A stretch of DNA of 64,000 bases from an uncultured virus (IMG/VR IMGVR_UViG_3300031133_000283) (IMGVR_UViG_3300031133_000283); one strand, 5' to 3'. Positions 1-64,000 are shown, numbered from the stretch's first letter. Made by a program: numbers and translations. The notes: generated by a model from the letters alone, not told the origin.

Positions 1-42
1 AGTTGATGATACGCTTGATGTTGCCCTGAGTAAGAAAGACTA

Positions 43-1086
43 ATGATGACTGAACCTGCAAATGCGCTTATTCCACAAGTGAATGAACGAACGGTGTGGT
101 CATATATCATTACTGGATATGATATTGGCTATCTTATATGGCTTGAATCTATCGTAAAAAGTAAAGTTTTCTCGCTCCCATTTTCTTCTCGGCGGTTAGC
201 AAGAATCCATCAGACTGCGAATGATAAAAGCTTAGAAAGCCCTAGTGACAAACTTGCTTTGGCGACTGTTACTGGTGTTATAGGTGCGTTGGTAGCAGCA
301 ATTGCAGTTGTTACTGCAGATGCAACTGCAGCAACAACTTTCCATACTGAATTACCAACTTGGGTTAACGCTTTGGGTGGAACTACGATTATAGCGGCAG
401 GTACCTTAGGAATCAATCCTTATTTTTCTCATAAAAAGAATAAGTTCCAAGCTCTAGAAAACAAAATCGCTGAAAAGCTTACTACAAGTATTCAGCTTTG
501 GCTTTTTGCCCAGATGGACTATGAGGCAAAGATTTCTCATGAGACTTCTAAGAAGATTATCTTAGAGATGATTGGTAAAGCGCCTTTTATCAATTTTACA
601 GATGTAACTGGTGTCAAGTATATTCTTGCCCAGAATGAAAACAATGGTGGATATGAATTAACAGTTACTAAAAAAGCTGATAACAACAAATCTTCTATAA
701 AACATATCCCTAGGCTTTCAAAAGATGTTCGGAAAAATTTTGCTCTTCCTGCTACCATCCCAACGAAAGCTAATCAGCTCCGTGAACGTATTGAGTCTCG
801 TGTTGACATGTTATCAGGGTTTGCTTTGAACGTTGAAACTGAACATGCAGTTGCTCGCATCGCTTCGGACATGCGGGAAGCTTTACAGTCACACGAGAAA
901 CTTTATACGTTGACTTCTGGACGTAAAGGTGCAAAAAACCTTGTGAACGTGCTGACTATGTTGGATGGAGAGCTTTCTCATTTGATTGAGCAGGAGTCTG
1001 AGCAGGTTGTAAAAGAACTGGTCGTACAAGAGAATTATGTAAGTGCACGTCAGGGAAACGATTTGTCCCTGTCAGCAGGTAAATGA
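43..1086 (+). CDS. Membrane protein, paralog family A (2 TM + W-x-x-x-x-(R)Y/FxD domain + C-terminal XpaC/KlaA-like helical domain)
   Basis: Two hydrophobic segments, then QLWLF...FTDVTGVKYIL and a C-terminal ETEHAVARIASDMREAL...LVVQENYVSARQ shared with downstream ORFs. Confidence 0.75.
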   Translation: MMTEPANALIPQVNERTVWSYIITGYDIGYLIWLESIVKSKVFSLPFSSRRLARIHQTANDKSLESPSDKLALATVTGVIGALVAAIAVVTADATAATTFHTELPTWVNALGGTTIIAAGTLGINPYFSHKKNKFQALENKIAEKLTTSIQLWLFAQMDYEAKISHETSKKIILEMIGKAPFINFTDVTGVKYILAQNENNGGYELTVTKKADNNKSSIKHIPRLSKDVRKNFALPATIPTKANQLRERIESRVDMLSGFALNVETEHAVARIASDMREALQSHEKLYTLTSGRKGAKNLVNVLTMLDGELSHLIEQESEQVVKELVVQENYVSARQGNDLSLSAGK

Positions 1087-1721
1087 TGAAGGCCAAAGAT
1101 ATAGTTATGCATAAACAAATGAGTGATGTATCGCAAATTGCTGAAGAGTTCAAAATGTCTGAGGCGAGTATAAAAACGTGGTTATACACCATGAAATCTG
1201 GGAAAACCAGATTCAAGACAGTTGTACCTTTTGCGCGCTTAGATAAGATGAATGCAGCGGCAAATACAATGAGTGACGAGCGTGAATTCAATTTGAACGT
1301 TTTCTACGCTGCTATGGGAGTACTACTGGGTTTGATTGTAGACGGTATAACCGTATTTATTTTTGGGAAGTCTATTGATCGTATCTGGTTTCCTTCTACC
1401 TTGATTCTGCCAGGTCTTATTGGTAGCTTTGCTTGGATACCTTTTTACGCAATACATAGGAAGAAGAAGGTTAGGCTTCAAGAAGCAGTAATGAATGTTA
1501 CTGAAGATGCGTTGTTAGGTTGGTTGAAGTCTCGCTACAACGTGTCAGTTAATGACGCTGAGATAGATGCTCTTGTACACTTGATGACAGTAAAAATACC
1601 TGATGGCTTATTTAATGATACTTCTGGTAATACGTGGAGGTTGAAGTCAGAGAGAAATACTTCTGAGTATTCTTTGGAAGCTCACTGGCTTTTGTACAAG
1701 AGAATGAACACAGTAAGCTAA
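1083..1721 (+). CDS. Membrane protein, family A, lacking the C-terminal helical domain
   Basis: 2 TM, GWLKSRYNVSV, FNDTSGNTWRL, then stop; overlaps the end of the previous gene. Confidence 0.7.
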   Translation: MMKAKDIVMHKQMSDVSQIAEEFKMSEASIKTWLYTMKSGKTRFKTVVPFARLDKMNAAANTMSDEREFNLNVFYAAMGVLLGLIVDGITVFIFGKSIDRIWFPSTLILPGLIGSFAWIPFYAIHRKKKVRLQEAVMNVTEDALLGWLKSRYNVSVNDAEIDALVHLMTVKIPDGLFNDTSGNTWRLKSERNTSEYSLEAHWLLYKRMNTVS

Positions 1722-1759
1722 CACAGTTTTACTGAAATAATTTTGATGTGTAAATATGA

Positions 1760-2875
1760 TTGGAACATGCAGTAATGGCTGAATATAGCACCCGTGCAAT
1801 TGAACTTGCACAGCAACTTCGTGATAAGGCTGAACTGAATATAAGTCAGCGTTCAACAGCTGTTGTTACTGCTTATGATCCAATCATGAAAAAGCATAAA
1901 AAGCAACCTGTTGTTCCTGCTGAGGATGTTGCCTACTGGCATGAACGCATGGCTTCGGGGCGTGAACGCTTCACGCCAGTGGTAGAAAAGTATTTTGGAA
2001 GCGACGCTAAAGCGCAAACTACATCTTTGACTTTAGCAAATAGCTTTGGGTTGGGTACCTTTTTCGGAATGGTAGGATTGCCAATTAGTGCGATTGCAGC
2101 AACTGTGAGTGAGATTTATTTCAATACGGGAGCTGAAGCCTTTGTTCCTATTTTGGTAGGTTCTTTTATTGCTATTGGATTTGGTTGGCAACCTTTTTTT
2201 ATTACGAAAGCAAAGAAAGCCCAGTATTTTTATCAGCAATTACTCACCCATACAAGTCAAGGCTTAGTCAGTTGGATGCAAACAAGGTATGGACTTACCC
2301 TCTCGCATCAAGAAGCTAACGTAGTTGCAGACGCTGTTTTAGGTTTAGACCGTGAAATTACTTTCACTGATGCAGCTCAAAAAAGCTGGCTTTTGAAGTT
2401 AGATAAGAAATCTGAGGAATATCAGGTGGAAGAAATTCCAGCAGCTACTAAAAAGCTTACCAAGAGTAAAAAGAAGAAATCCCAGCAGTTGAGTCTTTCT
2501 AAAGATGTTACTTCCACTAAGTTTGTCGCCTTGCAAGGTGAAGCTGGAAAAGTGTTTACTCAAATTGAAACACATTTTAGCCAGCTGGCTCAGCTATCTT
2601 TACATGGTGAAAAAGCTCATGTTCTCACGCGAGTAACAGATGATGTGCGGGAAGTTATTAGCGCGTATGAGCGGTTGCAGGTTTTGAGTGCGGGAGCGGA
2701 TGGAGAGAAAGAGCTTGTCCGAGTACTGAACCTTTTAGATGATGAGTTAGTCCAAATTATTCAAGATGAGATTAGCATTGTACGTGGGGTCTTAGTTTCC
2801 CATGGTGATTATGTGCAAGCTCGTCAAAAGAACGGTTTACAACTTCCTGCATCCTCCCCAAATGCTCCTTTCTGA
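1760..2875 (+). CDS. Membrane protein, family A (start may be ATG 1775)
   Basis: 2 TM, SWMQTRYGLTL, FTDAAQKSWLL, C-terminal EKAHVLTRVTDDVRE...SHGDYVQARQ. Confidence 0.75.
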   Translation: MEHAVMAEYSTRAIELAQQLRDKAELNISQRSTAVVTAYDPIMKKHKKQPVVPAEDVAYWHERMASGRERFTPVVEKYFGSDAKAQTTSLTLANSFGLGTFFGMVGLPISAIAATVSEIYFNTGAEAFVPILVGSFIAIGFGWQPFFITKAKKAQYFYQQLLTHTSQGLVSWMQTRYGLTLSHQEANVVADAVLGLDREITFTDAAQKSWLLKLDKKSEEYQVEEIPAATKKLTKSKKKKSQQLSLSKDVTSTKFVALQGEAGKVFTQIETHFSQLAQLSLHGEKAHVLTRVTDDVREVISAYERLQVLSAGADGEKELVRVLNLLDDELVQIIQDEISIVRGVLVSHGDYVQARQKNGLQLPASSPNAPF

Positions 2876-2917
2876 ATAGAGGCCATCTGTTAGGAATCTT
2901 CTGTAAGGGAGAAGGAA

Positions 2918-3808
2918 TTGATGGTTGAGCCAGAACGTACTAAGCAGCATTTTAGTCCTGTTAAGCAAAAATGGATGCCTTGTGGAGCGCAGCAACGTGC
3001 TTGTCGATATGTGAATGAGCCGCATCGTTTTGTTGAGTCTTTGGTGAGTTCTTCTCCCGCGAAAACTGCTTCCTCGATCAAAACCTCAGAAGCTCTTGTA
3101 GAGGCAGAAACAGCCTTAGCTCCTCAGGTTGAGCGTGAGCGCAAGTCCTTTGTGAAAAACATGATGAGCTGGTTCTTTGGAGAAAACAAGTCTTCGCAAA
3201 TGAAAACCCTGAAAGCTCAGGAGACTCCTGCTCCTGTTATTGAATCAGTCCCTGAACCTGTTTCAGAACAAGTGTCTAAAATTGACGATACGCCATCTGC
3301 GGTTGAAACAAAACAAGACCAGGAAATCGGAAAAGTTGTTGAGAAAAATGGACGGCTTGAAGTCTTATCGCAGGATGATTACACTGGCAGTATTGGCACA
3401 AGCATTTACACCTTTGGTAATTTCACTTCTTTAGAAGAAGCGCGACAGCTCCAAGAAGCTGACCCTATCAAGCAGTTCCAAAATGGTGAATGTGGGTCAT
3501 TAGCAGGAGAGCTGTGGAACCGTAATCCTCATGTTGTAGATTTTTGTATCTTCTCATATCCTGGTGACCCTGTTGAAGGTATTCATATGTTTGCTAAGTT
3601 AAAAGATGGAACGTATGCGGATAGTTTAGGTATTTGGTCAGAGAAAGAGTTTACTGATTACTGGAAGACGATTCAATCTGATGTTAAGTTGGAAAGTTTT
3701 GACGATGGTGAACCTGTGCCTGAGAAAGATGAGCATTACGATATTCAGAATCAACAATTATACGACATTGTAAATGGAATGATTAACCGTCGCTTTGCTC
3801 CGAAGTAA
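2918..3808 (+). CDS. Protein with an N-terminal H-x-S-P...C-x-A-x4-C motif and a C-terminal papain/transglutaminase-like Cys-His-Asp domain
   Basis: HFSPVKQKWMPCGAQQRACRY; low-complexity linker; GECGSLAGEL...IHMF...YADSLG. Confidence 0.55.
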   Translation: MMVEPERTKQHFSPVKQKWMPCGAQQRACRYVNEPHRFVESLVSSSPAKTASSIKTSEALVEAETALAPQVERERKSFVKNMMSWFFGENKSSQMKTLKAQETPAPVIESVPEPVSEQVSKIDDTPSAVETKQDQEIGKVVEKNGRLEVLSQDDYTGSIGTSIYTFGNFTSLEEARQLQEADPIKQFQNGECGSLAGELWNRNPHVVDFCIFSYPGDPVEGIHMFAKLKDGTYADSLGIWSEKEFTDYWKTIQSDVKLESFDDGEPVPEKDEHYDIQNQQLYDIVNGMINRRFAPK

Positions 3809-3886
3809 GAAACCTGCTAAGAGCTTGTTCTCTTGTCAGAGATAACTGAGATAGCTCCCCCACCTACAAATCTGAAAGTTAACACT

Positions 3887-4300
3887 ATGCCTAATCCATA
3901 TCATAAAGCCAATGGCGAATTTGCTTCTCGTAATGAACTGTCTGATTCAGTAGATAATGCTGTTGCATGCAATGATGCCCACACGTATCTGACAGAACGA
4001 TCAGTCCTTGAAGCGCCTGCTGATAAGAGAGCTCGTGACGAGTTCTTCATGTCAAATGATTCCACTAATAAAGATGATGATGAACTACCGGTGCATGATG
4101 TTCTGTTGCCCAGCTCTACAAGCGATTCTCAAGGCCTTACAGACGTAGAACGAGAGAATGTTCGCAAGGACACTGTTGAAGCGGAGGAAGCCCAGCAGAA
4201 GGCTAATGAGCATGCTCAGCAGGCGCAGCAACAGGTGATTACCACTACTGCGACCGTGCAAGAACCTGAGGTTGAAGAAGAATGGGAAATGTCCTGGTAA
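3887..4300 (+). CDS. Acidic hypothetical protein with an N-terminal NPYHxxxGxF motif
   Basis: ATG 3887 is in frame with the track ORF 3833..4300 and gives MPNPYHKANGEFAS; followed by a long hairpin. Confidence 0.6.
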   Translation: MPNPYHKANGEFASRNELSDSVDNAVACNDAHTYLTERSVLEAPADKRARDEFFMSNDSTNKDDDELPVHDVLLPSSTSDSQGLTDVERENVRKDTVEAEEAQQKANEHAQQAQQQVITTTATVQEPEVEEEWEMSW

Positions 4301-4352
4301 ATACAGTACAGGAGCGTCTGGTCAGGTTATCAACACCTGCATGAACAAGAAT

Positions 4353-4390
4353 ATGAATATCTCCTTATCCCCGGATAAGGAGATATTCAT
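4353..4390 (+). terminator. Perfect 18-bp inverted repeat, probable terminator
   Basis: atgaatatctccttatcc-cc-ggataaggagatattcat; no U-tract. Confidence 0.65.
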
Positions 4391-4417
4391 TAAAGGGTGG
4401 TATTCAGAAGAGATTTC

Positions 4418-4426
4418 TGATAAGAT
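4418..4426 (+). promoter_or_regulatory. Extended -10 promoter giving a probable leaderless mRNA
   Basis: TG-a-TAAGAT, with ATG 4433 six nt downstream. Confidence 0.5.
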
Positions 4427-4432
4427 GAAGGT

Positions 4433-5503
4433 ATGAACGACTCTCAAATTACTGATCTGGTAGCTGTCTCTAAAAACATCAGCTCAAAAGAGCTTGCTTT
4501 TAGGGCAGAAGCGCAAAACTGGTTGAATAGGATGAGTCTGGGATTTGAGCCTTTCAGACCTCTTATTACTTCCAATCAATCACAATCATTAATAAAAAGA
4601 ACTCACTTTATGGGCGCGCTTGCTCTCTGGACCTATCCGAGCGCACCCGTAGGTGCGGCTGCAGGGTTAGCTACTTTTGTGCAAACAGGAAAAGAATTCT
4701 TCTTAGCTGAACCTGGTTTAGTTGTTTTGGGCTTAGCGGGATTTATTGCAGGCGCTGTTACTCTGATCGGTGTCCCTTTGGGTAAGCTAACTCAACATAA
4801 GAGTAATAAGAAATATACAGAGGTGTATCTTATTACGAGACGAGGCTTGAAGAACTGGTTGAAAGCTCGTTATGACATTGAAGTATCCAAGGGGCAGCTT
4901 GACAAGCTGATGGACTACCCGAGTATTCATGCGAATGTATACGGAGAGGACACTTCCAGCTACGGAATACAGTTCGTTGATGTCGATGGCTTGAAATTGG
5001 TTCTGAATACGAATGAAAATAATTCAGAAGGCTGGAATGTTACCGCTTACAAAGAGGATAAAGTAGAAGAACCGATTGAGGCGGAACGAGTCTCATCGTT
5101 AGAAGAACTCACTACGAAGGTTGTTCTACCTGGGGAAGCTAACACCATCTTTGGAAGTATCAGTAATCGAGTCTCTCAGCTTGAACAGTATAGTTTAGAA
5201 ACAGAAGCTTCTCATAATATTCTTCGTATTGTTCAGGATGCTCGTGAAGCAGTAGCTACATACAGCAAACTGGAAGTTCTGGGCGAAGCTGAAACTGGGT
5301 TGACTGATTTGGTAGAAGTTCTTTCCATTCTCAATGAGGAGCTTTTGGCCATTGTTCGCAAAGAAGCATCTGATGTGCGGAACGATTTGTTAGTACAGAA
5401 AAGCTATCTTCGTTCTCGCCAGTTGGAATCCGGGCTGTATCCAAAACTTGGTTTACAGTTGAATGCACGTGAGGTAGAGAAAACTGAGGTTGCACATGAC
5501 TGA
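4433..5503 (+). CDS. Membrane protein, family A
   Basis: 2 TM, NWLKARYDIEV, FVDVDGLKLVL, EASHNILRIVQDAREA...LLVQKSYLRSRQ. Confidence 0.75.
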   Translation: MNDSQITDLVAVSKNISSKELAFRAEAQNWLNRMSLGFEPFRPLITSNQSQSLIKRTHFMGALALWTYPSAPVGAAAGLATFVQTGKEFFLAEPGLVVLGLAGFIAGAVTLIGVPLGKLTQHKSNKKYTEVYLITRRGLKNWLKARYDIEVSKGQLDKLMDYPSIHANVYGEDTSSYGIQFVDVDGLKLVLNTNENNSEGWNVTAYKEDKVEEPIEAERVSSLEELTTKVVLPGEANTIFGSISNRVSQLEQYSLETEASHNILRIVQDAREAVATYSKLEVLGEAETGLTDLVEVLSILNEELLAIVRKEASDVRNDLLVQKSYLRSRQLESGLYPKLGLQLNAREVEKTEVAHD

Positions 5504-6548
5504 GTTAGCACCAAATAACATTGCTGAGAGGGAGAAGCGACAGAATGCTCTTATTGAACAAATTATTGAACTTACTTCTACGAGTGACAACGTGGAACGG
5601 CTCGGTAAAGGTGCTTACGCACTCGACATAGTAAATAAAGAGCAATGGCTGAAAACTGTTGAAAATCAATCAAATTTTACTCCCATTATTTTACCTGAAC
5701 GCACTATCAAGCTTGCTGACAGTGAAAATAAATATATGGAAAGAATCGTAACAACAGCTGTCCTAACAGGTCTCACAGGTTTGTTTGGTACTTTTATTAG
5801 CTCGACAGTATTTATCCCTCATGAATCTTTGGGCTTAGTATATGCTTTTGTCGGTTCACCAATTGTAGGGGTTCTCTCTTTCTTTGGAATTTGTCTTCCA
5901 GCAGGGCGCTTTAGCGATAGGACTGCTATCCTCTACGGAGTAATCAATATTGTTGCACAAGGCTTCCAAAAATGGGCATTGACACAGCATCAATTAAATT
6001 TGTCAATAGAAGAAGCCCAACAAGTTGTCACGAAGTTACTCTACTCTGGTTCTCGTATTGAGGCAGACTGTGTAATTGAGAGAGAAAATCAAAACTACGT
6101 ATTTTACTGGGACAAGGATAATAAAAATGTCAAGTGTGTAAAATCAAAACGGCACACTCAATCTTCTCCTAACTTACATGCTCCTGTGTTAGAAACAGTA
6201 GAAACGAAGGAACCCATAGCTTTACCTTCTGATATCCAATCAGCTTATTCGGCTGTGCTTACAGACACAAACCTGCTCACTGCAACAGATTGGGCTGATG
6301 AAGCGAATCATATTAGTGACCAACTTAAAACAGCAGCGAATGACTACCGTAAAATTGCTCACCTGGATGATGAAGGGTTAGCCGCGCAGAAACTGATGAC
6401 AGTTGTATCCTTACTACAGGATGATGTGAAATCTGTGAAACGCAAAGTTCTTGAAGCTGGTTTAGCTGATTTGGATATTCATCAAGAGTATCTTATTGCC
6501 CGACAGAAGCTTCAAGGAACTGCGCATCCTATTCAACTTGAAAACTGA
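5496..6548 (+). CDS. Membrane protein, family A (divergent)
   Basis: ATG 5496 after gaggt; 2 TM; KWALTQHQL; C-terminal EANHISDQLKTAANDY...LDIHQEYLIARQ. Confidence 0.7.
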   Translation: MTELAPNNIAEREKRQNALIEQIIELTSTSDNVERLGKGAYALDIVNKEQWLKTVENQSNFTPIILPERTIKLADSENKYMERIVTTAVLTGLTGLFGTFISSTVFIPHESLGLVYAFVGSPIVGVLSFFGICLPAGRFSDRTAILYGVINIVAQGFQKWALTQHQLNLSIEEAQQVVTKLLYSGSRIEADCVIERENQNYVFYWDKDNKNVKCVKSKRHTQSSPNLHAPVLETVETKEPIALPSDIQSAYSAVLTDTNLLTATDWADEANHISDQLKTAANDYRKIAHLDDEGLAAQKLMTVVSLLQDDVKSVKRKVLEAGLADLDIHQEYLIARQKLQGTAHPIQLEN

Positions 6549-6623
6549 GTTTCTGTAAGCTCTTACTTGTAAATCTTGTCGAAGAACTGATAAGACTTAT
6601 ATACACTACGAGCAGGAGGATGC

Positions 6624-7070
6624 ATGGGTGTGCGTAATAGATATAAAACTGGTATAGCGTTAGTAGCAGCTCTAAGTATTATGGCTATGCTATCTGGATG
6701 TACTCCTGGAAAAGGTTTAACTCCGCTACCAGATAAAGAACGATATCAGTTTATCAATGAAGTCAAAGATGATTTGGATTACAAGTCTGCTGGAAAAGTT
6801 GTTTCTGAACGCTATGATAATAATGATGGTGTTTTTAACCCATCATTTTTTGTTGTGGAGTTACAGGGTGCTAAAAGCTTTGATAAGCTCTCGCAAAAAG
6901 TTAAAAAACTCTCTAATAATAAATGCCATTCTTCTCCTCGGCCTGCTACTGGGGAACAAACCTGGTGCACGATTGGGCAAGTTAGTGTAAAAGTTTTTAG
7001 AGAGAATGTTCAAACTGACAATGTTAGATTGAGCATATCTGATTCTTTGAGTGGAAGAGTGAGCGACTAA
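6624..7070 (+). CDS. Putative lipoprotein
   Basis: SD aggagg; basic N-terminus, hydrophobic stretch and lipobox LSGC. Confidence 0.7.
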   Translation: MGVRNRYKTGIALVAALSIMAMLSGCTPGKGLTPLPDKERYQFINEVKDDLDYKSAGKVVSERYDNNDGVFNPSFFVVELQGAKSFDKLSQKVKKLSNNKCHSSPRPATGEQTWCTIGQVSVKVFRENVQTDNVRLSISDSLSGRVSD

Positions 7071-7082
7071 CTGAATAATGTC

Positions 7083-7121
7083 AAAAGCGGGCAATGCTTT
7101 CCTGATGCATTGCCCGCTTTT
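7083..7121 (+). terminator. Intrinsic terminator
   Basis: aaaagcgggcaatgc / gcattgcccgctttt, 15-bp stem. Confidence 0.75.
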
Positions 7122-7184
7122 ATGGTATCTTGTACTCATGATGAAACTATTCAATAATAGTAACCGAGAGGATCGACTTTCCTG

Positions 7185-8300
7185 ATGGGTTCTGAGATTC
7201 AGAAGAAAGATTTCACTTTAGGTGAGCTTGTCATCCCTAAAAATCAGTTACATCTGCGAAACTCAACGAACAACCTTCTTCAATCAGATGTTGCTGGGTG
7301 GTTTGAAAAAGTAAAAGCAGGTGGAGAGAACTTCCCTCGACTCATTCCTAATAAAAATGATCGTAACGCTTACGCAGCTTTTGTAAACAAATGGGATAGA
7401 GGCAAAGCTCTTGGCTGGGGTTGGGGAACTGGTATCGGTCTCAATTTCGGTAGTATGGTTACAACCTTAGTTATCCCTGGCGCGTTTTTATCCACAGCTG
7501 GCGGTATCGCTACTGGAATTGCAGTGGCTGTCTCTATCGGAAGCGGTATTTGGATGTACGCTGATTTTCTTTCAGCTAAGGGACCGCTTTTAGGTAAACG
7601 TCGTGAAGCTGCTCTGGATTCAATTGAACAGGTTAGTATTTTACAAGCTGAGGGGTTGCGGCTGTGGCTGAAAGCTCGTTACGGTTTGACTGTTACCCCA
7701 GAAGCGCTCTTCAAAATCGGGGATGTTTTGTTATCTCATATGGATGAGGATGTTCGTCTCAGTTTCCGGGATACAAGTGGTAAACTTTGGATTTTTAATC
7801 AAGCTGCCCAGGGTAAAGAACACTTGGTCGAATCTACCAAGGCGAAAGAACTTGGGGCTTCTGCTGCACCTGTGCCTAAACCTACTCCTAAACCTATTCC
7901 CGCGGCTATTGTCGTTCCGAAGCCTGCAAAACCAAAACCCCTGCCTCCTGTGAAAACACGAGTGGATAAAGCTTTTGATGAACTGGTTGACCTTATTGGC
8001 CAGTTAGATCAGGATACGGTGGAAAGCGCCCATGCTGTTCAACGGCTGTTTGAAGATGCTCAGGATGCTACAAAACAGTATAAGAAGCTTGCTACCAGCA
8101 AAGTTTCTTTTGAAGCTGAGAAGACAGCGTTACATATTCTTGATATGCTGAACAGAGAAGCAAACATTCTTCTGGATGAGCAGCTGAATACTGAGGTAAA
8201 GAAGTTGCACACACAAGGGAGTTATATCGCAACTCGTCAGCAGTTTGCTGGTATCCAGAATAACATACCATTGGATAAGACTTTTCACGCTGAGATGTAA
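7185..8300 (+). CDS. Membrane protein, family A, with Pro/Lys-rich linker
   Basis: LWLKARYGLTV, FRDTSGKLWIF, PVPKPTPKP linker, ESAHAVQRLFEDAQDA...TQGSYIATRQ. Confidence 0.75.
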   Translation: MGSEIQKKDFTLGELVIPKNQLHLRNSTNNLLQSDVAGWFEKVKAGGENFPRLIPNKNDRNAYAAFVNKWDRGKALGWGWGTGIGLNFGSMVTTLVIPGAFLSTAGGIATGIAVAVSIGSGIWMYADFLSAKGPLLGKRREAALDSIEQVSILQAEGLRLWLKARYGLTVTPEALFKIGDVLLSHMDEDVRLSFRDTSGKLWIFNQAAQGKEHLVESTKAKELGASAAPVPKPTPKPIPAAIVVPKPAKPKPLPPVKTRVDKAFDELVDLIGQLDQDTVESAHAVQRLFEDAQDATKQYKKLATSKVSFEAEKTALHILDMLNREANILLDEQLNTEVKKLHTQGSYIATRQQFAGIQNNIPLDKTFHAEM

Positions 8301-8332
8301 GCTCAACAAGAACTATATTTCTGCGCTGTTTT

Positions 8333-9634
8333 GTGGTACCCTTGCAAGAACAACGCTTATCAAAGGATGAAATTTTGAGCACAGAGCTTGATCGGTTAGA
8401 CCAGAAAGTAACTTCTCTTACTGGTACGCTCAATGATGCCAAAACCATTCAGGAATGGACTGATCGCACTATTGATGGGAGCACTCTACTCTCACCTGGA
8501 ACAGATCAAGATATTGTTCCGTATGTAAAAGCTTCTTATAATTTTCGACGGAACCCTCATACAACAATTCCATTCCTGTTAGGTGGAGGTATTGGGATAT
8601 ATACTTACATGGTATTGGGAATCAATTATCTGGAAATGATACTGTTGACACTCGGAGTTTGCATTTCCTCAGGTTCTTTACTGCAATCATTTTTCTGGTC
8701 ACGTTCAGATGCAAAAAAACAGCAAAAAACTCTGGAGGCAAACCTTGAGAACGTTGTAGATGGATGGCTATATGAGCGATACAAGTTGCAGGTATCTCCT
8801 TTTACGAAAAAGAAAATTATTCGTAACCTGTTGGCGTACGACGCTAGAACATTCAAGTTTAAAGCTTTGGGTTCTGTTACTGCTCGTATGAGCTGTAACA
8901 AAAGAGGCTGGTTTGTACATGACATTAAATCTGGTAGCATTCTTGTTCCATCAGTTGATGATAACTTGGTCCGATTTGCTCTACGAAAATATGAGAGCTA
9001 TCAGAAGGTTCAGGAGAGTCGTTATAACCGTGAGCTTATTGTGCAGAAAGCAAAACAGCGTCAAGAAAAAGAACAAATGATTCGTGATGGTCTTGCAAAA
9101 GCTGAGGCGTATGCGAAAAACAACAAGAAGCCTGCTGTTCGGAGCTATGAGGACAAAAATAAGCAGGATGAAACTCTGCGCTCATATCAGCAAGCGCGAA
9201 TCGATGAACTAACTCACCGTAATCATGAGCTAACAAAGCGACTACACGAAACGACTCCTCCTAAATCTCCTGCCAAAGACGTTGCTACAACGGAGAAAGC
9301 TTTACCAGCAAAGGTTGCTTCTGCGCTTAATGCCTTGCAGAAGCGTCTGAGTGTTCTAACGGAGCTGCAGTTGGATACTGAGTCAACTCATGTCATGGAA
9401 CGCATTCAGAACGAATCAAAGGATGCCGTGGATGTTTTCAAGCAATTGCAAAGACTGAACCGTGAGACGCAAGCAATTGCCGAAGTCCTTGCAGTGCTGA
9501 ATGGCTTAGTGTCTGATGCTGACATGCTTTTGGATAATGAGGCAAACAAGCTGAAAAACAAACTCGTCACTTCGGAAACTTTTTTGAAAGCGACTCGTAA
9601 CTCTGCACTACGTTTGGAGAAGCCTTCTCAATGA
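8333..9634 (+). CDS. Membrane protein, family A, with extra coiled coil
   Basis: 2 TM, GWLYERYKLQV, LDTESTHVMERIQNESKDA...TSETFLKATR. Confidence 0.72.
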   Translation: MVPLQEQRLSKDEILSTELDRLDQKVTSLTGTLNDAKTIQEWTDRTIDGSTLLSPGTDQDIVPYVKASYNFRRNPHTTIPFLLGGGIGIYTYMVLGINYLEMILLTLGVCISSGSLLQSFFWSRSDAKKQQKTLEANLENVVDGWLYERYKLQVSPFTKKKIIRNLLAYDARTFKFKALGSVTARMSCNKRGWFVHDIKSGSILVPSVDDNLVRFALRKYESYQKVQESRYNRELIVQKAKQRQEKEQMIRDGLAKAEAYAKNNKKPAVRSYEDKNKQDETLRSYQQARIDELTHRNHELTKRLHETTPPKSPAKDVATTEKALPAKVASALNALQKRLSVLTELQLDTESTHVMERIQNESKDAVDVFKQLQRLNRETQAIAEVLAVLNGLVSDADMLLDNEANKLKNKLVTSETFLKATRNSALRLEKPSQ

Positions 9635-10821
9635 GTCCGAAACATAATGCCAATGAACTTGTTCTGAGGAAAAGGAACGGGTCTAAACAAGTTCTTGTGC
9701 AAAACATCCAATCGTGGAAAACAAAGGTTTATTCAGGAGAAGTCTTACTGAAATCTCCGTTGGATGATAAAGATTCTAAACAGCTTGACCTGACTGCGGC
9801 TAAACGTTCTAACATGACTGGCTTGGCAGCAGCTATTGCCTTTGCCTTACCTGGATATTTCTTCCTGCCTGGTGATTGGATTCTCTTTGGAGGTTTCGCA
9901 TTCGGAAGCGTCGGAGCGGCGACAGGGCGACTGCTTGGGCAGAAAGCGTTTTTCAGTAAAAGCGACCGTTTGCAGAAAGCAAATCTTGAACTTCTGAGTA
10001 ATGTACTGCCTCATTGGTTGGCTGCTCGCTATGATGGGTTACAGGTTGGTCCAGCGATGAAACACAACCTTCTCCGAGCATTAGTAACAGGTTCAGGCTA
10101 CGGAACAGTGACTACCTCTGATAACAAGTATGCTCGTTGGGAAATAGTAGACAAAGGTCTAATCATTACAGAGGTAGCTGATCCAAGTAATGACAGTCTG
10201 GTATATGGCTATGTTCCCACTCAGGACTATAACTTAGGTTTACGTTCCAAGGTTGGAGCTCGTTTCAAGAAAGGGGTTACTGATAAGAACCCTTTCGATG
10301 CTGGAAAAGTGCAACCAGGCGCTATTTCGTTTACTAAGCCTGGACCTGTGGATTCTCCTGCAACTCAGGATAATGCACCTATTGTCAATATTCCAAAGCC
10401 AGTCAATGTTTCTATGTTAGACAAGGAAGACACATTACCAACTGTAGCCTTGCCTATCAAACCTTTTATTGCAGTAGAGTTACCCGATGAGTTAGGTGAT
10501 AGCTGGGAAGAACTGCAGGTTAAGCTGTTGACCGTCAAGAAACTCGCATTAGATACTGAGGATCAGTATTACGTTACTCGGGCACAATCTGAATCTAAGG
10601 AAGCTCTTGGTGTATACCAGCAGCTGGAAAAATTAGGAGCAGCTGATACAGAAGCTGCTGATAGCTTTTTATCAGTGCTACAACGTTTGACCAAAGAGCT
10701 GGATTCTCTTGTTAATAAAGAGATAGCCCACTTGAAGAATCAGTTGAAAACTCAACAAGCGTTCCTGGAAAGTGTTGAATCTCGCATTATCTTGGATAAG
10801 AATCCTGACACTCAGGAGTAA
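9631..10821 (+). CDS. Membrane protein, family A
   Basis: 2 TM, HWLAARYDGLQV, LDTEDQYYVTRAQSESKEA...TQQAFLES. Confidence 0.72.
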   Translation: MSPKHNANELVLRKRNGSKQVLVQNIQSWKTKVYSGEVLLKSPLDDKDSKQLDLTAAKRSNMTGLAAAIAFALPGYFFLPGDWILFGGFAFGSVGAATGRLLGQKAFFSKSDRLQKANLELLSNVLPHWLAARYDGLQVGPAMKHNLLRALVTGSGYGTVTTSDNKYARWEIVDKGLIITEVADPSNDSLVYGYVPTQDYNLGLRSKVGARFKKGVTDKNPFDAGKVQPGAISFTKPGPVDSPATQDNAPIVNIPKPVNVSMLDKEDTLPTVALPIKPFIAVELPDELGDSWEELQVKLLTVKKLALDTEDQYYVTRAQSESKEALGVYQQLEKLGAADTEAADSFLSVLQRLTKELDSLVNKEIAHLKNQLKTQQAFLESVESRIILDKNPDTQE

Positions 10822-10875
10822 GATTAGGTAGAAGGCAACAAGTAAGATTTGTTTTGCGGCTTCTACGGTAATAGG

Positions 10876-10904
10876 TTGAACAATCAGTATTTTCGTGATA
10901 GGAT
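10876..10904 (+). promoter_or_regulatory. SigA-type promoter, leaderless
   Basis: TTGAAC-17-TAGGAT with extended TG; ATG 10911 six nt downstream. Confidence 0.65.
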
Positions 10905-10910
10905 GGTGCC

Positions 10911-11465
10911 ATGAATGGTTTTGATATCTTCTCCCTTATAGTAGGCGCAGTAGCTGTGATCGGTACAGGCATTTTTAGCGCAACTACCAACAGACCTGGG
11001 TTGGAACTTCTTATCAACAAGGTTGTTGCTGGTAGAAAGCAGAAGTATCTGCATGAGAATTTCCAAGCTGTTGTAGAGGCAGGTCGTTCAGCTGATCTGG
11101 ATTTGACAAAAGTCTCGTATGCTGACGTAAGCATTCTTTTGAACACTCTGTCCTCTTTGCATGGAGATAAAGTCCAGAGTTCCATTCAAACTATTGAAAA
11201 AGCTGTGGAAGCGGAAGAGTTTGCTTTCCCTGTTCCTCGTGTTGACTTCCTAAAACGAACGTTCATTCTACTGGATGGGCTGGCTTCGTTTGCGCAACGG
11301 AGTAAGAACTCTGAGAAGCTCGGTTCATACGAGCTGCAGGCATTAGAGAAAGCTGAAACAAAATTGGATAAGCAGGTTGAAAGCTTGCGTGAAGAGTCTG
11401 ACCGTACTGCTGAGTCAGCTATTGGAAAACGAGGCGTTCGTAGTCTCTTAGGAAGGTCTAACTGA
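10911..11465 (+). CDS. Single-TM helical hypothetical protein
   Basis: N-terminal hydrophobic segment; translationally coupled to the next ORF (TGATG). Confidence 0.6.
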   Translation: MNGFDIFSLIVGAVAVIGTGIFSATTNRPGLELLINKVVAGRKQKYLHENFQAVVEAGRSADLDLTKVSYADVSILLNTLSSLHGDKVQSSIQTIEKAVEAEEFAFPVPRVDFLKRTFILLDGLASFAQRSKNSEKLGSYELQALEKAETKLDKQVESLREESDRTAESAIGKRGVRSLLGRSN

Positions 11466-12052
11466 TGCTTACTCTTATCATTATAGGTACTGTCGTTTTT
11501 AGCGCCGCTTCACTGGTTTCGTTCCAGTTAGGGGAAACACGATATACGTTCAAGACAGCAAAAGAGTTCAATGCTCTTACTGCAAACCCAGTATATCGCT
11601 CTATTGCTTTACCTGCGGCTGCTGAGCGCAAGGCTCTTTCCTCAGGTGAAATTGAGGAGCCTGTCCTTGAAACTTCTGTGAACATGATGCAGGTTGAGAA
11701 ATACGTAGAATCTTCCTCTCTACCGTATGCTCTTCGCGGAAAAGCCACTCGTTTGATTGAACGCTTCAATTCTGTACCACGTTCAGGTTTGAGTATTGAA
11801 GACTCGCATGACTTAGATGTTGTTGGTGAGCAGCTGTTATCCGCTGTCCGCTTGTATGAAGCTCTACCTGAGGACAAACGCTCTAACCGTTCCGTTACTC
11901 GTGAACTGGATGAGCAGTTGACTATGTTGGATAACGTAATTTCCACTGTTTCTGATGACCAAGCGAATGAGGTCATGAAGCAGCTTCGTTCAGGAACCCA
12001 GTTCTTGAAGGATAAGTTCATGCAGCGTCAACGTATGCAGTTGAAGAAATAA
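11465..12052 (+). CDS. Single-TM protein with XpaC/KlaA-like C-terminal domain
   Basis: LSIEDSHDL...AVRLYEALP...EQLTML...SGTQFLKDKF, parallel to 21218..21688. Confidence 0.65.
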   Translation: MLTLIIIGTVVFSAASLVSFQLGETRYTFKTAKEFNALTANPVYRSIALPAAAERKALSSGEIEEPVLETSVNMMQVEKYVESSSLPYALRGKATRLIERFNSVPRSGLSIEDSHDLDVVGEQLLSAVRLYEALPEDKRSNRSVTRELDEQLTMLDNVISTVSDDQANEVMKQLRSGTQFLKDKFMQRQRMQLKK

Positions 12053-12058
12053 GGCTGT

Positions 12059-12823
12059 ATGAATAAAGAAACACGAAAGAACCATTACGTCCCTGTATCA
12101 TACCAATCTGTTTTCAGAGGTTCCACTGACAGCTCTTTGGCTTCTCGTGAAGTATGGCTGGGAGTAACGCGTTTGCTCCCAACAACAGGGAAGCTGTTCC
12201 ATGCAAAAACAAGGCCCACAGAAGTTGGGTACATGAAAGATTTGTTCTCTCCGTATGTAGAGCATAAGCTGTTAGGCTATTTTGATGCAAAAGGCTCTGA
12301 GGTTCACAAGTCCGTAGTGCAGCAATCTGATAACACGGGACTTGTTCTGCTTACGCCTGAGGAAAGCATCACTCTGGCAGGATATCTACTTTCAATTATG
12401 TTGCGGCACCCCATGATGCTTCCCAGCTTCTCTGCGCTGACTTCTCATGTACTACCAAGCGAATATGAAGGAGCTTCTTTCCAGTCGGTATTGGAAATGC
12501 TCAAAGATGATGTTGGGCGTATTCGTTTGATGAACATCCAATTAAAGATACTTCCGCAGGACGTGCCATTATCTTTGACTACTCCGTTCTCATTAGAAAA
12601 CAAAACAGTACAGTTCTTGTTGTCCCCTCACCTTTTATTAGTTGCGGATATTGGGGTATATCAGGACGAGGAAACGTTCATTCCTTGTGTTCAAGCAGAA
12701 GAGTCCTTAGCTTACGAATGGATATCTAAAACCTGTTCCATATCACCTGAATCCAACTCTTTCGTGTACCCCTTAGCGGAGCAGGAACATTATGTAGAGC
12801 AGTATTTTGCTGCCATTGCGTAG
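12059..12823 (+). CDS. DUF4238-like protein
   Basis: N-terminal NHYVPVSYQSVF motif, then VEHKLLGYFD and LAGYLLSIMLRHP. Confidence 0.55.
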   Translation: MNKETRKNHYVPVSYQSVFRGSTDSSLASREVWLGVTRLLPTTGKLFHAKTRPTEVGYMKDLFSPYVEHKLLGYFDAKGSEVHKSVVQQSDNTGLVLLTPEESITLAGYLLSIMLRHPMMLPSFSALTSHVLPSEYEGASFQSVLEMLKDDVGRIRLMNIQLKILPQDVPLSLTTPFSLENKTVQFLLSPHLLLVADIGVYQDEETFIPCVQAEESLAYEWISKTCSISPESNSFVYPLAEQEHYVEQYFAAIA

Positions 12824-12883
12824 ATGTTTCTGAGAGTTTTCTGGACGGTTAAAAATTTATGGCACCTTTTCTGGTTACAAAAC

Positions 12884-12912
12884 TTGCATTGACCGATTGT
12901 GTATGGTAAGCT
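12884..12912 (+). promoter_or_regulatory. SigA-type promoter of terD
   Basis: TTGCAT-17-TAAGCT with extended TG. Confidence 0.65.
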
Positions 12913-12956
12913 AATTCATGTTAGCCAAACAAATCAACTTTTAGGAGAAAAACATC

Positions 12957-13535
12957 ATGGCTCTTACACTTCAGAAGGGTGCCAACCTCTCACTTACCAA
13001 GGAAGCCCCGGGTCTTACCCGTGCGGTTGTTGGTCTTGGTTGGGATGCTCGCAGCACTGATGGTAGCGCGTTTGACCTTGACGCTTCCGCAATTCTTGTG
13101 GGCGCTGACGGCAAGGTCCGTGGCAATACTGACTTCGTGTTCTACGGTCAGACTCAGGACGCTGACGGCTCTGTCGTCCACCAGGGTGACAACCTGACAG
13201 GTGAGGGCGACGGCGATGACGAGCAGATTGTGGTTGACCTGACTAAGGTCCCTGCTGACGTTGAGCGCGTTGTATTCACTGCTTCCATCTACGATGCAGA
13301 CCAGCGCAGCCAGTCCTTCGGCCAGGTCCGCAATGCGTTCATCCGCGTTGTTGACGGTGGCAACGACACTGAGGTTGTTCGCTACGACCTCTCCGAGGAC
13401 TACGCTACTGAGACTGCTCTGGTCTTCGCTGAGCTGTACCGTAACAACGGTGACTGGAAGTTCAAGGCTGTCGGTCAGGGCTATGCAAATGGCCTTGCTG
13501 GTATCGCTGGTGACTTCGGTGTCCAGCTCGGCTAA
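12957..13535 (+). CDS. terD: TerD family stress protein
   Basis: [38 protein letters not shown] aggag. Confidence 0.95.
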
Positions 13536-13551
13536 TTAGCCATAGTTTCAT

Positions 13552-13594
13552 AAAAGCGGGCCAACTCTCCTATTTGGGAGTTGGCCCGCTTTTT
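13552..13594 (+). terminator. Intrinsic terminator
   Basis: aaaagcgggccaactc / gagttggcccgctttt, followed by T-rich sequence. Confidence 0.8.
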
Positions 13595-13668
13595 GTTTGC
13601 TTCTTGAGCTTCAAGTGTGGTAAGATCGGGGGTATAGATCAAATGATGTGAAAGTAGGCTTGTCTTTA

Positions 13669-14637
13669 ATGAGTTCAGAAATTGTGCGCTTTGAGAAAAA
13701 AGAAGTTCTGATCCCAGAGAGTAATCTACGTTCTGAGACAGCCCCAAATGGTTTGTACCAGACTCCTGTAAGTTACGCACTTGAAGAAAAAATCTACGTA
13801 ACAGAAAAACTAACGAATAATCATGTTTGGCAATTTTATACAATAGGTTCAATGGCTTTTGCTGGCCCTGGCGGAATGGCTTTTGCGATACCTGCAATCG
13901 ATGGCAATCCTATTTTGTTCTTGGGGACAATAACACTTGCTGCTGTTGCTAGTCTCGTGACAGTCCTTACCATAAAGAAAAGTAATAAAGCGGAACGTAT
14001 TGATAAAACTACTGGAGAAATCAATACGAAAGCATTACTGAAATGGCTGAAGAATAGGTACGATATCTCTGTTACTACTCGAACAGCAGTCCAACTTGCA
14101 ACATATGTTGATGTAGAAAAGAAAAACTTCGGGCTGTTATGTCATTTCTCCGATGTGGACAATGTAATTTATGCGTTACATAACGATGTTCGTAATCGTA
14201 GGTATGTTTTGAAGGTAGATGACACTCCTACTGATGCTTCTATTGAATCTATTGTCAAATCAGCTCCTGCTATTAGTGCAGATTCTTCTCAATACAAGTC
14301 TATTTCTTATTTATCCGAAGATTCTCTCAACTTGGCAAAAACTATTACTTCTACTATTGAGCGCATTCGCAATACGGGTTTGACAACAGAACAGCAGTAT
14401 GAAGCCGAACATATCCTGTCTGAGTTGAAGAAAATATGTGATATTCGTCGTCAGATTTTTGATATCAATCCAGAAAAAGATGAGTCCCCTTTGGTGAAAG
14501 CGACCTTAGATGACCTGTCTACTCGTGCGACAAAAATTATGGACGAACAAATTTCTGGATTAGAGAAAGAGCTGCTTATTCAGAATGACTACATTCACAG
14601 CAGGGCAGATGTAACTTCCTTGCAGGTTGAAAAGTAA
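13669..14637 (+). CDS. Membrane protein, family A (duplicate pair, copy 1)
   Basis: KWLKNRYDISV, FSDVDNVIYALHND, LTTEQQY...LLIQNDYIHSR; ATG 13669 preferred over the track GTG 13648. Confidence 0.75.
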   Translation: MSSEIVRFEKKEVLIPESNLRSETAPNGLYQTPVSYALEEKIYVTEKLTNNHVWQFYTIGSMAFAGPGGMAFAIPAIDGNPILFLGTITLAAVASLVTVLTIKKSNKAERIDKTTGEINTKALLKWLKNRYDISVTTRTAVQLATYVDVEKKNFGLLCHFSDVDNVIYALHNDVRNRRYVLKVDDTPTDASIESIVKSAPAISADSSQYKSISYLSEDSLNLAKTITSTIERIRNTGLTTEQQYEAEHILSELKKICDIRRQIFDINPEKDESPLVKATLDDLSTRATKIMDEQISGLEKELLIQNDYIHSRADVTSLQVEK

Positions 14638-14648
14638 GACAAAATGCA

Positions 14649-14676
14649 ACCTATGGTAGAATTCTTTACCATAGGT
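14649..14676. repeat. 10-bp inverted repeat between the duplicated genes
   Basis: acctatggta-gaattctt-taccataggt. Confidence 0.55.
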
Positions 14677-14705
14677 CAGATGATGTGAAAGAAGGCTTGT
14701 CGTTG

Positions 14706-15701
14706 ATGAGTAAAGAAGTAGAACGCTTTGACAAAAAGAATGAAATAGCTGTTGATGAGTCAATGTTGCGGTCAGAGACAGCTTCCAATGGTTTGTATCA
14801 GACCCCTATTGATTCTTCTACCTACACCGAGTTGGAAAAGCAAGCACCTAAGACGAGTATGACCAACTTCGCACCAGTCCTTCTACCTGCGGGAGCAATG
14901 GGTGTACTAATAAGTGTTCTTCAACTATTCTATCCTCCATCTGATCCTGGTGCAGTAGCTACTTGGATGTTGGGTTGGGCTTCTGCTGGAACAGGTGCCG
15001 CAGGACTCACCTCAGGATATATGTTTAAAGCATATACCAAAGAAAACAGGAATAAAGCCTTCAGGCTTCTTATTGCTCGGCACAATGCTGATGCTTTAAG
15101 ACTTTGGTTGAAAAAACGTTATTCTATTTTTATCACTGATGAAGTTTTCGCAGAGCTGGCCTGGTATGTACGTAAAGAAAATGAAAAAACTGGATTACTT
15201 ATTCGTTTCTACGATGTAGACAACGTTTTATACGAGTTACATAACGATAAGTACAACCGTCGTTATGTAACCAAAGTTGATTCGACTCCACAGGATTACA
15301 AGACACCAGTCACTCCTGTAAAAGAGGATGTAGAAGTAGCTACTATTACACAAGAGTATTTGTCAGAAGACTCCAACCATCTTGTTGAACGCATTACTAC
15401 TATATCCCAAAAACTCCGTGATAGTGCATTGACAACAGAGCAAACACATGAGCTTGACCGCATCGTTGATGAGACGAAAAAAGTATGTGAAATTCGCGCA
15501 GGTATCTTTGCCTTGGACCCAGAACAGGAAGAATCTGGTTCAGTTCGTAAAACGCTAGCTTCTCTGCAAAACCAGATTCAGGCTCTTCTCCGAGTGCAGA
15601 TTGCGGAGTTGGAAAAGGAGCTAACAGTTCAAAATACATATGTCACAGCTAATGATGTGCACAATAATTTAGCAATTGAGAAAGTAGGGGCTTCTTTATG
15701 A
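14706..15701 (+). CDS. Membrane protein, family A (duplicate pair, copy 2)
   Basis: LRSETASNGLYQTP, LWLKKRYSIFI, FYDVDNVLYELHND, LTTEQTHEL...LTVQNTYV. Confidence 0.75.
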   Translation: MSKEVERFDKKNEIAVDESMLRSETASNGLYQTPIDSSTYTELEKQAPKTSMTNFAPVLLPAGAMGVLISVLQLFYPPSDPGAVATWMLGWASAGTGAAGLTSGYMFKAYTKENRNKAFRLLIARHNADALRLWLKKRYSIFITDEVFAELAWYVRKENEKTGLLIRFYDVDNVLYELHNDKYNRRYVTKVDSTPQDYKTPVTPVKEDVEVATITQEYLSEDSNHLVERITTISQKLRDSALTTEQTHELDRIVDETKKVCEIRAGIFALDPEQEESGSVRKTLASLQNQIQALLRVQIAELEKELTVQNTYVTANDVHNNLAIEKVGASL

Positions 15702-16600
15702 GTTGGTTTAGTTCAGACACGAAAGAAAGAAAAGAAATAGCCAGACAACAAGAGCTGGCACAGCAGGCAAAGATTGAAAAGCAGAAATCTATCCAAAGGG
15801 CACAGCAAGTGCAATGGATGCGTTCTAAAACAGCTGCTGATTTTATTGAACTCTTTAGTATGCTTGAGCAGCAAGTAAAATCAGTTGTTGGAGAACCTTC
15901 TGAGTTAGAGGGAGATTATAAACGTTCTTATAGAGCTTCTTTAGATGGCCTTACTCAAATACGCAAGGCTTTCTTTGAAATTGATAGAGGATTGCTCAAT
16001 GAACATCAACTTGCCTCCTTGTACACCTTGCTGAGTCAAGTTCTCCCAAACGCAGTTAGCAAGTTACAACAGTCCGCCATTGAACATACTGTTCATGGAG
16101 CCTGGGAGTACTATGGCGTAAAAGCATCATTTTCTAATGCGTTTACTTCATTTATCGCAATACGAAATTCTCAGATTGGGAAAAACCCTATCACTCTACC
16201 TAAGACAGAAGTTGTTGGTGATACCGTTTTTCCAGCCTACGAAATTGCTGATTCTAGTATTACAGAACCACTAGCACGTATTGGTAAATTGTGGAGGCAA
16301 GCTTCCGAGAAAAAGAATACTGTTGAGAACGAGTACTTTTTGGAGCAGGTAGTATCTTCTTATCTTCCAGAAGCTTACCGCTTGTATAGCACATTCCAAT
16401 TAGCCCCCGCAGAGTTGCAAGAGTCAGCTGCAACGATATTTGTCGAGCAGTTAGAACTCATTGAGCGTCATTTAGTACATATTCTTCGCACATATATGGA
16501 ACAGAACCTTGTTGCTATGCAAAACCATATGGATTTCTTGAAGCAGAAAACTTTGGATTCTGCTGAGAAGCCTGAACTATTGGAGATTGCTGCTACATGA
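15698..16600 (+). CDS. Soluble XpaC/KlaA-like protein, possibly two tandem domains
   Basis: SQVLPNAV and SSYLPEAYRLY motifs; C-terminal EQLELIE...NHMDFLKQK. Confidence 0.6.
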   Translation: MSWFSSDTKERKEIARQQELAQQAKIEKQKSIQRAQQVQWMRSKTAADFIELFSMLEQQVKSVVGEPSELEGDYKRSYRASLDGLTQIRKAFFEIDRGLLNEHQLASLYTLLSQVLPNAVSKLQQSAIEHTVHGAWEYYGVKASFSNAFTSFIAIRNSQIGKNPITLPKTEVVGDTVFPAYEIADSSITEPLARIGKLWRQASEKKNTVENEYFLEQVVSSYLPEAYRLYSTFQLAPAELQESAATIFVEQLELIERHLVHILRTYMEQNLVAMQNHMDFLKQKTLDSAEKPELLEIAAT

Positions 16601-17508
16601 GTATACTCAAAAAACTTGATGAGAATACCCGTGAGGGAGCTCTAATTGCACCCTCTGAACTGCGAGCAAATGCATTAGAGCTGGAAACAAAGTCTGATGA
16701 AACACGGAGAAAAATTTCTGCTCCGTTCATGACAACTGTTATCCCAGGAACTCTAACATTTCTGGGTACAGGAATGTTTGGGTTGGATATCATTGCCTTT
16801 TCCGCTGCGGGTGCAGGAATCGTCGGATATGGTATCCTTGCTGGTATTCGCGTTCGGGCGGGGAGTAAAGCAAGACGAAGTAGAAGAGCTCTAAAACAAG
16901 CTATTAGCGTACAATTGAACAAGTACAGTATCAAACTCTTACCTGGTTTTTTAGACAAACTGGTGGATCAAGCAATGCATTTACCTCCAGGTAAGTCAAC
17001 AGAGTTTGTAGATATTGATAAGTCGTTATATCTTTTACGAACAGACAGTAAAGGAGATATTTCTATTCTTCTAAAATGGAAATCCTCAACCGCTGAAATT
17101 AAGAAAAGCGTCAAAGGATATGCCACTCAGTTACTGGGTATCAACCCTGCTCCAACGCCCGAGTTGGAAAGTAGCCATGTAATCAAAAGTCTTCCTCGTG
17201 ATGTGGTGAAGAAAGCGGAAAACATTGAGCAGTATATTGCGAATATTGACATGTATCGTGTGCAGTTAGATGTTGTTAGCCTGCATACCTTAGAGCATGT
17301 GGAGCAGGAACTACTATCTACAATGGAGTCTTATGTGCGTTTATCTCGCATGAAAGGTCCTGAATTTGGCAAAGCTGATACTTTAGAAATTCTTACCATC
17401 CTTGAAAAAGAAGCTCAGTCTCTACATGGGGGCATCTCTGAACAAATTGAACGTGATTTAGCAATTCAACGTGCATATGTTGAAGCTCGCCGGCAGGCTG
17501 AACAGTAA
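16597..17508 (+). CDS. Membrane protein, family A
   Basis: 2 TM, FVDIDKSLYLL, LDVVSLHTLEHVEQEL...LAIQRAYVEARR. Confidence 0.72.
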   Translation: MSILKKLDENTREGALIAPSELRANALELETKSDETRRKISAPFMTTVIPGTLTFLGTGMFGLDIIAFSAAGAGIVGYGILAGIRVRAGSKARRSRRALKQAISVQLNKYSIKLLPGFLDKLVDQAMHLPPGKSTEFVDIDKSLYLLRTDSKGDISILLKWKSSTAEIKKSVKGYATQLLGINPAPTPELESSHVIKSLPRDVVKKAENIEQYIANIDMYRVQLDVVSLHTLEHVEQELLSTMESYVRLSRMKGPEFGKADTLEILTILEKEAQSLHGGISEQIERDLAIQRAYVEARRQAEQ

Positions 17509-17565
17509 TATTTGCTACGCGACAGATAAGCCTATATAACAGATAGCTTTGAAAGGAATCCTGCT

Positions 17566-17976
17566 GTGTTTTATCGTCAAGTATCATCTGTTTCAGCCTT
17601 GGAGAATTTACCTCCTGAGGCTGTTGTGTATTTTGACGGCTTAGCAGCAGTCAAAGCCAAAAACGGAGACTGGTTAGTAGCGGGGGAGCACACTCCCGTT
17701 GATTCAAAAATCCTGCAAAGCATGTCTGGCGTGTTCCATGTTGTTTCAGAATTCTCTTATTTCCCTGAATCTGGATTTGACACTGGCAGAGTGAACCTGA
17801 CTCAGGTGATGAGCTTTATTGCGAAATATGATGAAGTACCTTGGGTTGTCTTATTCGAATGGACGCGAGACTTTTTCGGTGTTGACTTAGAGCTAGCTCG
17901 TAATGCAGTTTGGCAGCTTGTAAAGACAGGTAAAGTGCAGCCCACAGACCGTGAAACTTTACGTCTTACGCACTAA
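17566..17976 (+). CDS. Hypothetical protein, possible C-terminal winged helix
   Basis: GTG start after gaaagga; ends ARNAVWQLVKTGKV. Confidence 0.55.
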   Translation: MFYRQVSSVSALENLPPEAVVYFDGLAAVKAKNGDWLVAGEHTPVDSKILQSMSGVFHVVSEFSYFPESGFDTGRVNLTQVMSFIAKYDEVPWVVLFEWTRDFFGVDLELARNAVWQLVKTGKVQPTDRETLRLTH

Positions 17977-18001
17977 TTTTTCGGCTAAAACTATTTGGAA
18001 G

Positions 18002-18030
18002 TTGCATCAGCCGAGAATCTATGTTAGAGT
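18002..18030 (+). promoter_or_regulatory. SigA-type promoter of terZ-terD
   Basis: TTGCAT-17-TAGAGT with extended TG. Confidence 0.65.
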
Positions 18031-18065
18031 GTACTCATTACATAAACTTGAAAGGTTTTGATTAG

Positions 18066-18653
18066 ATGTCAATCTCACTTACCAAAGGTAATACCGTTTC
18101 ACTTGCTAAGAAGGACGGTTCTTCTCTGACCAAGGTTACTCTCGGTCTTGGCTGGGACGCTGCTTCCACAAAGAAGGGCCTCTTCGGCGCTGTTCTTGGC
18201 GGGTCCATTGACCTTGATGCCTCAGCTCTGCTGTATGACGGTCAGGGTCGCAATACCGAGATTGTTTACTTCAGTCACCTGAACTCAAAGGACGGCTCAG
18301 TCCGACACTCTGGTGATAACCTGACAGGTGCTGGTAATGGTGATGACGAGCAGATTGTCGTTGACCTGACCCGTGTTCCTGCTGATATTCAGCACATTGT
18401 GTTTACCATCAACTCCTACTCTGGCCAGAAGTTCGACCAGGTGAAGAATGTTTTTGCTCGCGTCGTTGATTCTTCCGACCGCAACAACACCGAGATTGTT
18501 CGTTACAACCTCGCAGAGTCTGCTTCAAAGACCGCAAACATCATCGCCAAGGTGAGCCGTCAGGGTTCAGGCTGGGCATTCACCGCTATTGGTGAGTACG
18601 CTGATGGACGCACTGCAAACAAGCTAGTTGACACTGCACGCAACTTCCTGTAA
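18066..18653 (+). CDS. terZ: TerD family protein, TerZ-like
   Basis: MSISLTKG..VSL..K, GLGWDA, IDLDASA, HSGDNLTGAGNGDDE, VFTINSYSGQKF. Confidence 0.85.
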   Translation: MSISLTKGNTVSLAKKDGSSLTKVTLGLGWDAASTKKGLFGAVLGGSIDLDASALLYDGQGRNTEIVYFSHLNSKDGSVRHSGDNLTGAGNGDDEQIVVDLTRVPADIQHIVFTINSYSGQKFDQVKNVFARVVDSSDRNNTEIVRYNLAESASKTANIIAKVSRQGSGWAFTAIGEYADGRTANKLVDTARNFL

Positions 18654-18713
18654 GCTGTCCACAGAACAACAAACAATTTAGATATACAACGTAGAAAGAA
18701 GTGAATTCAAATT

Positions 18714-19292
18714 ATGGCTATTAGTCTTAGCAAGGGTGGAAACGTCTCCCTCACAAAGGAAGCCCCGAATCTCCGAGTAGCTCGTGTTGGTCTTGGTTGG
18801 GACGTTCGCACCACCGCTGGTGCCGAGTTCGACCTTGACGCTTCCGCTCTTCTCCTTGCCGCTACGGGTAAGGTTCGCAACGAGAAGGACTTCGTGTTCT
18901 ATGGCGCTCTTCGTCACCCGAGTGAAGCTGTCATCCACCAGGGTGACAACCGTACTGGTGACGGCGATGGTGACGATGAGGTTATCCTCATTGACCTCCC
19001 TTCAGTCGAGGTAGATGTTGAGAAGATTGTCATTTCCGTGTCAATCTACGATGCTGATGCTCGCAGGCAGTCCTTTGGTCAGGTTCGTAACGCTTACATC
19101 CGCCTTGTTGATGAGACAACTGGCGTTGAGGTTGTTCGTTATGACCTTACCGAGGAGGCAGGCAATGAGACTGCTCTGAACTTCGCTGAGCTGTACCGTC
19201 ACAACGGTGAGTGGAAGTTCCGCGCTGTTGGTCAGGGGTACTCAACAGGTCTCGCTGGCCTTGCCACTGACTTCGGCGTTCCCATCGGATAA
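18714..19292 (+). CDS. terD: TerD/TerE family protein
   Basis: GLGWD, FDLDASA, HQGDNRTGDGDGDDE, ELYRHNGEWKFRAVGQG. Confidence 0.92.
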   Translation: MAISLSKGGNVSLTKEAPNLRVARVGLGWDVRTTAGAEFDLDASALLLAATGKVRNEKDFVFYGALRHPSEAVIHQGDNRTGDGDGDDEVILIDLPSVEVDVEKIVISVSIYDADARRQSFGQVRNAYIRLVDETTGVEVVRYDLTEEAGNETALNFAELYRHNGEWKFRAVGQGYSTGLAGLATDFGVPIG

Positions 19293-19320
19293 AGTTTTTT
19301 CAAAGTTTTTGCCGCCACGC

Positions 19321-19371
19321 ACTTCCTTTTCTCATGGACCTGTGTTATGATAGTCCATGAGAAAAGGAAGT
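19321..19371. promoter_or_regulatory. 19-bp perfect inverted repeat enclosing an extended -10 element upstream of telA
   Basis: acttccttttctcatggac-ctgTGtTATGATa-gtccatgagaaaaggaagt. Confidence 0.55.
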
Positions 19372-19418
19372 AAAATTCCTCAGAAAACGTAGTGCTTTTA
19401 GAAAGGCAACCAACCAAC

Positions 19419-20642
19419 ATGACAATGTTAACACCTCCTGAAGACAACCAGCCGCCGCTTCAGCTTTCAGTACCTGAGCCTGTTCAGGAAGTCCAGGAGG
19501 ACCAGGCCACAGGAATGATTCCTGCTGTTGAGCCGAGTCGTGAACTGGTCATCGGTAACCAGGCTAAGGGTTTTGTCAAAGACCTGAACAAAATCAATGC
19601 CAACTCCCCTGAGTTTGCTCAGAAGCTGAACGACGTTCAGACTCTGGCTCAGGCTGAGATTGTCAAGTCTGGTGTTGGCACCAGCCGTCTGTTGGAGCGT
19701 AAGTCCTCCTCCCTTTCAGGTGCAAAGAAGAACGGTGGCGATGCCACCGTGAAGGTTGCTGGAACTCTGTCAACCTTGCGTTCTACTGTTCAGGACCTGA
19801 CCCCGAACGCTGCTGACCTGACAGGTACACAGAAGTTCCTCTCCTTCCTTCCTGGCGGAAAGAAGATTCGCAAATACTTCCAGAAGTTTGAAACTGCTCA
19901 GGTGCAGCTTGATGAAATTGTCAAGTCTCTGATGTCTGGTCAGGACGAACTGATGAAGGACAACGCCGCTCTTCAGCAGGAGAAGAAAGAACTCTGGGAC
20001 ACCATGGGTGCGCTGAATGAGTACATTGTTTTCGCTAAGAAGCTGGACGATGAAATCACCACCACTATCCAGGACTTGAAGCAGGCTGGCCGTGTAGCCG
20101 AGGCTCAGACCATGGAAAGTGACATGTTGTTCGCTGTTCGCCAGCGTCGTCAGGACCTGATGACTCAGCTTGCTGTTTCTGTTCAGGGTTACATGGCTAT
20201 GGAGCTTGTTCGTAAGAACAACGTGGAACTCATCAAGGGTGTTGAACGCGCTCGTACCACAACCATTTATGCTCTGAAGACCGCTGTTGCTGTTGCTCAG
20301 GCCCTTGACACCCAGAAGCTGGTTCTTGACCAGATTGATGCTGTCAACGAGGCCACCAACAACACCATTGAGCAGACCTCTGTCATGCTCCGTCAGCAGA
20401 CTGGTCGTGTCCACGAGCAGGCCGTTAACTCTGGTGTCCAGGTTGCTGTCTTGGAGAAGGCGTTTGATAACATCTTCGCCACCATGGATGAGATTGAGGC
20501 ATTCAAGTCTCAGGCTAACAACACCATGGGTCAGACCATTGACAGTCTGGAAGTTCAGCTGGACCGTGCCAAGGGCGGTCTTGACCGTGCACGCGCACTG
20601 GAAGCCTCTGAGGCTGGCGCACCGAAGTCTATCTCCCGATAG
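19419..20642 (+). CDS. telA: Toxic anion resistance protein TelA (YaaN/KlaB family)
   Basis: YFQKFETAQVQLDEIVKSL..GQDEL.KDN, RQRRQDLMTQLAVSVQGYMA, NNVELIKGVERARTTT; ATG 19419 after gaaagg. Confidence 0.92.
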   Translation: MTMLTPPEDNQPPLQLSVPEPVQEVQEDQATGMIPAVEPSRELVIGNQAKGFVKDLNKINANSPEFAQKLNDVQTLAQAEIVKSGVGTSRLLERKSSSLSGAKKNGGDATVKVAGTLSTLRSTVQDLTPNAADLTGTQKFLSFLPGGKKIRKYFQKFETAQVQLDEIVKSLMSGQDELMKDNAALQQEKKELWDTMGALNEYIVFAKKLDDEITTTIQDLKQAGRVAEAQTMESDMLFAVRQRRQDLMTQLAVSVQGYMAMELVRKNNVELIKGVERARTTTIYALKTAVAVAQALDTQKLVLDQIDAVNEATNNTIEQTSVMLRQQTGRVHEQAVNSGVQVAVLEKAFDNIFATMDEIEAFKSQANNTMGQTIDSLEVQLDRAKGGLDRARALEASEAGAPKSISR

Positions 20643-20679
20643 TCTACTGTGTAAACAGTAGAAGCGGAGGTTGCCCCTG

Positions 20680-21198
20680 ATGGGAAAGATAGTTATTGTT
20701 CTCATCTTCCTGCTACTTGTTGTTGGATTTCTGGTTACAGTGTCCATGATGAGTCGCCGTAGGAAGAAGCAGAATGTAACCCTTTCCCCGATGGAAGCAA
20801 CCTCCGCTTCTGCATTAACAGGGTTGTTAGTGACCAGCCAGGTTACGTACTTGATGGAAAAATACGGCACTATTGCTACTGAGAAGTTTTCAGAAAATGC
20901 CAGTGAGAAGTTTTACTCAGTTCTGCGAGAATCTCGTGTTATTGCTGGAATGTATGAGAGTAAGCGTTTCCCTGATGATGCTGGAAGTGACTTACAAGCT
21001 TTATTAGGCCATTACATACCATCAACTATTGAGCTTGCTTTACGCTCCGAGAACCCTAAACTGGATGCTTCCTTAGCAGAAAGTTTCACACTTGCCCTCA
21101 ACAGACTTGACGAAACACGTCAACGTCTTGTATACTTAGATGAACAGCGCAAAGATGATGCTGAACAGGAACCCGAGTCTGCGGTTTCTGAAGAATGA
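20680..21198 (+). CDS. Single-TM XpaC/KlaA-like protein
   Basis: N-terminal TM followed by RRRKK; HYIPSTIEL motif; adjacent to telA; SD ggagg. Confidence 0.6.
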   Translation: MGKIVIVLIFLLLVVGFLVTVSMMSRRRKKQNVTLSPMEATSASALTGLLVTSQVTYLMEKYGTIATEKFSENASEKFYSVLRESRVIAGMYESKRFPDDAGSDLQALLGHYIPSTIELALRSENPKLDASLAESFTLALNRLDETRQRLVYLDEQRKDDAEQEPESAVSEE

Positions 21199-21217
21199 TT
21201 TTATTGTAGGAGATTTA

Positions 21218-21688
21218 ATGTTCAGTTGGTTCCGCAGGGACGATGATAACCTTGCTGTTAACCCTGCCAATATTTTGGCTCCGAAGCCGTTCCATGAGCA
21301 GATGCTTGAATGGATTGACGACCTTGATTGGTTTGAACGGGAATCATCAGGATTTGTTTCAACAAACGTGTTCTCTCGCCTTCGTGTTATCAACGATTTG
21401 CTTAGTGATGTAAACGAGTTCATCAAAAGATATAACATTCGCGCTGAGGAAGAGTACATCATCAAGTCCACCATTACTCAGTACATTCCTGATGCGTTGA
21501 ACATATTCAACCAGCTTCCTGCTCATGACCGTGCACCTGGGAGTGAAGCAGACCGTATGCTTTTAGACCAGTGCGATAACATTGAACGTAGCGTCCGTCA
21601 GCTTAATACGGATATGCATAACAGAGTCAAATCTGAACTGGCAACACAGACTCAGTTTGTTGAGGACCGTTTCAGCCACCAGGTTTGA
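21218..21688 (+). CDS. Soluble XpaC/KlaA-like TelA partner
   Basis: SD aggag, ATG 21218; TITQYIPDALNIFNQLP...ELATQTQFVEDRF. Confidence 0.65.
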   Translation: MFSWFRRDDDNLAVNPANILAPKPFHEQMLEWIDDLDWFERESSGFVSTNVFSRLRVINDLLSDVNEFIKRYNIRAEEEYIIKSTITQYIPDALNIFNQLPAHDRAPGSEADRMLLDQCDNIERSVRQLNTDMHNRVKSELATQTQFVEDRFSHQV

Positions 21689-21710
21689 TTTCAAGCCTCA
21701 CGCTACCTAC

Positions 21711-21739
21711 TTGCACAATGAAGTGCTGTATGGTATTAT
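21711..21739 (+). promoter_or_regulatory. SigA-type promoter of the Ter biosynthetic operon
   Basis: TTGCAC-17-TATTAT with extended TG. Confidence 0.65.
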
Positions 21740-21784
21740 TACTCTCGTACAGTTTCCGTTGAAAAAGTTTTAGGATGGTTCCCC

Positions 21785-22333
21785 ATGGTTATGCTTCAGG
21801 CAGGAGCAAATGTCTCCCTGACGAAGGACAACCCTTTGCTGGATGACCTGGTTGTTGGTTTTGGTTGGGATGCAATCCAGGCAAACGGTCCGCAGGTAGA
21901 CCTTGTTCCTTCTGCTATCATGGTAGGCCAGAATGGTCAGGCTTTGAGCGACGAACATTTCGTATTCTTCAATCAGCTTGCTACTCCTGATGATGCTGTT
22001 CGCTACATCGAGGGTGACGATTCAGAGCAGATTGAAATGACTCTTTCTCTTATCCCTGAGACAGTTGAGAAGATTATCTTCGTCGTCTACGTTGACCCTG
22101 ATGTGCGGAAGCCTGGTAACTTTGGTTCTGTCCGTAGTTCATACATTCGTATTGCAGACCGCGAGAACAGTGAAATTGCTCGTTTCAATCTTGACCCTGC
22201 TGATATCTCCATCAACGCTATGATTTTTGGTGAAGTGTATAAGCACCGTAACGAATGGAAGTTCCGCGCTGTTGGCCAGGGCTACAAGACTGGTCTTATT
22301 GGTGTCGCTCAGGATTACAAGGTGACACTGTAA
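21785..22333 (+). CDS. TerD family protein (divergent)
   Basis: GANVSL, GFGWD, FVFFNQL, GDDSEQI, WKFRAVGQG. Confidence 0.88.
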   Translation: MVMLQAGANVSLTKDNPLLDDLVVGFGWDAIQANGPQVDLVPSAIMVGQNGQALSDEHFVFFNQLATPDDAVRYIEGDDSEQIEMTLSLIPETVEKIIFVVYVDPDVRKPGNFGSVRSSYIRIADRENSEIARFNLDPADISINAMIFGEVYKHRNEWKFRAVGQGYKTGLIGVAQDYKVTL

Positions 22334-23067
22334 TGACTGCGAACTTGAAAAACCCTCGTCCAGATATTGTGTATCTGCGTCGGCGCTTGAAGCCTGGGGA
22401 GAAGCCGAAGGTTCAGCCTGCTGCCCAGAGTACCAGCTCTTTGCTTCTGGCAGCCCCTGAGGCGGTCGTAGAGGACGTTTTACCTGCTGTGCCTGTGCTG
22501 ACTAAGGATGTTGTTCTTAACGGCTCAGAGCGGGTTGTGCGCATGAACAAGCGCCAGTCGGCTATTGGTACACTTGCTTTCACAAATGTTGCTTACGCTG
22601 CCTGGGAACTTACAGATGGGACCACTGGTTTCTTGTATGCTTCTAAGGAAATTGCAGCGAACACTCCTGCTGTAAACTTCGCCACTGGTAATGTCCAGCC
22701 TCCGCTTCCTGAGGTTCTTCCTCGAAGCTTCAAAAACCGTCCTGTGGTAGAGTTCCATAAGAGCATCCTCGTGGTGGGTCTGCGGTACTTGAAGCACATC
22801 AAGAGAATTGTGATTGTTCCTCTTGATGGACAAAACATTCAGGCTGGAACCGTGGGTGGTTCAACCACCACTCTCCCGTATTCAGATAATGGCGTGCTAT
22901 ACATGTCAGTAGTTGACTCATCGGTGGAGCTTCGGGCCGAGAAGTATCGTGGGAACGTCCATGAGTCCTTCCGTATCGGTACTTACACCCCTACATCAAC
23001 TCACACCGCACCAACTGAAGTGCAGAACTCGAACAGCTTGCAAGATTTCTTCGCAGGCATTAGATAA
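22333..23067 (+). CDS. Ter-cluster hypothetical protein (possibly a degenerate TerA C-terminal-like domain)
   Basis: TAATG coupling to the upstream TerD gene; VLNGSERVVRMNKRQSAIGTL. Confidence 0.5.
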   Translation: MTANLKNPRPDIVYLRRRLKPGEKPKVQPAAQSTSSLLLAAPEAVVEDVLPAVPVLTKDVVLNGSERVVRMNKRQSAIGTLAFTNVAYAAWELTDGTTGFLYASKEIAANTPAVNFATGNVQPPLPEVLPRSFKNRPVVEFHKSILVVGLRYLKHIKRIVIVPLDGQNIQAGTVGGSTTTLPYSDNGVLYMSVVDSSVELRAEKYRGNVHESFRIGTYTPTSTHTAPTEVQNSNSLQDFFAGIR

Positions 23068-23076
23068 GGAATTATA

Positions 23077-24237
23077 TTGCGTCATTTTGATTCATTCACG
23101 GAGCAGGACCACGAGGCCCTGTTCTTCCGTATGCCTGAAGATTTCACCAAAGCAGATTCCAAAGAGCTTCTAAGCGCTTCTCTTGGAGCAACTTTGTACA
23201 TTCCTGCAACCCGTCCAGAACTGCTGAATGATTTGCGAAAGATGCGCAAAAGGGATGCAACAAGTGTTGTTGTCTGCTTAGAAGATTCTATCCCTGATGA
23301 ACGAGTTGAAGAAGCTGAACAGAATTTACATCATCTTCTCACTGAGTTAGCCGATGAAGACATGAGCGCTCTTCCTCTTGTATTCGTCCGCCCTCGCACT
23401 CCTGAGCATTTCTACCGTATTGCTGAGCAGAATGCAGGACTCCTTGGTTCGCTTACAGGTTTTGTTTTCCCGAAGTTCGACGGGCTAACAGATGTCGCTG
23501 CCCGCTTCGCGGAAGCTATTGAAACAGTGAACCGTGTAGAAGGAATTCATCTGTACTACATGCCTGTTCTTGAATCACCTTCAATTATCCACCGCGAAAC
23601 TCGGAAAGCAACTCTCGCTGGTATCGCAAATGTCATTGCTGGTTCACGGGATGACATGCTGGCGGTTCGTATTGGGGCAACAGATATGTCCTCCTCATAC
23701 GGCTTACGACGTTCACGTGACTTCACTGTATACGACGTACACGTGGTTTCATCCGCTATTGCTGATATTGTGAATGTCCTTGGTCGTGCTGACGATGCCA
23801 ACATTATTACAGGAGCTGTCTGGGAGCATTTCGCTCCTGCCCGACGCACATTCAAGCCACAGCTGCGTGAAGCATTGTTCGGTGAAGACAAAGAACTTCG
23901 TGCTAAGCTTCTCACAGAAGGATATGACACGTTCCTCCGTGAGATTCAGTTAGATAAGCTCAACGGCATTACAGGTAAAACTGTTATCCACCCGTCTCAC
24001 ATCAGCTTAGTTCATTCCATGATGGTCGTCAGCCATGAAGAGTACAGCGATGCGTCTGATGTTCTAAAAGAGGACAATATGGGTGGAGGAGCGTATGCTT
24101 CTGTATACCGTAACAAAATGAATGAAGTAAAGCCCCATGCAGCATGGGCGCGAAAGATTATGAACCGAGCAAAAGTGTTCGGTGTTAGCAACCAGGATGT
24201 TGACTTTGTGGACTTCCTTGAAAGGTTTGAAGTTTGA
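23077..24237 (+). CDS. HpcH/HpaI aldolase/citrate lyase-like TIM-barrel enzyme of Ter clusters
   Basis: LGATLYIPATR, VCLEDSI, FVFPKF, MPVLES, RIGATD, GKTVIHPSH, NKMNEVKPH. Confidence 0.9.
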   Translation: MRHFDSFTEQDHEALFFRMPEDFTKADSKELLSASLGATLYIPATRPELLNDLRKMRKRDATSVVVCLEDSIPDERVEEAEQNLHHLLTELADEDMSALPLVFVRPRTPEHFYRIAEQNAGLLGSLTGFVFPKFDGLTDVAARFAEAIETVNRVEGIHLYYMPVLESPSIIHRETRKATLAGIANVIAGSRDDMLAVRIGATDMSSSYGLRRSRDFTVYDVHVVSSAIADIVNVLGRADDANIITGAVWEHFAPARRTFKPQLREALFGEDKELRAKLLTEGYDTFLREIQLDKLNGITGKTVIHPSHISLVHSMMVVSHEEYSDASDVLKEDNMGGGAYASVYRNKMNEVKPHAAWARKIMNRAKVFGVSNQDVDFVDFLERFEV

Positions 24238-26726
24238 TGGTAGAAAAATGGAACGGGCAGTTCGTTTCTGAGGAAGTAGGCATTCCGCTACCTCATACTT
24301 TTGGCGACGGTTTTGAACGTTTGCTTGGCATGGCTTTGCGAAAGAATAAGAAGCGTGCTCATTTACTCGTGTCAACTGTTCTCGGAAAGCATATTCCTCA
24401 GGAGCCGAGCATCATCAGCGCTGCTGCGGCAGCTCTTGCTGACCAGATTCACCGCCATAGCATATTCAATAATGCTAACCGCGGACTGAATGAGGAGGAA
24501 ATCACGGTTGTTCGTCGCATTGCTCGTGAAAAAGTTATTGCGATAATGGATGGCAAGGCTCGCTCGGTGTTTGATGACCCAGATAGCGATTACGTGTTTG
24601 TTCCTGATGTAACAGTATTTGGTTATGCTGAAACTGCAACCAGTTTAGGTGCTTTGGTTGCACAGTACCTGTATTCAGATTACATTCACTCCACACGTTA
24701 TCCTGTGGCTGGAACTGTTGACTACGGTGGATTTGATGAAGAGCATTCACATGCGACAGCTCACCACATTACGCCTACTGATGTCACATTGCTGAACAAC
24801 CCGAAACGCAGCATCGTACTGGTTGATGATGAGTTAACCACAGGTAACACTGTGATGAATACTATTCGCTTATTCGAAAGCCATGCTCACCACGAAACTT
24901 ACTACATTGCTACTTTGACTGACTTACGTACAAAGGAAGCCGTTGCGAAGTTCGCTGAGTTTGAAAAAGAACTTGGCATTCATGTAGATGTTGTTTCTCT
25001 TATCTCAACAGAGTTAGATGTTCCAGCTGATGCTGTTGAGCGCGCTGAGCCTATCATTGAACGAATCAAGAATGATACCGAGCGTTCACTTGACAAAGCT
25101 GCACCTGGAGTTGTCGTCAAGCGCGCCTACACAAAAGCTCCTGCAAACCTTAGTAAAGGTATCACTGCTACTGATTTGGATAAAGTAGTATATGAGGCAA
25201 GTGCTCTTACAGACATCGTTGCACCAGTTCAGAATGAGAAAGTCTTAGTTCTGGGTATTGAGGAAGACATGTTCTTCGGCTTGTCTTTCGCTGATGCTTT
25301 GCAGAAAAAGAACCGCTCTCACAACATCTTCTTCTCCTCAGCAACACGTTCACCTGTTGTTGCGTATGATGACCCTGGTTACGCGATTCGTGACCGTATC
25401 AAATATGATGTTGAAGATGATGACGCTTCTCGCTACGTTTATAATGTTGGCCAAAGCTTTGACCGTATCATCATTGTTACGGATAGCTCCGCTTCCACAA
25501 AACGTATTCAGGGGCTTATTGATAAACTTGTATACCGAACGAAAGTAGTAGAAATTTTGGAAGCTCAGTTGAATTCAAATGAACTTCAGGAACCCTTACA
25601 TGGTCCTGAATTTGGTTCATACAAAAAAGAGGATGTCTCTTGGCTCCTAAAAGACTTGTCAAACGTGGAACTTGAAGCCCCTACTGAGGAGCGAGAGGAA
25701 GCTATTCAGTCAGGCGGTGCACATTATGCGGAATCACTCCCAGTAGAGTATGTGCCAACTGTTGAGTACCAGCAGCTCTTCTTTGATTCATTAGACCAGA
25801 ACAAAACCAAACTAGCTGAGGCTATTGGTCTTGTCTCTGAGCAGGTGTTTGCTCTGCGGAACGCAAACCCCGTGTTAGTGTCATTGGCCCGTGCAGGAAC
25901 CCCTGTAGGTGTTTTGATGAAGCGTTACCTGGAATCTGCCTACAAGCATGAGGTTCCTCACTACGCTGTCAGTATCGTACGAGGTAAAGGCATCGACTAC
26001 AATGCTTTGAAATACATCGCAGCAAACCACAACCCTGCTGATGTTGTGTTTGTAGATGGCTGGACTGGTAAGGGCGCTATCACAAAAGAACTTCGTGATG
26101 CTCTGAATGAGTTTGAATCAAACACTGGTATTCATTTTGATGCTGAACTTGCAGTCCTTGCTGACCCAGGTTCATGTGTTTCTATTTATGGAACTCGTGA
26201 TGACTATTTGATTCCTTCTGCCTGCCTGAACTCTACTGTTTCTGGGTTGATTTCTCGCACTGTGCTGAATGAGGCTTTCGTTGGTGAGCATGACTATCAC
26301 GGAGCTAAGTTCTATCGTGAATTTGCGGGCAATGATGTTTCTGAGCAGTTCATTGATACAATTGTTGATGAGTTCTCTGAAGAACTGTTCGACAAGTCGC
26401 GTCTTGCTTTACTGGCTCATACTGTAACCGAGCCTGACTGGTCTGGTTGGAAGATGGTTGAGCAGGTTAGTGAAGAGTATGGTATCAACAACGTAAACTT
26501 GGTCAAGCCAGGTGTTGGTGAGACTACTCGTGTTCTACTCCGTCGCGTCCCTTGGCGTATCTTGGTGCGTCCACAGGATAAAGCCAGCCTTCGCCACATT
26601 CTCCTTCTTGCTGAGCAGCGAGGGGTTGAAGTGGAAGAGCGTGAAGATTTGCCATACGCTTGTATTGGTCTTATCCACCCGCATTTCACTAAGGGAGCCA
26701 CTGGCTTTGATGGTGGAAAAGCCTGA
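24234..26726 (+). CDS. Phosphoribosyltransferase-TRSP-StiP/PELOTA fusion of Ter clusters
   Basis: LLVSTVLGKHIP, YAETAT, EEHSHA, VLVDDELTTGNT, SLARAGTP, FVDGWTGKG, VKPGVGETTRVLLRR. Confidence 0.9.
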   Translation: MMVEKWNGQFVSEEVGIPLPHTFGDGFERLLGMALRKNKKRAHLLVSTVLGKHIPQEPSIISAAAAALADQIHRHSIFNNANRGLNEEEITVVRRIAREKVIAIMDGKARSVFDDPDSDYVFVPDVTVFGYAETATSLGALVAQYLYSDYIHSTRYPVAGTVDYGGFDEEHSHATAHHITPTDVTLLNNPKRSIVLVDDELTTGNTVMNTIRLFESHAHHETYYIATLTDLRTKEAVAKFAEFEKELGIHVDVVSLISTELDVPADAVERAEPIIERIKNDTERSLDKAAPGVVVKRAYTKAPANLSKGITATDLDKVVYEASALTDIVAPVQNEKVLVLGIEEDMFFGLSFADALQKKNRSHNIFFSSATRSPVVAYDDPGYAIRDRIKYDVEDDDASRYVYNVGQSFDRIIIVTDSSASTKRIQGLIDKLVYRTKVVEILEAQLNSNELQEPLHGPEFGSYKKEDVSWLLKDLSNVELEAPTEEREEAIQSGGAHYAESLPVEYVPTVEYQQLFFDSLDQNKTKLAEAIGLVSEQVFALRNANPVLVSLARAGTPVGVLMKRYLESAYKHEVPHYAVSIVRGKGIDYNALKYIAANHNPADVVFVDGWTGKGAITKELRDALNEFESNTGIHFDAELAVLADPGSCVSIYGTRDDYLIPSACLNSTVSGLISRTVLNEAFVGEHDYHGAKFYREFAGNDVSEQFIDTIVDEFSEELFDKSRLALLAHTVTEPDWSGWKMVEQVSEEYGINNVNLVKPGVGETTRVLLRRVPWRILVRPQDKASLRHILLLAEQRGVEVEEREDLPYACIGLIHPHFTKGATGFDGGKA

Positions 26727-27526
26727 TGCGGTCGGTAGGCTTATTCTCCGACCTAGACTTGACCCTCATTTACTCACTGCATCAGCTGCATAAACGAAAC
26801 GATGTTAGCACAGGTAAAATGGTGGCAGAGGAGTACCAGAACGCTCCTTTGAGTTTCTTGAGCTTGAAAACATGGAACTTGCTGAAACAGTTCACCTCAG
26901 ATAAACAGAATCACTTTATCCCTGTAACGACGCGAACATTTGACCAGTATAATAGGGTCGCGTTCCCTGACATTGATGTTCGCAATGCCGTTGTTCTCAA
27001 TGGAGCTCAAATCGTCGTAGACGGTCAGGTTGATGAAGCTTGGTCCGAGCAAGTTCGGGAAGGCATCATGGAACATCATGAAATTTCTCCTCGCGCTGTT
27101 TATGAGAACCTACTGAAAGAACAATTAGACAGTTCCTCTGAGGTGAAGACTATGAAGCTTGCCGATGAGACATTCCCGTATGTGGTAGCTCACACAGCGG
27201 ATTGTCCTGAGGTTGATTACGCTACCAAACACATTGCCAATGTCACGGGTTATGTGCGTTCTAAGCAGGGGAGAAAAACATACCTTGTTCCGAATAATGT
27301 AAGTAAAGGTAGTGCGGTTCATGAGCTGCGTAAACGCTTAGGTATTGATTTTGCGTTCGCTGCTGGGGACTCTATCCTTGACTTCACGATGATTCCTGAG
27401 GTTGACCAGTTTATCCATCCATCCCATGGGGATACTCCACCTGAGCTTGTAAATGTTATTGCTACTCGGAAAGAGGGCATTGCCGCTTCGGAAGAGATTC
27501 TAAAAACAGTCATTGGCTCCATCTAA
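26726..27526 (+). CDS. HAD-family hydrolase of Ter clusters
   Basis: DLDLTLIYS, PVTTR, SKG, AAGDSILD. Confidence 0.9.
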   Translation: MRSVGLFSDLDLTLIYSLHQLHKRNDVSTGKMVAEEYQNAPLSFLSLKTWNLLKQFTSDKQNHFIPVTTRTFDQYNRVAFPDIDVRNAVVLNGAQIVVDGQVDEAWSEQVREGIMEHHEISPRAVYENLLKEQLDSSSEVKTMKLADETFPYVVAHTADCPEVDYATKHIANVTGYVRSKQGRKTYLVPNNVSKGSAVHELRKRLGIDFAFAAGDSILDFTMIPEVDQFIHPSHGDTPPELVNVIATRKEGIAASEEILKTVIGSI

Positions 27527-27535
27527 TTCGACCTC

Positions 27536-27582
27536 AAAGCCAGTAGAAGTCTTACTTATTGGAAGACTTCTACTGGCTTTTT
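27536..27582 (+). terminator. Intrinsic terminator
   Basis: 18-bp stem aaagccagtagaagtctt / aagacttctactggcttt plus T-tract. Confidence 0.8.
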
Positions 27583-27797
27583 GTCTGTTAGAAATTATTT
27601 CCGGCAGTCAGCTTATAAGATACAGTTTTCACTCCTATTGAGCTGATATTAAACGCCGCATGAGAATGCAAAAAGTCACGGTGAAAACTGCTGACCTGAT
27701 ACCATACAATAACCCACTACAAATAAGAAGCTAACCGTACATAAGTTACGGGAGTGAAACAGGAAGGTTCCCTTCCTTAGCTTCTACAAAGGAAAAA

Positions 27798-30700
27798 ATG
27801 ACAACACCAACAGATGAGTTCGTGCACCTGCACGTACACAGCCACAATTCCCTTCTTGACGGATACGGAACAGACCAAGAAACAATCGCAGAAGCAGCTC
27901 GGTTAGGCCAGCCAGCTATTGCGTTCACAGACCACGGTAAGCTCACCGGTATCTATAATGGATACAAAGCAGCTCAGGATTCGGGCATCAAGTTCATCGC
28001 TGGAATCGAAGCATACTTCACCCCCTCTATCACATCCCATGACGCTAAGGAAGCTGTATTCTTTGGTGATGGTGGACGAAACGATATCGCAGGTAAGGGT
28101 GCGTATACCCACCTTACAATTCTTGCTGAGAATAATGCTGGGTTAGCAAACCTGTTCAAGCTGAACTTACGAGCTTCAACAGAAGGATATTTCCGTAAGC
28201 CTCGTATGAGTTTGGAAATGTTAGCAGACCATTCAGAAGGCTTGATTGTTACCACAGGATGCCCTTCTGGTGAAATTCAGACTCGTTTACGTTTAGGTCA
28301 GTTCGATGCTGCTTTGGCATTCGCTGCACAGTTAGTTGACATTGTAGGCCAGGGTAACGTCTACGTTGAACTCATGGACCATGATATGAAAATTGATTTG
28401 GAACGTGGAGTCCGTGAAGACCTGCTCCGCATTGCTGAGATTCTCAATCTTCCTCTAGTTGCAACAAACGATGTTCACTATTCCAAGCAGGAAGACTGCC
28501 ACCCTCACGAAGAGATGCTTGCAATTCAGACTGGTGCAGTCATGTCTGAACTTCCTGACCATGAAGGCGGCAAGCGATTCGCCTTCGAAGGTAATCAGTA
28601 CTACGTCAAACCAGCCGCTGCAATGCGTCGCTTGTTCCCAGAAGAGCACTTCAAAGGCGCTATCACCAACACAATGGTTATCGCTGAGCGTTGCAACATT
28701 CAAATTGATTACCGCGATGACTTGCGTCCAATGTTCCCAATTCCTGAGGGATTTGATGATGAGATGGAGTACATTCGTCACCTAGCTTACAAAGGATTTG
28801 AGGAGCGTCTTCCTGAGAAGTTCCAAGACCCAAAATACAATGCACAGTTAGAGCTTGAACTCAACGTCATTATATCTAAGAACTACGTAAACTACTTCTT
28901 GGTTACCTCTGACTTGACAATTTGGGCGAGAAACAACGGTATTGCCGTTGGTTCAGGTCGTGGTTCTGCAGGAGGTTCTTTCCTCGCGTTCTGCATGTAC
29001 ATCACTGATGTTGACCCTATCAAGCATGACCTTCTGTTTGAGCGTTTCTTGAACCCTGAGCGTGACAGCCCACCTGACGTTGACCTTGACTTTGATGACC
29101 GTTACCGTGACCGCGTGTACAACTACGCTGTGAACAAGTACGGGTATGAACAGGTCGCCCAGGTTGTTACGTTCGGTAAAATTAAGGGTAAGAACTCCCT
29201 GAAAGATGAAGCTCGTATTTACGAGTTCCCGTATGCTACAAGCAATGAACTAACTAAGGCATATCCGCCAGACATCTTCGGTAAGTCTATGCCGTTGAAT
29301 GACATTTATAACCCTGAGGCTAAGCGTTACGATGAAGCGGATTCTTTCCGTAGTAAAGTTGGCGAACTGCAAGCTCAAGGAATTGTTGACTCAGCATTAC
29401 GTCTTGAAGGGCGAATCCGTTCAACAGGTGTCCACGCTTGTGCTGTTCTGATTTCAGGTAAAGCTCTTACTGAAACTGTTCCTCTGGAGATGCGCCAGAA
29501 CGATAAGACGCTTATCGCTCAGTGGGAGTATCCTTCTTGTGAGAACATTGGTTTGCTCAAGATGGACTTCTTGGGTCTTCGTAACCTTGGTATCGTTGAA
29601 GACTGCTTAGCACTCATTCAGCAACGCCATGGATTCAAAGTTGATTTGGATGCTATCAAAAAAGGTGACATGGATGACCCTAAGACCTTCAAGATGCTCG
29701 CGGAAGGAAACACCTTAGGTGTCTTCCAGCTTGACGGTGGGCCTATGCGTGACTTGTTGAAGCTGATGAAGCCAACTGGCTTTGATGACATTTCTGCTGT
29801 CCTGGCGCTGTACCGTCCAGGTCCTATGGGTGTGAATGCACACACTGATTATGCTTTGCGTAAAAATGGTTTGCAGGATGTTTCATATATCCACCCTGAC
29901 CTTGAAGATGCTTTGAAGCCTATCCTGGAAGAAACCTACGGGTTGATTGTTTACCAGGAGCAGATTATGAAAATCGCTCAGGTCGTTGCAGGTTACTCTT
30001 TGGGTGAAGCTGACCTTCTTCGTCGTGCTATGGGTAAGAAGAAGAAATCTGAAATGGACAAGCAGTGGGAACGCTTCAACTCAGGTGCCGTTGAACGTGG
30101 TTTCAGCGCAGCTGCTATTACTGACCTGTGGAACACTGTTCTTCCATTCGCTGACTACGCTTTCAACAAATCGCACAGTGTTGGATATGGATACATGTCT
30201 TACATTACCGCGTATTTGAAAGCTAACTTCGCTCCTGAGTACATGTCTGCCTTGTTGACTTCAACTGCTGATTCCACTGAGAAGACTGCGCTGTACTTAG
30301 AAGATGCTAAGAACAATGGCTTGCAAGTTTTGCCTCCTGACATCAACAACTCACAACGCGACTACTCACCTTTGAGTGATACTACAATTCTCTTCGGAAT
30401 GAAAGCCATCAAAGGTGTGTCGGATGCTGTCTCAAATGAGATTGTGGCTGAACGTGCAAGAGGTGGACAATTCGCTGACTTCTCAGATGTCATGAACCGT
30501 CTTCCGCGGAACATTGTCAACAAGCGAGTGTTTGAAGCATTAGGTTACAGTGGTGGGTTTGATAGTATGAACTACACTCGTAAGTCAGTCATTGACTCCC
30601 TAGAAAAGGTACTGAAAGACTATCAGAAAGCAAGCCGTCAGAAAGTCAAACAGGATACTATGGGTGGTTCCCTCTTTGATGGATTTGATTTCGCAGAAGA

Positions 30701-31427
30701 GTTGAAACCGAAGTACGAGTTGGTGAATGCTCCTGAGTACCCAAACATGGAGAAGCTGCAATATGAGCGTTCTATGCTGGGATTGTATGTTTCAGGCCAC
30801 CCATTAGATGGCTTGAACTTTAGCGGTATTACTTCCACTCGTATTGGGGAAATCTTGACTGGGAACATTCCAGCTGTTGAAGGTTTCGCCCCTCGTGGTA
30901 AAGAACCAAATGTTACTATTGCTGGTATTGCTTCAACGTTCACTGCTCGTTTGACAAAAGCTGGTAAGCAGTTCGGTGCTGGTGCTTTGGAAGACCGAAC
31001 TGGAACACTTGAGTTCGTTATGTTCGCTAACACATTCATTGAGTTTGGCAGCATTATGAAAACTGATGGATTGTATGCTTTGAGCGGATACCCGCAAAAG
31101 CGCGGTGAAGGTTATTCCTTTATTGTGAACATGGTCCGTCCATTGGAGTTTGCCGCTTCTGGAAACATGCCTGTTCGTGTTCGTGTAACGAAAGACCAGT
31201 GGGAAAAAGGTTACAGCGAACTGCTCCTTCGTTTGCAGGTTCACGAAGGATTTAAGGATGAAGGAACTGATGTTGTTGTGAGTATTCGCAATTACGATGG
31301 TTCAGTGGAAGAGGAAACTCTCCCCATCCAAGTAGTCCCATCTAACTTGCTTACTGCTGAAATCCGAGAACTCTTCGGAATGAACGCTATTGGGCGTTGG
31401 CGTAGCCGAGTAGCTCCTATTGCCTAA
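27798..31427 (+). CDS. dnaE: DNA polymerase III alpha subunit
   Basis: PHP domain HLHVHS..SLLDG, TDHG, ATNDVHY; GRGSAGGS; FERFLNPER, PDVDLDF; KMDFLGL; YAFNKSH; no intein. Confidence 0.97.
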   Translation: MTTPTDEFVHLHVHSHNSLLDGYGTDQETIAEAARLGQPAIAFTDHGKLTGIYNGYKAAQDSGIKFIAGIEAYFTPSITSHDAKEAVFFGDGGRNDIAGKGAYTHLTILAENNAGLANLFKLNLRASTEGYFRKPRMSLEMLADHSEGLIVTTGCPSGEIQTRLRLGQFDAALAFAAQLVDIVGQGNVYVELMDHDMKIDLERGVREDLLRIAEILNLPLVATNDVHYSKQEDCHPHEEMLAIQTGAVMSELPDHEGGKRFAFEGNQYYVKPAAAMRRLFPEEHFKGAITNTMVIAERCNIQIDYRDDLRPMFPIPEGFDDEMEYIRHLAYKGFEERLPEKFQDPKYNAQLELELNVIISKNYVNYFLVTSDLTIWARNNGIAVGSGRGSAGGSFLAFCMYITDVDPIKHDLLFERFLNPERDSPPDVDLDFDDRYRDRVYNYAVNKYGYEQVAQVVTFGKIKGKNSLKDEARIYEFPYATSNELTKAYPPDIFGKSMPLNDIYNPEAKRYDEADSFRSKVGELQAQGIVDSALRLEGRIRSTGVHACAVLISGKALTETVPLEMRQNDKTLIAQWEYPSCENIGLLKMDFLGLRNLGIVEDCLALIQQRHGFKVDLDAIKKGDMDDPKTFKMLAEGNTLGVFQLDGGPMRDLLKLMKPTGFDDISAVLALYRPGPMGVNAHTDYALRKNGLQDVSYIHPDLEDALKPILEETYGLIVYQEQIMKIAQVVAGYSLGEADLLRRAMGKKKKSEMDKQWERFNSGAVERGFSAAAITDLWNTVLPFADYAFNKSHSVGYGYMSYITAYLKANFAPEYMSALLTSTADSTEKTALYLEDAKNNGLQVLPPDINNSQRDYSPLSDTTILFGMKAIKGVSDAVSNEIVAERARGGQFADFSDVMNRLPRNIVNKRVFEALGYSGGFDSMNYTRKSVIDSLEKVLKDYQKASRQKVKQDTMGGSLFDGFDFAEELKPKYELVNAPEYPNMEKLQYERSMLGLYVSGHPLDGLNFSGITSTRIGEILTGNIPAVEGFAPRGKEPNVTIAGIASTFTARLTKAGKQFGAGALEDRTGTLEFVMFANTFIEFGSIMKTDGLYALSGYPQKRGEGYSFIVNMVRPLEFAASGNMPVRVRVTKDQWEKGYSELLLRLQVHEGFKDEGTDVVVSIRNYDGSVEEETLPIQVVPSNLLTAEIRELFGMNAIGRWRSRVAPIA

Positions 31428-31441
31428 TAGGTAGCTCTAAT

Positions 31442-31486
31442 AAAGAGGAAGGCGAAGAGATATAAGTCTCTTCGCCTTCCTCTTTT
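31442..31486 (+). terminator. Intrinsic terminator
   Basis: 19-bp stem aaagaggaaggcgaagaga / tctcttcgccttcctcttt. Confidence 0.8.
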
Positions 31487-31528
31487 GGTAAACCTTGTGT
31501 TTACTGACTCAGTACGATATTATAAAGT

Positions 31529-32323
31529 ATGAGTATTACTATTACCGATGGCTACCGTTTACGACGCGGCATTGATGTGTTTGATTTTTCTGAGAATTTG
31601 CGGAATGCGCTCGTAGAGTATCAGGAAGCCGCTATTAGCAAAATGTTCGTAGAAAAAGCTACTATCAAGTATGATCTTTCATCTGATAATACGTCGTTCA
31701 AGGATTATCTTATCGCTGAGATTCGCACATCTCAGAAGAACGATGATGAACGTTCTTATCTTTTCTCCTGTTTCGGGACACTGTACAAGAATCCTACCCG
31801 TGATGAAGTGTATTTACTCCTGCGTAACACTGCCCGCGGAGCAGAAGAAAAAGTCTTGGCTCTTGATGAGGTAGAGGAAGAGTATTCTTATTGGAACAAC
31901 TCTGATTCTCAGCTCAGTTATTTGAGTCAAGAAGAATGGCAAGACCGCTTAGTTGCTTGGAAAGAAACGCAGGTGTTTGAGGATATGCGGTACAGCCATG
32001 GACTCATTATCAACATCATCAATCTTTCAGCTCACCTGCATTTCAGCATGCGAACAATTGAGAAGTATTGGGACTCTTTGACTCTCCCCTCCGATGAATC
32101 GCGCTTCAAGAATATCCTCTACCATGCGTACACCTTAGGGCGAATCGAAGAGTTGGGGCTTTCTGATTTTTATGAGGCAATCAAAGCATATTCTCGTTAT
32201 GCAAGCACTGAATACAAAGATTTACAAGCTGCATTACCTGGTGCCCAAGAACATCCTGACTGGGTGAAGGAAGCTGTTGACCGTACTCATTCAGTGATTT
32301 CTGAGAAGAAAATTATACTATAA
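31529..32323 (+). CDS. Hypothetical protein (probably leaderless)
   Basis: YSYWNNSD..EEW..R..AW motif; TTGTGT-17-TATTAT ends 5 nt before the ATG. Confidence 0.65.
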   Translation: MSITITDGYRLRRGIDVFDFSENLRNALVEYQEAAISKMFVEKATIKYDLSSDNTSFKDYLIAEIRTSQKNDDERSYLFSCFGTLYKNPTRDEVYLLLRNTARGAEEKVLALDEVEEEYSYWNNSDSQLSYLSQEEWQDRLVAWKETQVFEDMRYSHGLIINIINLSAHLHFSMRTIEKYWDSLTLPSDESRFKNILYHAYTLGRIEELGLSDFYEAIKAYSRYASTEYKDLQAALPGAQEHPDWVKEAVDRTHSVISEKKIIL

Positions 32324-32475
32324 ACGAAGTATTTTTAAGTTTTTCTGAAAAACTTTCCTGAGTTTTTGCTCATAATCCCGATACTGTCTATCAAAAGTAG
32401 GGACTGTCCCTCCTTTTGGTTACACATTCAGAACATATGAGTTCGTGTTAGGCGACTAAAACGAAGGGGAAACGC

Positions 32476-35400
32476 ATGTCTACTGATGTCTCAGACACCA
32501 CAAGCCATCACAATGAAGTATCGCACGGAGGCTTTTTAGCTTTTGCTAAGAAGCCTTCCAAAGTTCTCGCAGGTCTTACTGCGGCAACTCTCACTGTTTC
32601 AGGTTCATTCTTATTAGCTGCTATACCTGCGCAAGCTGCGCCAGGGTATTCTCAGTCAGCTGCTCAGTATCTTTCAGGTTCTTTGCTGGGAACATCATTA
32701 GGCGATATCGCCAATGTTGATGGAGTTCAAGCACAAGTACCTGCCAACGAAACTGACCCAGAAGTTGAAGCAAACAATTTGGATTTGAGTGTTCTTGGTG
32801 ACACTGTTGTAATCCAAGCTCCTAACGGGGTGCAAATTCCTATTAACATCGCTAATGCTGGGGTACTCGGGCAATATGCACAGGCAGCACCAGATGGAAG
32901 CTCCACAGCAGCGACAGGGGCTGTAGGGGGTGACGGAACTGTTGGCGTTGCACCAGATGCTACGAACCCTCCTGGGCCTCTTACCTTAGACTTGACGGAT
33001 GTTCTCGGTGCTGATGTTACTGACAACATTGCCAACCTTCGTGTCACAGCAGGAGCAAGTACTGCTTCTGCTACTCAGGCTCCGACTGGTACCCCAACTA
33101 GTGATTACCAGATTGCAGGAGCAAACATTGCTTTCACAAGCCCTGTACTTGCTAATTTAACAGGGGACATCACGGATGCCACTGTTCCATTGCAAAACAC
33201 TATCAATGGTGTAACAGGTGCTGATGGTTCTCTTCTCACTAACCTTACTGGTTTAGTCGGAGCAACAGGATTAGTCACTGAAAGCAACGCCTCATTGGAT
33301 GTTGACTTAGCTGGAACAGTAAATACCGTTCTTGCTCAGAACCAAATTTTAGGTGCTGACGGTCCAGTAACAGTGAACTTGGAAACAGGTGCAGTCACAG
33401 TTGACGTAGCGGCATTACTTGCAGCAAACGGACAAGACCTCAACGACCTCCCAGCTAACACTGAGCTCCTTTCAGCTGACGTTCTCAACTTAGTAACTGA
33501 TGAGATTGACGGTTTAGTCAATGGACTTCTGGATGACGTGAATGTTGCTGTTGATGCAGCTCTCAACGCCGCTACATTGGATGTTGACTTGGTTGTCGCA
33601 AACCCGCTGATTCCAGGAACTAACTTATTGAACGTTACCTTGACTGGTACTCTTGCTGAAATTGCAAACGGTACAACGACAGCCACGGTTAACGCTGGAC
33701 CAGCTGCTTTGGTAAACACCACAATCCAAGGCTTGGTTGCTCCTTTACAGAATTTGAGTCTTGGAGATGAAACACTTGCGCCAGTTCGTGCATTATATCC
33801 AACCATTGCTGATGTTTTGACCTCAGTTGCTTCTTTGCAGGCAAACGTTCAAGAAGATGCTGACGGGACTTTCACTGAGACAGCTTTGCGTCTTTCTCTC
33901 TTAGGTCAACTTGACGGTGATGGTAACGCATTGCAGCTTAACCTTGCACAGGCAGCTGTTGGGCCAAACTCTCCAACAGTAGAAGCAACACCAACAGTAA
34001 GTGGCTTCACTCCTACCGCTGGTCCTGAGGCTGGTGGCACAACAGTAACAATCACTGGTACTGGTTTCACTGGAACAGATGATGTACTCTTCGGTGGAGA
34101 ATCAGCAACAGACTTTACCGTTGATTCTGACACTCAGATTACAGCTACAACTCCTGCTGGTACAGGTGATGTCCCAGTAACAGTAGTCAACAATGAAGCT
34201 GCTAATGATGGCGTATCTGATGACTTGTTCTCTTACATTCCAGAGAACAACACTAATGCTATCGCTGGTTTCACTCCTGTCTTCGGCCCTGAAGCTGGTG
34301 GAACTGATGTAACAATTACTGGTACTGGTTTCACAGGAGCAACCGGAGTTCTCTTTGGTGACACGCCTGGAACAGACTTTACCGTTGTTTCAGATAATGA
34401 AATCACTGTAACTTCTCCTGCTGGTACAGGTGCCGTTCCTTTGGTTGTAACAGCTCCTGATGCTACTGACAACATCGTTTCCGATGGAGACTTCACTTAT
34501 GTTCCAGCTGGCGTAACAACAATCGTTACTTTCTCACCTGATAACGGCCCTGAGGCTGGCGGAACAGTAGTAACAATTACTGGTGCTGGTTTTACAGGTA
34601 CAACTGGTGTAGCTTTTGGTGACACTCCTGCTGAGGACTTTACAGTCAACTCAGATAACGAAATCACAGCTACAGCTCCTGCTGGTACTGGTAGCGTCCC
34701 AGTTGTTTTGACTGGCGCTCCAACTGGTGATGCTTCTTCTGCTGATGAATTTACTTATGTTCCAGCTAACACAACTGCTATTACTGGTTTCACTCCTATC
34801 TCAGGTCCTGAAGCTGGTGGAACAACAGTTACAATTCGTGGTACTGGTTTCACAGGTGCGACAGGGGTCAACTTCGGCGACACTCCTGCAACGGATGTAA
34901 CAGTTCTTTCTGACAATGTTATCACTGCTGTCTCTCCTGCTGGTACAGGGGCTGTGCCTCTTACTGTCACTGGAACTGATACAGGTGATGCAACATCTGA
35001 TGGTAACTTCACGTACATCCCTGCTGGCACCGCTGCTATTGTAGCTTTCACTCCTACCGCTGGTCCTGAAGCTGGTGGAACAGTAGTAACAATTACTGGT
35101 GGCGGTTTCACAGGGGCAGACGATGTTCGCTTCGGTGATGTATCAGCAACAGATTTCACTGTTGTTTCTGACACAACCATTATAGCTACTTCTCCTGCTG
35201 GTACAGGGGCAGCTCCTATTACAGTAGTAGGCACGGATAACGGTGATGCAACATCTGATGATGACTTCACATACTTCGCAGAAGCAGGTGACCCAACAAT
35301 TGCTGGCTTCACTCCTACTTCTGGTCCTGCCACTGGTGGAACAGTAGTAACAATCACAGGTACAAACCTTTCTGGCACTGATGATGTACTCTTCGGCGGA

Positions 35401-36120
35401 GTTTCTGCTCAGAGTGTTATCATCAACTCTGACACTCAGCTGACAGTTATTACGCCTCCTGGTATTGGTGTAGTTCCTGTTACTGTCGTCAATAACGAAG
35501 CAGGCCGTGTGAATGCTACTGATGAATTCACTTACATTCCTTCTGACACTCCTGTCATTTCAGATGTGAACCCAAACCAGGGTTCAGAAGCTGGTGGAAC
35601 AGTAGTAACAATCATTGGTTCTGGTTTCACTGGTGCTGATGAAGTCCTCTTTGGTGATACTCCTGCTACTAATGTAACAGTTGTTTCTGATACTCAGATT
35701 ACAGCTACAGCTCCTGCTGGTACAGGTGTAGTAGACATCACAATTCGTGGAACTGATTTGGGTGATGTAACCTCTGACGATGCTTACACCTACGTTCCTT
35801 CTAACCAGGGCGGTGGAGCTGGCGAGGTTCCTGGTGGCACCGGAGGTAATGGCACGAACGGCAATGGAGGCAACGGTACAAACGGTAACGGAGCTGACGG
35901 AGGGGTTCTTGGAAACAACGGGAACCAGATTCCAAATGCCATTGCTGGTGGCACTGATAACACTGGTATGAACAATACTAGTGGTGGCCGTAACCCAGGT
36001 AATGACCGTTTGGCTTACACTGGTGCTGACTTTGCTGGTGAAATGCTTCTTGCAGGTCTGTTAGTCGCTGCTGGTGGTATTGTACTGGTTGGTCGCCGTC
36101 GCTTCGCAGTAAAGAAGTAA
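32476..36120 (+). CDS. Sortase-anchored surface adhesin: signal peptide, choice-of-anchor-G-like domain, 7 IPT/TIG repeats, Gly/Asn linker, LAYTG anchor
   Basis: AQA/A signal cleavage; seven (F/S/N)PxxGPEAGGTxVTITGxGF repeats; LAYTG + TM + RRR tail. Confidence 0.88.
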   Translation: MSTDVSDTTSHHNEVSHGGFLAFAKKPSKVLAGLTAATLTVSGSFLLAAIPAQAAPGYSQSAAQYLSGSLLGTSLGDIANVDGVQAQVPANETDPEVEANNLDLSVLGDTVVIQAPNGVQIPINIANAGVLGQYAQAAPDGSSTAATGAVGGDGTVGVAPDATNPPGPLTLDLTDVLGADVTDNIANLRVTAGASTASATQAPTGTPTSDYQIAGANIAFTSPVLANLTGDITDATVPLQNTINGVTGADGSLLTNLTGLVGATGLVTESNASLDVDLAGTVNTVLAQNQILGADGPVTVNLETGAVTVDVAALLAANGQDLNDLPANTELLSADVLNLVTDEIDGLVNGLLDDVNVAVDAALNAATLDVDLVVANPLIPGTNLLNVTLTGTLAEIANGTTTATVNAGPAALVNTTIQGLVAPLQNLSLGDETLAPVRALYPTIADVLTSVASLQANVQEDADGTFTETALRLSLLGQLDGDGNALQLNLAQAAVGPNSPTVEATPTVSGFTPTAGPEAGGTTVTITGTGFTGTDDVLFGGESATDFTVDSDTQITATTPAGTGDVPVTVVNNEAANDGVSDDLFSYIPENNTNAIAGFTPVFGPEAGGTDVTITGTGFTGATGVLFGDTPGTDFTVVSDNEITVTSPAGTGAVPLVVTAPDATDNIVSDGDFTYVPAGVTTIVTFSPDNGPEAGGTVVTITGAGFTGTTGVAFGDTPAEDFTVNSDNEITATAPAGTGSVPVVLTGAPTGDASSADEFTYVPANTTAITGFTPISGPEAGGTTVTIRGTGFTGATGVNFGDTPATDVTVLSDNVITAVSPAGTGAVPLTVTGTDTGDATSDGNFTYIPAGTAAIVAFTPTAGPEAGGTVVTITGGGFTGADDVRFGDVSATDFTVVSDTTIIATSPAGTGAAPITVVGTDNGDATSDDDFTYFAEAGDPTIAGFTPTSGPATGGTVVTITGTNLSGTDDVLFGGVSAQSVIINSDTQLTVITPPGIGVVPVTVVNNEAGRVNATDEFTYIPSDTPVISDVNPNQGSEAGGTVVTIIGSGFTGADEVLFGDTPATNVTVVSDTQITATAPAGTGVVDITIRGTDLGDVTSDDAYTYVPSNQGGGAGEVPGGTGGNGTNGNGGNGTNGNGADGGVLGNNGNQIPNAIAGGTDNTGMNNTSGGRNPGNDRLAYTGADFAGEMLLAGLLVAAGGIVLVGRRRFAVKK
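33991..35799 (+). repeat. Seven intragenic tandem repeats of about 260 nt encoding IPT/TIG domains
   Basis: Recurring ggtcctgaagctggtggaacagtagtaacaat and cctgctggtacagg blocks. Confidence 0.85.
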
Positions 36121-36174
36121 GGGTGTTGATGATGCAGTAGTCAAGTAACTTACCTGCATTGTCATCAATATAGT

Positions 36175-36214
36175 AGTTTGGGAACCTGTAACCTTTGTTA
36201 CAGGTTCCCAAACT
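36175..36214 (+). terminator. 18-bp perfect hairpin after the adhesin gene
   Basis: agtttgggaacctgtaac-cttt-gttacaggttcccaaact. Confidence 0.7.
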
Positions 36215-36376
36215 CATGTTTACGGGGTTCTGAGGGGTCAAAAGTGGAGAAAAAGGGAGGAAATTGGAGATTTTTCTTTCAAAACCGAAGTTTTTGGTCT
36301 TTTTCAGCCAGGGGACCCGATAGACATAAAAAGACGAAACAGGCAATACTCGTCTTTTTAGGAAGGTAAATCAGAC

Positions 36377-36793
36377 ATGTGCCAAGCAGCTCCCGGTCCT
36401 CGTTGCTGGTCCGACTCGAAAAAGAAAGATACGAGTCTGACCAGTCGTTTAACGAAGGCAGAAGAAGCTTTGACCACAAATCGTACTGAAGCCCGAAAAG
36501 CAGCACATGGCGGAGATTTAAACGCTTTTGCTAAGCTTCGTAAGGAAGAAGAGAAACTTGTAGTCAAGGTGAACAACCTTCGTACCGATGTCCGTCACAA
36601 TCAACGTGACATGGATGGTACGAAAACAGGTATGCGTAAGCTCGATGAGCAGATAGCTTTATGTGAGAGCGAAAAAGAACGCACCGAACTATTGCAGCGT
36701 AAGCAGAATGCGGAAGCTGCTCGATTCGCTCGTTCCCACGCGCTGGAAACTATCCAGAGCAACCGTAAACCTCTTCTGCGAATTGCCGCATAA
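36377..36793 (+). CDS. Small coiled-coil protein with N-terminal MCxxxxGPRC motif
   Basis: MCQAAPGPRCWSD; SD gaaggt. Confidence 0.65.
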   Translation: MCQAAPGPRCWSDSKKKDTSLTSRLTKAEEALTTNRTEARKAAHGGDLNAFAKLRKEEEKLVVKVNNLRTDVRHNQRDMDGTKTGMRKLDEQIALCESEKERTELLQRKQNAEAARFARSHALETIQSNRKPLLRIAA

Positions 36794-36868
36794 CTTTTTC
36801 ATTTTTCGTCTTTTTGAGACGGAGATTAGCCGATAGCTACTGCAGAACTTACAGAAAGTGTGTAGTAA

Positions 36869-37207
36869 ATGAGTGGTCGTCGTATTGTTCGCTTCTCTTT
36901 GGATTTAGAAGCTGAGCAAAGAAACTTTGTGCGTCTCTTCGCGTTGAAGAATGACATCAATGCCTCAGTAGTCATGAGAGCAATGTTGTTCGTTCTTGAA
37001 ACAGACCCAGATTTTGCCAATCGCATTATTGATCTAATCTTCTCAGTTCCTGAGGAGGAAGTTGAGACAGAAGCGTTTGAAGAAGAGGGTCCATCCGAAC
37101 CAGTAGAAGATTCGCCCGTTGAGGTAGCATCTGTTATCAAAATAGCAAATCTAAAATCTGGTGACGTTATGTATGACTCTAATGGTAACCCCGTTGTCAT
37201 TGAGTAA
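36869..37207 (+). CDS. Small protein, possible ribbon-helix-helix regulator with acidic tail
   Basis: RIVRFSLDL (alternating strand) followed by two helices (..NASVVMRAML). Confidence 0.5.
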   Translation: MSGRRIVRFSLDLEAEQRNFVRLFALKNDINASVVMRAMLFVLETDPDFANRIIDLIFSVPEEEVETEAFEEEGPSEPVEDSPVEVASVIKIANLKSGDVMYDSNGNPVVIE

Positions 37208-37222
37208 ATAATATCTGTGTAT

Positions 37223-37271
37223 AAAGACTTCCTTGGAATCCTAAAGTTCTGATTCCAAGGAAGTCTTTTTT
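37223..37271 (+). terminator. Intrinsic terminator
   Basis: 18-bp stem aaagacttccttggaatc / gattccaaggaagtcttt plus T-tract. Confidence 0.8.
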
Positions 37272-37282
37272 AATGCATATAC

Positions 37283-37311
37283 TTGTCCGATAAGAACAAG
37301 TGTGGTATTAT
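37283..37311 (+). promoter_or_regulatory. SigA-type promoter of pncB
   Basis: TTGTCC-17-TATTAT with extended TG. Confidence 0.6.
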
Positions 37312-37339
37312 TAGTCACAACGACGAAAAAGGATGCAAG

Positions 37340-38605
37340 ATGAGTGACACAGCTCTCAAAACTGACAAGTATGAATTCACTATGCTGCAAAGCGCACTCC
37401 AATCAGGAGTTGCCAACAAGCGAGCAGTATTTGAACTGTTTAACCGTAAGCTCCCTGATGGGCGCACTTACGGCATCGTTGCAGGTACTGCACGAGCTAT
37501 TGAAGCAATCCAGAACTTCCATTTTGATGAGAGCGACCTGGAATTCCTTGCTGACCACCTCAACGAAGAGACAATTGATTATCTTCGTAACTTCAAGTTT
37601 ACAGGAAGTGTATACGGGTATGCAGAAGGTGACATGTTCTTCCCGTATTCACCAGTGATTACGATTGATGCTACCTTCGGTGAAGCTGTTCTCTTTGAGA
37701 CAATCCTTCTTTCCATCATGAACTACGACTGTGCTGTTGCCTCAGCAGCCTCACGTTTGCGTGTAGCGGCCAAAAACATTCCTTTGCAGGAACTGGGTGC
37801 GCGACGGGTAAACGAGGACGCAGCGGTCGTTGCAGCCCGTGCAGCATACATTGCTGGATGGAACGGAACCTCAAACATTCTCGCAGCGAAGCGCTACAAT
37901 GTTCCTGTCTTCGGAACCTCCGCACATGCATTTACTCTTGCTCACCAGTACGAGAAGGCTGCCTTCAAAGCTCAGGTAGAAGCTCTTGGAGTGGGGACTA
38001 CCCTCCTGATTGACACCTACGACATTGTGCAGGGTATTCACAATGCAGTAGAAGTTACAGGTCCTGAACTGGGAGCTATCCGTATTGACTCGGGTGACCC
38101 GATGGTAGAAATTCCTGCAGCTCGTAAGCTCCTTGATGAGCTGGGAGCTCCTAACACCCGAATCATCTTCTCTGGTGACCTGGACTACGATATGGTAGTA
38201 CGTATCGCAGAAGCTAACCTTCCTGCTGACGGTTTCGGTATTGGCTCAGCCGTTGTAACAGGTGATGGATACCCGAACTGCGGTTTTGTATTCAAACTTG
38301 TTGCGATGGAATATGATGATGGTGAGCTGCATCCTGTTGCGAAGAAAGCCACAGGAAAGTCCAGTGTCGGTGGTCGGAAAACTGTATACCGTAACACTGA
38401 TGAGGACTGGAAAGTTACCGAAGAGCACATGTTCATTGTGGAGCCGACCGCAGAAGATATCGCTGGTATGATTCCCGTGCAGCACGCGTACATTGTCAAT
38501 GGTAGTGTTGTCCGCACTGATGATATTGAAACTGCCCGTGAGACTCATGCACAGAACATCAATAGCCTTCCTGAGAAGACAGTAGAAGTAGTCTTCCACT
38601 CCTAA
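37340..38605 (+). CDS. pncB: Nicotinate phosphoribosyltransferase
   Basis: TDKYEFTM, ELGARR, GTSN, GTSAHAF, LIDTYD, IRIDSGD, VFKLV; ATG 37340 after aaagga. Confidence 0.92.
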   Translation: MSDTALKTDKYEFTMLQSALQSGVANKRAVFELFNRKLPDGRTYGIVAGTARAIEAIQNFHFDESDLEFLADHLNEETIDYLRNFKFTGSVYGYAEGDMFFPYSPVITIDATFGEAVLFETILLSIMNYDCAVASAASRLRVAAKNIPLQELGARRVNEDAAVVAARAAYIAGWNGTSNILAAKRYNVPVFGTSAHAFTLAHQYEKAAFKAQVEALGVGTTLLIDTYDIVQGIHNAVEVTGPELGAIRIDSGDPMVEIPAARKLLDELGAPNTRIIFSGDLDYDMVVRIAEANLPADGFGIGSAVVTGDGYPNCGFVFKLVAMEYDDGELHPVAKKATGKSSVGGRKTVYRNTDEDWKVTEEHMFIVEPTAEDIAGMIPVQHAYIVNGSVVRTDDIETARETHAQNINSLPEKTVEVVFHS

Positions 38606-38608
38606 AAT

Positions 38609-38653
38609 TAATTGTGGGCCAGAGTTTTATCACGAAACTCTGGCCCACAATTA
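38609..38653 (+). terminator. 19-bp perfect hairpin
   Basis: taattgtgggccagagttt / aaactctggcccacaatta. Confidence 0.7.
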
Positions 38654-38690
38654 TGTGCGGATGATAGAAGCATGATACGATAGAACAAGT

Positions 38691-39521
38691 ATGGGAAACG
38701 AAAGTAATAACGATTTATCAACAGGAGAGAAGGCTCTTCTGCTCAAAGCTGCGCGTGAACGTCGTGCTCTTGCGTCGAACCGACGTGAAGACACTAATCA
38801 AAAGCAGGAAGTCTCTAAAGCAGAGTACGTCCAACGTTTAGAGAACGCTCGCAAGAAAGACTCAGGCGCATTAGTCGGTGTCCGTGAAGAGAAGATCAAC
38901 AAAGCTTCTCGTGAATGGGCGAAAATAGTAGGAGAAACATTCTCCCCCGCAAAACCAACGTTCCCTCAAATTCTTGAACGCATCGAGCGAATCAAAACCA
39001 AACAAGGATTACACAAGACTTCAATTGCCTTCCAAGGTAATGAATATGGCCGTGGAAAAACTTGGGCAGCCTACTCTTACCTCAATGGTTTAGTACAGCT
39101 CGGATGCGTTCTTCCAGGTCAGATTTATTTTGGTACGGAATCATCCACCATTTCTCGGATTGCTTCCTCAGGTTTTGAGCGTGCTAATGAAATGCGCGAA
39201 CTCAAACGAGACAGTCACCGAGTCTTCTTTATTGATGATGTTGGCCAGTCATACTACTTCAACCGTGACCAGCGTGAAGCTGCTTGGTATGAACTTATTG
39301 ACCACATTTACACAAGAAATCTTACTCTTGTGATAACGACGAACCTTAACTTTACTGAGTCAGGAGCGAACTCTCTTGGTGCCTGGATTGGTGGGCGAGC
39401 TTTCGACCGTTTACGTACTCTTGTCGGAAGTGACGGAGTTCTGTTAATGGCAGGAAAAAACAAGCGAGATGCCGTTTATCACGAAAACGAAGCTCGCTAC
39501 CTTGGGAAGAATCCTAAGTAA
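38691..39521 (+). CDS. DnaC/IstB-like AAA+ ATPase (helicase-loader-like)
   Basis: Walker A GNEYGRGKT, Walker B FFIDDVG, VITTN, RAFDRL. Confidence 0.75.
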   Translation: MGNESNNDLSTGEKALLLKAARERRALASNRREDTNQKQEVSKAEYVQRLENARKKDSGALVGVREEKINKASREWAKIVGETFSPAKPTFPQILERIERIKTKQGLHKTSIAFQGNEYGRGKTWAAYSYLNGLVQLGCVLPGQIYFGTESSTISRIASSGFERANEMRELKRDSHRVFFIDDVGQSYYFNRDQREAAWYELIDHIYTRNLTLVITTNLNFTESGANSLGAWIGGRAFDRLRTLVGSDGVLLMAGKNKRDAVYHENEARYLGKNPK

Positions 39522-39819
39522 ACTGCTGGTTCTTAATGACGTTGACGGTTTCGAATACTTCACTCACCATCATGATGCCGTAGCAGACAGCGCAGAACGT
39601 AGCCACAATCATTAATACACCGATGATTGAAAGGATCGTGTTGATGATGCTTAGGGTACGGTACAGCGCGTCATTTCTTTTGACAACGATGTTATATTGA
39701 GGTGCCGCCTGTGCTTGATCGTATGGTTGCTGTGGCGTTACGTCAACAATGGTAGGGTGAAAATCCGCCGTTGGGAACGGGGTTTGCCCATTGTTCTGGG
39801 GGTAGTAGTTGCTGTTCAT
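39514..39819 (-). CDS. Small membrane protein
   Basis: Q/P-rich N-terminus and a long hydrophobic segment; follows recG. Confidence 0.55.
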   Translation of the reverse strand: MNSNYYPQNNGQTPFPTADFHPTIVDVTPQQPYDQAQAAPQYNIVVKRNDALYRTLSIINTILSIIGVLMIVATFCAVCYGIMMVSEVFETVNVIKNQQFT

Positions 39820-39837
39820 AGGAATATTCCTATCAGC

Positions 39838-42126
39838 TTATGAACTAATCGTACCTTCTCCGAATAAGAAGGATACTTCATCCTGCATTTTCTCACTCTT
39901 CGCAGCAGATTTAGCCACACGAGTAGCAATTTCCAGCAACTTACGGTGTTCACGCAAGTTCGCAATAATCATGTCGTTTTCACCATGCTGAGAATCTTTG
40001 AACAAAGAACCTTCTCCACGAATTTCTAAGTCTTTCTCAGCGAGCCAGAATCCATCATTGGAAGCAACCATGGCATTCAAGCGCTCCTCAGCATCGGGGT
40101 TCGTAGCATCCCCAATGAGGTAACAGTAAGCTTGAGCATCTCCACGACCAACACGACCACGAATCTGATGCAAAGATGCGATACCAAAACGGTTAGCGTT
40201 GAGGATTGTCATAACTGTTGCGTTAGGTACGTTCACACCAACTTCAATAACACTTGTTGATACGAGAATGTTGATGTCATTGTTATAGTAGGCTGCTAAC
40301 ACTTCATTCTTCTCAGCTGGTTTCATTTTACCGTGGACTAAGCCTACTTTGAATTCTGGGAAGACAGAGGTCTGTAAGAATGCATGCATCTGAGTAGCAT
40401 TCTCGACATCTTCCATTTTCTCTGATTCAGATTCATCTACCAAAGCTGCAATGACGTATGCCTGGTGTCCCATCTGAACCTGCTCACGCATAGATTCCCA
40501 AACTTCTGAGTCATCTTCTTCCCAGAAAGTGTATACAGGTTTACGGGAAGCTGGAAGTTCATCAATAACACTCAAATCCATATCACCGTAAATAGTTTGT
40601 GCCATTGTACGAGGAATAGGAGTAGCACTCATCATCAGCAAATCGGGCACAACATCTGATTTCAAGAGGAAGTTATCTTCAAGCGCTTGGCGATGCTTTG
40701 TTCCGAACTTATGCTGCTCATCGATAACGATTAAACCTAAGTCATTGAAAGCAACATCTTTGTTCAGGATGGAGTGCGTTCCAACTAAGAAATGCAGTTC
40801 CCCAGATTCTAAGTCAGCCAACAGCTGCCGGCGTTCCTTGACTTTGATTCCTGTGTGCAGCAAACCAACTTTGACATGCTCTTCTAAACCAGCTCGTTGA
40901 ATATCCTTTAAAAAGCGTTCATAGAGCTGTGTAGCAAGAATACCAGTAGGGGCAAGCAAAGCCACCTGTTTGCCGCTCCTAGCGGCTGTCAGGGACGCTG
41001 TGAGCGATACTTCGCTCTTACCTGAGCCTACTTCACCATGGACAAGACGACGCATAGGTTTCGGCAGCGCCATATCAGCTGCAATCTCAGCAACAACACG
41101 GTCCTGAGCTCCTGTAAATGTGAATGGTAAGGAATTGACAAACATATCCTTCCATTCAACATCAGCCATGCTGTTACCCTTGCGGACTTCCTGAGTGCTT
41201 TCTTTCTGGTTTGCAAAGAATACTTGGAGGCGCACAAAGTCATCAAAAGCGATTCGTTTACGAGCTTCGACGGCTTCTTGAATGCTGTCAGGGAAATGAA
41301 TTTTACGATACGCTTCATTTCTGGTCATAAGGTCATACTTGCGCAAAATGACATCAGGAACTGGATCATCAATCCATGCCACACTGGAAAGCATCTTTTC
41401 TACTTCACGAGTGACAACCCATTTCTTTTTCCCCACTTTTTCAGAGTAAACAGGGTCCACTTTATGCGAGGTACTGTAATCACCAACAGCATCCAAAGTT
41501 GCATTAATAATGTGCTCCTCAACAGAGTTATTCCACTTGTTGAGTTTTTGCGTGTATGTTCCAGAGATGACTACTGCGTCACCGTCATGGTATTTATTGC
41601 GCATCCAAGGCTGGCGGAAGAACCAAGAAATGATTTTTGCGCCAGTGATGTCTTTGATTTCAACAATGGTAGCGTTTACCTTAGCCACGTATTGAATACT
41701 TGTGATGGTTCCAATAACGACAGACCAAGTATCTAACTCTAAATCCGTAATGTTCTGAGGGTTGCTTTTATCTACATAGCGAAGAGGCATGTAATGGATG
41801 AGGTCCCATTTAGTTTTCAGCTTGCGAGATTTAGCATCAATAACCTCATCACGAAGTGCATGTAAATCAAGAGACCATTTCCAGTTCTTATGTTTCAGAT
41901 GTTCTCCGTCTTTAAGAATACGAAGGTAGGTCTTTGTTTGTAAAGACATATTGAACTCTTCGCCGCGAAGGAACTGATACAGAACATTTGCACTTTCAGC
42001 AGTGAAAGGTAAAATGGCAGCATCATCCGTCATCACAACACCAGGGACGCTTGCAAAAGCAGAGAGGCGGTCACCTGTAATGAGGATGTTTTGTTGTTCG
42101 GGGTTAGCTGAGATGTTATAGGTCAT
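39838..42126 (-). CDS. recG: ATP-dependent DNA helicase RecG
   Basis: PLRYVD, GEVGSGKS, APTGILA, DEQHKFG, MSATPIPRT, HQIRGRVGRG, DLEIRGEG. Confidence 0.93.
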   Translation of the reverse strand: MTYNISANPEQQNILITGDRLSAFASVPGVVMTDDAAILPFTAESANVLYQFLRGEEFNMSLQTKTYLRILKDGEHLKHKNWKWSLDLHALRDEVIDAKSRKLKTKWDLIHYMPLRYVDKSNPQNITDLELDTWSVVIGTITSIQYVAKVNATIVEIKDITGAKIISWFFRQPWMRNKYHDGDAVVISGTYTQKLNKWNNSVEEHIINATLDAVGDYSTSHKVDPVYSEKVGKKKWVVTREVEKMLSSVAWIDDPVPDVILRKYDLMTRNEAYRKIHFPDSIQEAVEARKRIAFDDFVRLQVFFANQKESTQEVRKGNSMADVEWKDMFVNSLPFTFTGAQDRVVAEIAADMALPKPMRRLVHGEVGSGKSEVSLTASLTAARSGKQVALLAPTGILATQLYERFLKDIQRAGLEEHVKVGLLHTGIKVKERRQLLADLESGELHFLVGTHSILNKDVAFNDLGLIVIDEQHKFGTKHRQALEDNFLLKSDVVPDLLMMSATPIPRTMAQTIYGDMDLSVIDELPASRKPVYTFWEEDDSEVWESMREQVQMGHQAYVIAALVDESESEKMEDVENATQMHAFLQTSVFPEFKVGLVHGKMKPAEKNEVLAAYYNNDINILVSTSVIEVGVNVPNATVMTILNANRFGIASLHQIRGRVGRGDAQAYCYLIGDATNPDAEERLNAMVASNDGFWLAEKDLEIRGEGSLFKDSQHGENDMIIANLREHRKLLEIATRVAKSAAKSEKMQDEVSFLFGEGTISS

Positions 42127-42229
42127 CGTTCATCAATTATAGCGGATAAATAGAGAAGGAAGAAGATTTGCAGCTTCCAGGGCTGTTGCCGATAGTTGCT
42201 TCTGTCAATAACCGAGCTACGAATGAAGT

Positions 42230-42850
42230 ATGATGGCGAAACAAAAAAAGCAAGCTGAAACTGTTCCTCTGAATGATGTTATAGAACCTTTCAGACAACG
42301 CGTACTTGGCATGAGTTCTCAGAAAGTAAAAACATATACTATCGCTGGGTTACTTGTTTCAGCAGCCCTCATTACGGGGGCTTCTGTCCTGTATGCCATG
42401 GACATTATGGGCAGCTGGGTACCAGCTACTATCGGTTCTCCGGCTGGGGTCATTCTATTCCTTATTGCCTTAGGTTTCGTCTACCGTAAAGAAGAAAAGG
42501 ATTGGTCCTTCTTTCAAATGCGAACCCGTTTATCTTTCCGTCAAAGAGTCCGCCGCATCTTTATTTGGCTCGCAATTTATGCCGTTATCTTCATTCCATT
42601 GGGAAGATATATCCCTTATGGTTTAGGTGGAGCAATTCTTATCCTACTGGTAATGACATGTATTGTCTTCTGCCGTAGAACACCTACCGAATTAGCATTA
42701 GCTCAACAAGGTTTACCTGACCCTCGGGACATTTCAGAGGAAGAAGCATTAGATGAATACGCTAACGCTGAAACTGAGGAAGAAAGCCCTGATGCCGATA
42801 ATGTATACTATGATGAGCAGCGCGGTGGCGTTGGTGGAAAGTTAGGCTAA
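42230..42850 (+). CDS. Four-TM membrane protein
   Basis: Four hydrophobic segments, GLPDPRD, acidic tail. Confidence 0.7.
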   Translation: MMAKQKKQAETVPLNDVIEPFRQRVLGMSSQKVKTYTIAGLLVSAALITGASVLYAMDIMGSWVPATIGSPAGVILFLIALGFVYRKEEKDWSFFQMRTRLSFRQRVRRIFIWLAIYAVIFIPLGRYIPYGLGGAILILLVMTCIVFCRRTPTELALAQQGLPDPRDISEEEALDEYANAETEEESPDADNVYYDEQRGGVGGKLG

Positions 42851-42854
42851 CACT

Positions 42855-43226
42855 ATGTACTTTGAAATTGGACGTTACGTTCTCATGGGCTTGATTGCAG
42901 TGTTCGCAATCGGTGCACTTGTTCTTATTGCTGTTCTCTTCCTGCAAGGCAGAAAAGATAAAGAAGCAAAAGATGCAGTTGCAAGCGTTCCAAGAGAAGA
43001 CAGCCTTGCTGACCAGATTCAGAAGCAGTTCCATGAAGATGATGAACGCAAAGAACGCCTGATTTACAATAAATCAGGTATTACAAAGACAAGAATGAAA
43101 GAAACTCGTTCAGCTTTCAGCTTTGATACGGATGACTCAGATAATAACTTGACTCTTGAATCTCAATTCGCGGATGATGATGCAAAAGAGCCTTTCATCG
43201 AACGCAGTGAAGAAAACAACATCTAA
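42855..43226 (+). CDS. Single-TM protein
   Basis: N-terminal TM, charged tail. Confidence 0.6.
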   Translation: MYFEIGRYVLMGLIAVFAIGALVLIAVLFLQGRKDKEAKDAVASVPREDSLADQIQKQFHEDDERKERLIYNKSGITKTRMKETRSAFSFDTDDSDNNLTLESQFADDDAKEPFIERSEENNI

Positions 43227-43304
43227 TCTTTTACTGAAGATGCATTTCTATAAAGAGTATGCTACACTAAGAACCTCGCACTACAAGAAAGCACGGTATA
43301 CGTT

Positions 43305-45068
43305 GTGACACATCCTGTGAACTTAGAAATTATTGAAGCTCATTTAGCTTCGGTTCTTCATCCCACAGGTGTTACCTTGCCAGCTCCATTATTGGTTCTG
43401 CCCGATGACACCCCTCTATATGAAGAGGAAGCAGTTCTTCGTGAACTGGAAGACTCACAGGCGGAGGAGCGAGTAGCTAAGCTTGACTTAGAGATTGTCG
43501 ACGTTGACACATTCAACTCGACCCTTATTACCGTAACATTCACAGGAGAACATCTTGCTGATGTGTACCGGGTGAATGTTCCTCGCCAATTAGTGCAGGT
43601 CGGGCGGGCTTTCAACTCTATCCTCAAATCGCCAACACTTGCTATCCTTACACCTTCTGAGATGGAAGGGTACGAAGCGCAGAACAGCGTTGAAAAGCTC
43701 GCGGCATTTTACTCAGATGACATCATGATTCGCTTGTTCTTCCCTGCGGATATTTCCCCTGAGAATAATGCTCGTTTTAATCAGGTTCTCAACCGCACTG
43801 ATACTGATTTGTTTAACCAAGCTGACAGTGCAAATTTCATGGATGTTGCAAACAAAGTCCATGTCACAACTACACCTGATGAACTTTCTGAAATCCGAGC
43901 TGACATTCTTGACATTATCATGTCACTTATTCATGGCAACGAAGACGCTCTCGTGAGCTTGTATGAGTATGCTGAAAGCATTGACTTTGCTCAGAAGACT
44001 ATTGAGAATGAAACTCCTCTTGAAGAAGACGAGCGTATTGCTTTGATTGCTCATGAGTGCTTGAATATGGCGTACATTCGTACATCTCCCAATGCTCTTA
44101 TCTCCCAGATTATGGAAGAATCTGAAATTGACGGGGTAAACGATTTCCAGCATCTCATTGCAGAATCAGGCGCTGAACTGAATGAAGTCTTCCAGAATGT
44201 TCTGAACTCCTACTATGAAGAGCACCCTGAGGCGTTGACTATTACTGATGAGTCCACTTTACAGGAAAAAGTAGACTATCTAACGCGGAAAACAAATACT
44301 ATCCCACTTCTTGGTGGTTTGTTTAGTCTCAGTGACCGTATTAATGTAGATTTGATGTACAGTCGTGATTGGAACGACCCTGAGTTCTCAGAGGAAGAAA
44401 ACATCACTAAAGGTGAGTACGCTATCATCATTGCTCTGATTATTGCTCAGCGTGTTCAGATGTTTGCCAAGGTCTTAGGGGATGAAACTCCTGAGGAAGT
44501 CAATATGACAGCAATGACTCTTCTTGTGAACGCTATGAGTAGCGATGAGGAAGAAGATGACTTCTGGGTACTCTCAGCAGGTTTGAAGCGCCTCTCAGAG
44601 ACTCAGCCTCTTATCTTCACTGAATACTTACACCTGTCCATTGAAGGTGAAGCTTTGGAAGAGAAACTTTGGAGTCCGTTCGGAGCTTTGATGCACCGCT
44701 TTGGTCACCTCATCATCGATGAGAAATGGTCACGTGATTCTATGATGATTGCTTTTGAGAAGCAGCCGCTCATTCAGCTGTTTGTTGCTAATCTCTTTGA
44801 AGAATACAAGAATCTTTCCTCAGAAGAAGAGCATGGTGAAGACGAAGAATCTGACCACCAGTGTTTCTCATTGAACACTACTGTGAACATGATTGAAAAC
44901 TCAGATGATTTGAGTGAAATCATCAAGCAGCTTGGGGAAGCGCTGGCTATCCTTGCTGGCTTGAATGCAATGCGCACAGGTGATGGCATCAAAAAGAATT
45001 CAGATGAGTGGCGTGCAACCGTACGGGATTACTTATCTGAAATCGCTCATGATGTTGAAGCGGACTAA
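43305..45068 (+). CDS. Large acidic hypothetical protein
   Basis: 587-codon ORF, very D/E rich; no motif recognised. Confidence 0.7.
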   Translation: MTHPVNLEIIEAHLASVLHPTGVTLPAPLLVLPDDTPLYEEEAVLRELEDSQAEERVAKLDLEIVDVDTFNSTLITVTFTGEHLADVYRVNVPRQLVQVGRAFNSILKSPTLAILTPSEMEGYEAQNSVEKLAAFYSDDIMIRLFFPADISPENNARFNQVLNRTDTDLFNQADSANFMDVANKVHVTTTPDELSEIRADILDIIMSLIHGNEDALVSLYEYAESIDFAQKTIENETPLEEDERIALIAHECLNMAYIRTSPNALISQIMEESEIDGVNDFQHLIAESGAELNEVFQNVLNSYYEEHPEALTITDESTLQEKVDYLTRKTNTIPLLGGLFSLSDRINVDLMYSRDWNDPEFSEEENITKGEYAIIIALIIAQRVQMFAKVLGDETPEEVNMTAMTLLVNAMSSDEEEDDFWVLSAGLKRLSETQPLIFTEYLHLSIEGEALEEKLWSPFGALMHRFGHLIIDEKWSRDSMMIAFEKQPLIQLFVANLFEEYKNLSSEEEHGEDEESDHQCFSLNTTVNMIENSDDLSEIIKQLGEALAILAGLNAMRTGDGIKKNSDEWRATVRDYLSEIAHDVEAD

Positions 45069-45099
45069 TAAGTAGCAAAACCTGGTTAGAGAAGCTGGC

Positions 45100-45885
45100 T
45101 CAGTTGAAATCTTCATCCGTGAGATTGTGAGCCAGCTTTTCTAATGCTCGCTTTTCAATCTGATTTAACTGATGCTGCGTGATTTTCATTTTCGCTAAGA
45201 TTTCATAATCTTTGTATCCACCAAAGAATTTCATGTCAATAACATTTCGTTCTTTGAAATCTAATACCATATTCATGACTGTGCGAAGGCGCTGGTTATT
45301 GTCACGAACTATTTGATCCGGATTGTTGAATTCCAATGCACTCATGACATCTTTGTCAATATGAGTAATGTAAGTCTTTTTCAATTGAAGAAGGACTTTC
45401 TCAACTTCTTCAGTAGTCATATCATCAATGTGCTCAGCAATAAGTTTGGCATCATTTGATGAATCATCATTAGCCTGGCCGTTGAGCATTTCAATGACAC
45501 GAATAACCTTTTTGATTCGCTCACGTACAGGTCGAGGAGTCCAGTCAACTTTGTTGATTTGGTCAAGAATGGCACCACGGACACGGAAAGTAGCAAAGGT
45601 ATTGAACTTTGCACTTTGTTCAGGATTGTAACGACCAATAGCTTGGACTAAGCCCATTCTTCCAGCTTGAATCAAATCCTCTACATCTAAAAGGTGTGGT
45701 TTTTTGCGAGCAAATTGATACGCAATTGTGCGTGGAATGTAATCGTAAGTGTCAATTACTCGTTTCTGGAACTCTTTGGTAGGGTTCTTGAGATACTCCA
45801 CCCAGCATTCACGAGAAATCTCTTCGCGTTCAGAGTTTTCACCCATAAATAATATCCAGACTCTTCTCTTCCAGGCATCTAACAC
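45100..45885 (-). CDS. FliA/WhiG (sigma-28) family RNA polymerase sigma factor (start may be ATG 45846)
   Basis: EDLIQAGRMGLVQAIGRYNP, FNTFATFRVRGAILD, DWTPRPVR, region 4 ERNVI...EKRALEKL. Confidence 0.88.
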   Translation of the reverse strand: MLDAWKRRVWILFMGENSEREEISRECWVEYLKNPTKEFQKRVIDTYDYIPRTIAYQFARKKPHLLDVEDLIQAGRMGLVQAIGRYNPEQSAKFNTFATFRVRGAILDQINKVDWTPRPVRERIKKVIRVIEMLNGQANDDSSNDAKLIAEHIDDMTTEEVEKVLLQLKKTYITHIDKDVMSALEFNNPDQIVRDNNQRLRTVMNMVLDFKERNVIDMKFFGGYKDYEILAKMKITQHQLNQIEKRALEKLAHNLTDEDFN

Positions 45886-45971
45886 GCTAACTATCGGCGG
45901 ACGCTCAGCTTTTTGATGATAACTCTCAGAAACCCCTGTAAACCGATAGTTGTTGATATAATGGAGCTAAT

Positions 45972-47174
45972 ATGACTTACAGAATTGCCTTCTTCGCGGA
46001 CTCTCATTTAGGGTACCGCGCCCGCGTTAAATCAAATAGTAACGGTGTCAATGTTCGTGTGCAAGACGGCTATGATGCACTCAAAGAAATTACACAGGGA
46101 ATCATTGAATCCCCTGTCTCAATTGACCACGTAGTCCACGGTGGGGACTTCTCCCACAGCTCACAGCCTTCTGTGCGAGATGTAGCAATTGGTAACTTCT
46201 ACTTACGCAAATTTTACAAAGCGGGTATCCCTTTCACAGGTGTTGGTGGCAATCATGATTCTTCCGACCTGAAATCAGACCTTCCAGCTGTTGCTGCTTT
46301 CCATGACCCTGATCGTAACATCAATATGATTTACGAACCGTACAGAATGATGGAGCTTACTGATGGTTTGTTGCTCCATGCTATGAGTCACCATGGGCTA
46401 CATGAGGCAGAAGCTCCTGAGTTGAAAGTATCTGACGATACCATCAATGTGTTCACAACACATGGCGCAGCGTTGGACCCAAAGAACCAAACTCTACTCC
46501 GATGCATTGACTCACCTCGTGAGCAGATTATTCCAGTAGAGCTTATCACCGAAGAAATGTTTGCTGTCAACCTTTTGGGACACTACCATTCTCGTTATGC
46601 AGTTGGCAATGAGGCGTTGAATACTTGGTATGCAGGTTCTTCTGTCCGCCGTGGATTTACTGATGACCCAGGCCCACGTGGATGGCTATTGGTGGAGATT
46701 GAACCGAATGGCGACGTAAAGGTCACTCCTCAAGATATCTCTCAGCGTCCACAGTTTGATTTGCCAAGCATTGATGCTGAGGAATTGACTGCATCAGAAG
46801 TTATGAACCTTCTGGAAATCAATCTTGACCGAACTCACGACTTAGAGAAAGAGCCTATCGTTCGCCAACGAGTTCTCAACGCAAGTAGAATTGTCCGTGA
46901 AGGACTGGACTATAAGCACATTGAGACACTTCGTGAGCATACACTGTCTTGGCAGTTAGAGTTCCCTCGTTCGGAGACGAATAAGAAAGACGTTGAAGCT
47001 GCAGCAAGTCTTACTAACCGTCGTTCAGTGAATCTCATTGATAACTACAAGAAATTTACCGAGCATGCTGCTGCACGAGTACCTGAACAATACCGTGAGG
47101 CTGTTTTCAAGTCCGCTGAGGATTACCTTTCACAGGCTCGTGATTTATCAGAATTAGAAGGAACAGGCCACTAA
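45972..47174 (+). CDS. sbcD: SbcD/Mre11-like metallophosphoesterase nuclease
   Basis: ADSHLG, GGDFSH, GGNHD, THG, LGHYH, YAGS; precedes an SbcC-like gene. Confidence 0.85.
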   Translation: MTYRIAFFADSHLGYRARVKSNSNGVNVRVQDGYDALKEITQGIIESPVSIDHVVHGGDFSHSSQPSVRDVAIGNFYLRKFYKAGIPFTGVGGNHDSSDLKSDLPAVAAFHDPDRNINMIYEPYRMMELTDGLLLHAMSHHGLHEAEAPELKVSDDTINVFTTHGAALDPKNQTLLRCIDSPREQIIPVELITEEMFAVNLLGHYHSRYAVGNEALNTWYAGSSVRRGFTDDPGPRGWLLVEIEPNGDVKVTPQDISQRPQFDLPSIDAEELTASEVMNLLEINLDRTHDLEKEPIVRQRVLNASRIVREGLDYKHIETLREHTLSWQLEFPRSETNKKDVEAAASLTNRRSVNLIDNYKKFTEHAAARVPEQYREAVFKSAEDYLSQARDLSELEGTGH

Positions 47175-47179
47175 CAGTA

Positions 47180-49420
47180 ATGATTACACTTAACTCAATC
47201 CGTATTCGTAATTTCCGTGCTATCAAGGAACTTACTTTTCAACCGAAGAAAGATGGTATTACTGGTATCTTCGGTCCAAACGGTGCAGGTAAAACGTCTA
47301 TTCTCACTGCTGTGATGTTTGCTTTGTACGGTGTACGTCCGAAAGATGTAACTGTTGCAGGTCTGCGCCGTATTGGCTCTGGTGACGAAGAATGTTCCGT
47401 CAGTGTCGTTTTCACACACTTAGGCCAAACTATTGAAGTAATTCGTGAAATCAAAGGCGCAGAGGGTGGAACAGGAAAACCTGTTGCAAACATCTATGCT
47501 GACGGAAGCAACGTCTCCAAAACATCTGTCACAGCTGCTGACAAATGGGTGCATCGCCGCCTTGGAGTAACAGCTGAAGGTTTTATGACTGCATTCGTCG
47601 TGCGTCAGAAAGAACTTGATGCATTCGTCCGGGCAGTTCCTTCTGAGCGTAAAGCCATTATTGAAAAACTTGCTGGTGTCGATACAATTAACAAGGCACT
47701 CATTGCAGCGCGCAGTGATGAGAAAGAATCTCGGAAAACTCTTGACTTACTTCCTGGTTCGCAGGAGCAGCTTGATTCTGCAGGAGCGGATGTTGATTTT
47801 TGGTCAAACCGAGCTGATGAAGCAAAAGTTGAATTAGAAACTTTGGATGTAACTCTTACAGCATTACAGGAAGAACGTGATGTCGTTTTCAAAAAGATTG
47901 AAAAATTCCGTGAACATCAGAGTGCCTTACAGCGGGTTCAAGGTCAGCGTACAGCGTTAGATAACGAAATACCAAACTTAGACCGCCAGTTGGATCGTGT
48001 TTCTTATGTTACTGAAATGAGTGATTCAGACGACATTGCATCTTTACGTGAACAGTACAAAGGGTTCACTGCTGAACTGAACGAACTGCGCGGTCAGGAA
48101 GCTTCATTGCAGCACTCTATCCAGCAGTACACCAATCGTAAGAACCAGTTGGAATCTTTAGTTGCTGACGAACAGCAAAGAGTTATTCGCTTGGAAGAAG
48201 CTATCACAACTGACTCAACGACATTGGATACTGAACATGAAAGTATCACAAGCCGTATCTCGGACATTGACCGCAGAGTTGTACAGCTCTCTTCTCAAAA
48301 TTCTGACTTACACGAATCGTTAGAAGCTCTACATGACAGCTCTGATTGCCCTACATGTAAAACTCATTTGGATAACCCTGATGCTTTACGCGAGCAGTTC
48401 AAAGCAATCATTGCAACTAACACTGAGACTATTCAGGACTTGAGCAACGAACGCGAACGCCTCATCTCACGGATGCAAGAGATTGTGCGCATGCGAACAC
48501 AAGTTGATGAATTAGCTGCTCTCAAAAACGATTTAGTCAAAAACGAGGAAGAGCTCAAAGCAGTTCAGGAAAGTTCTTCTGGTGCTGGCCCTCAGATTGA
48601 AACATTGCAGGCTACTATCGAGCAAAAATCCCAAGAACAGCAGAAAGTTCAAGAACTTGGAGCAAAAGCACGTTCTTTGAATGATGACCGTGTAGAACGT
48701 GCTCGTTTGATTGAGCGTAAAGAAGTAGCATTGCTTGATTTGGAACGCCTTCGCCGTGAAGAGCAGGAGCTATCTCAGGTATTTTCTGAGAAAGACTTAA
48801 ACGATGCTCAGCGCGCTTTGGAGCAGACTCGTTTGAGCTACGAAAAAACAACGCAATCTCATTCTCAGTTGACTGCTGCTGTTACGGAAGCAAACGTTCG
48901 ATTCAACACTGCTCGCTCTTCTTATCAGAGAGCATACGACCAGTGGGATAGAAAGAAAGCTCTCCAAGAAGCTCACGCAGCTAAGTCACTGACAACTGAT
49001 ATGTTGGACCAATTCCGCCAAGCAACTGTCGCATCTATTGCTCCCGAGCTATCAGATTATGCAACGAGTTTGATTTCTGACATGACCAATGGTGACTTTA
49101 CTGAAATCAAATTGGATGAAGAATTCAAAGCTTCACTCGTTGATGCTAATGGTGTCGAACGACCTGTCTCTTGGTTATCTGGTGGTGAAGAATCAGCAGT
49201 TGCTTTGGCGCTTCGACTTTCAGTAGCCTTCCTGATTACAGGTGGTAACCCAGAAGTTCTGTGGTTGGATGAACCTTTGACCGCGCAGGACAAAGACCGT
49301 CGTTCAGCAATTCTTAGCATGATTCGTAAGCTGCCTATCAACCAGATTCTTCTTATCAACCATGCTCAGGAAGCTCAGGATATTGTTGACTATGAAGTAA
49401 CGTTGACAAAAGGTGACTAA
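47180..49420 (+). CDS. sbcC: SbcC/Rad50-like SMC ATPase
   Basis: GPNGAGKT, Q-loop, CPTC zinc hook, LSGGE, LDEP, INH. Confidence 0.9.
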   Translation: MITLNSIRIRNFRAIKELTFQPKKDGITGIFGPNGAGKTSILTAVMFALYGVRPKDVTVAGLRRIGSGDEECSVSVVFTHLGQTIEVIREIKGAEGGTGKPVANIYADGSNVSKTSVTAADKWVHRRLGVTAEGFMTAFVVRQKELDAFVRAVPSERKAIIEKLAGVDTINKALIAARSDEKESRKTLDLLPGSQEQLDSAGADVDFWSNRADEAKVELETLDVTLTALQEERDVVFKKIEKFREHQSALQRVQGQRTALDNEIPNLDRQLDRVSYVTEMSDSDDIASLREQYKGFTAELNELRGQEASLQHSIQQYTNRKNQLESLVADEQQRVIRLEEAITTDSTTLDTEHESITSRISDIDRRVVQLSSQNSDLHESLEALHDSSDCPTCKTHLDNPDALREQFKAIIATNTETIQDLSNERERLISRMQEIVRMRTQVDELAALKNDLVKNEEELKAVQESSSGAGPQIETLQATIEQKSQEQQKVQELGAKARSLNDDRVERARLIERKEVALLDLERLRREEQELSQVFSEKDLNDAQRALEQTRLSYEKTTQSHSQLTAAVTEANVRFNTARSSYQRAYDQWDRKKALQEAHAAKSLTTDMLDQFRQATVASIAPELSDYATSLISDMTNGDFTEIKLDEEFKASLVDANGVERPVSWLSGGEESAVALALRLSVAFLITGGNPEVLWLDEPLTAQDKDRRSAILSMIRKLPINQILLINHAQEAQDIVDYEVTLTKGD

Positions 49421-49493
49421 AGTATTTTAAATACTGTTCTCACACTTACATATAGTACGATAGATTATAACTCTACGAAAGGTAATAACTCTC

Positions 49494-49811
49494 TTGGTTG
49501 ACAAATACGGGAAAGACGTTGATACCGTCAAACCGCAACCCAAACATAAAGTCCATGTACTGCGTTTCCACATCAATGTGGGAGATGCAGACCGTGCGCG
49601 CCAGATTGACAAGGCTAAGGAATTCTTGGTCAAAAAAAACCAGGTGAAGGTAATGCTTCAACTGCGTGGGCGCGAGAAGTCTCGTCCACAGCTGGGTGTG
49701 GACTTCCTCAATGAAGTGTTAGAAGAGTTAGCTCCATACGGCTCTGCCGCAAATCCTCCTCGCCCAGATAACCTTTCTGCTACTTTGAACCCAAAGAAAC
49801 AACAAGGTTAG
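49494..49811 (+). CDS. Stand-alone translation initiation factor IF3 C-terminal domain
   Basis: LRFHINVGDAD..QIDKAKEFL..KNQVKVMLQLRGRE; an in-frame TAG at 49461 excludes an N-domain. Confidence 0.78.
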   Translation: MVDKYGKDVDTVKPQPKHKVHVLRFHINVGDADRARQIDKAKEFLVKKNQVKVMLQLRGREKSRPQLGVDFLNEVLEELAPYGSAANPPRPDNLSATLNPKKQQG

Positions 49812-49874
49812 ACAAAAATGGTGCGCACTGTACCGATAGGCTACAGAAGAAACCTCGTTTACTAAGGATAAAAC

Positions 49875-50840
49875 ATGACAGACAACATTGTCGATTGGGA
49901 TGATACCCCAGCTGATGACACAGGCGATTTAGCAGTCGTAAGTCATCGTAACCCCGAGGATGAAATTGCGACTTTGATCCAGCTTGATGCCGAAGGCAAT
50001 GAAGTCGTCAGTGAAATCAACTTCTCCTCTCCTGAGCTGGACGAAGATGGTGCACGTGAGATTACTGACCGCATTCGTACAACTTCAAACGTTTTGTACC
50101 TGTTGGTCAAACGTGCCCATGCTGGTAAAGCCTACAAAGCATTAGGGTATAACTCTTTTGAAGCGTATGTCAACAGTGAGTTCAATTTCTCTAAGGTCTA
50201 CGCTTACCGTCTTCTCAACCAGGCGAACTTCATTGAAGCAATTGAAGCTCGAGTTCCAGAAGGAACTGAAATTCGCGTTACTGAGCCTATCAGCCGTAAG
50301 CTAAAAAAGGTTCTTCCGGAACTCTTAGAAGAGCTTGAAGGCCGCGTCGGGGAAATTGAAGACCCTGATGAAGCGGGAGATATCATTGAAGACATCATCC
50401 GAGAGAATCGTGAAAAGCAGGAAGCTAATAATTTCCTGAACGATGAAGATGCAGAAGAAATTGGAGAACCTGAACGTCAGGGTACTGGAGGAACCTGGCA
50501 GGGTGACGATGACGACGATGACGACGTATACTTCGATGACAGTGAAGACTTTGATGATGAAGATGAAGATGCATTAGAAAACTCTAATGACGTTCGTCGT
50601 AAGTTTGATAAGATTTACAACCTTTACTCTGGCCTCAAACACATCAACTCTGTTGGCGATGGAGAAGAGCTTGTACCGTTCCTTCCACGTGAGCGTTGGG
50701 ATGAATTTACTGAACTGCTCAACTCAGTTCACCCTTGGTTGGCGGACTTCAAAGAGAAATTCGAAACCTTCTTAGCTGAGCAAGACGCGCCTGTTGCATC
50801 CGATGATGCAGAGGACGAAGTTGACGAGTTAGACGAGTAA
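49875..50840 (+). CDS. Acidic putative DNA-binding protein of mobile elements
   Basis: YKALGYNSFEAYVNSEFNFSKVYAYRLL HTH-like motif; poly-Asp tract. Confidence 0.6.
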   Translation: MTDNIVDWDDTPADDTGDLAVVSHRNPEDEIATLIQLDAEGNEVVSEINFSSPELDEDGAREITDRIRTTSNVLYLLVKRAHAGKAYKALGYNSFEAYVNSEFNFSKVYAYRLLNQANFIEAIEARVPEGTEIRVTEPISRKLKKVLPELLEELEGRVGEIEDPDEAGDIIEDIIRENREKQEANNFLNDEDAEEIGEPERQGTGGTWQGDDDDDDDVYFDDSEDFDDEDEDALENSNDVRRKFDKIYNLYSGLKHINSVGDGEELVPFLPRERWDEFTELLNSVHPWLADFKEKFETFLAEQDAPVASDDAEDEVDELDE

Positions 50841-50850
50841 TAAAATCTTA

Positions 50851-50889
50851 ATAAGAAGAGCCTCCGAGAATCTCGGAGGCTCTTCTTAT
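50851..50889 (+). terminator. 19-bp perfect inverted repeat
   Basis: ataagaagagcctccgaga-a-tctcggaggctcttcttat. Confidence 0.7.
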
Positions 50890-51002
50890 GTGCAGATAAT
50901 ACCATAAGGAATATTGTTTAGCTCATTTTTTGCTAAAATTGCTAAAAAACTGTCCTTCTTCCGATAATTATAATCGCAAGTGTTCTTGTCTACCTAAAGG
51001 AA

Positions 51003-51275
51003 ATGTGGAAAATGAAAGACCTCATGTTAAGTGCTTCTGTAAAAGCACAAATGTTTGCAGCTGATGCTGTAAGCCGTGCACGCCGTGTGATGAAGGGCGA
51101 AGGCGCAGAGCGTGCTGACGTTGTTCAGACCGTTATCATCATCGGTATCTTCGTTGTTATTTGCGTCATCGTCGGTGGCCTCATTATGGGCGCTATGCGT
51201 CAGCAGGGTACATCTTTGAGTAGTTGTATCGCAAACGTCAACAAGACATCCGGTTGCTCGAACTTCAGTAAGTAA
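51003..51275 (+). CDS. Flp/Tad-like prepilin (start may be 51012)
   Basis: Basic leader, GAERA/DVVQTVIIIGIFVVICVIVGGLI, short C-terminus with two Cys; next to a prepilin peptidase. Confidence 0.6.
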   Translation: MWKMKDLMLSASVKAQMFAADAVSRARRVMKGEGAERADVVQTVIIIGIFVVICVIVGGLIMGAMRQQGTSLSSCIANVNKTSGCSNFSK

Positions 51276-51972
51276 CCGGGTTAGTTAGCAAAAATAAGCT
51301 ACTAACCACAACCGCCAAGGCAAAAGCCGGGAGAACTGCAAAGTTCCCCCGGCTTTTGCTTATTAACCGGGTGATGATAAGTTGCAGGAAGAGGATGATG
51401 TTCGTCACCATGAAAACAACGATCATGTTCACATAGCCAAGATGCCAGCTTACAGCAAAGCCAACAGCAAAGAACATCTTTACATCAGCCCATCCAATTC
51501 CTTGTGGAAAGAACATTATAGAAATAAAGATCAAGACAAAAACCAGGAGAGATACTCCCAGGCTGATGAGACTGTATTGCAGCGGGTCTCCGCCGTAGAT
51601 ATACATGACAGTACGATTGCCTGTCAGCAAGCCGTAAGTACCCGCTGCAATACCATACCATATAGCTAATGTAGAAAACTCTGCTGGAACCCTATGATAG
51701 TCCATATCTGTTTGTGCAGAGAAAGCTAAAAAGTAGCCTAGAATTCCATAGATGCAGGCCATCGTAACAGAATCTGTCACAAAGAACATTCCGAGGGAGA
51801 GTAAAGAAGCTCCAACTATTGAAGTTCCCAACAACGTGTTGAGACTTTTCTTCAATCCTCCCCCGTAAGGACTGCGCAACTCCCACTGAGGAGCTTGAAC
51901 TTTCACTACGTAGTAGGAAAATCCAATACACGCTAACAGCGTGATAAGGAAACTGTTAGCGTAACCCCACAT
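51265..51972 (-). CDS. Prepilin peptidase (A24 family)
   Basis: Multi-TM; two Asp motifs AQTDMDYHRVP and GIGWADVK; C-terminal FAVLPAF. Confidence 0.75.
   Translation of the reverse strand: MWGYANSFLITLLACIGFSYYVVKVQAPQWELRSPYGGGLKKSLNTLLGTSIVGASLLSLGMFFVTDSVTMACIYGILGYFLAFSAQTDMDYHRVPAEFSTLAIWYGIAAGTYGLLTGNRTVMYIYGGDPLQYSLISLGVSLLVFVLIFISIMFFPQGIGWADVKMFFAVGFAVSWHLGYVNMIVVFMVTNIILFLQLIITRLISKSRGNFAVLPAFALAVVVSSLFLLTNPVTY
51320..51359 (+). terminator. Hairpin terminator for the pilin gene, embedded in the convergent peptidase CDS
   Basis: gcaaaagccggg...cccggcttttgc with inner gaact/agttc. Confidence 0.55.
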
Positions 51973-53273
51973 CAGATACTGTGCTCGTCCTTCTTGGTCT
52001 CAATGAAAATAGTTTTTGCGCGTTGAGTAATGTCATCAAGCGCCTGCACTGTGCTTTTACTTCTCAACCAGGATTTGATGCGTTTGTTTTCCACATCTAC
52101 ACCCCAGGTCTTGTAGTAGATAGCAACTAATCCAGCAATGTTGCGCTTCCCGTTCGGTAACTTAGAAGCTGTTGTGATAGAAGCTGACAGTATTGTTGAC
52201 TCAATGATGTTATCCATGTGAGCATCTGTTTGATCCTCAGCTGGTAACGGCATCTCGTAGTCTTCGTACTCAATAGCCTTCTGATTACGAAGATTGACAA
52301 CAGTATTGATGTCTTCCTTCTCACGGTGAATTTCATCAGCGCTTACATTCAAAAGGTCAGCGAGCTCTTGTGTCGTAGGGTTGCGCTCTTCCTTTGCTCG
52401 GAATTCGTTGATAGCTCGTGAGTGCTTCAATTCCTTATCAGCAATGGAACGACCATAAGCTTTGCGGTTCAGGTCGTACACCCATTTCTTGATGTTTGTT
52501 CCTAAGTAAGCGGCAAATGGAATAGAAGTAGAATCGTCATAACGCTTGATTGCTTCAATAACCCATAAATAGATTTGCTGCTGAGCATCATCATCTTCTG
52601 GGAGGTGCTTTCTAATGGACGAAATCTGTCCACGGAGAAGAATCTTTGCGAACTGTCCGTAATGCTTACACATGTCAGAGAAGTACCGAGGAGGTAGTTC
52701 GTCAACATTACGTCGGCGAAGGTTTGCTTCTAAACGAATACCACTAATAGTGTACTCAGGGAATTCTTCCTTCAGCTCTTTGACACGATCATAGGTGCGA
52801 GTCTTGTCATAAGAGTAAATCTTGTACAGGCCATCCTCGTTGAGGTTAATCATATTCATAGGCTCTGATACCAACTTAGCTAAAACAGGCTTGGTGAGGC
52901 GCTCAGAGGCTTTGAAGTGGATAAGGTGACACTCTCGTAGAGGAGCTTTGACCCATCCGTCATCTTCCAGGATGCCACCAAAGTATCGTGGTGTCAACTG
53001 TTGACTGGTTCGATCCAAAGTAGGGGAGAGAAGTCTCCACATTTCAAGTTCTTTGGAAGTGAACCGATAGGATTGGTTAGCTCCGGAAAGAAGAACATCT
53101 TTGGAAACAAGGTCATCCAAAGTGTCCAACATTTCTTTCTTCGTGTATTTCGGGTCAAGCTGTTTAGCTTCTTCTCCGAAACGGGTCCAGATTTTTGTAC
53201 TTGGATGCCATTGACCGTCTGCTATTTTATCCAGCAGCAACGTTTCAAGTTCAGTATATTGTGCTACGTTCAT
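51972..53273 (-). CDS. Atypical sigma-70 family factor with long N-terminal extension and degenerate region 4
   Basis: DAQQQIYLWVIEAIKRYD..SIPFAAYL (region 2), RNPTTQELADLLNVS (region 3). Confidence 0.7.
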   Translation of the reverse strand: MNVAQYTELETLLLDKIADGQWHPSTKIWTRFGEEAKQLDPKYTKKEMLDTLDDLVSKDVLLSGANQSYRFTSKELEMWRLLSPTLDRTSQQLTPRYFGGILEDDGWVKAPLRECHLIHFKASERLTKPVLAKLVSEPMNMINLNEDGLYKIYSYDKTRTYDRVKELKEEFPEYTISGIRLEANLRRRNVDELPPRYFSDMCKHYGQFAKILLRGQISSIRKHLPEDDDAQQQIYLWVIEAIKRYDDSTSIPFAAYLGTNIKKWVYDLNRKAYGRSIADKELKHSRAINEFRAKEERNPTTQELADLLNVSADEIHREKEDINTVVNLRNQKAIEYEDYEMPLPAEDQTDAHMDNIIESTILSASITTASKLPNGKRNIAGLVAIYYKTWGVDVENKRIKSWLRSKSTVQALDDITQRAKTIFIETKKDEHSI

Positions 53274-53590
53274 TTTACACTTTCAGGTTCGGAATTCAAT
53301 GGCTCAACAAAGGCAGGATGCTTGTCAGCTAATTGGCTGAATACTTTATCCAGGAAAATACCAACAGCATTAGAATGCCGCTGACGAGCTGGTTTAGTAT
53401 TCACACAATAAACAATTACATGCAAAGATGAATTCTTTTCACTTCGCGTAATTGCAGATAGCTGAACATCACTTTCAATAGAACATTCTTTTGAAAGTGA
53501 CTCAACATCCTGAATAAGTTGTGAGAGCAGTTTGTTATTACGCTCATAGAGCTTGATGTAGATAGGAATAAAGCTGTTATCGTTGTTCAT
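53270..53590 (-). CDS. Hypothetical protein
   Basis: Overlaps the start of the sigma gene, apparently the first gene of that operon. Confidence 0.5.
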   Translation of the reverse strand: MNNDNSFIPIYIKLYERNNKLLSQLIQDVESLSKECSIESDVQLSAITRSEKNSSLHVIVYCVNTKPARQRHSNAVGIFLDKVFSQLADKHPAFVEPLNSEPESVK

Positions 53591-53762
53591 AGGTGTTTCT
53601 ATGGTACGTCAATCTTCGTAATTGGTTCATTTTTATGCGATAAAAGTTTTAACTTTTACCGTGTTGGAGGATGCATAATTATCAACCAAAATAACCATAG
53701 TATTATTCCCCTCCATGAGACGATAGAGAAATCATACGCTTAGACAGTCAGAAAGACAGGTT

Positions 53763-54950
53763 ATGAACAGTTACGAACAAGAGCAAGGGGCTTTGGAGCG
53801 TCTTGGAATCCCAGTAGAAACGACTCCTCCTGATGGAGTCATGACTTCTGGACAAGCCCGCAGTGTTCGCTTCCGCATCGGTCGCCCGCAAGGATATGCT
53901 TTCGGGGATGTTGAATCTTTCATCTTCGACCACATTCAGCCAACTCTTGACTGGTATGCTAACGCATTACATCAACGCGACTTAGCTGTTCACCGTTTGG
54001 GTGAACTTGTAGACAAGCTTGAAGTTGACTTGCAGAATGCTAATGCGCAGTTAGATAACAAGCAATACAATGAAGCGCTTGGTGTCGCTGTTGATATGGC
54101 TGAAACTGAGGATGAGACAGATATTCTTCTTGCTCGCATCAAAGACTTAGAACGTCAGTTAGCCGCAGCTTTGCAGAACCAGTCTGACACTGCTGTTGCA
54201 CCTATTCAAGCTCCTGATGGCGAGTACTACTCCCGTGAAGAAGTTGAAGGCTTTATCGCTGCCGCCGTTGCCGAAGCAGAAGCTCGCAAAGAAGCAGAGA
54301 TTGCGGAGAGAGGTTATTACACTCAGGAGCAAGTAGAGCAGATTCTTGCAGAGACTGCCGCTCCAACTGCGACTGGATACTCTCAGGAAGAACTTGATGC
54401 CTCAATCGCAGAAGCAGAAGCACGAGGAAAAGCAGCTGCCCAGCCTACTGAGGATGTTTATACTCACGGCCAGGTAGAAGAATTTATTGCTACAGCTGTT
54501 GCCGAAGCAGAAGCTGCAAAAGATTCTGAAAAGACAGAAGCACTCCAACAACTTAGTTCTGAAAAAGATAAAGAGACAGCTACCGCTATCGCAAAAGCTG
54601 TTGCTACTGCAAAAGCTGAGGAAGTAGCCACTGGATACACTCAGGAAGAGTTTGACGCAGCTATTGAGAAAGCTAAGTCTGAAACCGAAGCTGCTGTTCT
54701 TGCATCTATCCCAGAAGAGTCTCAGCCAGTTGACCCAGTAGATGAGTTGACTGATGAAGGTGACTTGAAATACCGTGCAGAGAACAAGACTCTGCGAGCT
54801 GCTGTTGACCAGTGGAAGACATACGCCCAAGAACTTGAAGAGTATGTCGCTCAATTAGATGGAAGTGCTGCTGAGCAGCCACAGGCAGCTACTGAAATCA
54901 ATGCAGCTACCGGCCGTCCGCTTCCAAAACTTCGCCCTGAGGATTTGTAA
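53763..54950 (+). CDS. DivIVA-domain protein with internal repeats
   Basis: VRFRIGRPQGYAFGDVESFI, coiled coil, five Y(S/T)xE(E/Q)(V/L/F)(E/D) repeats. Confidence 0.7.
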   Translation: MNSYEQEQGALERLGIPVETTPPDGVMTSGQARSVRFRIGRPQGYAFGDVESFIFDHIQPTLDWYANALHQRDLAVHRLGELVDKLEVDLQNANAQLDNKQYNEALGVAVDMAETEDETDILLARIKDLERQLAAALQNQSDTAVAPIQAPDGEYYSREEVEGFIAAAVAEAEARKEAEIAERGYYTQEQVEQILAETAAPTATGYSQEELDASIAEAEARGKAAAQPTEDVYTHGQVEEFIATAVAEAEAAKDSEKTEALQQLSSEKDKETATAIAKAVATAKAEEVATGYTQEEFDAAIEKAKSETEAAVLASIPEESQPVDPVDELTDEGDLKYRAENKTLRAAVDQWKTYAQELEEYVAQLDGSAAEQPQAATEINAATGRPLPKLRPEDL

Positions 54951-54953
54951 ACC

Positions 54954-55607
54954 ATGGTTCACCGTATTCAAGATTATAGACCAAACCTGAAAAAATCAGG
55001 ACCTACGGTGGACACCTCTGACGAAAAACCGGCATTAGCATATGATTCAAACTCTGACATCATTATGTTCTCCGAGGAGTCATGGGTTTCCATCATCTTA
55101 GGATGGCTCAAAAGCGCCCTCTTACTCATAGGTTCAGCTCTTCTCATTTTCTTCGTTTTGTACGTAACACTGAGTGTCTCATTATTCTTCGTAAACTTCG
55201 TAGGCGGGAAACCTGCTTTCGTGGCCCGTGGAACGTTCTTAGGAGGGCAGCCAGCTGTTTCCGACTACGTGTACACATCAGGTACCACTGACGCGTCAGA
55301 TGACCCTCTCAGCCGCTTACAGTACGCTTTCCTTGGCGTGCCTGATGCTGAGATAGTTCAGGTTGCCAGTGGCCCATCAGATACCGTTGCAGTGAATGAC
55401 GGAACCATCAAAGTTACTGGTGAGAATAACGCAACATACAAGGGAACCTTTGTTGACGATAAAGGTAAGTCAGCTTCTCTCAATGATAAGCTTTCTGACA
55501 GCTACCTTGTTATGTGCGTGTCAGGTAGTTGCGAAAAAGGAACTTTCCATCTTATGAGTAAAGACCGTATCTATGGAGAAGTCCAGAACATCAAAGAGAG
55601 CAAATGA
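54954..55607 (+). CDS. Membrane-anchored signal-peptidase (S26)-like protein, degenerate
   Basis: TM, then IVQVASGPSDTVAVNDG and YLVM...DRIYGEV, resembling the S26 fold. Confidence 0.45.
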   Translation: MVHRIQDYRPNLKKSGPTVDTSDEKPALAYDSNSDIIMFSEESWVSIILGWLKSALLLIGSALLIFFVLYVTLSVSLFFVNFVGGKPAFVARGTFLGGQPAVSDYVYTSGTTDASDDPLSRLQYAFLGVPDAEIVQVASGPSDTVAVNDGTIKVTGENNATYKGTFVDDKGKSASLNDKLSDSYLVMCVSGSCEKGTFHLMSKDRIYGEVQNIKESK

Positions 55608-55897
55608 TTATGAACCTGAAAACATTGTGGGTTTCATCTCATGAACTCAAAGGAATCTGGGAAGCCCTTCATGAGTACCGTTTCAACATTGGGCAGAAAA
55701 ATGTGCATGTTGAGAATATTCTTACTGAATGTGGGATTGCAGAAACTCGAGCAGAGGTACTCTACCCTGCTTATGAACGCATTGCTGTGAGCTTAGGAAA
55801 AACAGATGGTGCTATCCCATTGAAGCTCCTTCCTGCTGAATATGAGTTTTTAGCCAGCCTTCCTTTGAATCAAGAACTGAAAGAGATATTACATTGA
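55604..55897 (+). CDS. Hypothetical protein
   Basis: Overlap-coupled within the operon. Confidence 0.55.
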   Translation: MIMNLKTLWVSSHELKGIWEALHEYRFNIGQKNVHVENILTECGIAETRAEVLYPAYERIAVSLGKTDGAIPLKLLPAEYEFLASLPLNQELKEILH

Positions 55898-56364
55898 CTA
55901 CAAAGTTCCCAGTAGTTCCCATAAGTGTTATGAAGACACTAATGCCGAACTATCAAACTGAGGCAGAAGAACTTGTCACTGGCGGTCTCTGGTTCTACTC
56001 AATTCCTGACTCTCAGTTCTTGTCTTACGTTCCGAACATCAATGTATGCGTGAACGATGTAAAACCTCCAACGCACACGCTTTACAAAGAGAGCTTACAG
56101 TTCAATATTAGAAAATATGGAGCTGTATATGAAGTGTCAACGACTGATGCCTTCCCTTCCAGTGTACTGTTAGCTTCTAATCTACAGGAACTTATCAACG
56201 AGTACTTGGATGTGACGGATGATTTATACGTAGGTGTTTTGAACAGTCTGACAGCTCCGATAATTTTAGGTAGTAAAAAATCATTGGAAAGATTGTTTGT
56301 TGCCAGTGATGACGATAGCTATAAAGTGTTCCAGTTGAACCATTTCATTGAAAGAAAGGGTTGA
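55894..56364 (+). CDS. Hypothetical protein
   Basis: TTGA overlap coupling. Confidence 0.55.
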   Translation: MTTKFPVVPISVMKTLMPNYQTEAEELVTGGLWFYSIPDSQFLSYVPNINVCVNDVKPPTHTLYKESLQFNIRKYGAVYEVSTTDAFPSSVLLASNLQELINEYLDVTDDLYVGVLNSLTAPIILGSKKSLERLFVASDDDSYKVFQLNHFIERKG

Positions 56365-56371
56365 TATTCAT

Positions 56372-56626
56372 ATGTTTGGTAATTTAGAAACAGATATTCA
56401 AAGTCGTATCCCCGACCGTCCTAAAAGAGGCATTCCTGAGAAGATTTCAGATATGCCAGAACTTCCATGGCTTGCATCCCGCTACGTCCCACAGGCTAAT
56501 GCAAAGCCAACTACAAAGACAATTATTTCTCGTTTAGTAAAGACTGCTATCCCTATTTTGGGGGCTCTTATCATCCTTGGCCTTATTGGTTTAGGTGCTA
56601 TGCGTCTGTTTTCTTTCTATTCTTAA
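56372..56626 (+). CDS. Small protein with C-terminal TM
   Basis: ATG 56372 in frame with the track ORF; hydrophobic C-terminus. Confidence 0.55.
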   Translation: MFGNLETDIQSRIPDRPKRGIPEKISDMPELPWLASRYVPQANAKPTTKTIISRLVKTAIPILGALIILGLIGLGAMRLFSFYS

Positions 56627-56645
56627 TATTTTTATTTGACTCAAG

Positions 56646-56674
56646 TTGACAAGAGGCTTTCTGGGTGCTAAAGT
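56646..56674 (+). promoter_or_regulatory. Strong SigA-type promoter
   Basis: TTGACA-17-TAAAGT with extended TG. Confidence 0.75.
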
Positions 56675-56704
56675 ATAGCTACAAGCACCACAAAAGAAAG
56701 CCTC

Positions 56705-58570
56705 TTGTCCTTTATGTCCGATTCACTTGATACCAACCCCGCGTTAGCTGTGCGGGCTGTCCCCCCTTACCGTGAGCGTTGGGACAAAATTGGCAGGCTC
56801 TATCATAAGCCTGGTTTTGAACTCCCGAGCGATTACCGGGAGCTTCCTGTTCTAAAACAGCTTATTCGTGACGGTGATCTGGTTCCTTCCATCACCAATG
56901 TCATCGATGTTAAAGGTAGCCCTTACCTGGTTGACTGGGCAGCAAAGCTCGTCGCAAAAGAAGGTATTCGAATTGGTATCCGATTCGCACAAGACCTTGC
57001 GGCTCGAGAAGAGAAGGCTTTCCGTTATCTGAAAGATATCCCTCATACTGAGAAGACTTTTTGGGGCACTCAGGGTACTAATGTGCACACTGCTTGTGAA
57101 CTTATCTCTCTTGGGAAAGACTATTCTCATTTGAAATTGACTGAGTACGAGCAGCAATGCGTGGACCAGTTCAAACGTTGGCTTGATGATTTCCAGCCAA
57201 CGTTCAATTACACCGAGTTCACTGGATTCGGCACCACCCGTAATACTAAACTTGGGTTTGCTGGAACAGCAGACTTCCACGCCACTGTGAATGGAGTAAA
57301 TATCTTGGGCGACTACAAATGCACGACTGATGACACGCTTATCCTGATGAAGGATGGTTCCCAGAAAAAAGCTAAGGATATTCAGGTTGGTGACGAAGTA
57401 GTTTCATGGTCTGAGAAGGATGGCCTCCGTTCTGACTACGTTTCATATGTTGGCTCCAATGGCGTGAAGAAAACATATACAGTTATCACTGAGCTGGGTC
57501 AGACTATTACTGTTACAGGTAACCACAAATTCCTCAAGCGTTCTGACCAGGGCATGGTTTGGTCTGAGAGTGAAACGTTGACTAGTGATGACCGTGTGTA
57601 CATTGTTTCTGGTTGGTCACACTCTCCGTACAAGACTGAGACAGAATGGCCTTTCAATAAGCATCTCTCTCCTTATCTCTTAGGTATGCTCTGGGCATTA
57701 GCACATCACAATAAAAACGAGTGGACTGATTCAGGTAAGGTTGATTACCCGACCAGCGCCCGCGCAGAACTGTTTGATGAGCTGGCTTCCTTCGGTTTCC
57801 TTCGTTCAGCAGATGACCGTATCCGTGTAAAGACAGGTCTGCGTCGTGTTGCTAACAAAACAAAGATTTCCATCGAAGAGCTTCTGGAACTCATCAACAC
57901 GGACCGAATTCCTGATTTTGTTTTCACTTCCCCTCTTATTTTCCAGACTGCATTCATGTCAGGTGTCCAGGAAGTGTTTGCAAATAAAGCTGTCAATGAA
58001 GATTACTTCTTTGTAGAGCACCGTGGTATTGAAAGTCTTCGCTCTTTGCAGCAGTTGTACTTCAATAACGGCCAGGTGACAAAGATTGGTGCAAACGCGA
58101 AGACAAAGCACCCAGTTCTGCGTCTTCCTATCCAGTCAGGTGAGCAGGTTCACATTTACGGACTTGAAGAGGTAAAAGTTGTTCGAGTGACTGAAAACGA
58201 AGAACCTGTACACACTGTTGCTATCACCGTTGAGAACACCCACAATCACGTCACTGGTGGAGTCCTGACTCACAATACAAACCGCTCTGGTCTGCACGCA
58301 ACTATTGCGTTACAGCTGGCAGCTAACCGTTTCGTGGATACTATTACTCCTGATAACAGAACTATGATTACCCCTCCTCAGACAGACATCACTGCTGGTT
58401 TGCACCTTTCTCCAAAGGGATACACCTTCAAAGAGGTTGACTCTTCGGAGAAGATGTTCGGTATGTTTGAATCACTTCGTGAAGTTTGGCCGTTCCATGC
58501 ATTTGAAGGGTCTTTGGATGACTCTAAGGGTGTTTTCTTGCGTACCATGAAAACTCCAGCTGATATTTGA
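56705..58570 (+). CDS. PD-(D/E)XK (RecB/Cas4-like) exonuclease interrupted by an intein
   Basis: PSITNVI, GTNVH, FAGTADF..ILGDYK|intein|TN...LQLAA. Confidence 0.8.
   Translation: MSFMSDSLDTNPALAVRAVPPYRERWDKIGRLYHKPGFELPSDYRELPVLKQLIRDGDLVPSITNVIDVKGSPYLVDWAAKLVAKEGIRIGIRFAQDLAAREEKAFRYLKDIPHTEKTFWGTQGTNVHTACELISLGKDYSHLKLTEYEQQCVDQFKRWLDDFQPTFNYTEFTGFGTTRNTKLGFAGTADFHATVNGVNILGDYKCTTDDTLILMKDGSQKKAKDIQVGDEVVSWSEKDGLRSDYVSYVGSNGVKKTYTVITELGQTITVTGNHKFLKRSDQGMVWSESETLTSDDRVYIVSGWSHSPYKTETEWPFNKHLSPYLLGMLWALAHHNKNEWTDSGKVDYPTSARAELFDELASFGFLRSADDRIRVKTGLRRVANKTKISIEELLELINTDRIPDFVFTSPLIFQTAFMSGVQEVFANKAVNEDYFFVEHRGIESLRSLQQLYFNNGQVTKIGANAKTKHPVLRLPIQSGEQVHIYGLEEVKVVRVTENEEPVHTVAITVENTHNHVTGGVLTHNTNRSGLHATIALQLAANRFVDTITPDNRTMITPPQTDITAGLHLSPKGYTFKEVDSSEKMFGMFESLREVWPFHAFEGSLDDSKGVFLRTMKTPADI
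57320..58276 (+). mobile_element. Intein (319 aa) with degenerate LAGLIDADG domain
   Basis: Starts CTTDDTLILMKDG, block B TVTGNHKF, ends VLTHN followed by +1 Thr. Confidence 0.88.
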
Positions 58571-58574
58571 TAGT

Positions 58575-59123
58575 ATGGCTCGTAAACCTATTCTACCTGA
58601 CGAAAACGGCGTATACACTGACGCTCAATTAGAGCGCCTTCGCAACCGTGCCTGGAATTCAGCAATCTGGCATCTTGGTCGCGCTCCTCAAACGGAGTAT
58701 CAGATTCGTGAGAAACTCCGTAAGAAAATTATCCCTCAGGACATCATTGATGCGACTGTGGAAAAACTACTGAACGTAAAATATCTTAATGACCGTGACT
58801 ATGCTGAGAACTTTATTTACAGTAAACGTAAGTATGAAAAGCTCGGTACGTCTGCTATCAAAATGAAATTGTCGCAAAAAGGTGTTGACCGTGAAATCAT
58901 TGATGAACTACTCGCAGAAGTAGACCCTGAAGATTTGCGAGAAACAGCCGTTATCTTAGCGGAAAAGAAAATGCGTTCTCTTATGCGAGAACCAGATAAG
59001 CAGAAACGTATCAGTAAGATGGTTTCTTTCTTAGCCTATCGTGGATACAACGCTGGCGTTGCTTATGATGTAGCAAAACAAGTGGTTGAAACAAGTGCTG
59101 AAAATGACCTGGATTATTCCTGA
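58575..59123 (+). CDS. recX: RecX family regulator
   Basis: QTEYQIREKL, YLNDRDYAE, G..AIKMKLSQKGV, FLAYRGY. Confidence 0.85.
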   Translation: MARKPILPDENGVYTDAQLERLRNRAWNSAIWHLGRAPQTEYQIREKLRKKIIPQDIIDATVEKLLNVKYLNDRDYAENFIYSKRKYEKLGTSAIKMKLSQKGVDREIIDELLAEVDPEDLRETAVILAEKKMRSLMREPDKQKRISKMVSFLAYRGYNAGVAYDVAKQVVETSAENDLDYS

Positions 59124-59171
59124 CTGTTAGAATAGATAGTAGAAACACACAGACAACAGTAAAGGAAAATC

Positions 59172-60728
59172 ATGAGCGTTTTTGTTTCACACGATGGCGA
59201 TGGTACCGAGGTATACGTAGCAACAGCAAAAGGTAAAGTTACTCAGTTAGATGAGAAAGCTAATGCTATTAATGTAAAGATTGAAGCTCCTTATTTAGAC
59301 TACCCACTCAATGGTTGGTTGAACAAAGATGAGGAAATCCTTACAGCAATCCGTAAAGCGCATGAAGATGGAACCGAACATGAAGTTCGTATCGAATCTC
59401 AGCGTAAAAAAGGGTTAGACCGTTCCACCCCCATCCAAGAACTTCGTGAGAAAGATGCTAATAAGAACATCATCAAAAAGCTTGTAGCTTTTGATGGAGC
59501 TTTTACAGGAGAAGCTCTCACGAACCCTGAGGAAGACCCTGCTACTGGGCAGGCAACCTCAGCTCTTAACAAACCAGCACGTAACAATACTGGTGGCACT
59601 TCAACTGGCGGAAGCACAAGCGTTAACAAAGAGGATGTTCTTGCTACTCTGAAAAGCTTGGCTACTGCACGCGAAGTTTCAGAAAGCGTCCTTGACGCAG
59701 TAAAAGCACAGGCACTTATCTCAGGAGCCACCGCAGCAGAAGTTATTGCTGCTTCAACTCTTGCTGATGAAGAACCTAACGCAGTTCAGGCAGGTTTCAG
59801 TAAGGAAGCCCCTGGATTCAAAGAGTACAACTCTGATGGTCGCTTGAACTTAGGTGGACCATCAGTTTCAGCAGGTGTTGGTGTATACAACTCTGTATAT
59901 GAGCGACTTAACAAGCAGTTAGGGAAAGAACCTAATGCTGAAACAGTGGAATTCTTAGCACACTTGCTTCTTTCCATTGCTGACCGCATTCAGGTTGGAG
60001 CATATGGAACAGGCTTCCGTATTGACCGCACTGCTGGGTCCCATACCCGTGTTCGTGCATCGATTTACACGTTGCTTGACGCTGGTGTAGCACTTCCTAT
60101 CAATACTGATGGCACTATTGCCAGCAAAGAAGCCGTAAACGACTTCGTTCAGTACGTTGGTAAAACAGCTCGCCATAACTTCCTTGCTGGAATCAAAGTT
60201 TCACAGCAGAACGTATCAGTCAACGCCTTGCTGGCCAGCTTGGACAAGTCAGCAGTTGCTGATGCAGCTCCTGTTAACACAGTTCCTGATGTAGCGCCTG
60301 AGGCACCTCAGTCAGCAGTAGAGGAATCTCAGGTAACTGTTACCTCTGGTATCGTTGCTCCTGCCTCAGAGGAGGAAGTAGCTACTCCCGCTGCAGCAAC
60401 TGTTTCCAGCCCTGTCTCTGCGCCTGAACCAGTGAATGTTGTTGATGGCACTGAATGGTTCCCTCAGCAGCTTCTCCCACCAGGAGCAATCAATGCTTCC
60501 AACGCACCAAGCGAAGAAACTCTTGAAGAGTTCAAAAACTTTGTTGTAGAGGAAGCTAAATTGCAGTCAAAAGCAGAACAGGCACAAGTAGCGAAACTGT
60601 TGGCTCATACCTTCGGTAAGTCATACAGTAAGGCTTCCAATGTTCCTGATGAGCACCTTGGTGACTTCCTTGACTTCTACGTTGCCAGTGGCGTAGAGAA
60701 CTTCAAGGCTGTTCTCGCCAGCTTCTAA
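59172..60728 (+). CDS. Large hypothetical protein (possible N-terminal OB-like domain)
   Basis: SD aaagga, strong codon bias, A/P/E-rich linker; lies in a recombination block. Confidence 0.7.
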   Translation: MSVFVSHDGDGTEVYVATAKGKVTQLDEKANAINVKIEAPYLDYPLNGWLNKDEEILTAIRKAHEDGTEHEVRIESQRKKGLDRSTPIQELREKDANKNIIKKLVAFDGAFTGEALTNPEEDPATGQATSALNKPARNNTGGTSTGGSTSVNKEDVLATLKSLATAREVSESVLDAVKAQALISGATAAEVIAASTLADEEPNAVQAGFSKEAPGFKEYNSDGRLNLGGPSVSAGVGVYNSVYERLNKQLGKEPNAETVEFLAHLLLSIADRIQVGAYGTGFRIDRTAGSHTRVRASIYTLLDAGVALPINTDGTIASKEAVNDFVQYVGKTARHNFLAGIKVSQQNVSVNALLASLDKSAVADAAPVNTVPDVAPEAPQSAVEESQVTVTSGIVAPASEEEVATPAAATVSSPVSAPEPVNVVDGTEWFPQQLLPPGAINASNAPSEETLEEFKNFVVEEAKLQSKAEQAQVAKLLAHTFGKSYSKASNVPDEHLGDFLDFYVASGVENFKAVLASF

Positions 60729-60733
60729 ACCCC

Positions 60734-60772
60734 GTTGGGTCCCCGTAGATATATTGTTTGCGGGGACCCAAC
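60734..60772 (+). terminator. Hairpin terminator
   Basis: gttgggtccccg / cggggacccaac with G-U extension. Confidence 0.65.
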
Positions 60773-60798
60773 CCCTATGGAAAGCCTATAAGTAAAGT

Positions 60799-61314
60799 AT
60801 GTTAGTAATTGGTATAGACCCTGGCGCAAAGTACACTGGTGTTTCTGTAAGGAACATTGCAGAAGATACAATTCTTTTATCTTCAACATATGTAAAACCT
60901 GATGAAACTGAAATCTTTACTTGGGCGACAGAAGTTGCTCAATTGATTGCAGAGGAAGTTGTTTCCCAATTCCCAGATGCAAAAATTGGTATTGAAGGTA
61001 TTTCCGATCCTAAGGGTTATAAAAATGGAAAACTTTCACCCCTGAATCCTAAATGGGTTATTCGTTTAGGAATTGTCGCTGGTGCAATTGCAAATGAATT
61101 CAGAGACGTGGCAGTCATTATTCCTCCTGGGAAAAATGGTTCATCACAAGCTGGATATCCAGATGTTCTCAATGGTCGCCGCCCTGCTTCTCTTCCAGGA
61201 AAGTCAAAAGGTGCAGGAACTCGTAATCACGAGAAATCTGCATATGATGTTGCAGGAGAAATTCCTTTTGTCTCGGGAAATAATTATAAATTAGACTCAA
61301 AATCTGAGCTATAA
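60799..61314 (+). CDS. RuvC-like Holliday junction resolvase / RNase H-fold nuclease
   Basis: VIGIDPGAKYTG, IGIE, HEKSAYD. Confidence 0.7.
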   Translation: MLVIGIDPGAKYTGVSVRNIAEDTILLSSTYVKPDETEIFTWATEVAQLIAEEVVSQFPDAKIGIEGISDPKGYKNGKLSPLNPKWVIRLGIVAGAIANEFRDVAVIIPPGKNGSSQAGYPDVLNGRRPASLPGKSKGAGTRNHEKSAYDVAGEIPFVSGNNYKLDSKSEL

Positions 61315-61402
61315 AGAATAAAGACGTTAGACTATAAATAAGCAAGCGTAGACAGTTTACGTTATACGCCTTGACACATAACAAACACAGAAACGAAGAA
61401 AA

Positions 61403-61885
61403 ATGACAGCATATAACAAACACATTGTATCTGGCCGTATCGGACGTAAACCAGAAATCCGTTACACTCCTTCCGGAGTCCCAGTTACTTCTTTCAGCTT
61501 GGCTCGCCAGCCTCGCCGTTTGAACCAGCAGACCAATCAGTGGGAAGATGGTGAACTCACTTGGTACGACGTTACCATGTTCAAGCGTCTTGCAGAGAAC
61601 GTTGTTAGCTCTCTTGACCAGGGTCACGAAGTTACTGTTTTTGGTGAGCTGAAAGTCTCCCAGTACAAGACCCGCGATGGCGAAGCTCGCCAGAGTCTTG
61701 AAATTGTTGCAGATGATGTAGCAATCAGCCTTGACCACCAGATTGCTACCGTTACAGACAAGTCTGCTTACGGAACTAAAGCTGGTGGAAACATCGGTGG
61801 TAACGGTGGCGGAAACGCACCTGCACGCACCAACAACACACCTGCTTACAGCGCACCTGCTGAGGATGACGACGCACCATTCTGA
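61403..61885 (+). CDS. ssb: Single-stranded DNA-binding protein
   Basis: GRIGRKPEIRYTPSG, LAENV..SL..G, Gly-rich linker, DDDAPF tail. Confidence 0.93.
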   Translation: MTAYNKHIVSGRIGRKPEIRYTPSGVPVTSFSLARQPRRLNQQTNQWEDGELTWYDVTMFKRLAENVVSSLDQGHEVTVFGELKVSQYKTRDGEARQSLEIVADDVAISLDHQIATVTDKSAYGTKAGGNIGGNGGGNAPARTNNTPAYSAPAEDDDAPF

Positions 61886-61897
61886 TTCAATCAGTAA

Positions 61898-61935
61898 GAA
61901 ATACCTCCCACTTCACACGAAGTGGGAGGTATTTC
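61898..61935 (+). terminator. 17-bp perfect hairpin
   Basis: gaaatacctcccacttc-acac-gaagtgggaggtatttc. Confidence 0.7.
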
Positions 61936-62045
61936 CCGTTAAGGGACAATATAGCAATGATTTTCACATTCTTATGAGGATACAGATAGATATAAACGAC
62001 CCCCTTGCAGCAAGATGCTTGCACTGAGCCAATATTAGAAGTGAT

Positions 62046-64000
62046 ATGATTAGCCAACTTGTCAACCACGCTGTAATCCTAGTAGGAATTTTCATAGGTA
62101 TCTCATTAGCCTATGCCGGTTTGTCATACCTATGGAACCGTAAATATGTCCCTTCAAGGTTAGCTAAAGGTAAATTAGTGAAACCTTTGGGGAAGATTGT
62201 TTCCGAGGTGCAAACTTTTGCTTTCAAAGAAGATAATCGCAGCTTACTGAAAAAAGGTTCCCCAAAGGTCAAGGGTATCTTTGCAGTTAAGCGTCTGCAC
62301 ATCTATCTGTTTATCATCGGAGCTGTTGGGTTCATCTTAACAGGAAACTACTTATTCCTGATTGTTTTCCCAATCAGCCTTGCTGTTGGGTTTAGCCGTG
62401 CAATGCCAGTTCTGAAAGAACGTAACCAAGTCCTTGAACGCATTTTTGCTATTGCAGGGGCTTCCATCAACTTCTCTAATGGGACAAGAGGTAAGAGCGC
62501 TGTTCCTCCTGCCTACTGGAATCATCTTACAGTAGAAGAATGGACCTTCAATCAAGAAGGGGATACTCGTGAGTATATCCCTAAAAAAATGATTCTTTCT
62601 TTCCCTACTGGAAAAGGACCTGACCAGACTGCGCAGCGTACGTTTGAGAAGACATTCAAAGCTAATGTTAGCAATTTGAACGACTGGCACGTCGAATGGG
62701 AATTGACAAAAGACCGTGCAGTATTCAACCGTGTTGAAAACCTTCCAACTACGCTGAATTATCCTGGTTCTGAGGACTCAAATTGGAGTCGCTTCCCAGT
62801 TGGATTATCTACTGCTGGAATAGCCGCGTTTGACGTTTCTACATTCCCTCACTGCCTTGTTGGTGGACCATCAGGTACAGGTAAATCAGTTCTGCAGCGT
62901 AACATTGTATTTCACACCATTCAGCATAACTATCGCTGGCGTTTCCTTGGTATTGACTTGAAACGAGTAGAGCTCACACCTTATAACCGTTATAAGAAAA
63001 CAGTTATGGGTATCGCTACTGAAGTTGACCAGGGTCTTGAAGTTCTCAAATATGTTAACAATGAGATGATGGACCGTTACAAGATGATGGAGGAGCAAGG
63101 CAAGAATAATCTTATGGACCTTGATGACCCTCCATACTGCATCCTCCTCATGATTGATGAGGCTACCATGTTCTTAGGTGCTTCTGGCTCTAAAACAGAA
63201 GAAGGTAAAGCAGAAGACGCTATGAAAGCAGAAGCGTCAGACTTAGTAGGTAAGATTCTTCGTTTGGGTCGTGCTGCTGGTATTCACATGGTTGTTGCTA
63301 TGCAGCGACCTGACGCTACTGTCCTCCGAGGTGAGTTCAAAGCTAACATGGACGTACGTCTTGCAGCAGGTCGTATGGACTCTACTCCATCTGCCATGAT
63401 TTTAGACTCTGGTGAAGCAGTTAACCTGCCAGGTATCAAAGGTCGCGGACTTATCCGTGTCGGTGGTTCTTTGGATACTTTCCAGGGCTACTTTGCTCAG
63501 CCAGACTGGATTGACGATTTTATTTTAGCTCACCCAGAAGTAGAACCTTCAACAGTATCCCCTGGTGGACACCTTCATGAGAAATACCAAGCAAGCCAGC
63601 GTTTAAAAACTGCGGATGCGCCTGCTATTGAAGAACAGCCAATCTCTATGGACAAAACTGTCTCAGCTGAACCAGCTCTGTCTATGGATAAAGAAGCATC
63701 TCCTGTCTTACAGATGGAAAAAACATTCCCTGAACCTGATTTCATGAATGAGCCAGAACCTGCAACAGCAGGACAGCAGAATCTCATGGAAGCTTTGCAG
63801 AAGAAGCCTGTTGACAATACATTGGATATGGGAGAGAAGACCATTCCTACCTTCTTCACTGGTTCTGCTAATCCTCAGCAGAGTGCCCCTACATCGGAAC
63901 CAGAGCTGAAACTCTCAGAAGATGATTTCGTTCTTGACGACTTTGATGATTCAATCCCAGAAGAAGAAGTTGTTCCCCAACCAACAGCTCAAGCTCCTGC
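62046..64000 (+). CDS. FtsK/SpoIIIE-family ATPase with N-terminal TMs (TcpA/TraB-like), runs off the window end
   Basis: Manual translation from ATG 62046: MISQLVNH..., PHCLVGGPSGTGKS (Walker A at 62862-62888), IDLKRVEL, LMIDEA, RLGRAAGIHMVVAMQRPD. Confidence 0.85.
   Translation, partial: MISQLVNHAVILVGIFIGISLAYAGLSYLWNRKYVPSRLAKGKLVKPLGKIVSEVQTFAFKEDNRSLLKKGSPKVKGIFAVKRLHIYLFIIGAVGFILTGNYLFLIVFPISLAVGFSRAMPVLKERNQVLERIFAIAGASINFSNGTRGKSAVPPAYWNHLTVEEWTFNQEGDTREYIPKKMILSFPTGKGPDQTAQRTFEKTFKANVSNLNDWHVEWELTKDRAVFNRVENLPTTLNYPGSEDSNWSRFPVGLSTAGIAAFDVSTFPHCLVGGPSGTGKSVLQRNIVFHTIQHNYRWRFLGIDLKRVELTPYNRYKKTVMGIATEVDQGLEVLKYVNNEMMDRYKMMEEQGKNNLMDLDDPPYCILLMIDEATMFLGASGSKTEEGKAEDAMKAEASDLVGKILRLGRAAGIHMVVAMQRPDATVLRGEFKANMDVRLAAGRMDSTPSAMILDSGEAVNLPGIKGRGLIRVGGSLDTFQGYFAQPDWIDDFILAHPEVEPSTVSPGGHLHEKYQASQRLKTADAPAIEEQPISMDKTVSAEPALSMDKEASPVLQMEKTFPEPDFMNEPEPATAGQQNLMEALQKKPVDNTLDMGEKTIPTFFTGSANPQQSAPTSEPELKLSEDDFVLDDFDDSIPEEEVVPQPTAQAP

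Follow-up and report, generated by a model that had tools for sequence, protein, structure and literature searches.

Variable membrane heads on a common tail: an array of paralogues in a giant phage-like element carries the domain of a TelA neighbour

Why would a locus with a single TelA encode a whole series of related membrane proteins? The question is raised by a stretch of 64,000 nucleotides from an uncultured virus (IMG/VR IMGVR_UViG_3300031133_000283), hereafter the window, in which TelA is indeed encoded once (one PF05816 match), as an earlier note on this DNA had stated. That note saw in the surrounding genes an expanded set of XpaC/KlaA-like proteins, produced by amplification of a TelA partner domain and its fusion to divergent membrane modules. 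The array is real, and represents both a new family and a new form of Ter/TelA system.

All-against-all BLASTP of 27 window proteins groups eleven co-directional ORFs of the + strand into one family (Table 1). All eleven had been named as sharing one architecture, on which BLASTP, MAFFT alignment and a mid-domain HMM agree (three starts are called here at 5490, 13648 and 14685 instead of 5496, 13669 and 14706). From N- to C-terminus, MAFFT, HMMs and an AlphaFold2 model outline an N-terminal region, a hairpin of two transmembrane (TM) helices, a small alpha/beta 'WL..RY…F.D' mid domain, a disordered linker and a three-helix bundle. Among the 311 six-frame window ORFs of at least 60 aa, the mid-domain HMM recovers all eleven (E 1e-14 to 1e-28), the next match being at E 0.8. 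The bundle is missing from ORF 1083 only, as anticipated and as the C-domain and family HMMs agree; the next gene begins 38 nt 3' of this truncated ORF. In the same search space, an HMM built from the C-domains of the ten full-length members also finds 11465, 21140/21218 (E 2.7e-5) and 15698 (E 4.2e-3), with background beginning at E 1.2. The tail had been claimed for four further proteins, and the claim stands for 11465, 15698 and 21218 but not for 20680 (called here as 20671), which scores at background. ORF 10911 is likewise unsupported as a carrier of the C-domain (HMM E 7.6, which is background; hhalign 0.28). The soluble 15698 matches the TelA-partner family (see below), and the array more weakly (hhalign E 0.042). 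This brings the C-domain proteins of the window to 13, not counting the truncated 1083, and the array continues past the window's 5' end, since the 1,668 bases upstream on the 878,612-bp contig encode a further complete member as well as the C-domain of a second. The array is interspersed with genes from outside the family (2918, 3833, lipoprotein gene 6624 and 12059). Between paralogues, tail identity is only about 22%; the neighbouring 13648 and 14685 show 39% identity. The family comprises 264 clusters, and of the 156 outside sequences with a BLAST match, 74 have ORF 4433 as their nearest window protein.

Table 1. Genes of the array and of the adjoining Ter cluster, listed 5' to 3' with window coordinates
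Feature	Coordinates	Strand	Evidence
Array member, 347 aa; hairpin, mid domain, linker, C-bundle	43..1086	+	C-domain HMM 7.6e-36; mid-domain HMM 1.5e-23; deep family HMM 1.1e-59
Truncated array member, 212 aa; N-terminus, TM hairpin, mid domain	1083..1721	+	Mid-domain HMM 2.3e-24; no C-domain match; family HMM positions 18-198 only
Array member, 371 aa	1760..2875	+	Domain and family HMMs; AlphaFold2 model
Array member, 356 aa	4433..5503	+	Domain and family HMMs
Array member, 352 aa	5490..6548	+	Domain and family HMMs
Array member, 371 aa	7185..8300	+	Domain and family HMMs
Array member, 433 aa; long insertions in mid domain and linker	8333..9634	+	MAFFT alignment; HMMs
Array member, 396 aa; long linker	9631..10821	+	MAFFT alignment; HMMs
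Short relative, 195 aa; one N-terminal TM helix (residues 2-20), array-type C-domain	11465..12052	+	C-domain HMM 6.4e-9; hhalign to array family 5.4e-7 (probability 92%)
TerD, embedded within the array	12957..13535	+	PF02342 E 7e-84
Array member, 329 aa	13648..14637	+	Domain and family HMMs
Array member, 338 aa	14685..15701	+	Domain and family HMMs
Soluble protein, 300 aa; TelA-partner-type domain in last ~85 residues; no TM helix	15698..16600	+	hhalign to TelA-partner family 9.4e-8 (probability 94%)
Array member, 303 aa	16597..17508	+	Domain and family HMMs
Two TerD genes	18066-18653, 18714-19292	+	PF02342 E 1.7e-50, 2.7e-81
TelA, the only one in the window	19392..20642	+	PF05816 E 1.6e-75
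Single-TM protein, 175 aa (TM residues 7-25), between TelA and partner; membership unsupported	20671..21198	+	C-domain HMM E 2 (background); hhalign 0.026 and 0.037
TelA-adjacent partner, 156 aa; soluble four-helix bundle	21218..21688	+	AlphaFold2 pLDDT 86.4; profile link; synteny
Ter cluster remainder: TerD (21785), conserved 270-aa protein, C-C-bond lyase, PRTase-TRSP-StiP-PELOTA fusion, HAD hydrolase (26726)	21785..27526	+	Pfam

The AlphaFold2 model of 1760 (mean pLDDT 77.8) places the TM helices at residues 81-142, a further helix at 144-177, the strands of the alpha/beta domain at 199-225, a disordered segment at 230-245 and three helices at 260-357. Hydropathy shows the hairpin flanked on both sides by K/R, with a loop devoid of them. 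An array protein would thus be held in the inner membrane by its two-helix hairpin, with both ends in the cytoplasm, and would continue into a juxtamembrane helix, the alpha/beta domain (WL..RY…F.D..G), the disordered linker and the three-helix bundle.

The identity of this bundle is what ties the array to TelA. A shared profile with 21218, on which the earlier proposal was staked, is found whichever alignments are compared by hhalign. Against a 10-sequence partner alignment, the array C-domains score E 8.2e-5 and a 140-sequence array family 1.1e-5; against a 15-sequence partner family, the C-domains reach 3.2e-7 and the 140-sequence family 1.3e-6 (107 columns, probability 90.5%), as compared with 0.11-0.37 in reversed-alignment controls. 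The deep array-family HMM has no match to 21218 itself at E 0.01. The alignments run collinearly from end to end over 97-107 columns, with motifs in common; those shared with the partner family are Y-[IL]-P..L..Y..LP and F-[LV]..[RK]-F. In the AlphaFold2 models, the last three helices of 21218, homologous to the array C-domain, also match it in length (23/23/45 residues, versus 18/25/46 in the array tail). Could this be nothing but generic helical or coiled-coil composition? The matches of the bundle in the PDB are generic bundles, and the profile from alignment A2 matches a designed coiled coil at E 2.2e-4, but no other helical ORF among the 311 rises above background, and the alignment is collinear with motifs in common. 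Because reversal abolishes the signal (1.3e-6 becomes 0.28 and 0.23), this reading is largely refuted, and we consider it very improbable. Judged by profile comparison, the array C-terminal domain and the small TelA-adjacent protein are the same domain.

Whether this domain is that of XpaC or KlaA is a different matter. The KlaA-KlaB(TelA)-KlaC set of plasmid RK2, a mobile element, pairs a TelA homologue with small partner genes and is linked to host-lethality and tellurite phenotypes; no IncP-type record is among the 15 plasmid records matched by the window TelA in tblastn. An assignment of the array proteins and 21218 to the XpaC (PF10112) or KlaA families, as diverged members, has some appeal, since the array resembles XpaC in form (a cytoplasmic helical domain after a two-TM hairpin) and in having TelA as its genomic partner. 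There are also leads, and only leads, from the language-model neighbours of 1760, which include two XpaC-like clusters with low scores (0.78 and 0.76, the latter with PF10112 on 35% of its members), while the last helices of array and XpaC are collinear in hhalign over 38 columns (E 0.014). The likeness is nonetheless one of form and is no evidence of descent, and the XpaC/KlaA-like label is unsupported. PF10112 matches no window protein (cut-off 29.8 bits), none of 140 family members (E 0.01) and none of three bacterial two-TM partners (E 1). Even at E 10 it finds nothing in 21218, 11465, 15698, 20671, 10911 or the partners encoded by two relatives described below, a 345-kb virus and a Curtobacterium plasmid, in a run that gives B. 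subtilis XpaC 225 bits (E 7.7e-67). In hhalign, a 20-sequence XpaC alignment scores 0.014-0.79 forward and 0.046-0.17 reversed (0.014 versus 0.14 with the 140-sequence family, 0.79 versus 0.17 with the partner family, 0.025 versus 0.046 with the array C-domains), this XpaC profile being shallow (Bacillaceae only, Neff 2.3-2.9), so that very distant homology could lie beyond its reach. When 120 XpaC proteins are compared with their reversed versions, the family HMM peaks at 13.5 bits in both and the partner HMM at 9.8 versus 7.8 bits. Membership of the XpaC or KlaA families appears improbable to us.

What the domain does belong to is revealed by TelA loci in other genomes. A homologue of 21218 directly follows TelA in a related complete 345-kb virus (whose TelA is 64% identical to that of the window), and another sits between TelA and TerD on a 608-kb Curtobacterium plasmid (E 3.2e-18). 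Nine of 11 bacterial TelA loci, from several phyla, have a member of this unnamed family, which has no Pfam model, downstream of TelA. Five of the bacterial partners have an N-terminal two-TM hairpin of their own, seen in Chloroflexota, Rhodomicrobium and Streptosporangium. The order TelA-partner-TerD, found for 21218, is the same in the 345-kb virus, the Curtobacterium plasmid and loci L008 and L010-L012; the array genes do not occupy that position. The 270-aa protein at 22255 also has homologues conserved in bacterial and viral TelA loci, and in the 345-kb virus no counterpart of 20671 stands between TelA and the partner. In a Vibrio plasmid, the TM-containing 257-aa protein upstream of TelA matches neither the array nor the partner family (E 0.11 and 0.12). 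As for array size in related elements, a comparison that had been advised, the complete 345-kb virus encodes a single partner and none of the array members. The expansion of the array is lineage-specific.

How tightly is the array bound to the Ter cluster? Only 20671 and 21218 adjoin TelA; the array genes are found 1.9-19 kb upstream of it. All belong to one co-directional block (43 to 27526), whose intergenic gaps range from -14 to 133 nt and include eight start/stop overlaps. Pfam matches above cut-offs identify TerD, TelA, C-C_Bond_Lyase, PRTase_2/TRSP, StiP and PELOTA_1. The 54 window ORFs that were scanned include no TerC/DUF475, which leaves the cluster, as far as the window shows it, short of a complete canonical Ter system. 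The array might instead be a TelA-independent membrane multigene family (for host-membrane remodelling, exclusion of rival phages, or assembly) that has only an old helical domain in common with the partner, its proximity to Ter genes reflecting common regulation or chance. Such a reading would fit the divergence of the tails, both among paralogues and from the partner (2.7e-5 by HMM-to-sequence comparison, and the missed match of the deep HMM), the interruption of the array by non-family genes, and the related virus operating its Ter cluster with no array. It would also fit the fact that, although the family has 264 clusters, its gene context comes from the window's lineage only (loci L005-L007, the first being the window's own contig). 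However, a TerD gene and the partner-type 15698 lie within the array, all genes of the block point the same way with overlaps between stop and start codons, and the domain in common is precisely the one conserved beside TelA in several bacterial phyla. An array independent of TelA is a real possibility, though an unlikely one.

The array genes are functional and under purifying selection, because dN/dS is 0.08-0.54 against a 98%-identical sister contig; against a relative of 86-93% identity, it is 0.15-0.42 in all five array genes compared. Their parts differ in conservation. Across seven orthologue pairs, C-domains are 91-100% identical, whereas in four pairs the N-terminal and TM part is only 50-86% identical and in four the mid domain 51-86%; 7185 and 13648 are two pairs without variable heads. 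Dips in nucleotide identity fall on heads (1748-2348, 4748-5048, 8348-8948 and 14233-15433), and 14685 differs from its counterpart on the sister contig by a head of about 50% identity on a tail of 95%. Since the last of these tracts extends across two genes, out of the 13648 tail and into the 14685 head, the head/tail contrast may partly reflect recombination tracts rather than domain-specific selection. That heads vary between related elements while tails stay constant agrees with the proposal of a partner domain amplified and joined to divergent membrane modules.

With this tail in common, many variable membrane 'heads' might feed into a single TelA system. The region would be a stress or exclusion cluster of the Ter/TelA type in a giant phage-like element, in which the TelA-neighbour domain has been duplicated and joined to inner-membrane modules that feed TelA, a reading to which we give about an even chance. 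From this pattern we infer TelA binding, a sensing role and a biological use for the array, along the following lines: (i) the bundle would be a constant docking module that binds TelA, or competes with or replaces the soluble 21218 on it, (ii) the variable heads, made up of the N-terminal region, TM helices and mid domain, would position or activate TelA at various sites of the membrane or upon various membrane insults, (iii) the partner gene of this lineage may have lost the two-TM hairpin borne by its homologues in Chloroflexota, Rhodomicrobium and Streptosporangium, with the array then supplying membrane anchoring in many versions and (iv) the use would probably be protection of the membrane of the infected or carrier cell, or exclusion of competing phages. 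For proteins that would all bind one surface of one TelA, the mutual identity of their tails is low. Alternatively, the C-domains might bind one another and the soluble partner instead of TelA, forming a mixed membrane-associated lattice or coat that the soluble 21218 and 15698 would cap or regulate; three- and four-helix bundles with matching helix lengths are typical oligomerisation modules, and many co-expressed paralogues do have one tail type. A lattice leaves unexplained the tie of the partner family to TelA across phyla, and we hold it to be a long shot. The boldest form of the TelA-feeding reading, which is speculative and on balance doubtful, is that TelA's single membrane partner has become, in an ~880-kb phage-like element from plant-surface communities, a germline repertoire numbering at least 13-16 inner-membrane receptors with variable heads and constant tails, each head recognising a different insult or competitor and all signalling via one docking bundle to a single TelA/TerD effector. 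Such a receptor-family logic, if true, would be without a described precedent in Ter systems and in phage-encoded exclusion.

Among known systems, the nearest in genome type are the Ter systems of jumbo phages, where, according to the available portion of Iyer et al. (2021, Viruses 13:63; PMC7824862), TerD, TelA, PRTase and HAD occur on very large phage-like genomes, as here, and are proposed to act against superinfecting phages; that portion mentions no array of paralogues such as this one. The related 345-kb virus and the Curtobacterium plasmid have TerC/DUF475 upstream of TerD-TerD-TelA, whereas none is seen in the window. The nearest in form is the XpaC-TelA (YaaN) pair of Bacillota (PF10112 with PF05816), in which a two-TM hairpin plus helical protein adjoins TelA. 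In E. faecium, the deletion phenotype of XpaC needs an intact TelA (PMC6811118), and an XpaC-like/TelA-like operon of Listeria is linked to nisin and tellurite susceptibility (PMC12791056). XpaC is, however, one gene upstream of telA, whereas here at least 13 genes accompany a separate soluble partner downstream, and the array proteins, with their extra alpha/beta mid domain and long linker, have no detectable sequence or profile relation to it. The nearest by domain is the unnamed TelA-downstream family of actinobacterial-type Ter clusters (e.g. the 151-aa Curtobacterium protein, L004:10990-11445), which in bacteria and the related virus is a single gene, soluble or with its own two-TM hairpin, and is never fused to a WL..RY mid domain in the 13 loci examined. 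This is the family to which 21218 belongs, and whose domain is carried by 15698 and by the tails of the array.

The eleven plus-strand ORFs of the array (43, 1083, 1760, 4433, 5490, 7185, 8333, 9631, 13648, 14685 and 16597, named by their starts in the window) do form one protein family with a common layout, as the earlier note had claimed, according to all-versus-all BLASTP of 27 window proteins and a MAFFT alignment (A1), although no segment of A1 is conserved strongly enough to serve as a query for related loci. This layout consists of a head (N-terminus, transmembrane (TM) hairpin and mid domain), a linker and a tail (C-terminal three-helix bundle, or C-domain). Searched against 311 six-frame ORFs, a mid-domain HMM finds 11/11 members at E-values of 1e-14 to 1e-28; the background begins at 0.8. 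Pfam returns no above-cut-off match for any of the eleven, PHROG none for 13 array or Ter-adjacent proteins, and profile A2 matches only a designed coiled coil among PDB sequences. In the AlphaFold2 model of 1760 (from a 140-sequence alignment, mean pLDDT 77.8), the N-terminal part is one helix and then a short conserved helix (54-66), followed by TM helices within residues 81-142, a long juxtamembrane helix (144-177), a confident three-stranded alpha/beta domain (183-225, pLDDT 93-97), which carries the near-invariant W172 and Y177, a disordered linker (230-245) and the three-helix bundle (260-357, pLDDT mostly >90). By hydropathy, each of the 11 proteins has its TM hairpin in the first third of the sequence. 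K/R residues precede TM1 and follow TM2 but are absent from the loop, and both protein ends should hence be cytoplasmic if the positive-inside rule applies. The array, which also encloses a small predicted lipoprotein (6624-7070, signal peptide ending LSGC), extends upstream of the window, since the preceding 1,668 bases of the 878,612-bp contig (L005) hold one full member and another's tail.

The tail is not confined to the eleven. A C-domain HMM made from the ten full members (background from E 1.2) also matches 11465 (6.4e-9), 21140/21218 (2.7e-5) and 15698 (4.2e-3); hhalign backs 11465 as a member (5.4e-7) and assigns 15698 to the type of the small protein found just downstream of TelA, hereafter the partner (9.4e-8). 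The C-terminal pattern proposed earlier is supported for these three proteins but not for 20680 (ORF 20671), which lies in the HMM background (E 2; hhalign 0.026 and 0.037). Another candidate, 10911, is likewise unsupported (E 7.6, in the background; hhalign 0.28). Adding 11465, 15698 and 21218 to the ten full members brings the window count to 13 tail-domain proteins, plus the truncated 1083.

The tail matches a domain of the TelA neighbour. The window's partner (21218-21688, 156 aa, modelled as a four-helix bundle with pLDDT 86.4) belongs to a family drawn from metagenomes (eight proteins), the related complete 345-kb virus and bacterial TelA loci. It is encoded downstream of TelA in 9/11 of these loci (Frondihabitans, 3/4 Sinomonas, Streptosporangium, 3/4 Chloroflexota and Rhodomicrobium); no such gene was detected within 5 kb in L009, or in L017, whose contig ends ~1.2 kb after TelA. 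On the Curtobacterium 608-kb plasmid, it sits between TelA and TerD (E 3.2e-18). Profile-profile comparison of array and partner bears out the relationship read from the sequence in the earlier note, at E 8.2e-5 (array C-domains A4 with the 10-sequence partner alignment A3), 1.1e-5 (the 140-sequence family A7 with A3), 1.3e-6 (A7 with the 15-sequence partner alignment A8, 107 columns) and 3.2e-7 (A4 with A8), i.e. the match improves with deeper profiles. When the alignment on either side is reversed, E worsens to 0.11-0.37, and this loss of signal shows that the match is not one of helical composition. The three tail helices align with partner helices 2-4, to which they are similar in length. 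Since the partner starts with two hydrophobic helices in Rhodomicrobium, Streptosporangium and the loci from Chloroflexota, and is soluble in Micrococcales, the related virus and the window, the family has anchored and free forms; it is the array that makes up the anchored versions in the window's lineage. A pattern scan of GTDB genomes with A3 found no match. In Rhodomicrobium and the Chloroflexota loci, TelA and the 2-TM partner are separated by an ORF of 530-570 aa (L015 2964-4607, L018 6367-7956), which is a solute-binding-protein and vWA fusion in Rhodomicrobium and matches nothing in Pfam in the Chloroflexota.

The earlier note had called the array XpaC/KlaA-like. There is a likeness in form, as B. 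subtilis XpaC (L003) and 20 relatives (alignment A5) have a helical domain behind a 2-TM hairpin. The XpaC label is nonetheless unsupported: PF10112 matches no window protein, 0/140 family members and none of three bacterial 2-TM partners, and the other comparisons stay at the level of reversed controls. Values of hhalign for the family and partner alignments are 0.014-0.79 against A5 versus 0.046-0.17 against reversed XpaC, and the best scores on 120 XpaC proteins and on their reversed copies are 13.5 and 13.5 bits for the family HMM, and 9.8 and 7.8 bits for the partner HMM. We conclude that the array does not qualify as XpaC, which it resembles in form and genomic partner. The weak matches are partly collinear; because the XpaC profile is shallow, very remote homology is possible. 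A language-model feature search gave two XpaC-like clusters near 1760 with low scores (0.78 and 0.76), which is a lead only. On a Vibrio plasmid, the 257-aa TM-bearing protein encoded upstream of TelA is unrelated to family and partner by hhalign.

The array belongs to a single co-directional plus-strand block of ~30 genes (43-27526), with intergenic gaps of -14 to 133 nt and start/stop overlap at eight junctions, whose 3' part is a Ter cluster according to Pfam (see table).

Ter-cluster features in the window
Feature	Position	Strand	Evidence
TerD genes	12957, 18066, 18714, 21785	+	Pfam
TelA, one copy	19392-20642	+	PF05816, E 1.6e-75
C-C-bond lyase	in 3' Ter part of block	+	Pfam
PRTase_2-TRSP-StiP-PELOTA fusion, 830 aa	24234-26726	+	Pfam
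HAD hydrolase	in 3' Ter part of block	+	

TelA has no sequence relative in the PDB (best E 0.23) and no tblastn match in the phage collection; megablast likewise gave no match for window 1-24000 in phages or 18000-24000 in plasmids. The PRTase_2-TRSP and StiP-PELOTA parts, one ORF in the window, are encoded separately in the related virus, by genes of 441 and 387 aa. DUF475/TerC, directly upstream of TerD-TerD-TelA in that virus (L001 7576-8667) and on the Curtobacterium plasmid (L004 6292-7392), is absent from the 54 window ORFs scanned; on that side of the cluster, the window has the array together with an unknown gene of 136 aa (17566).

How widespread is this family? Searching 1.84 billion representatives with a profile yielded 264 clusters at E <=0.001 (187 at 1e-10 and 41 at 1e-30). 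Among 162 outside sequences, 15 have at least 45% identity to a window protein and 156 a BLAST match at 1e-5. Three of the clusters of 20 representatives looked up have members on 828-883-kb contigs, and contigs of 4.6, 23 and 85-97 kb are each common to different clusters, which implies that arrays recur; L006, an 86-93% relative, has five syntenic members within 9.8 kb. Member 4433 has no tblastn match in the phage and plasmid collections, and IMG/VR scans with 8333, 4433, P0168, P0158, P0146 and P0182 found no family member (L020, a weak N-terminal match of P0182, is matched by none of four HMMs). The related 345-kb virus (TelA 64% identity, DnaE 40-44%) has the partner and zero array members. 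DnaE is a single 1209-aa ORF in the window (27798-31427) and matches two open frames ~1.6 kb apart in that virus (G001; query residues 6-439 and 423-1131). The closest annotated TelA proteins (51-54% identity) are from actinobacterial 'plasmids' of 546-754 kb, including the Curtobacterium one. Their Ter genes are in the same order, and they also encode NAPRTase, PRPP synthase, NUDIX, Thg1, tmk and SLT transglycosylase, a set that brings jumbo phages to mind.

The ~880-kb element itself (sister contigs of 883,042, 881,636 and 828,331 bp have the same genes) may be a phage or a plasmid, or neither of these. The window carries replication, recombination and sigma-factor genes, and no capsid or terminase genes. 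The largest known phage genomes are ~735 kb, which the element, if a phage, would exceed. DNA of 4433-12052 occurs in 20 sequencing datasets from 16 studies. Most are labelled as metagenomes of phyllosphere, leaf litter or plants, and those that match best may be the source sample; no RNA dataset is listed among these runs. Elsewhere in the window are a 1214-aa protein with seven IPT/TIG repeats (32476-36120; PF01833, E 1.2e-81) and a 621-aa ORF (56705-58570) with an exonuclease-type PHROG match and Hint/intein domains, adjoining RecX (58575) and SSB (61403). Genes are on the plus strand except at 45100-45885 and 51265-53273, where two sigma-70-like genes and one type IV prepilin-peptidase-like gene are found.

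Comparison of relatives reveals where array proteins vary. Values of dN/dS are 0.15-0.42 for the five array genes common to the window and L006, and 0.08-0.54 for those common to the window and the sister contig L007 (one value undefined, dS 0). Tails are 91-100% identical in seven orthologue pairs, whereas identity is 73% (1760), 86% (5490), 63% (8333) and 50% (14685) for N-terminus plus TM, and 74% (1760), 77% (4433), 86% (5490) and 51% (14685) for the mid domain. Nucleotide-identity dips fall on diverged heads and on lipoprotein gene 6624, the most divergent between relatives (62% amino-acid identity with L006; region replaced in L007). Exceptions to this contrast are pair 7185, which is uniform, and pair 13648, which has a diverged tail; because this diverged tail is part of a single tract that continues into 14685's head, the head/tail pattern owes something to recombination tracts. 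Tracts 14233-15433 and 15733-16333, which cover the tail of 13648, the head of 14685 and 15698, have 46-88% identity with the sister contig (96-100% elsewhere), and look like cassette replacement by recombination.

TelA and Ter genes have been tied for decades to tellurite, colicin, phage and membrane-antibiotic resistance, and we know of no established mechanism. In the array, the most likely mechanism would be that tails dock on TelA, or swap with the soluble partner on it, while the variable heads set where or when this occurs at the inner membrane. Such binding is predicted, and the system offers (i) testable candidate pairs (one TelA versus ~13 tails and one soluble partner), (ii) a natural experiment on which part carries specificity and (iii) if the heads are sensors, a rare instance of a mobile element that encodes a repertoire of receptors.

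Observations in other systems lend this mechanism support. In E. faecium, the effect of XpaC deletion depends on TelA (meeting abstract PMC6811118). Two other papers link a Listeria XpaC-like/TelA-like operon to nisin and tellurite susceptibility (PMC12791056) and propose that Ter genes in jumbo phages act against superinfecting phages and xenobiotics (PMC7824862), and xpaC and yaaN both figure in a B. subtilis sigma-W regulon paper. No such array emerged from the literature on TelA/XpaC, TelA/TerD phage, xpaC/yaaN and giant phyllosphere phages, with Ter-system papers incompletely covered. What is added here is a TelA-linked partner family without a Pfam model, spanning Actinomycetota to Chloroflexota in membrane-anchored and soluble forms, and a lineage where the partner's helical domain has been copied many times and joined to diverse membrane modules. 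We rate the array as built on a new protein family, within a known kind of system.
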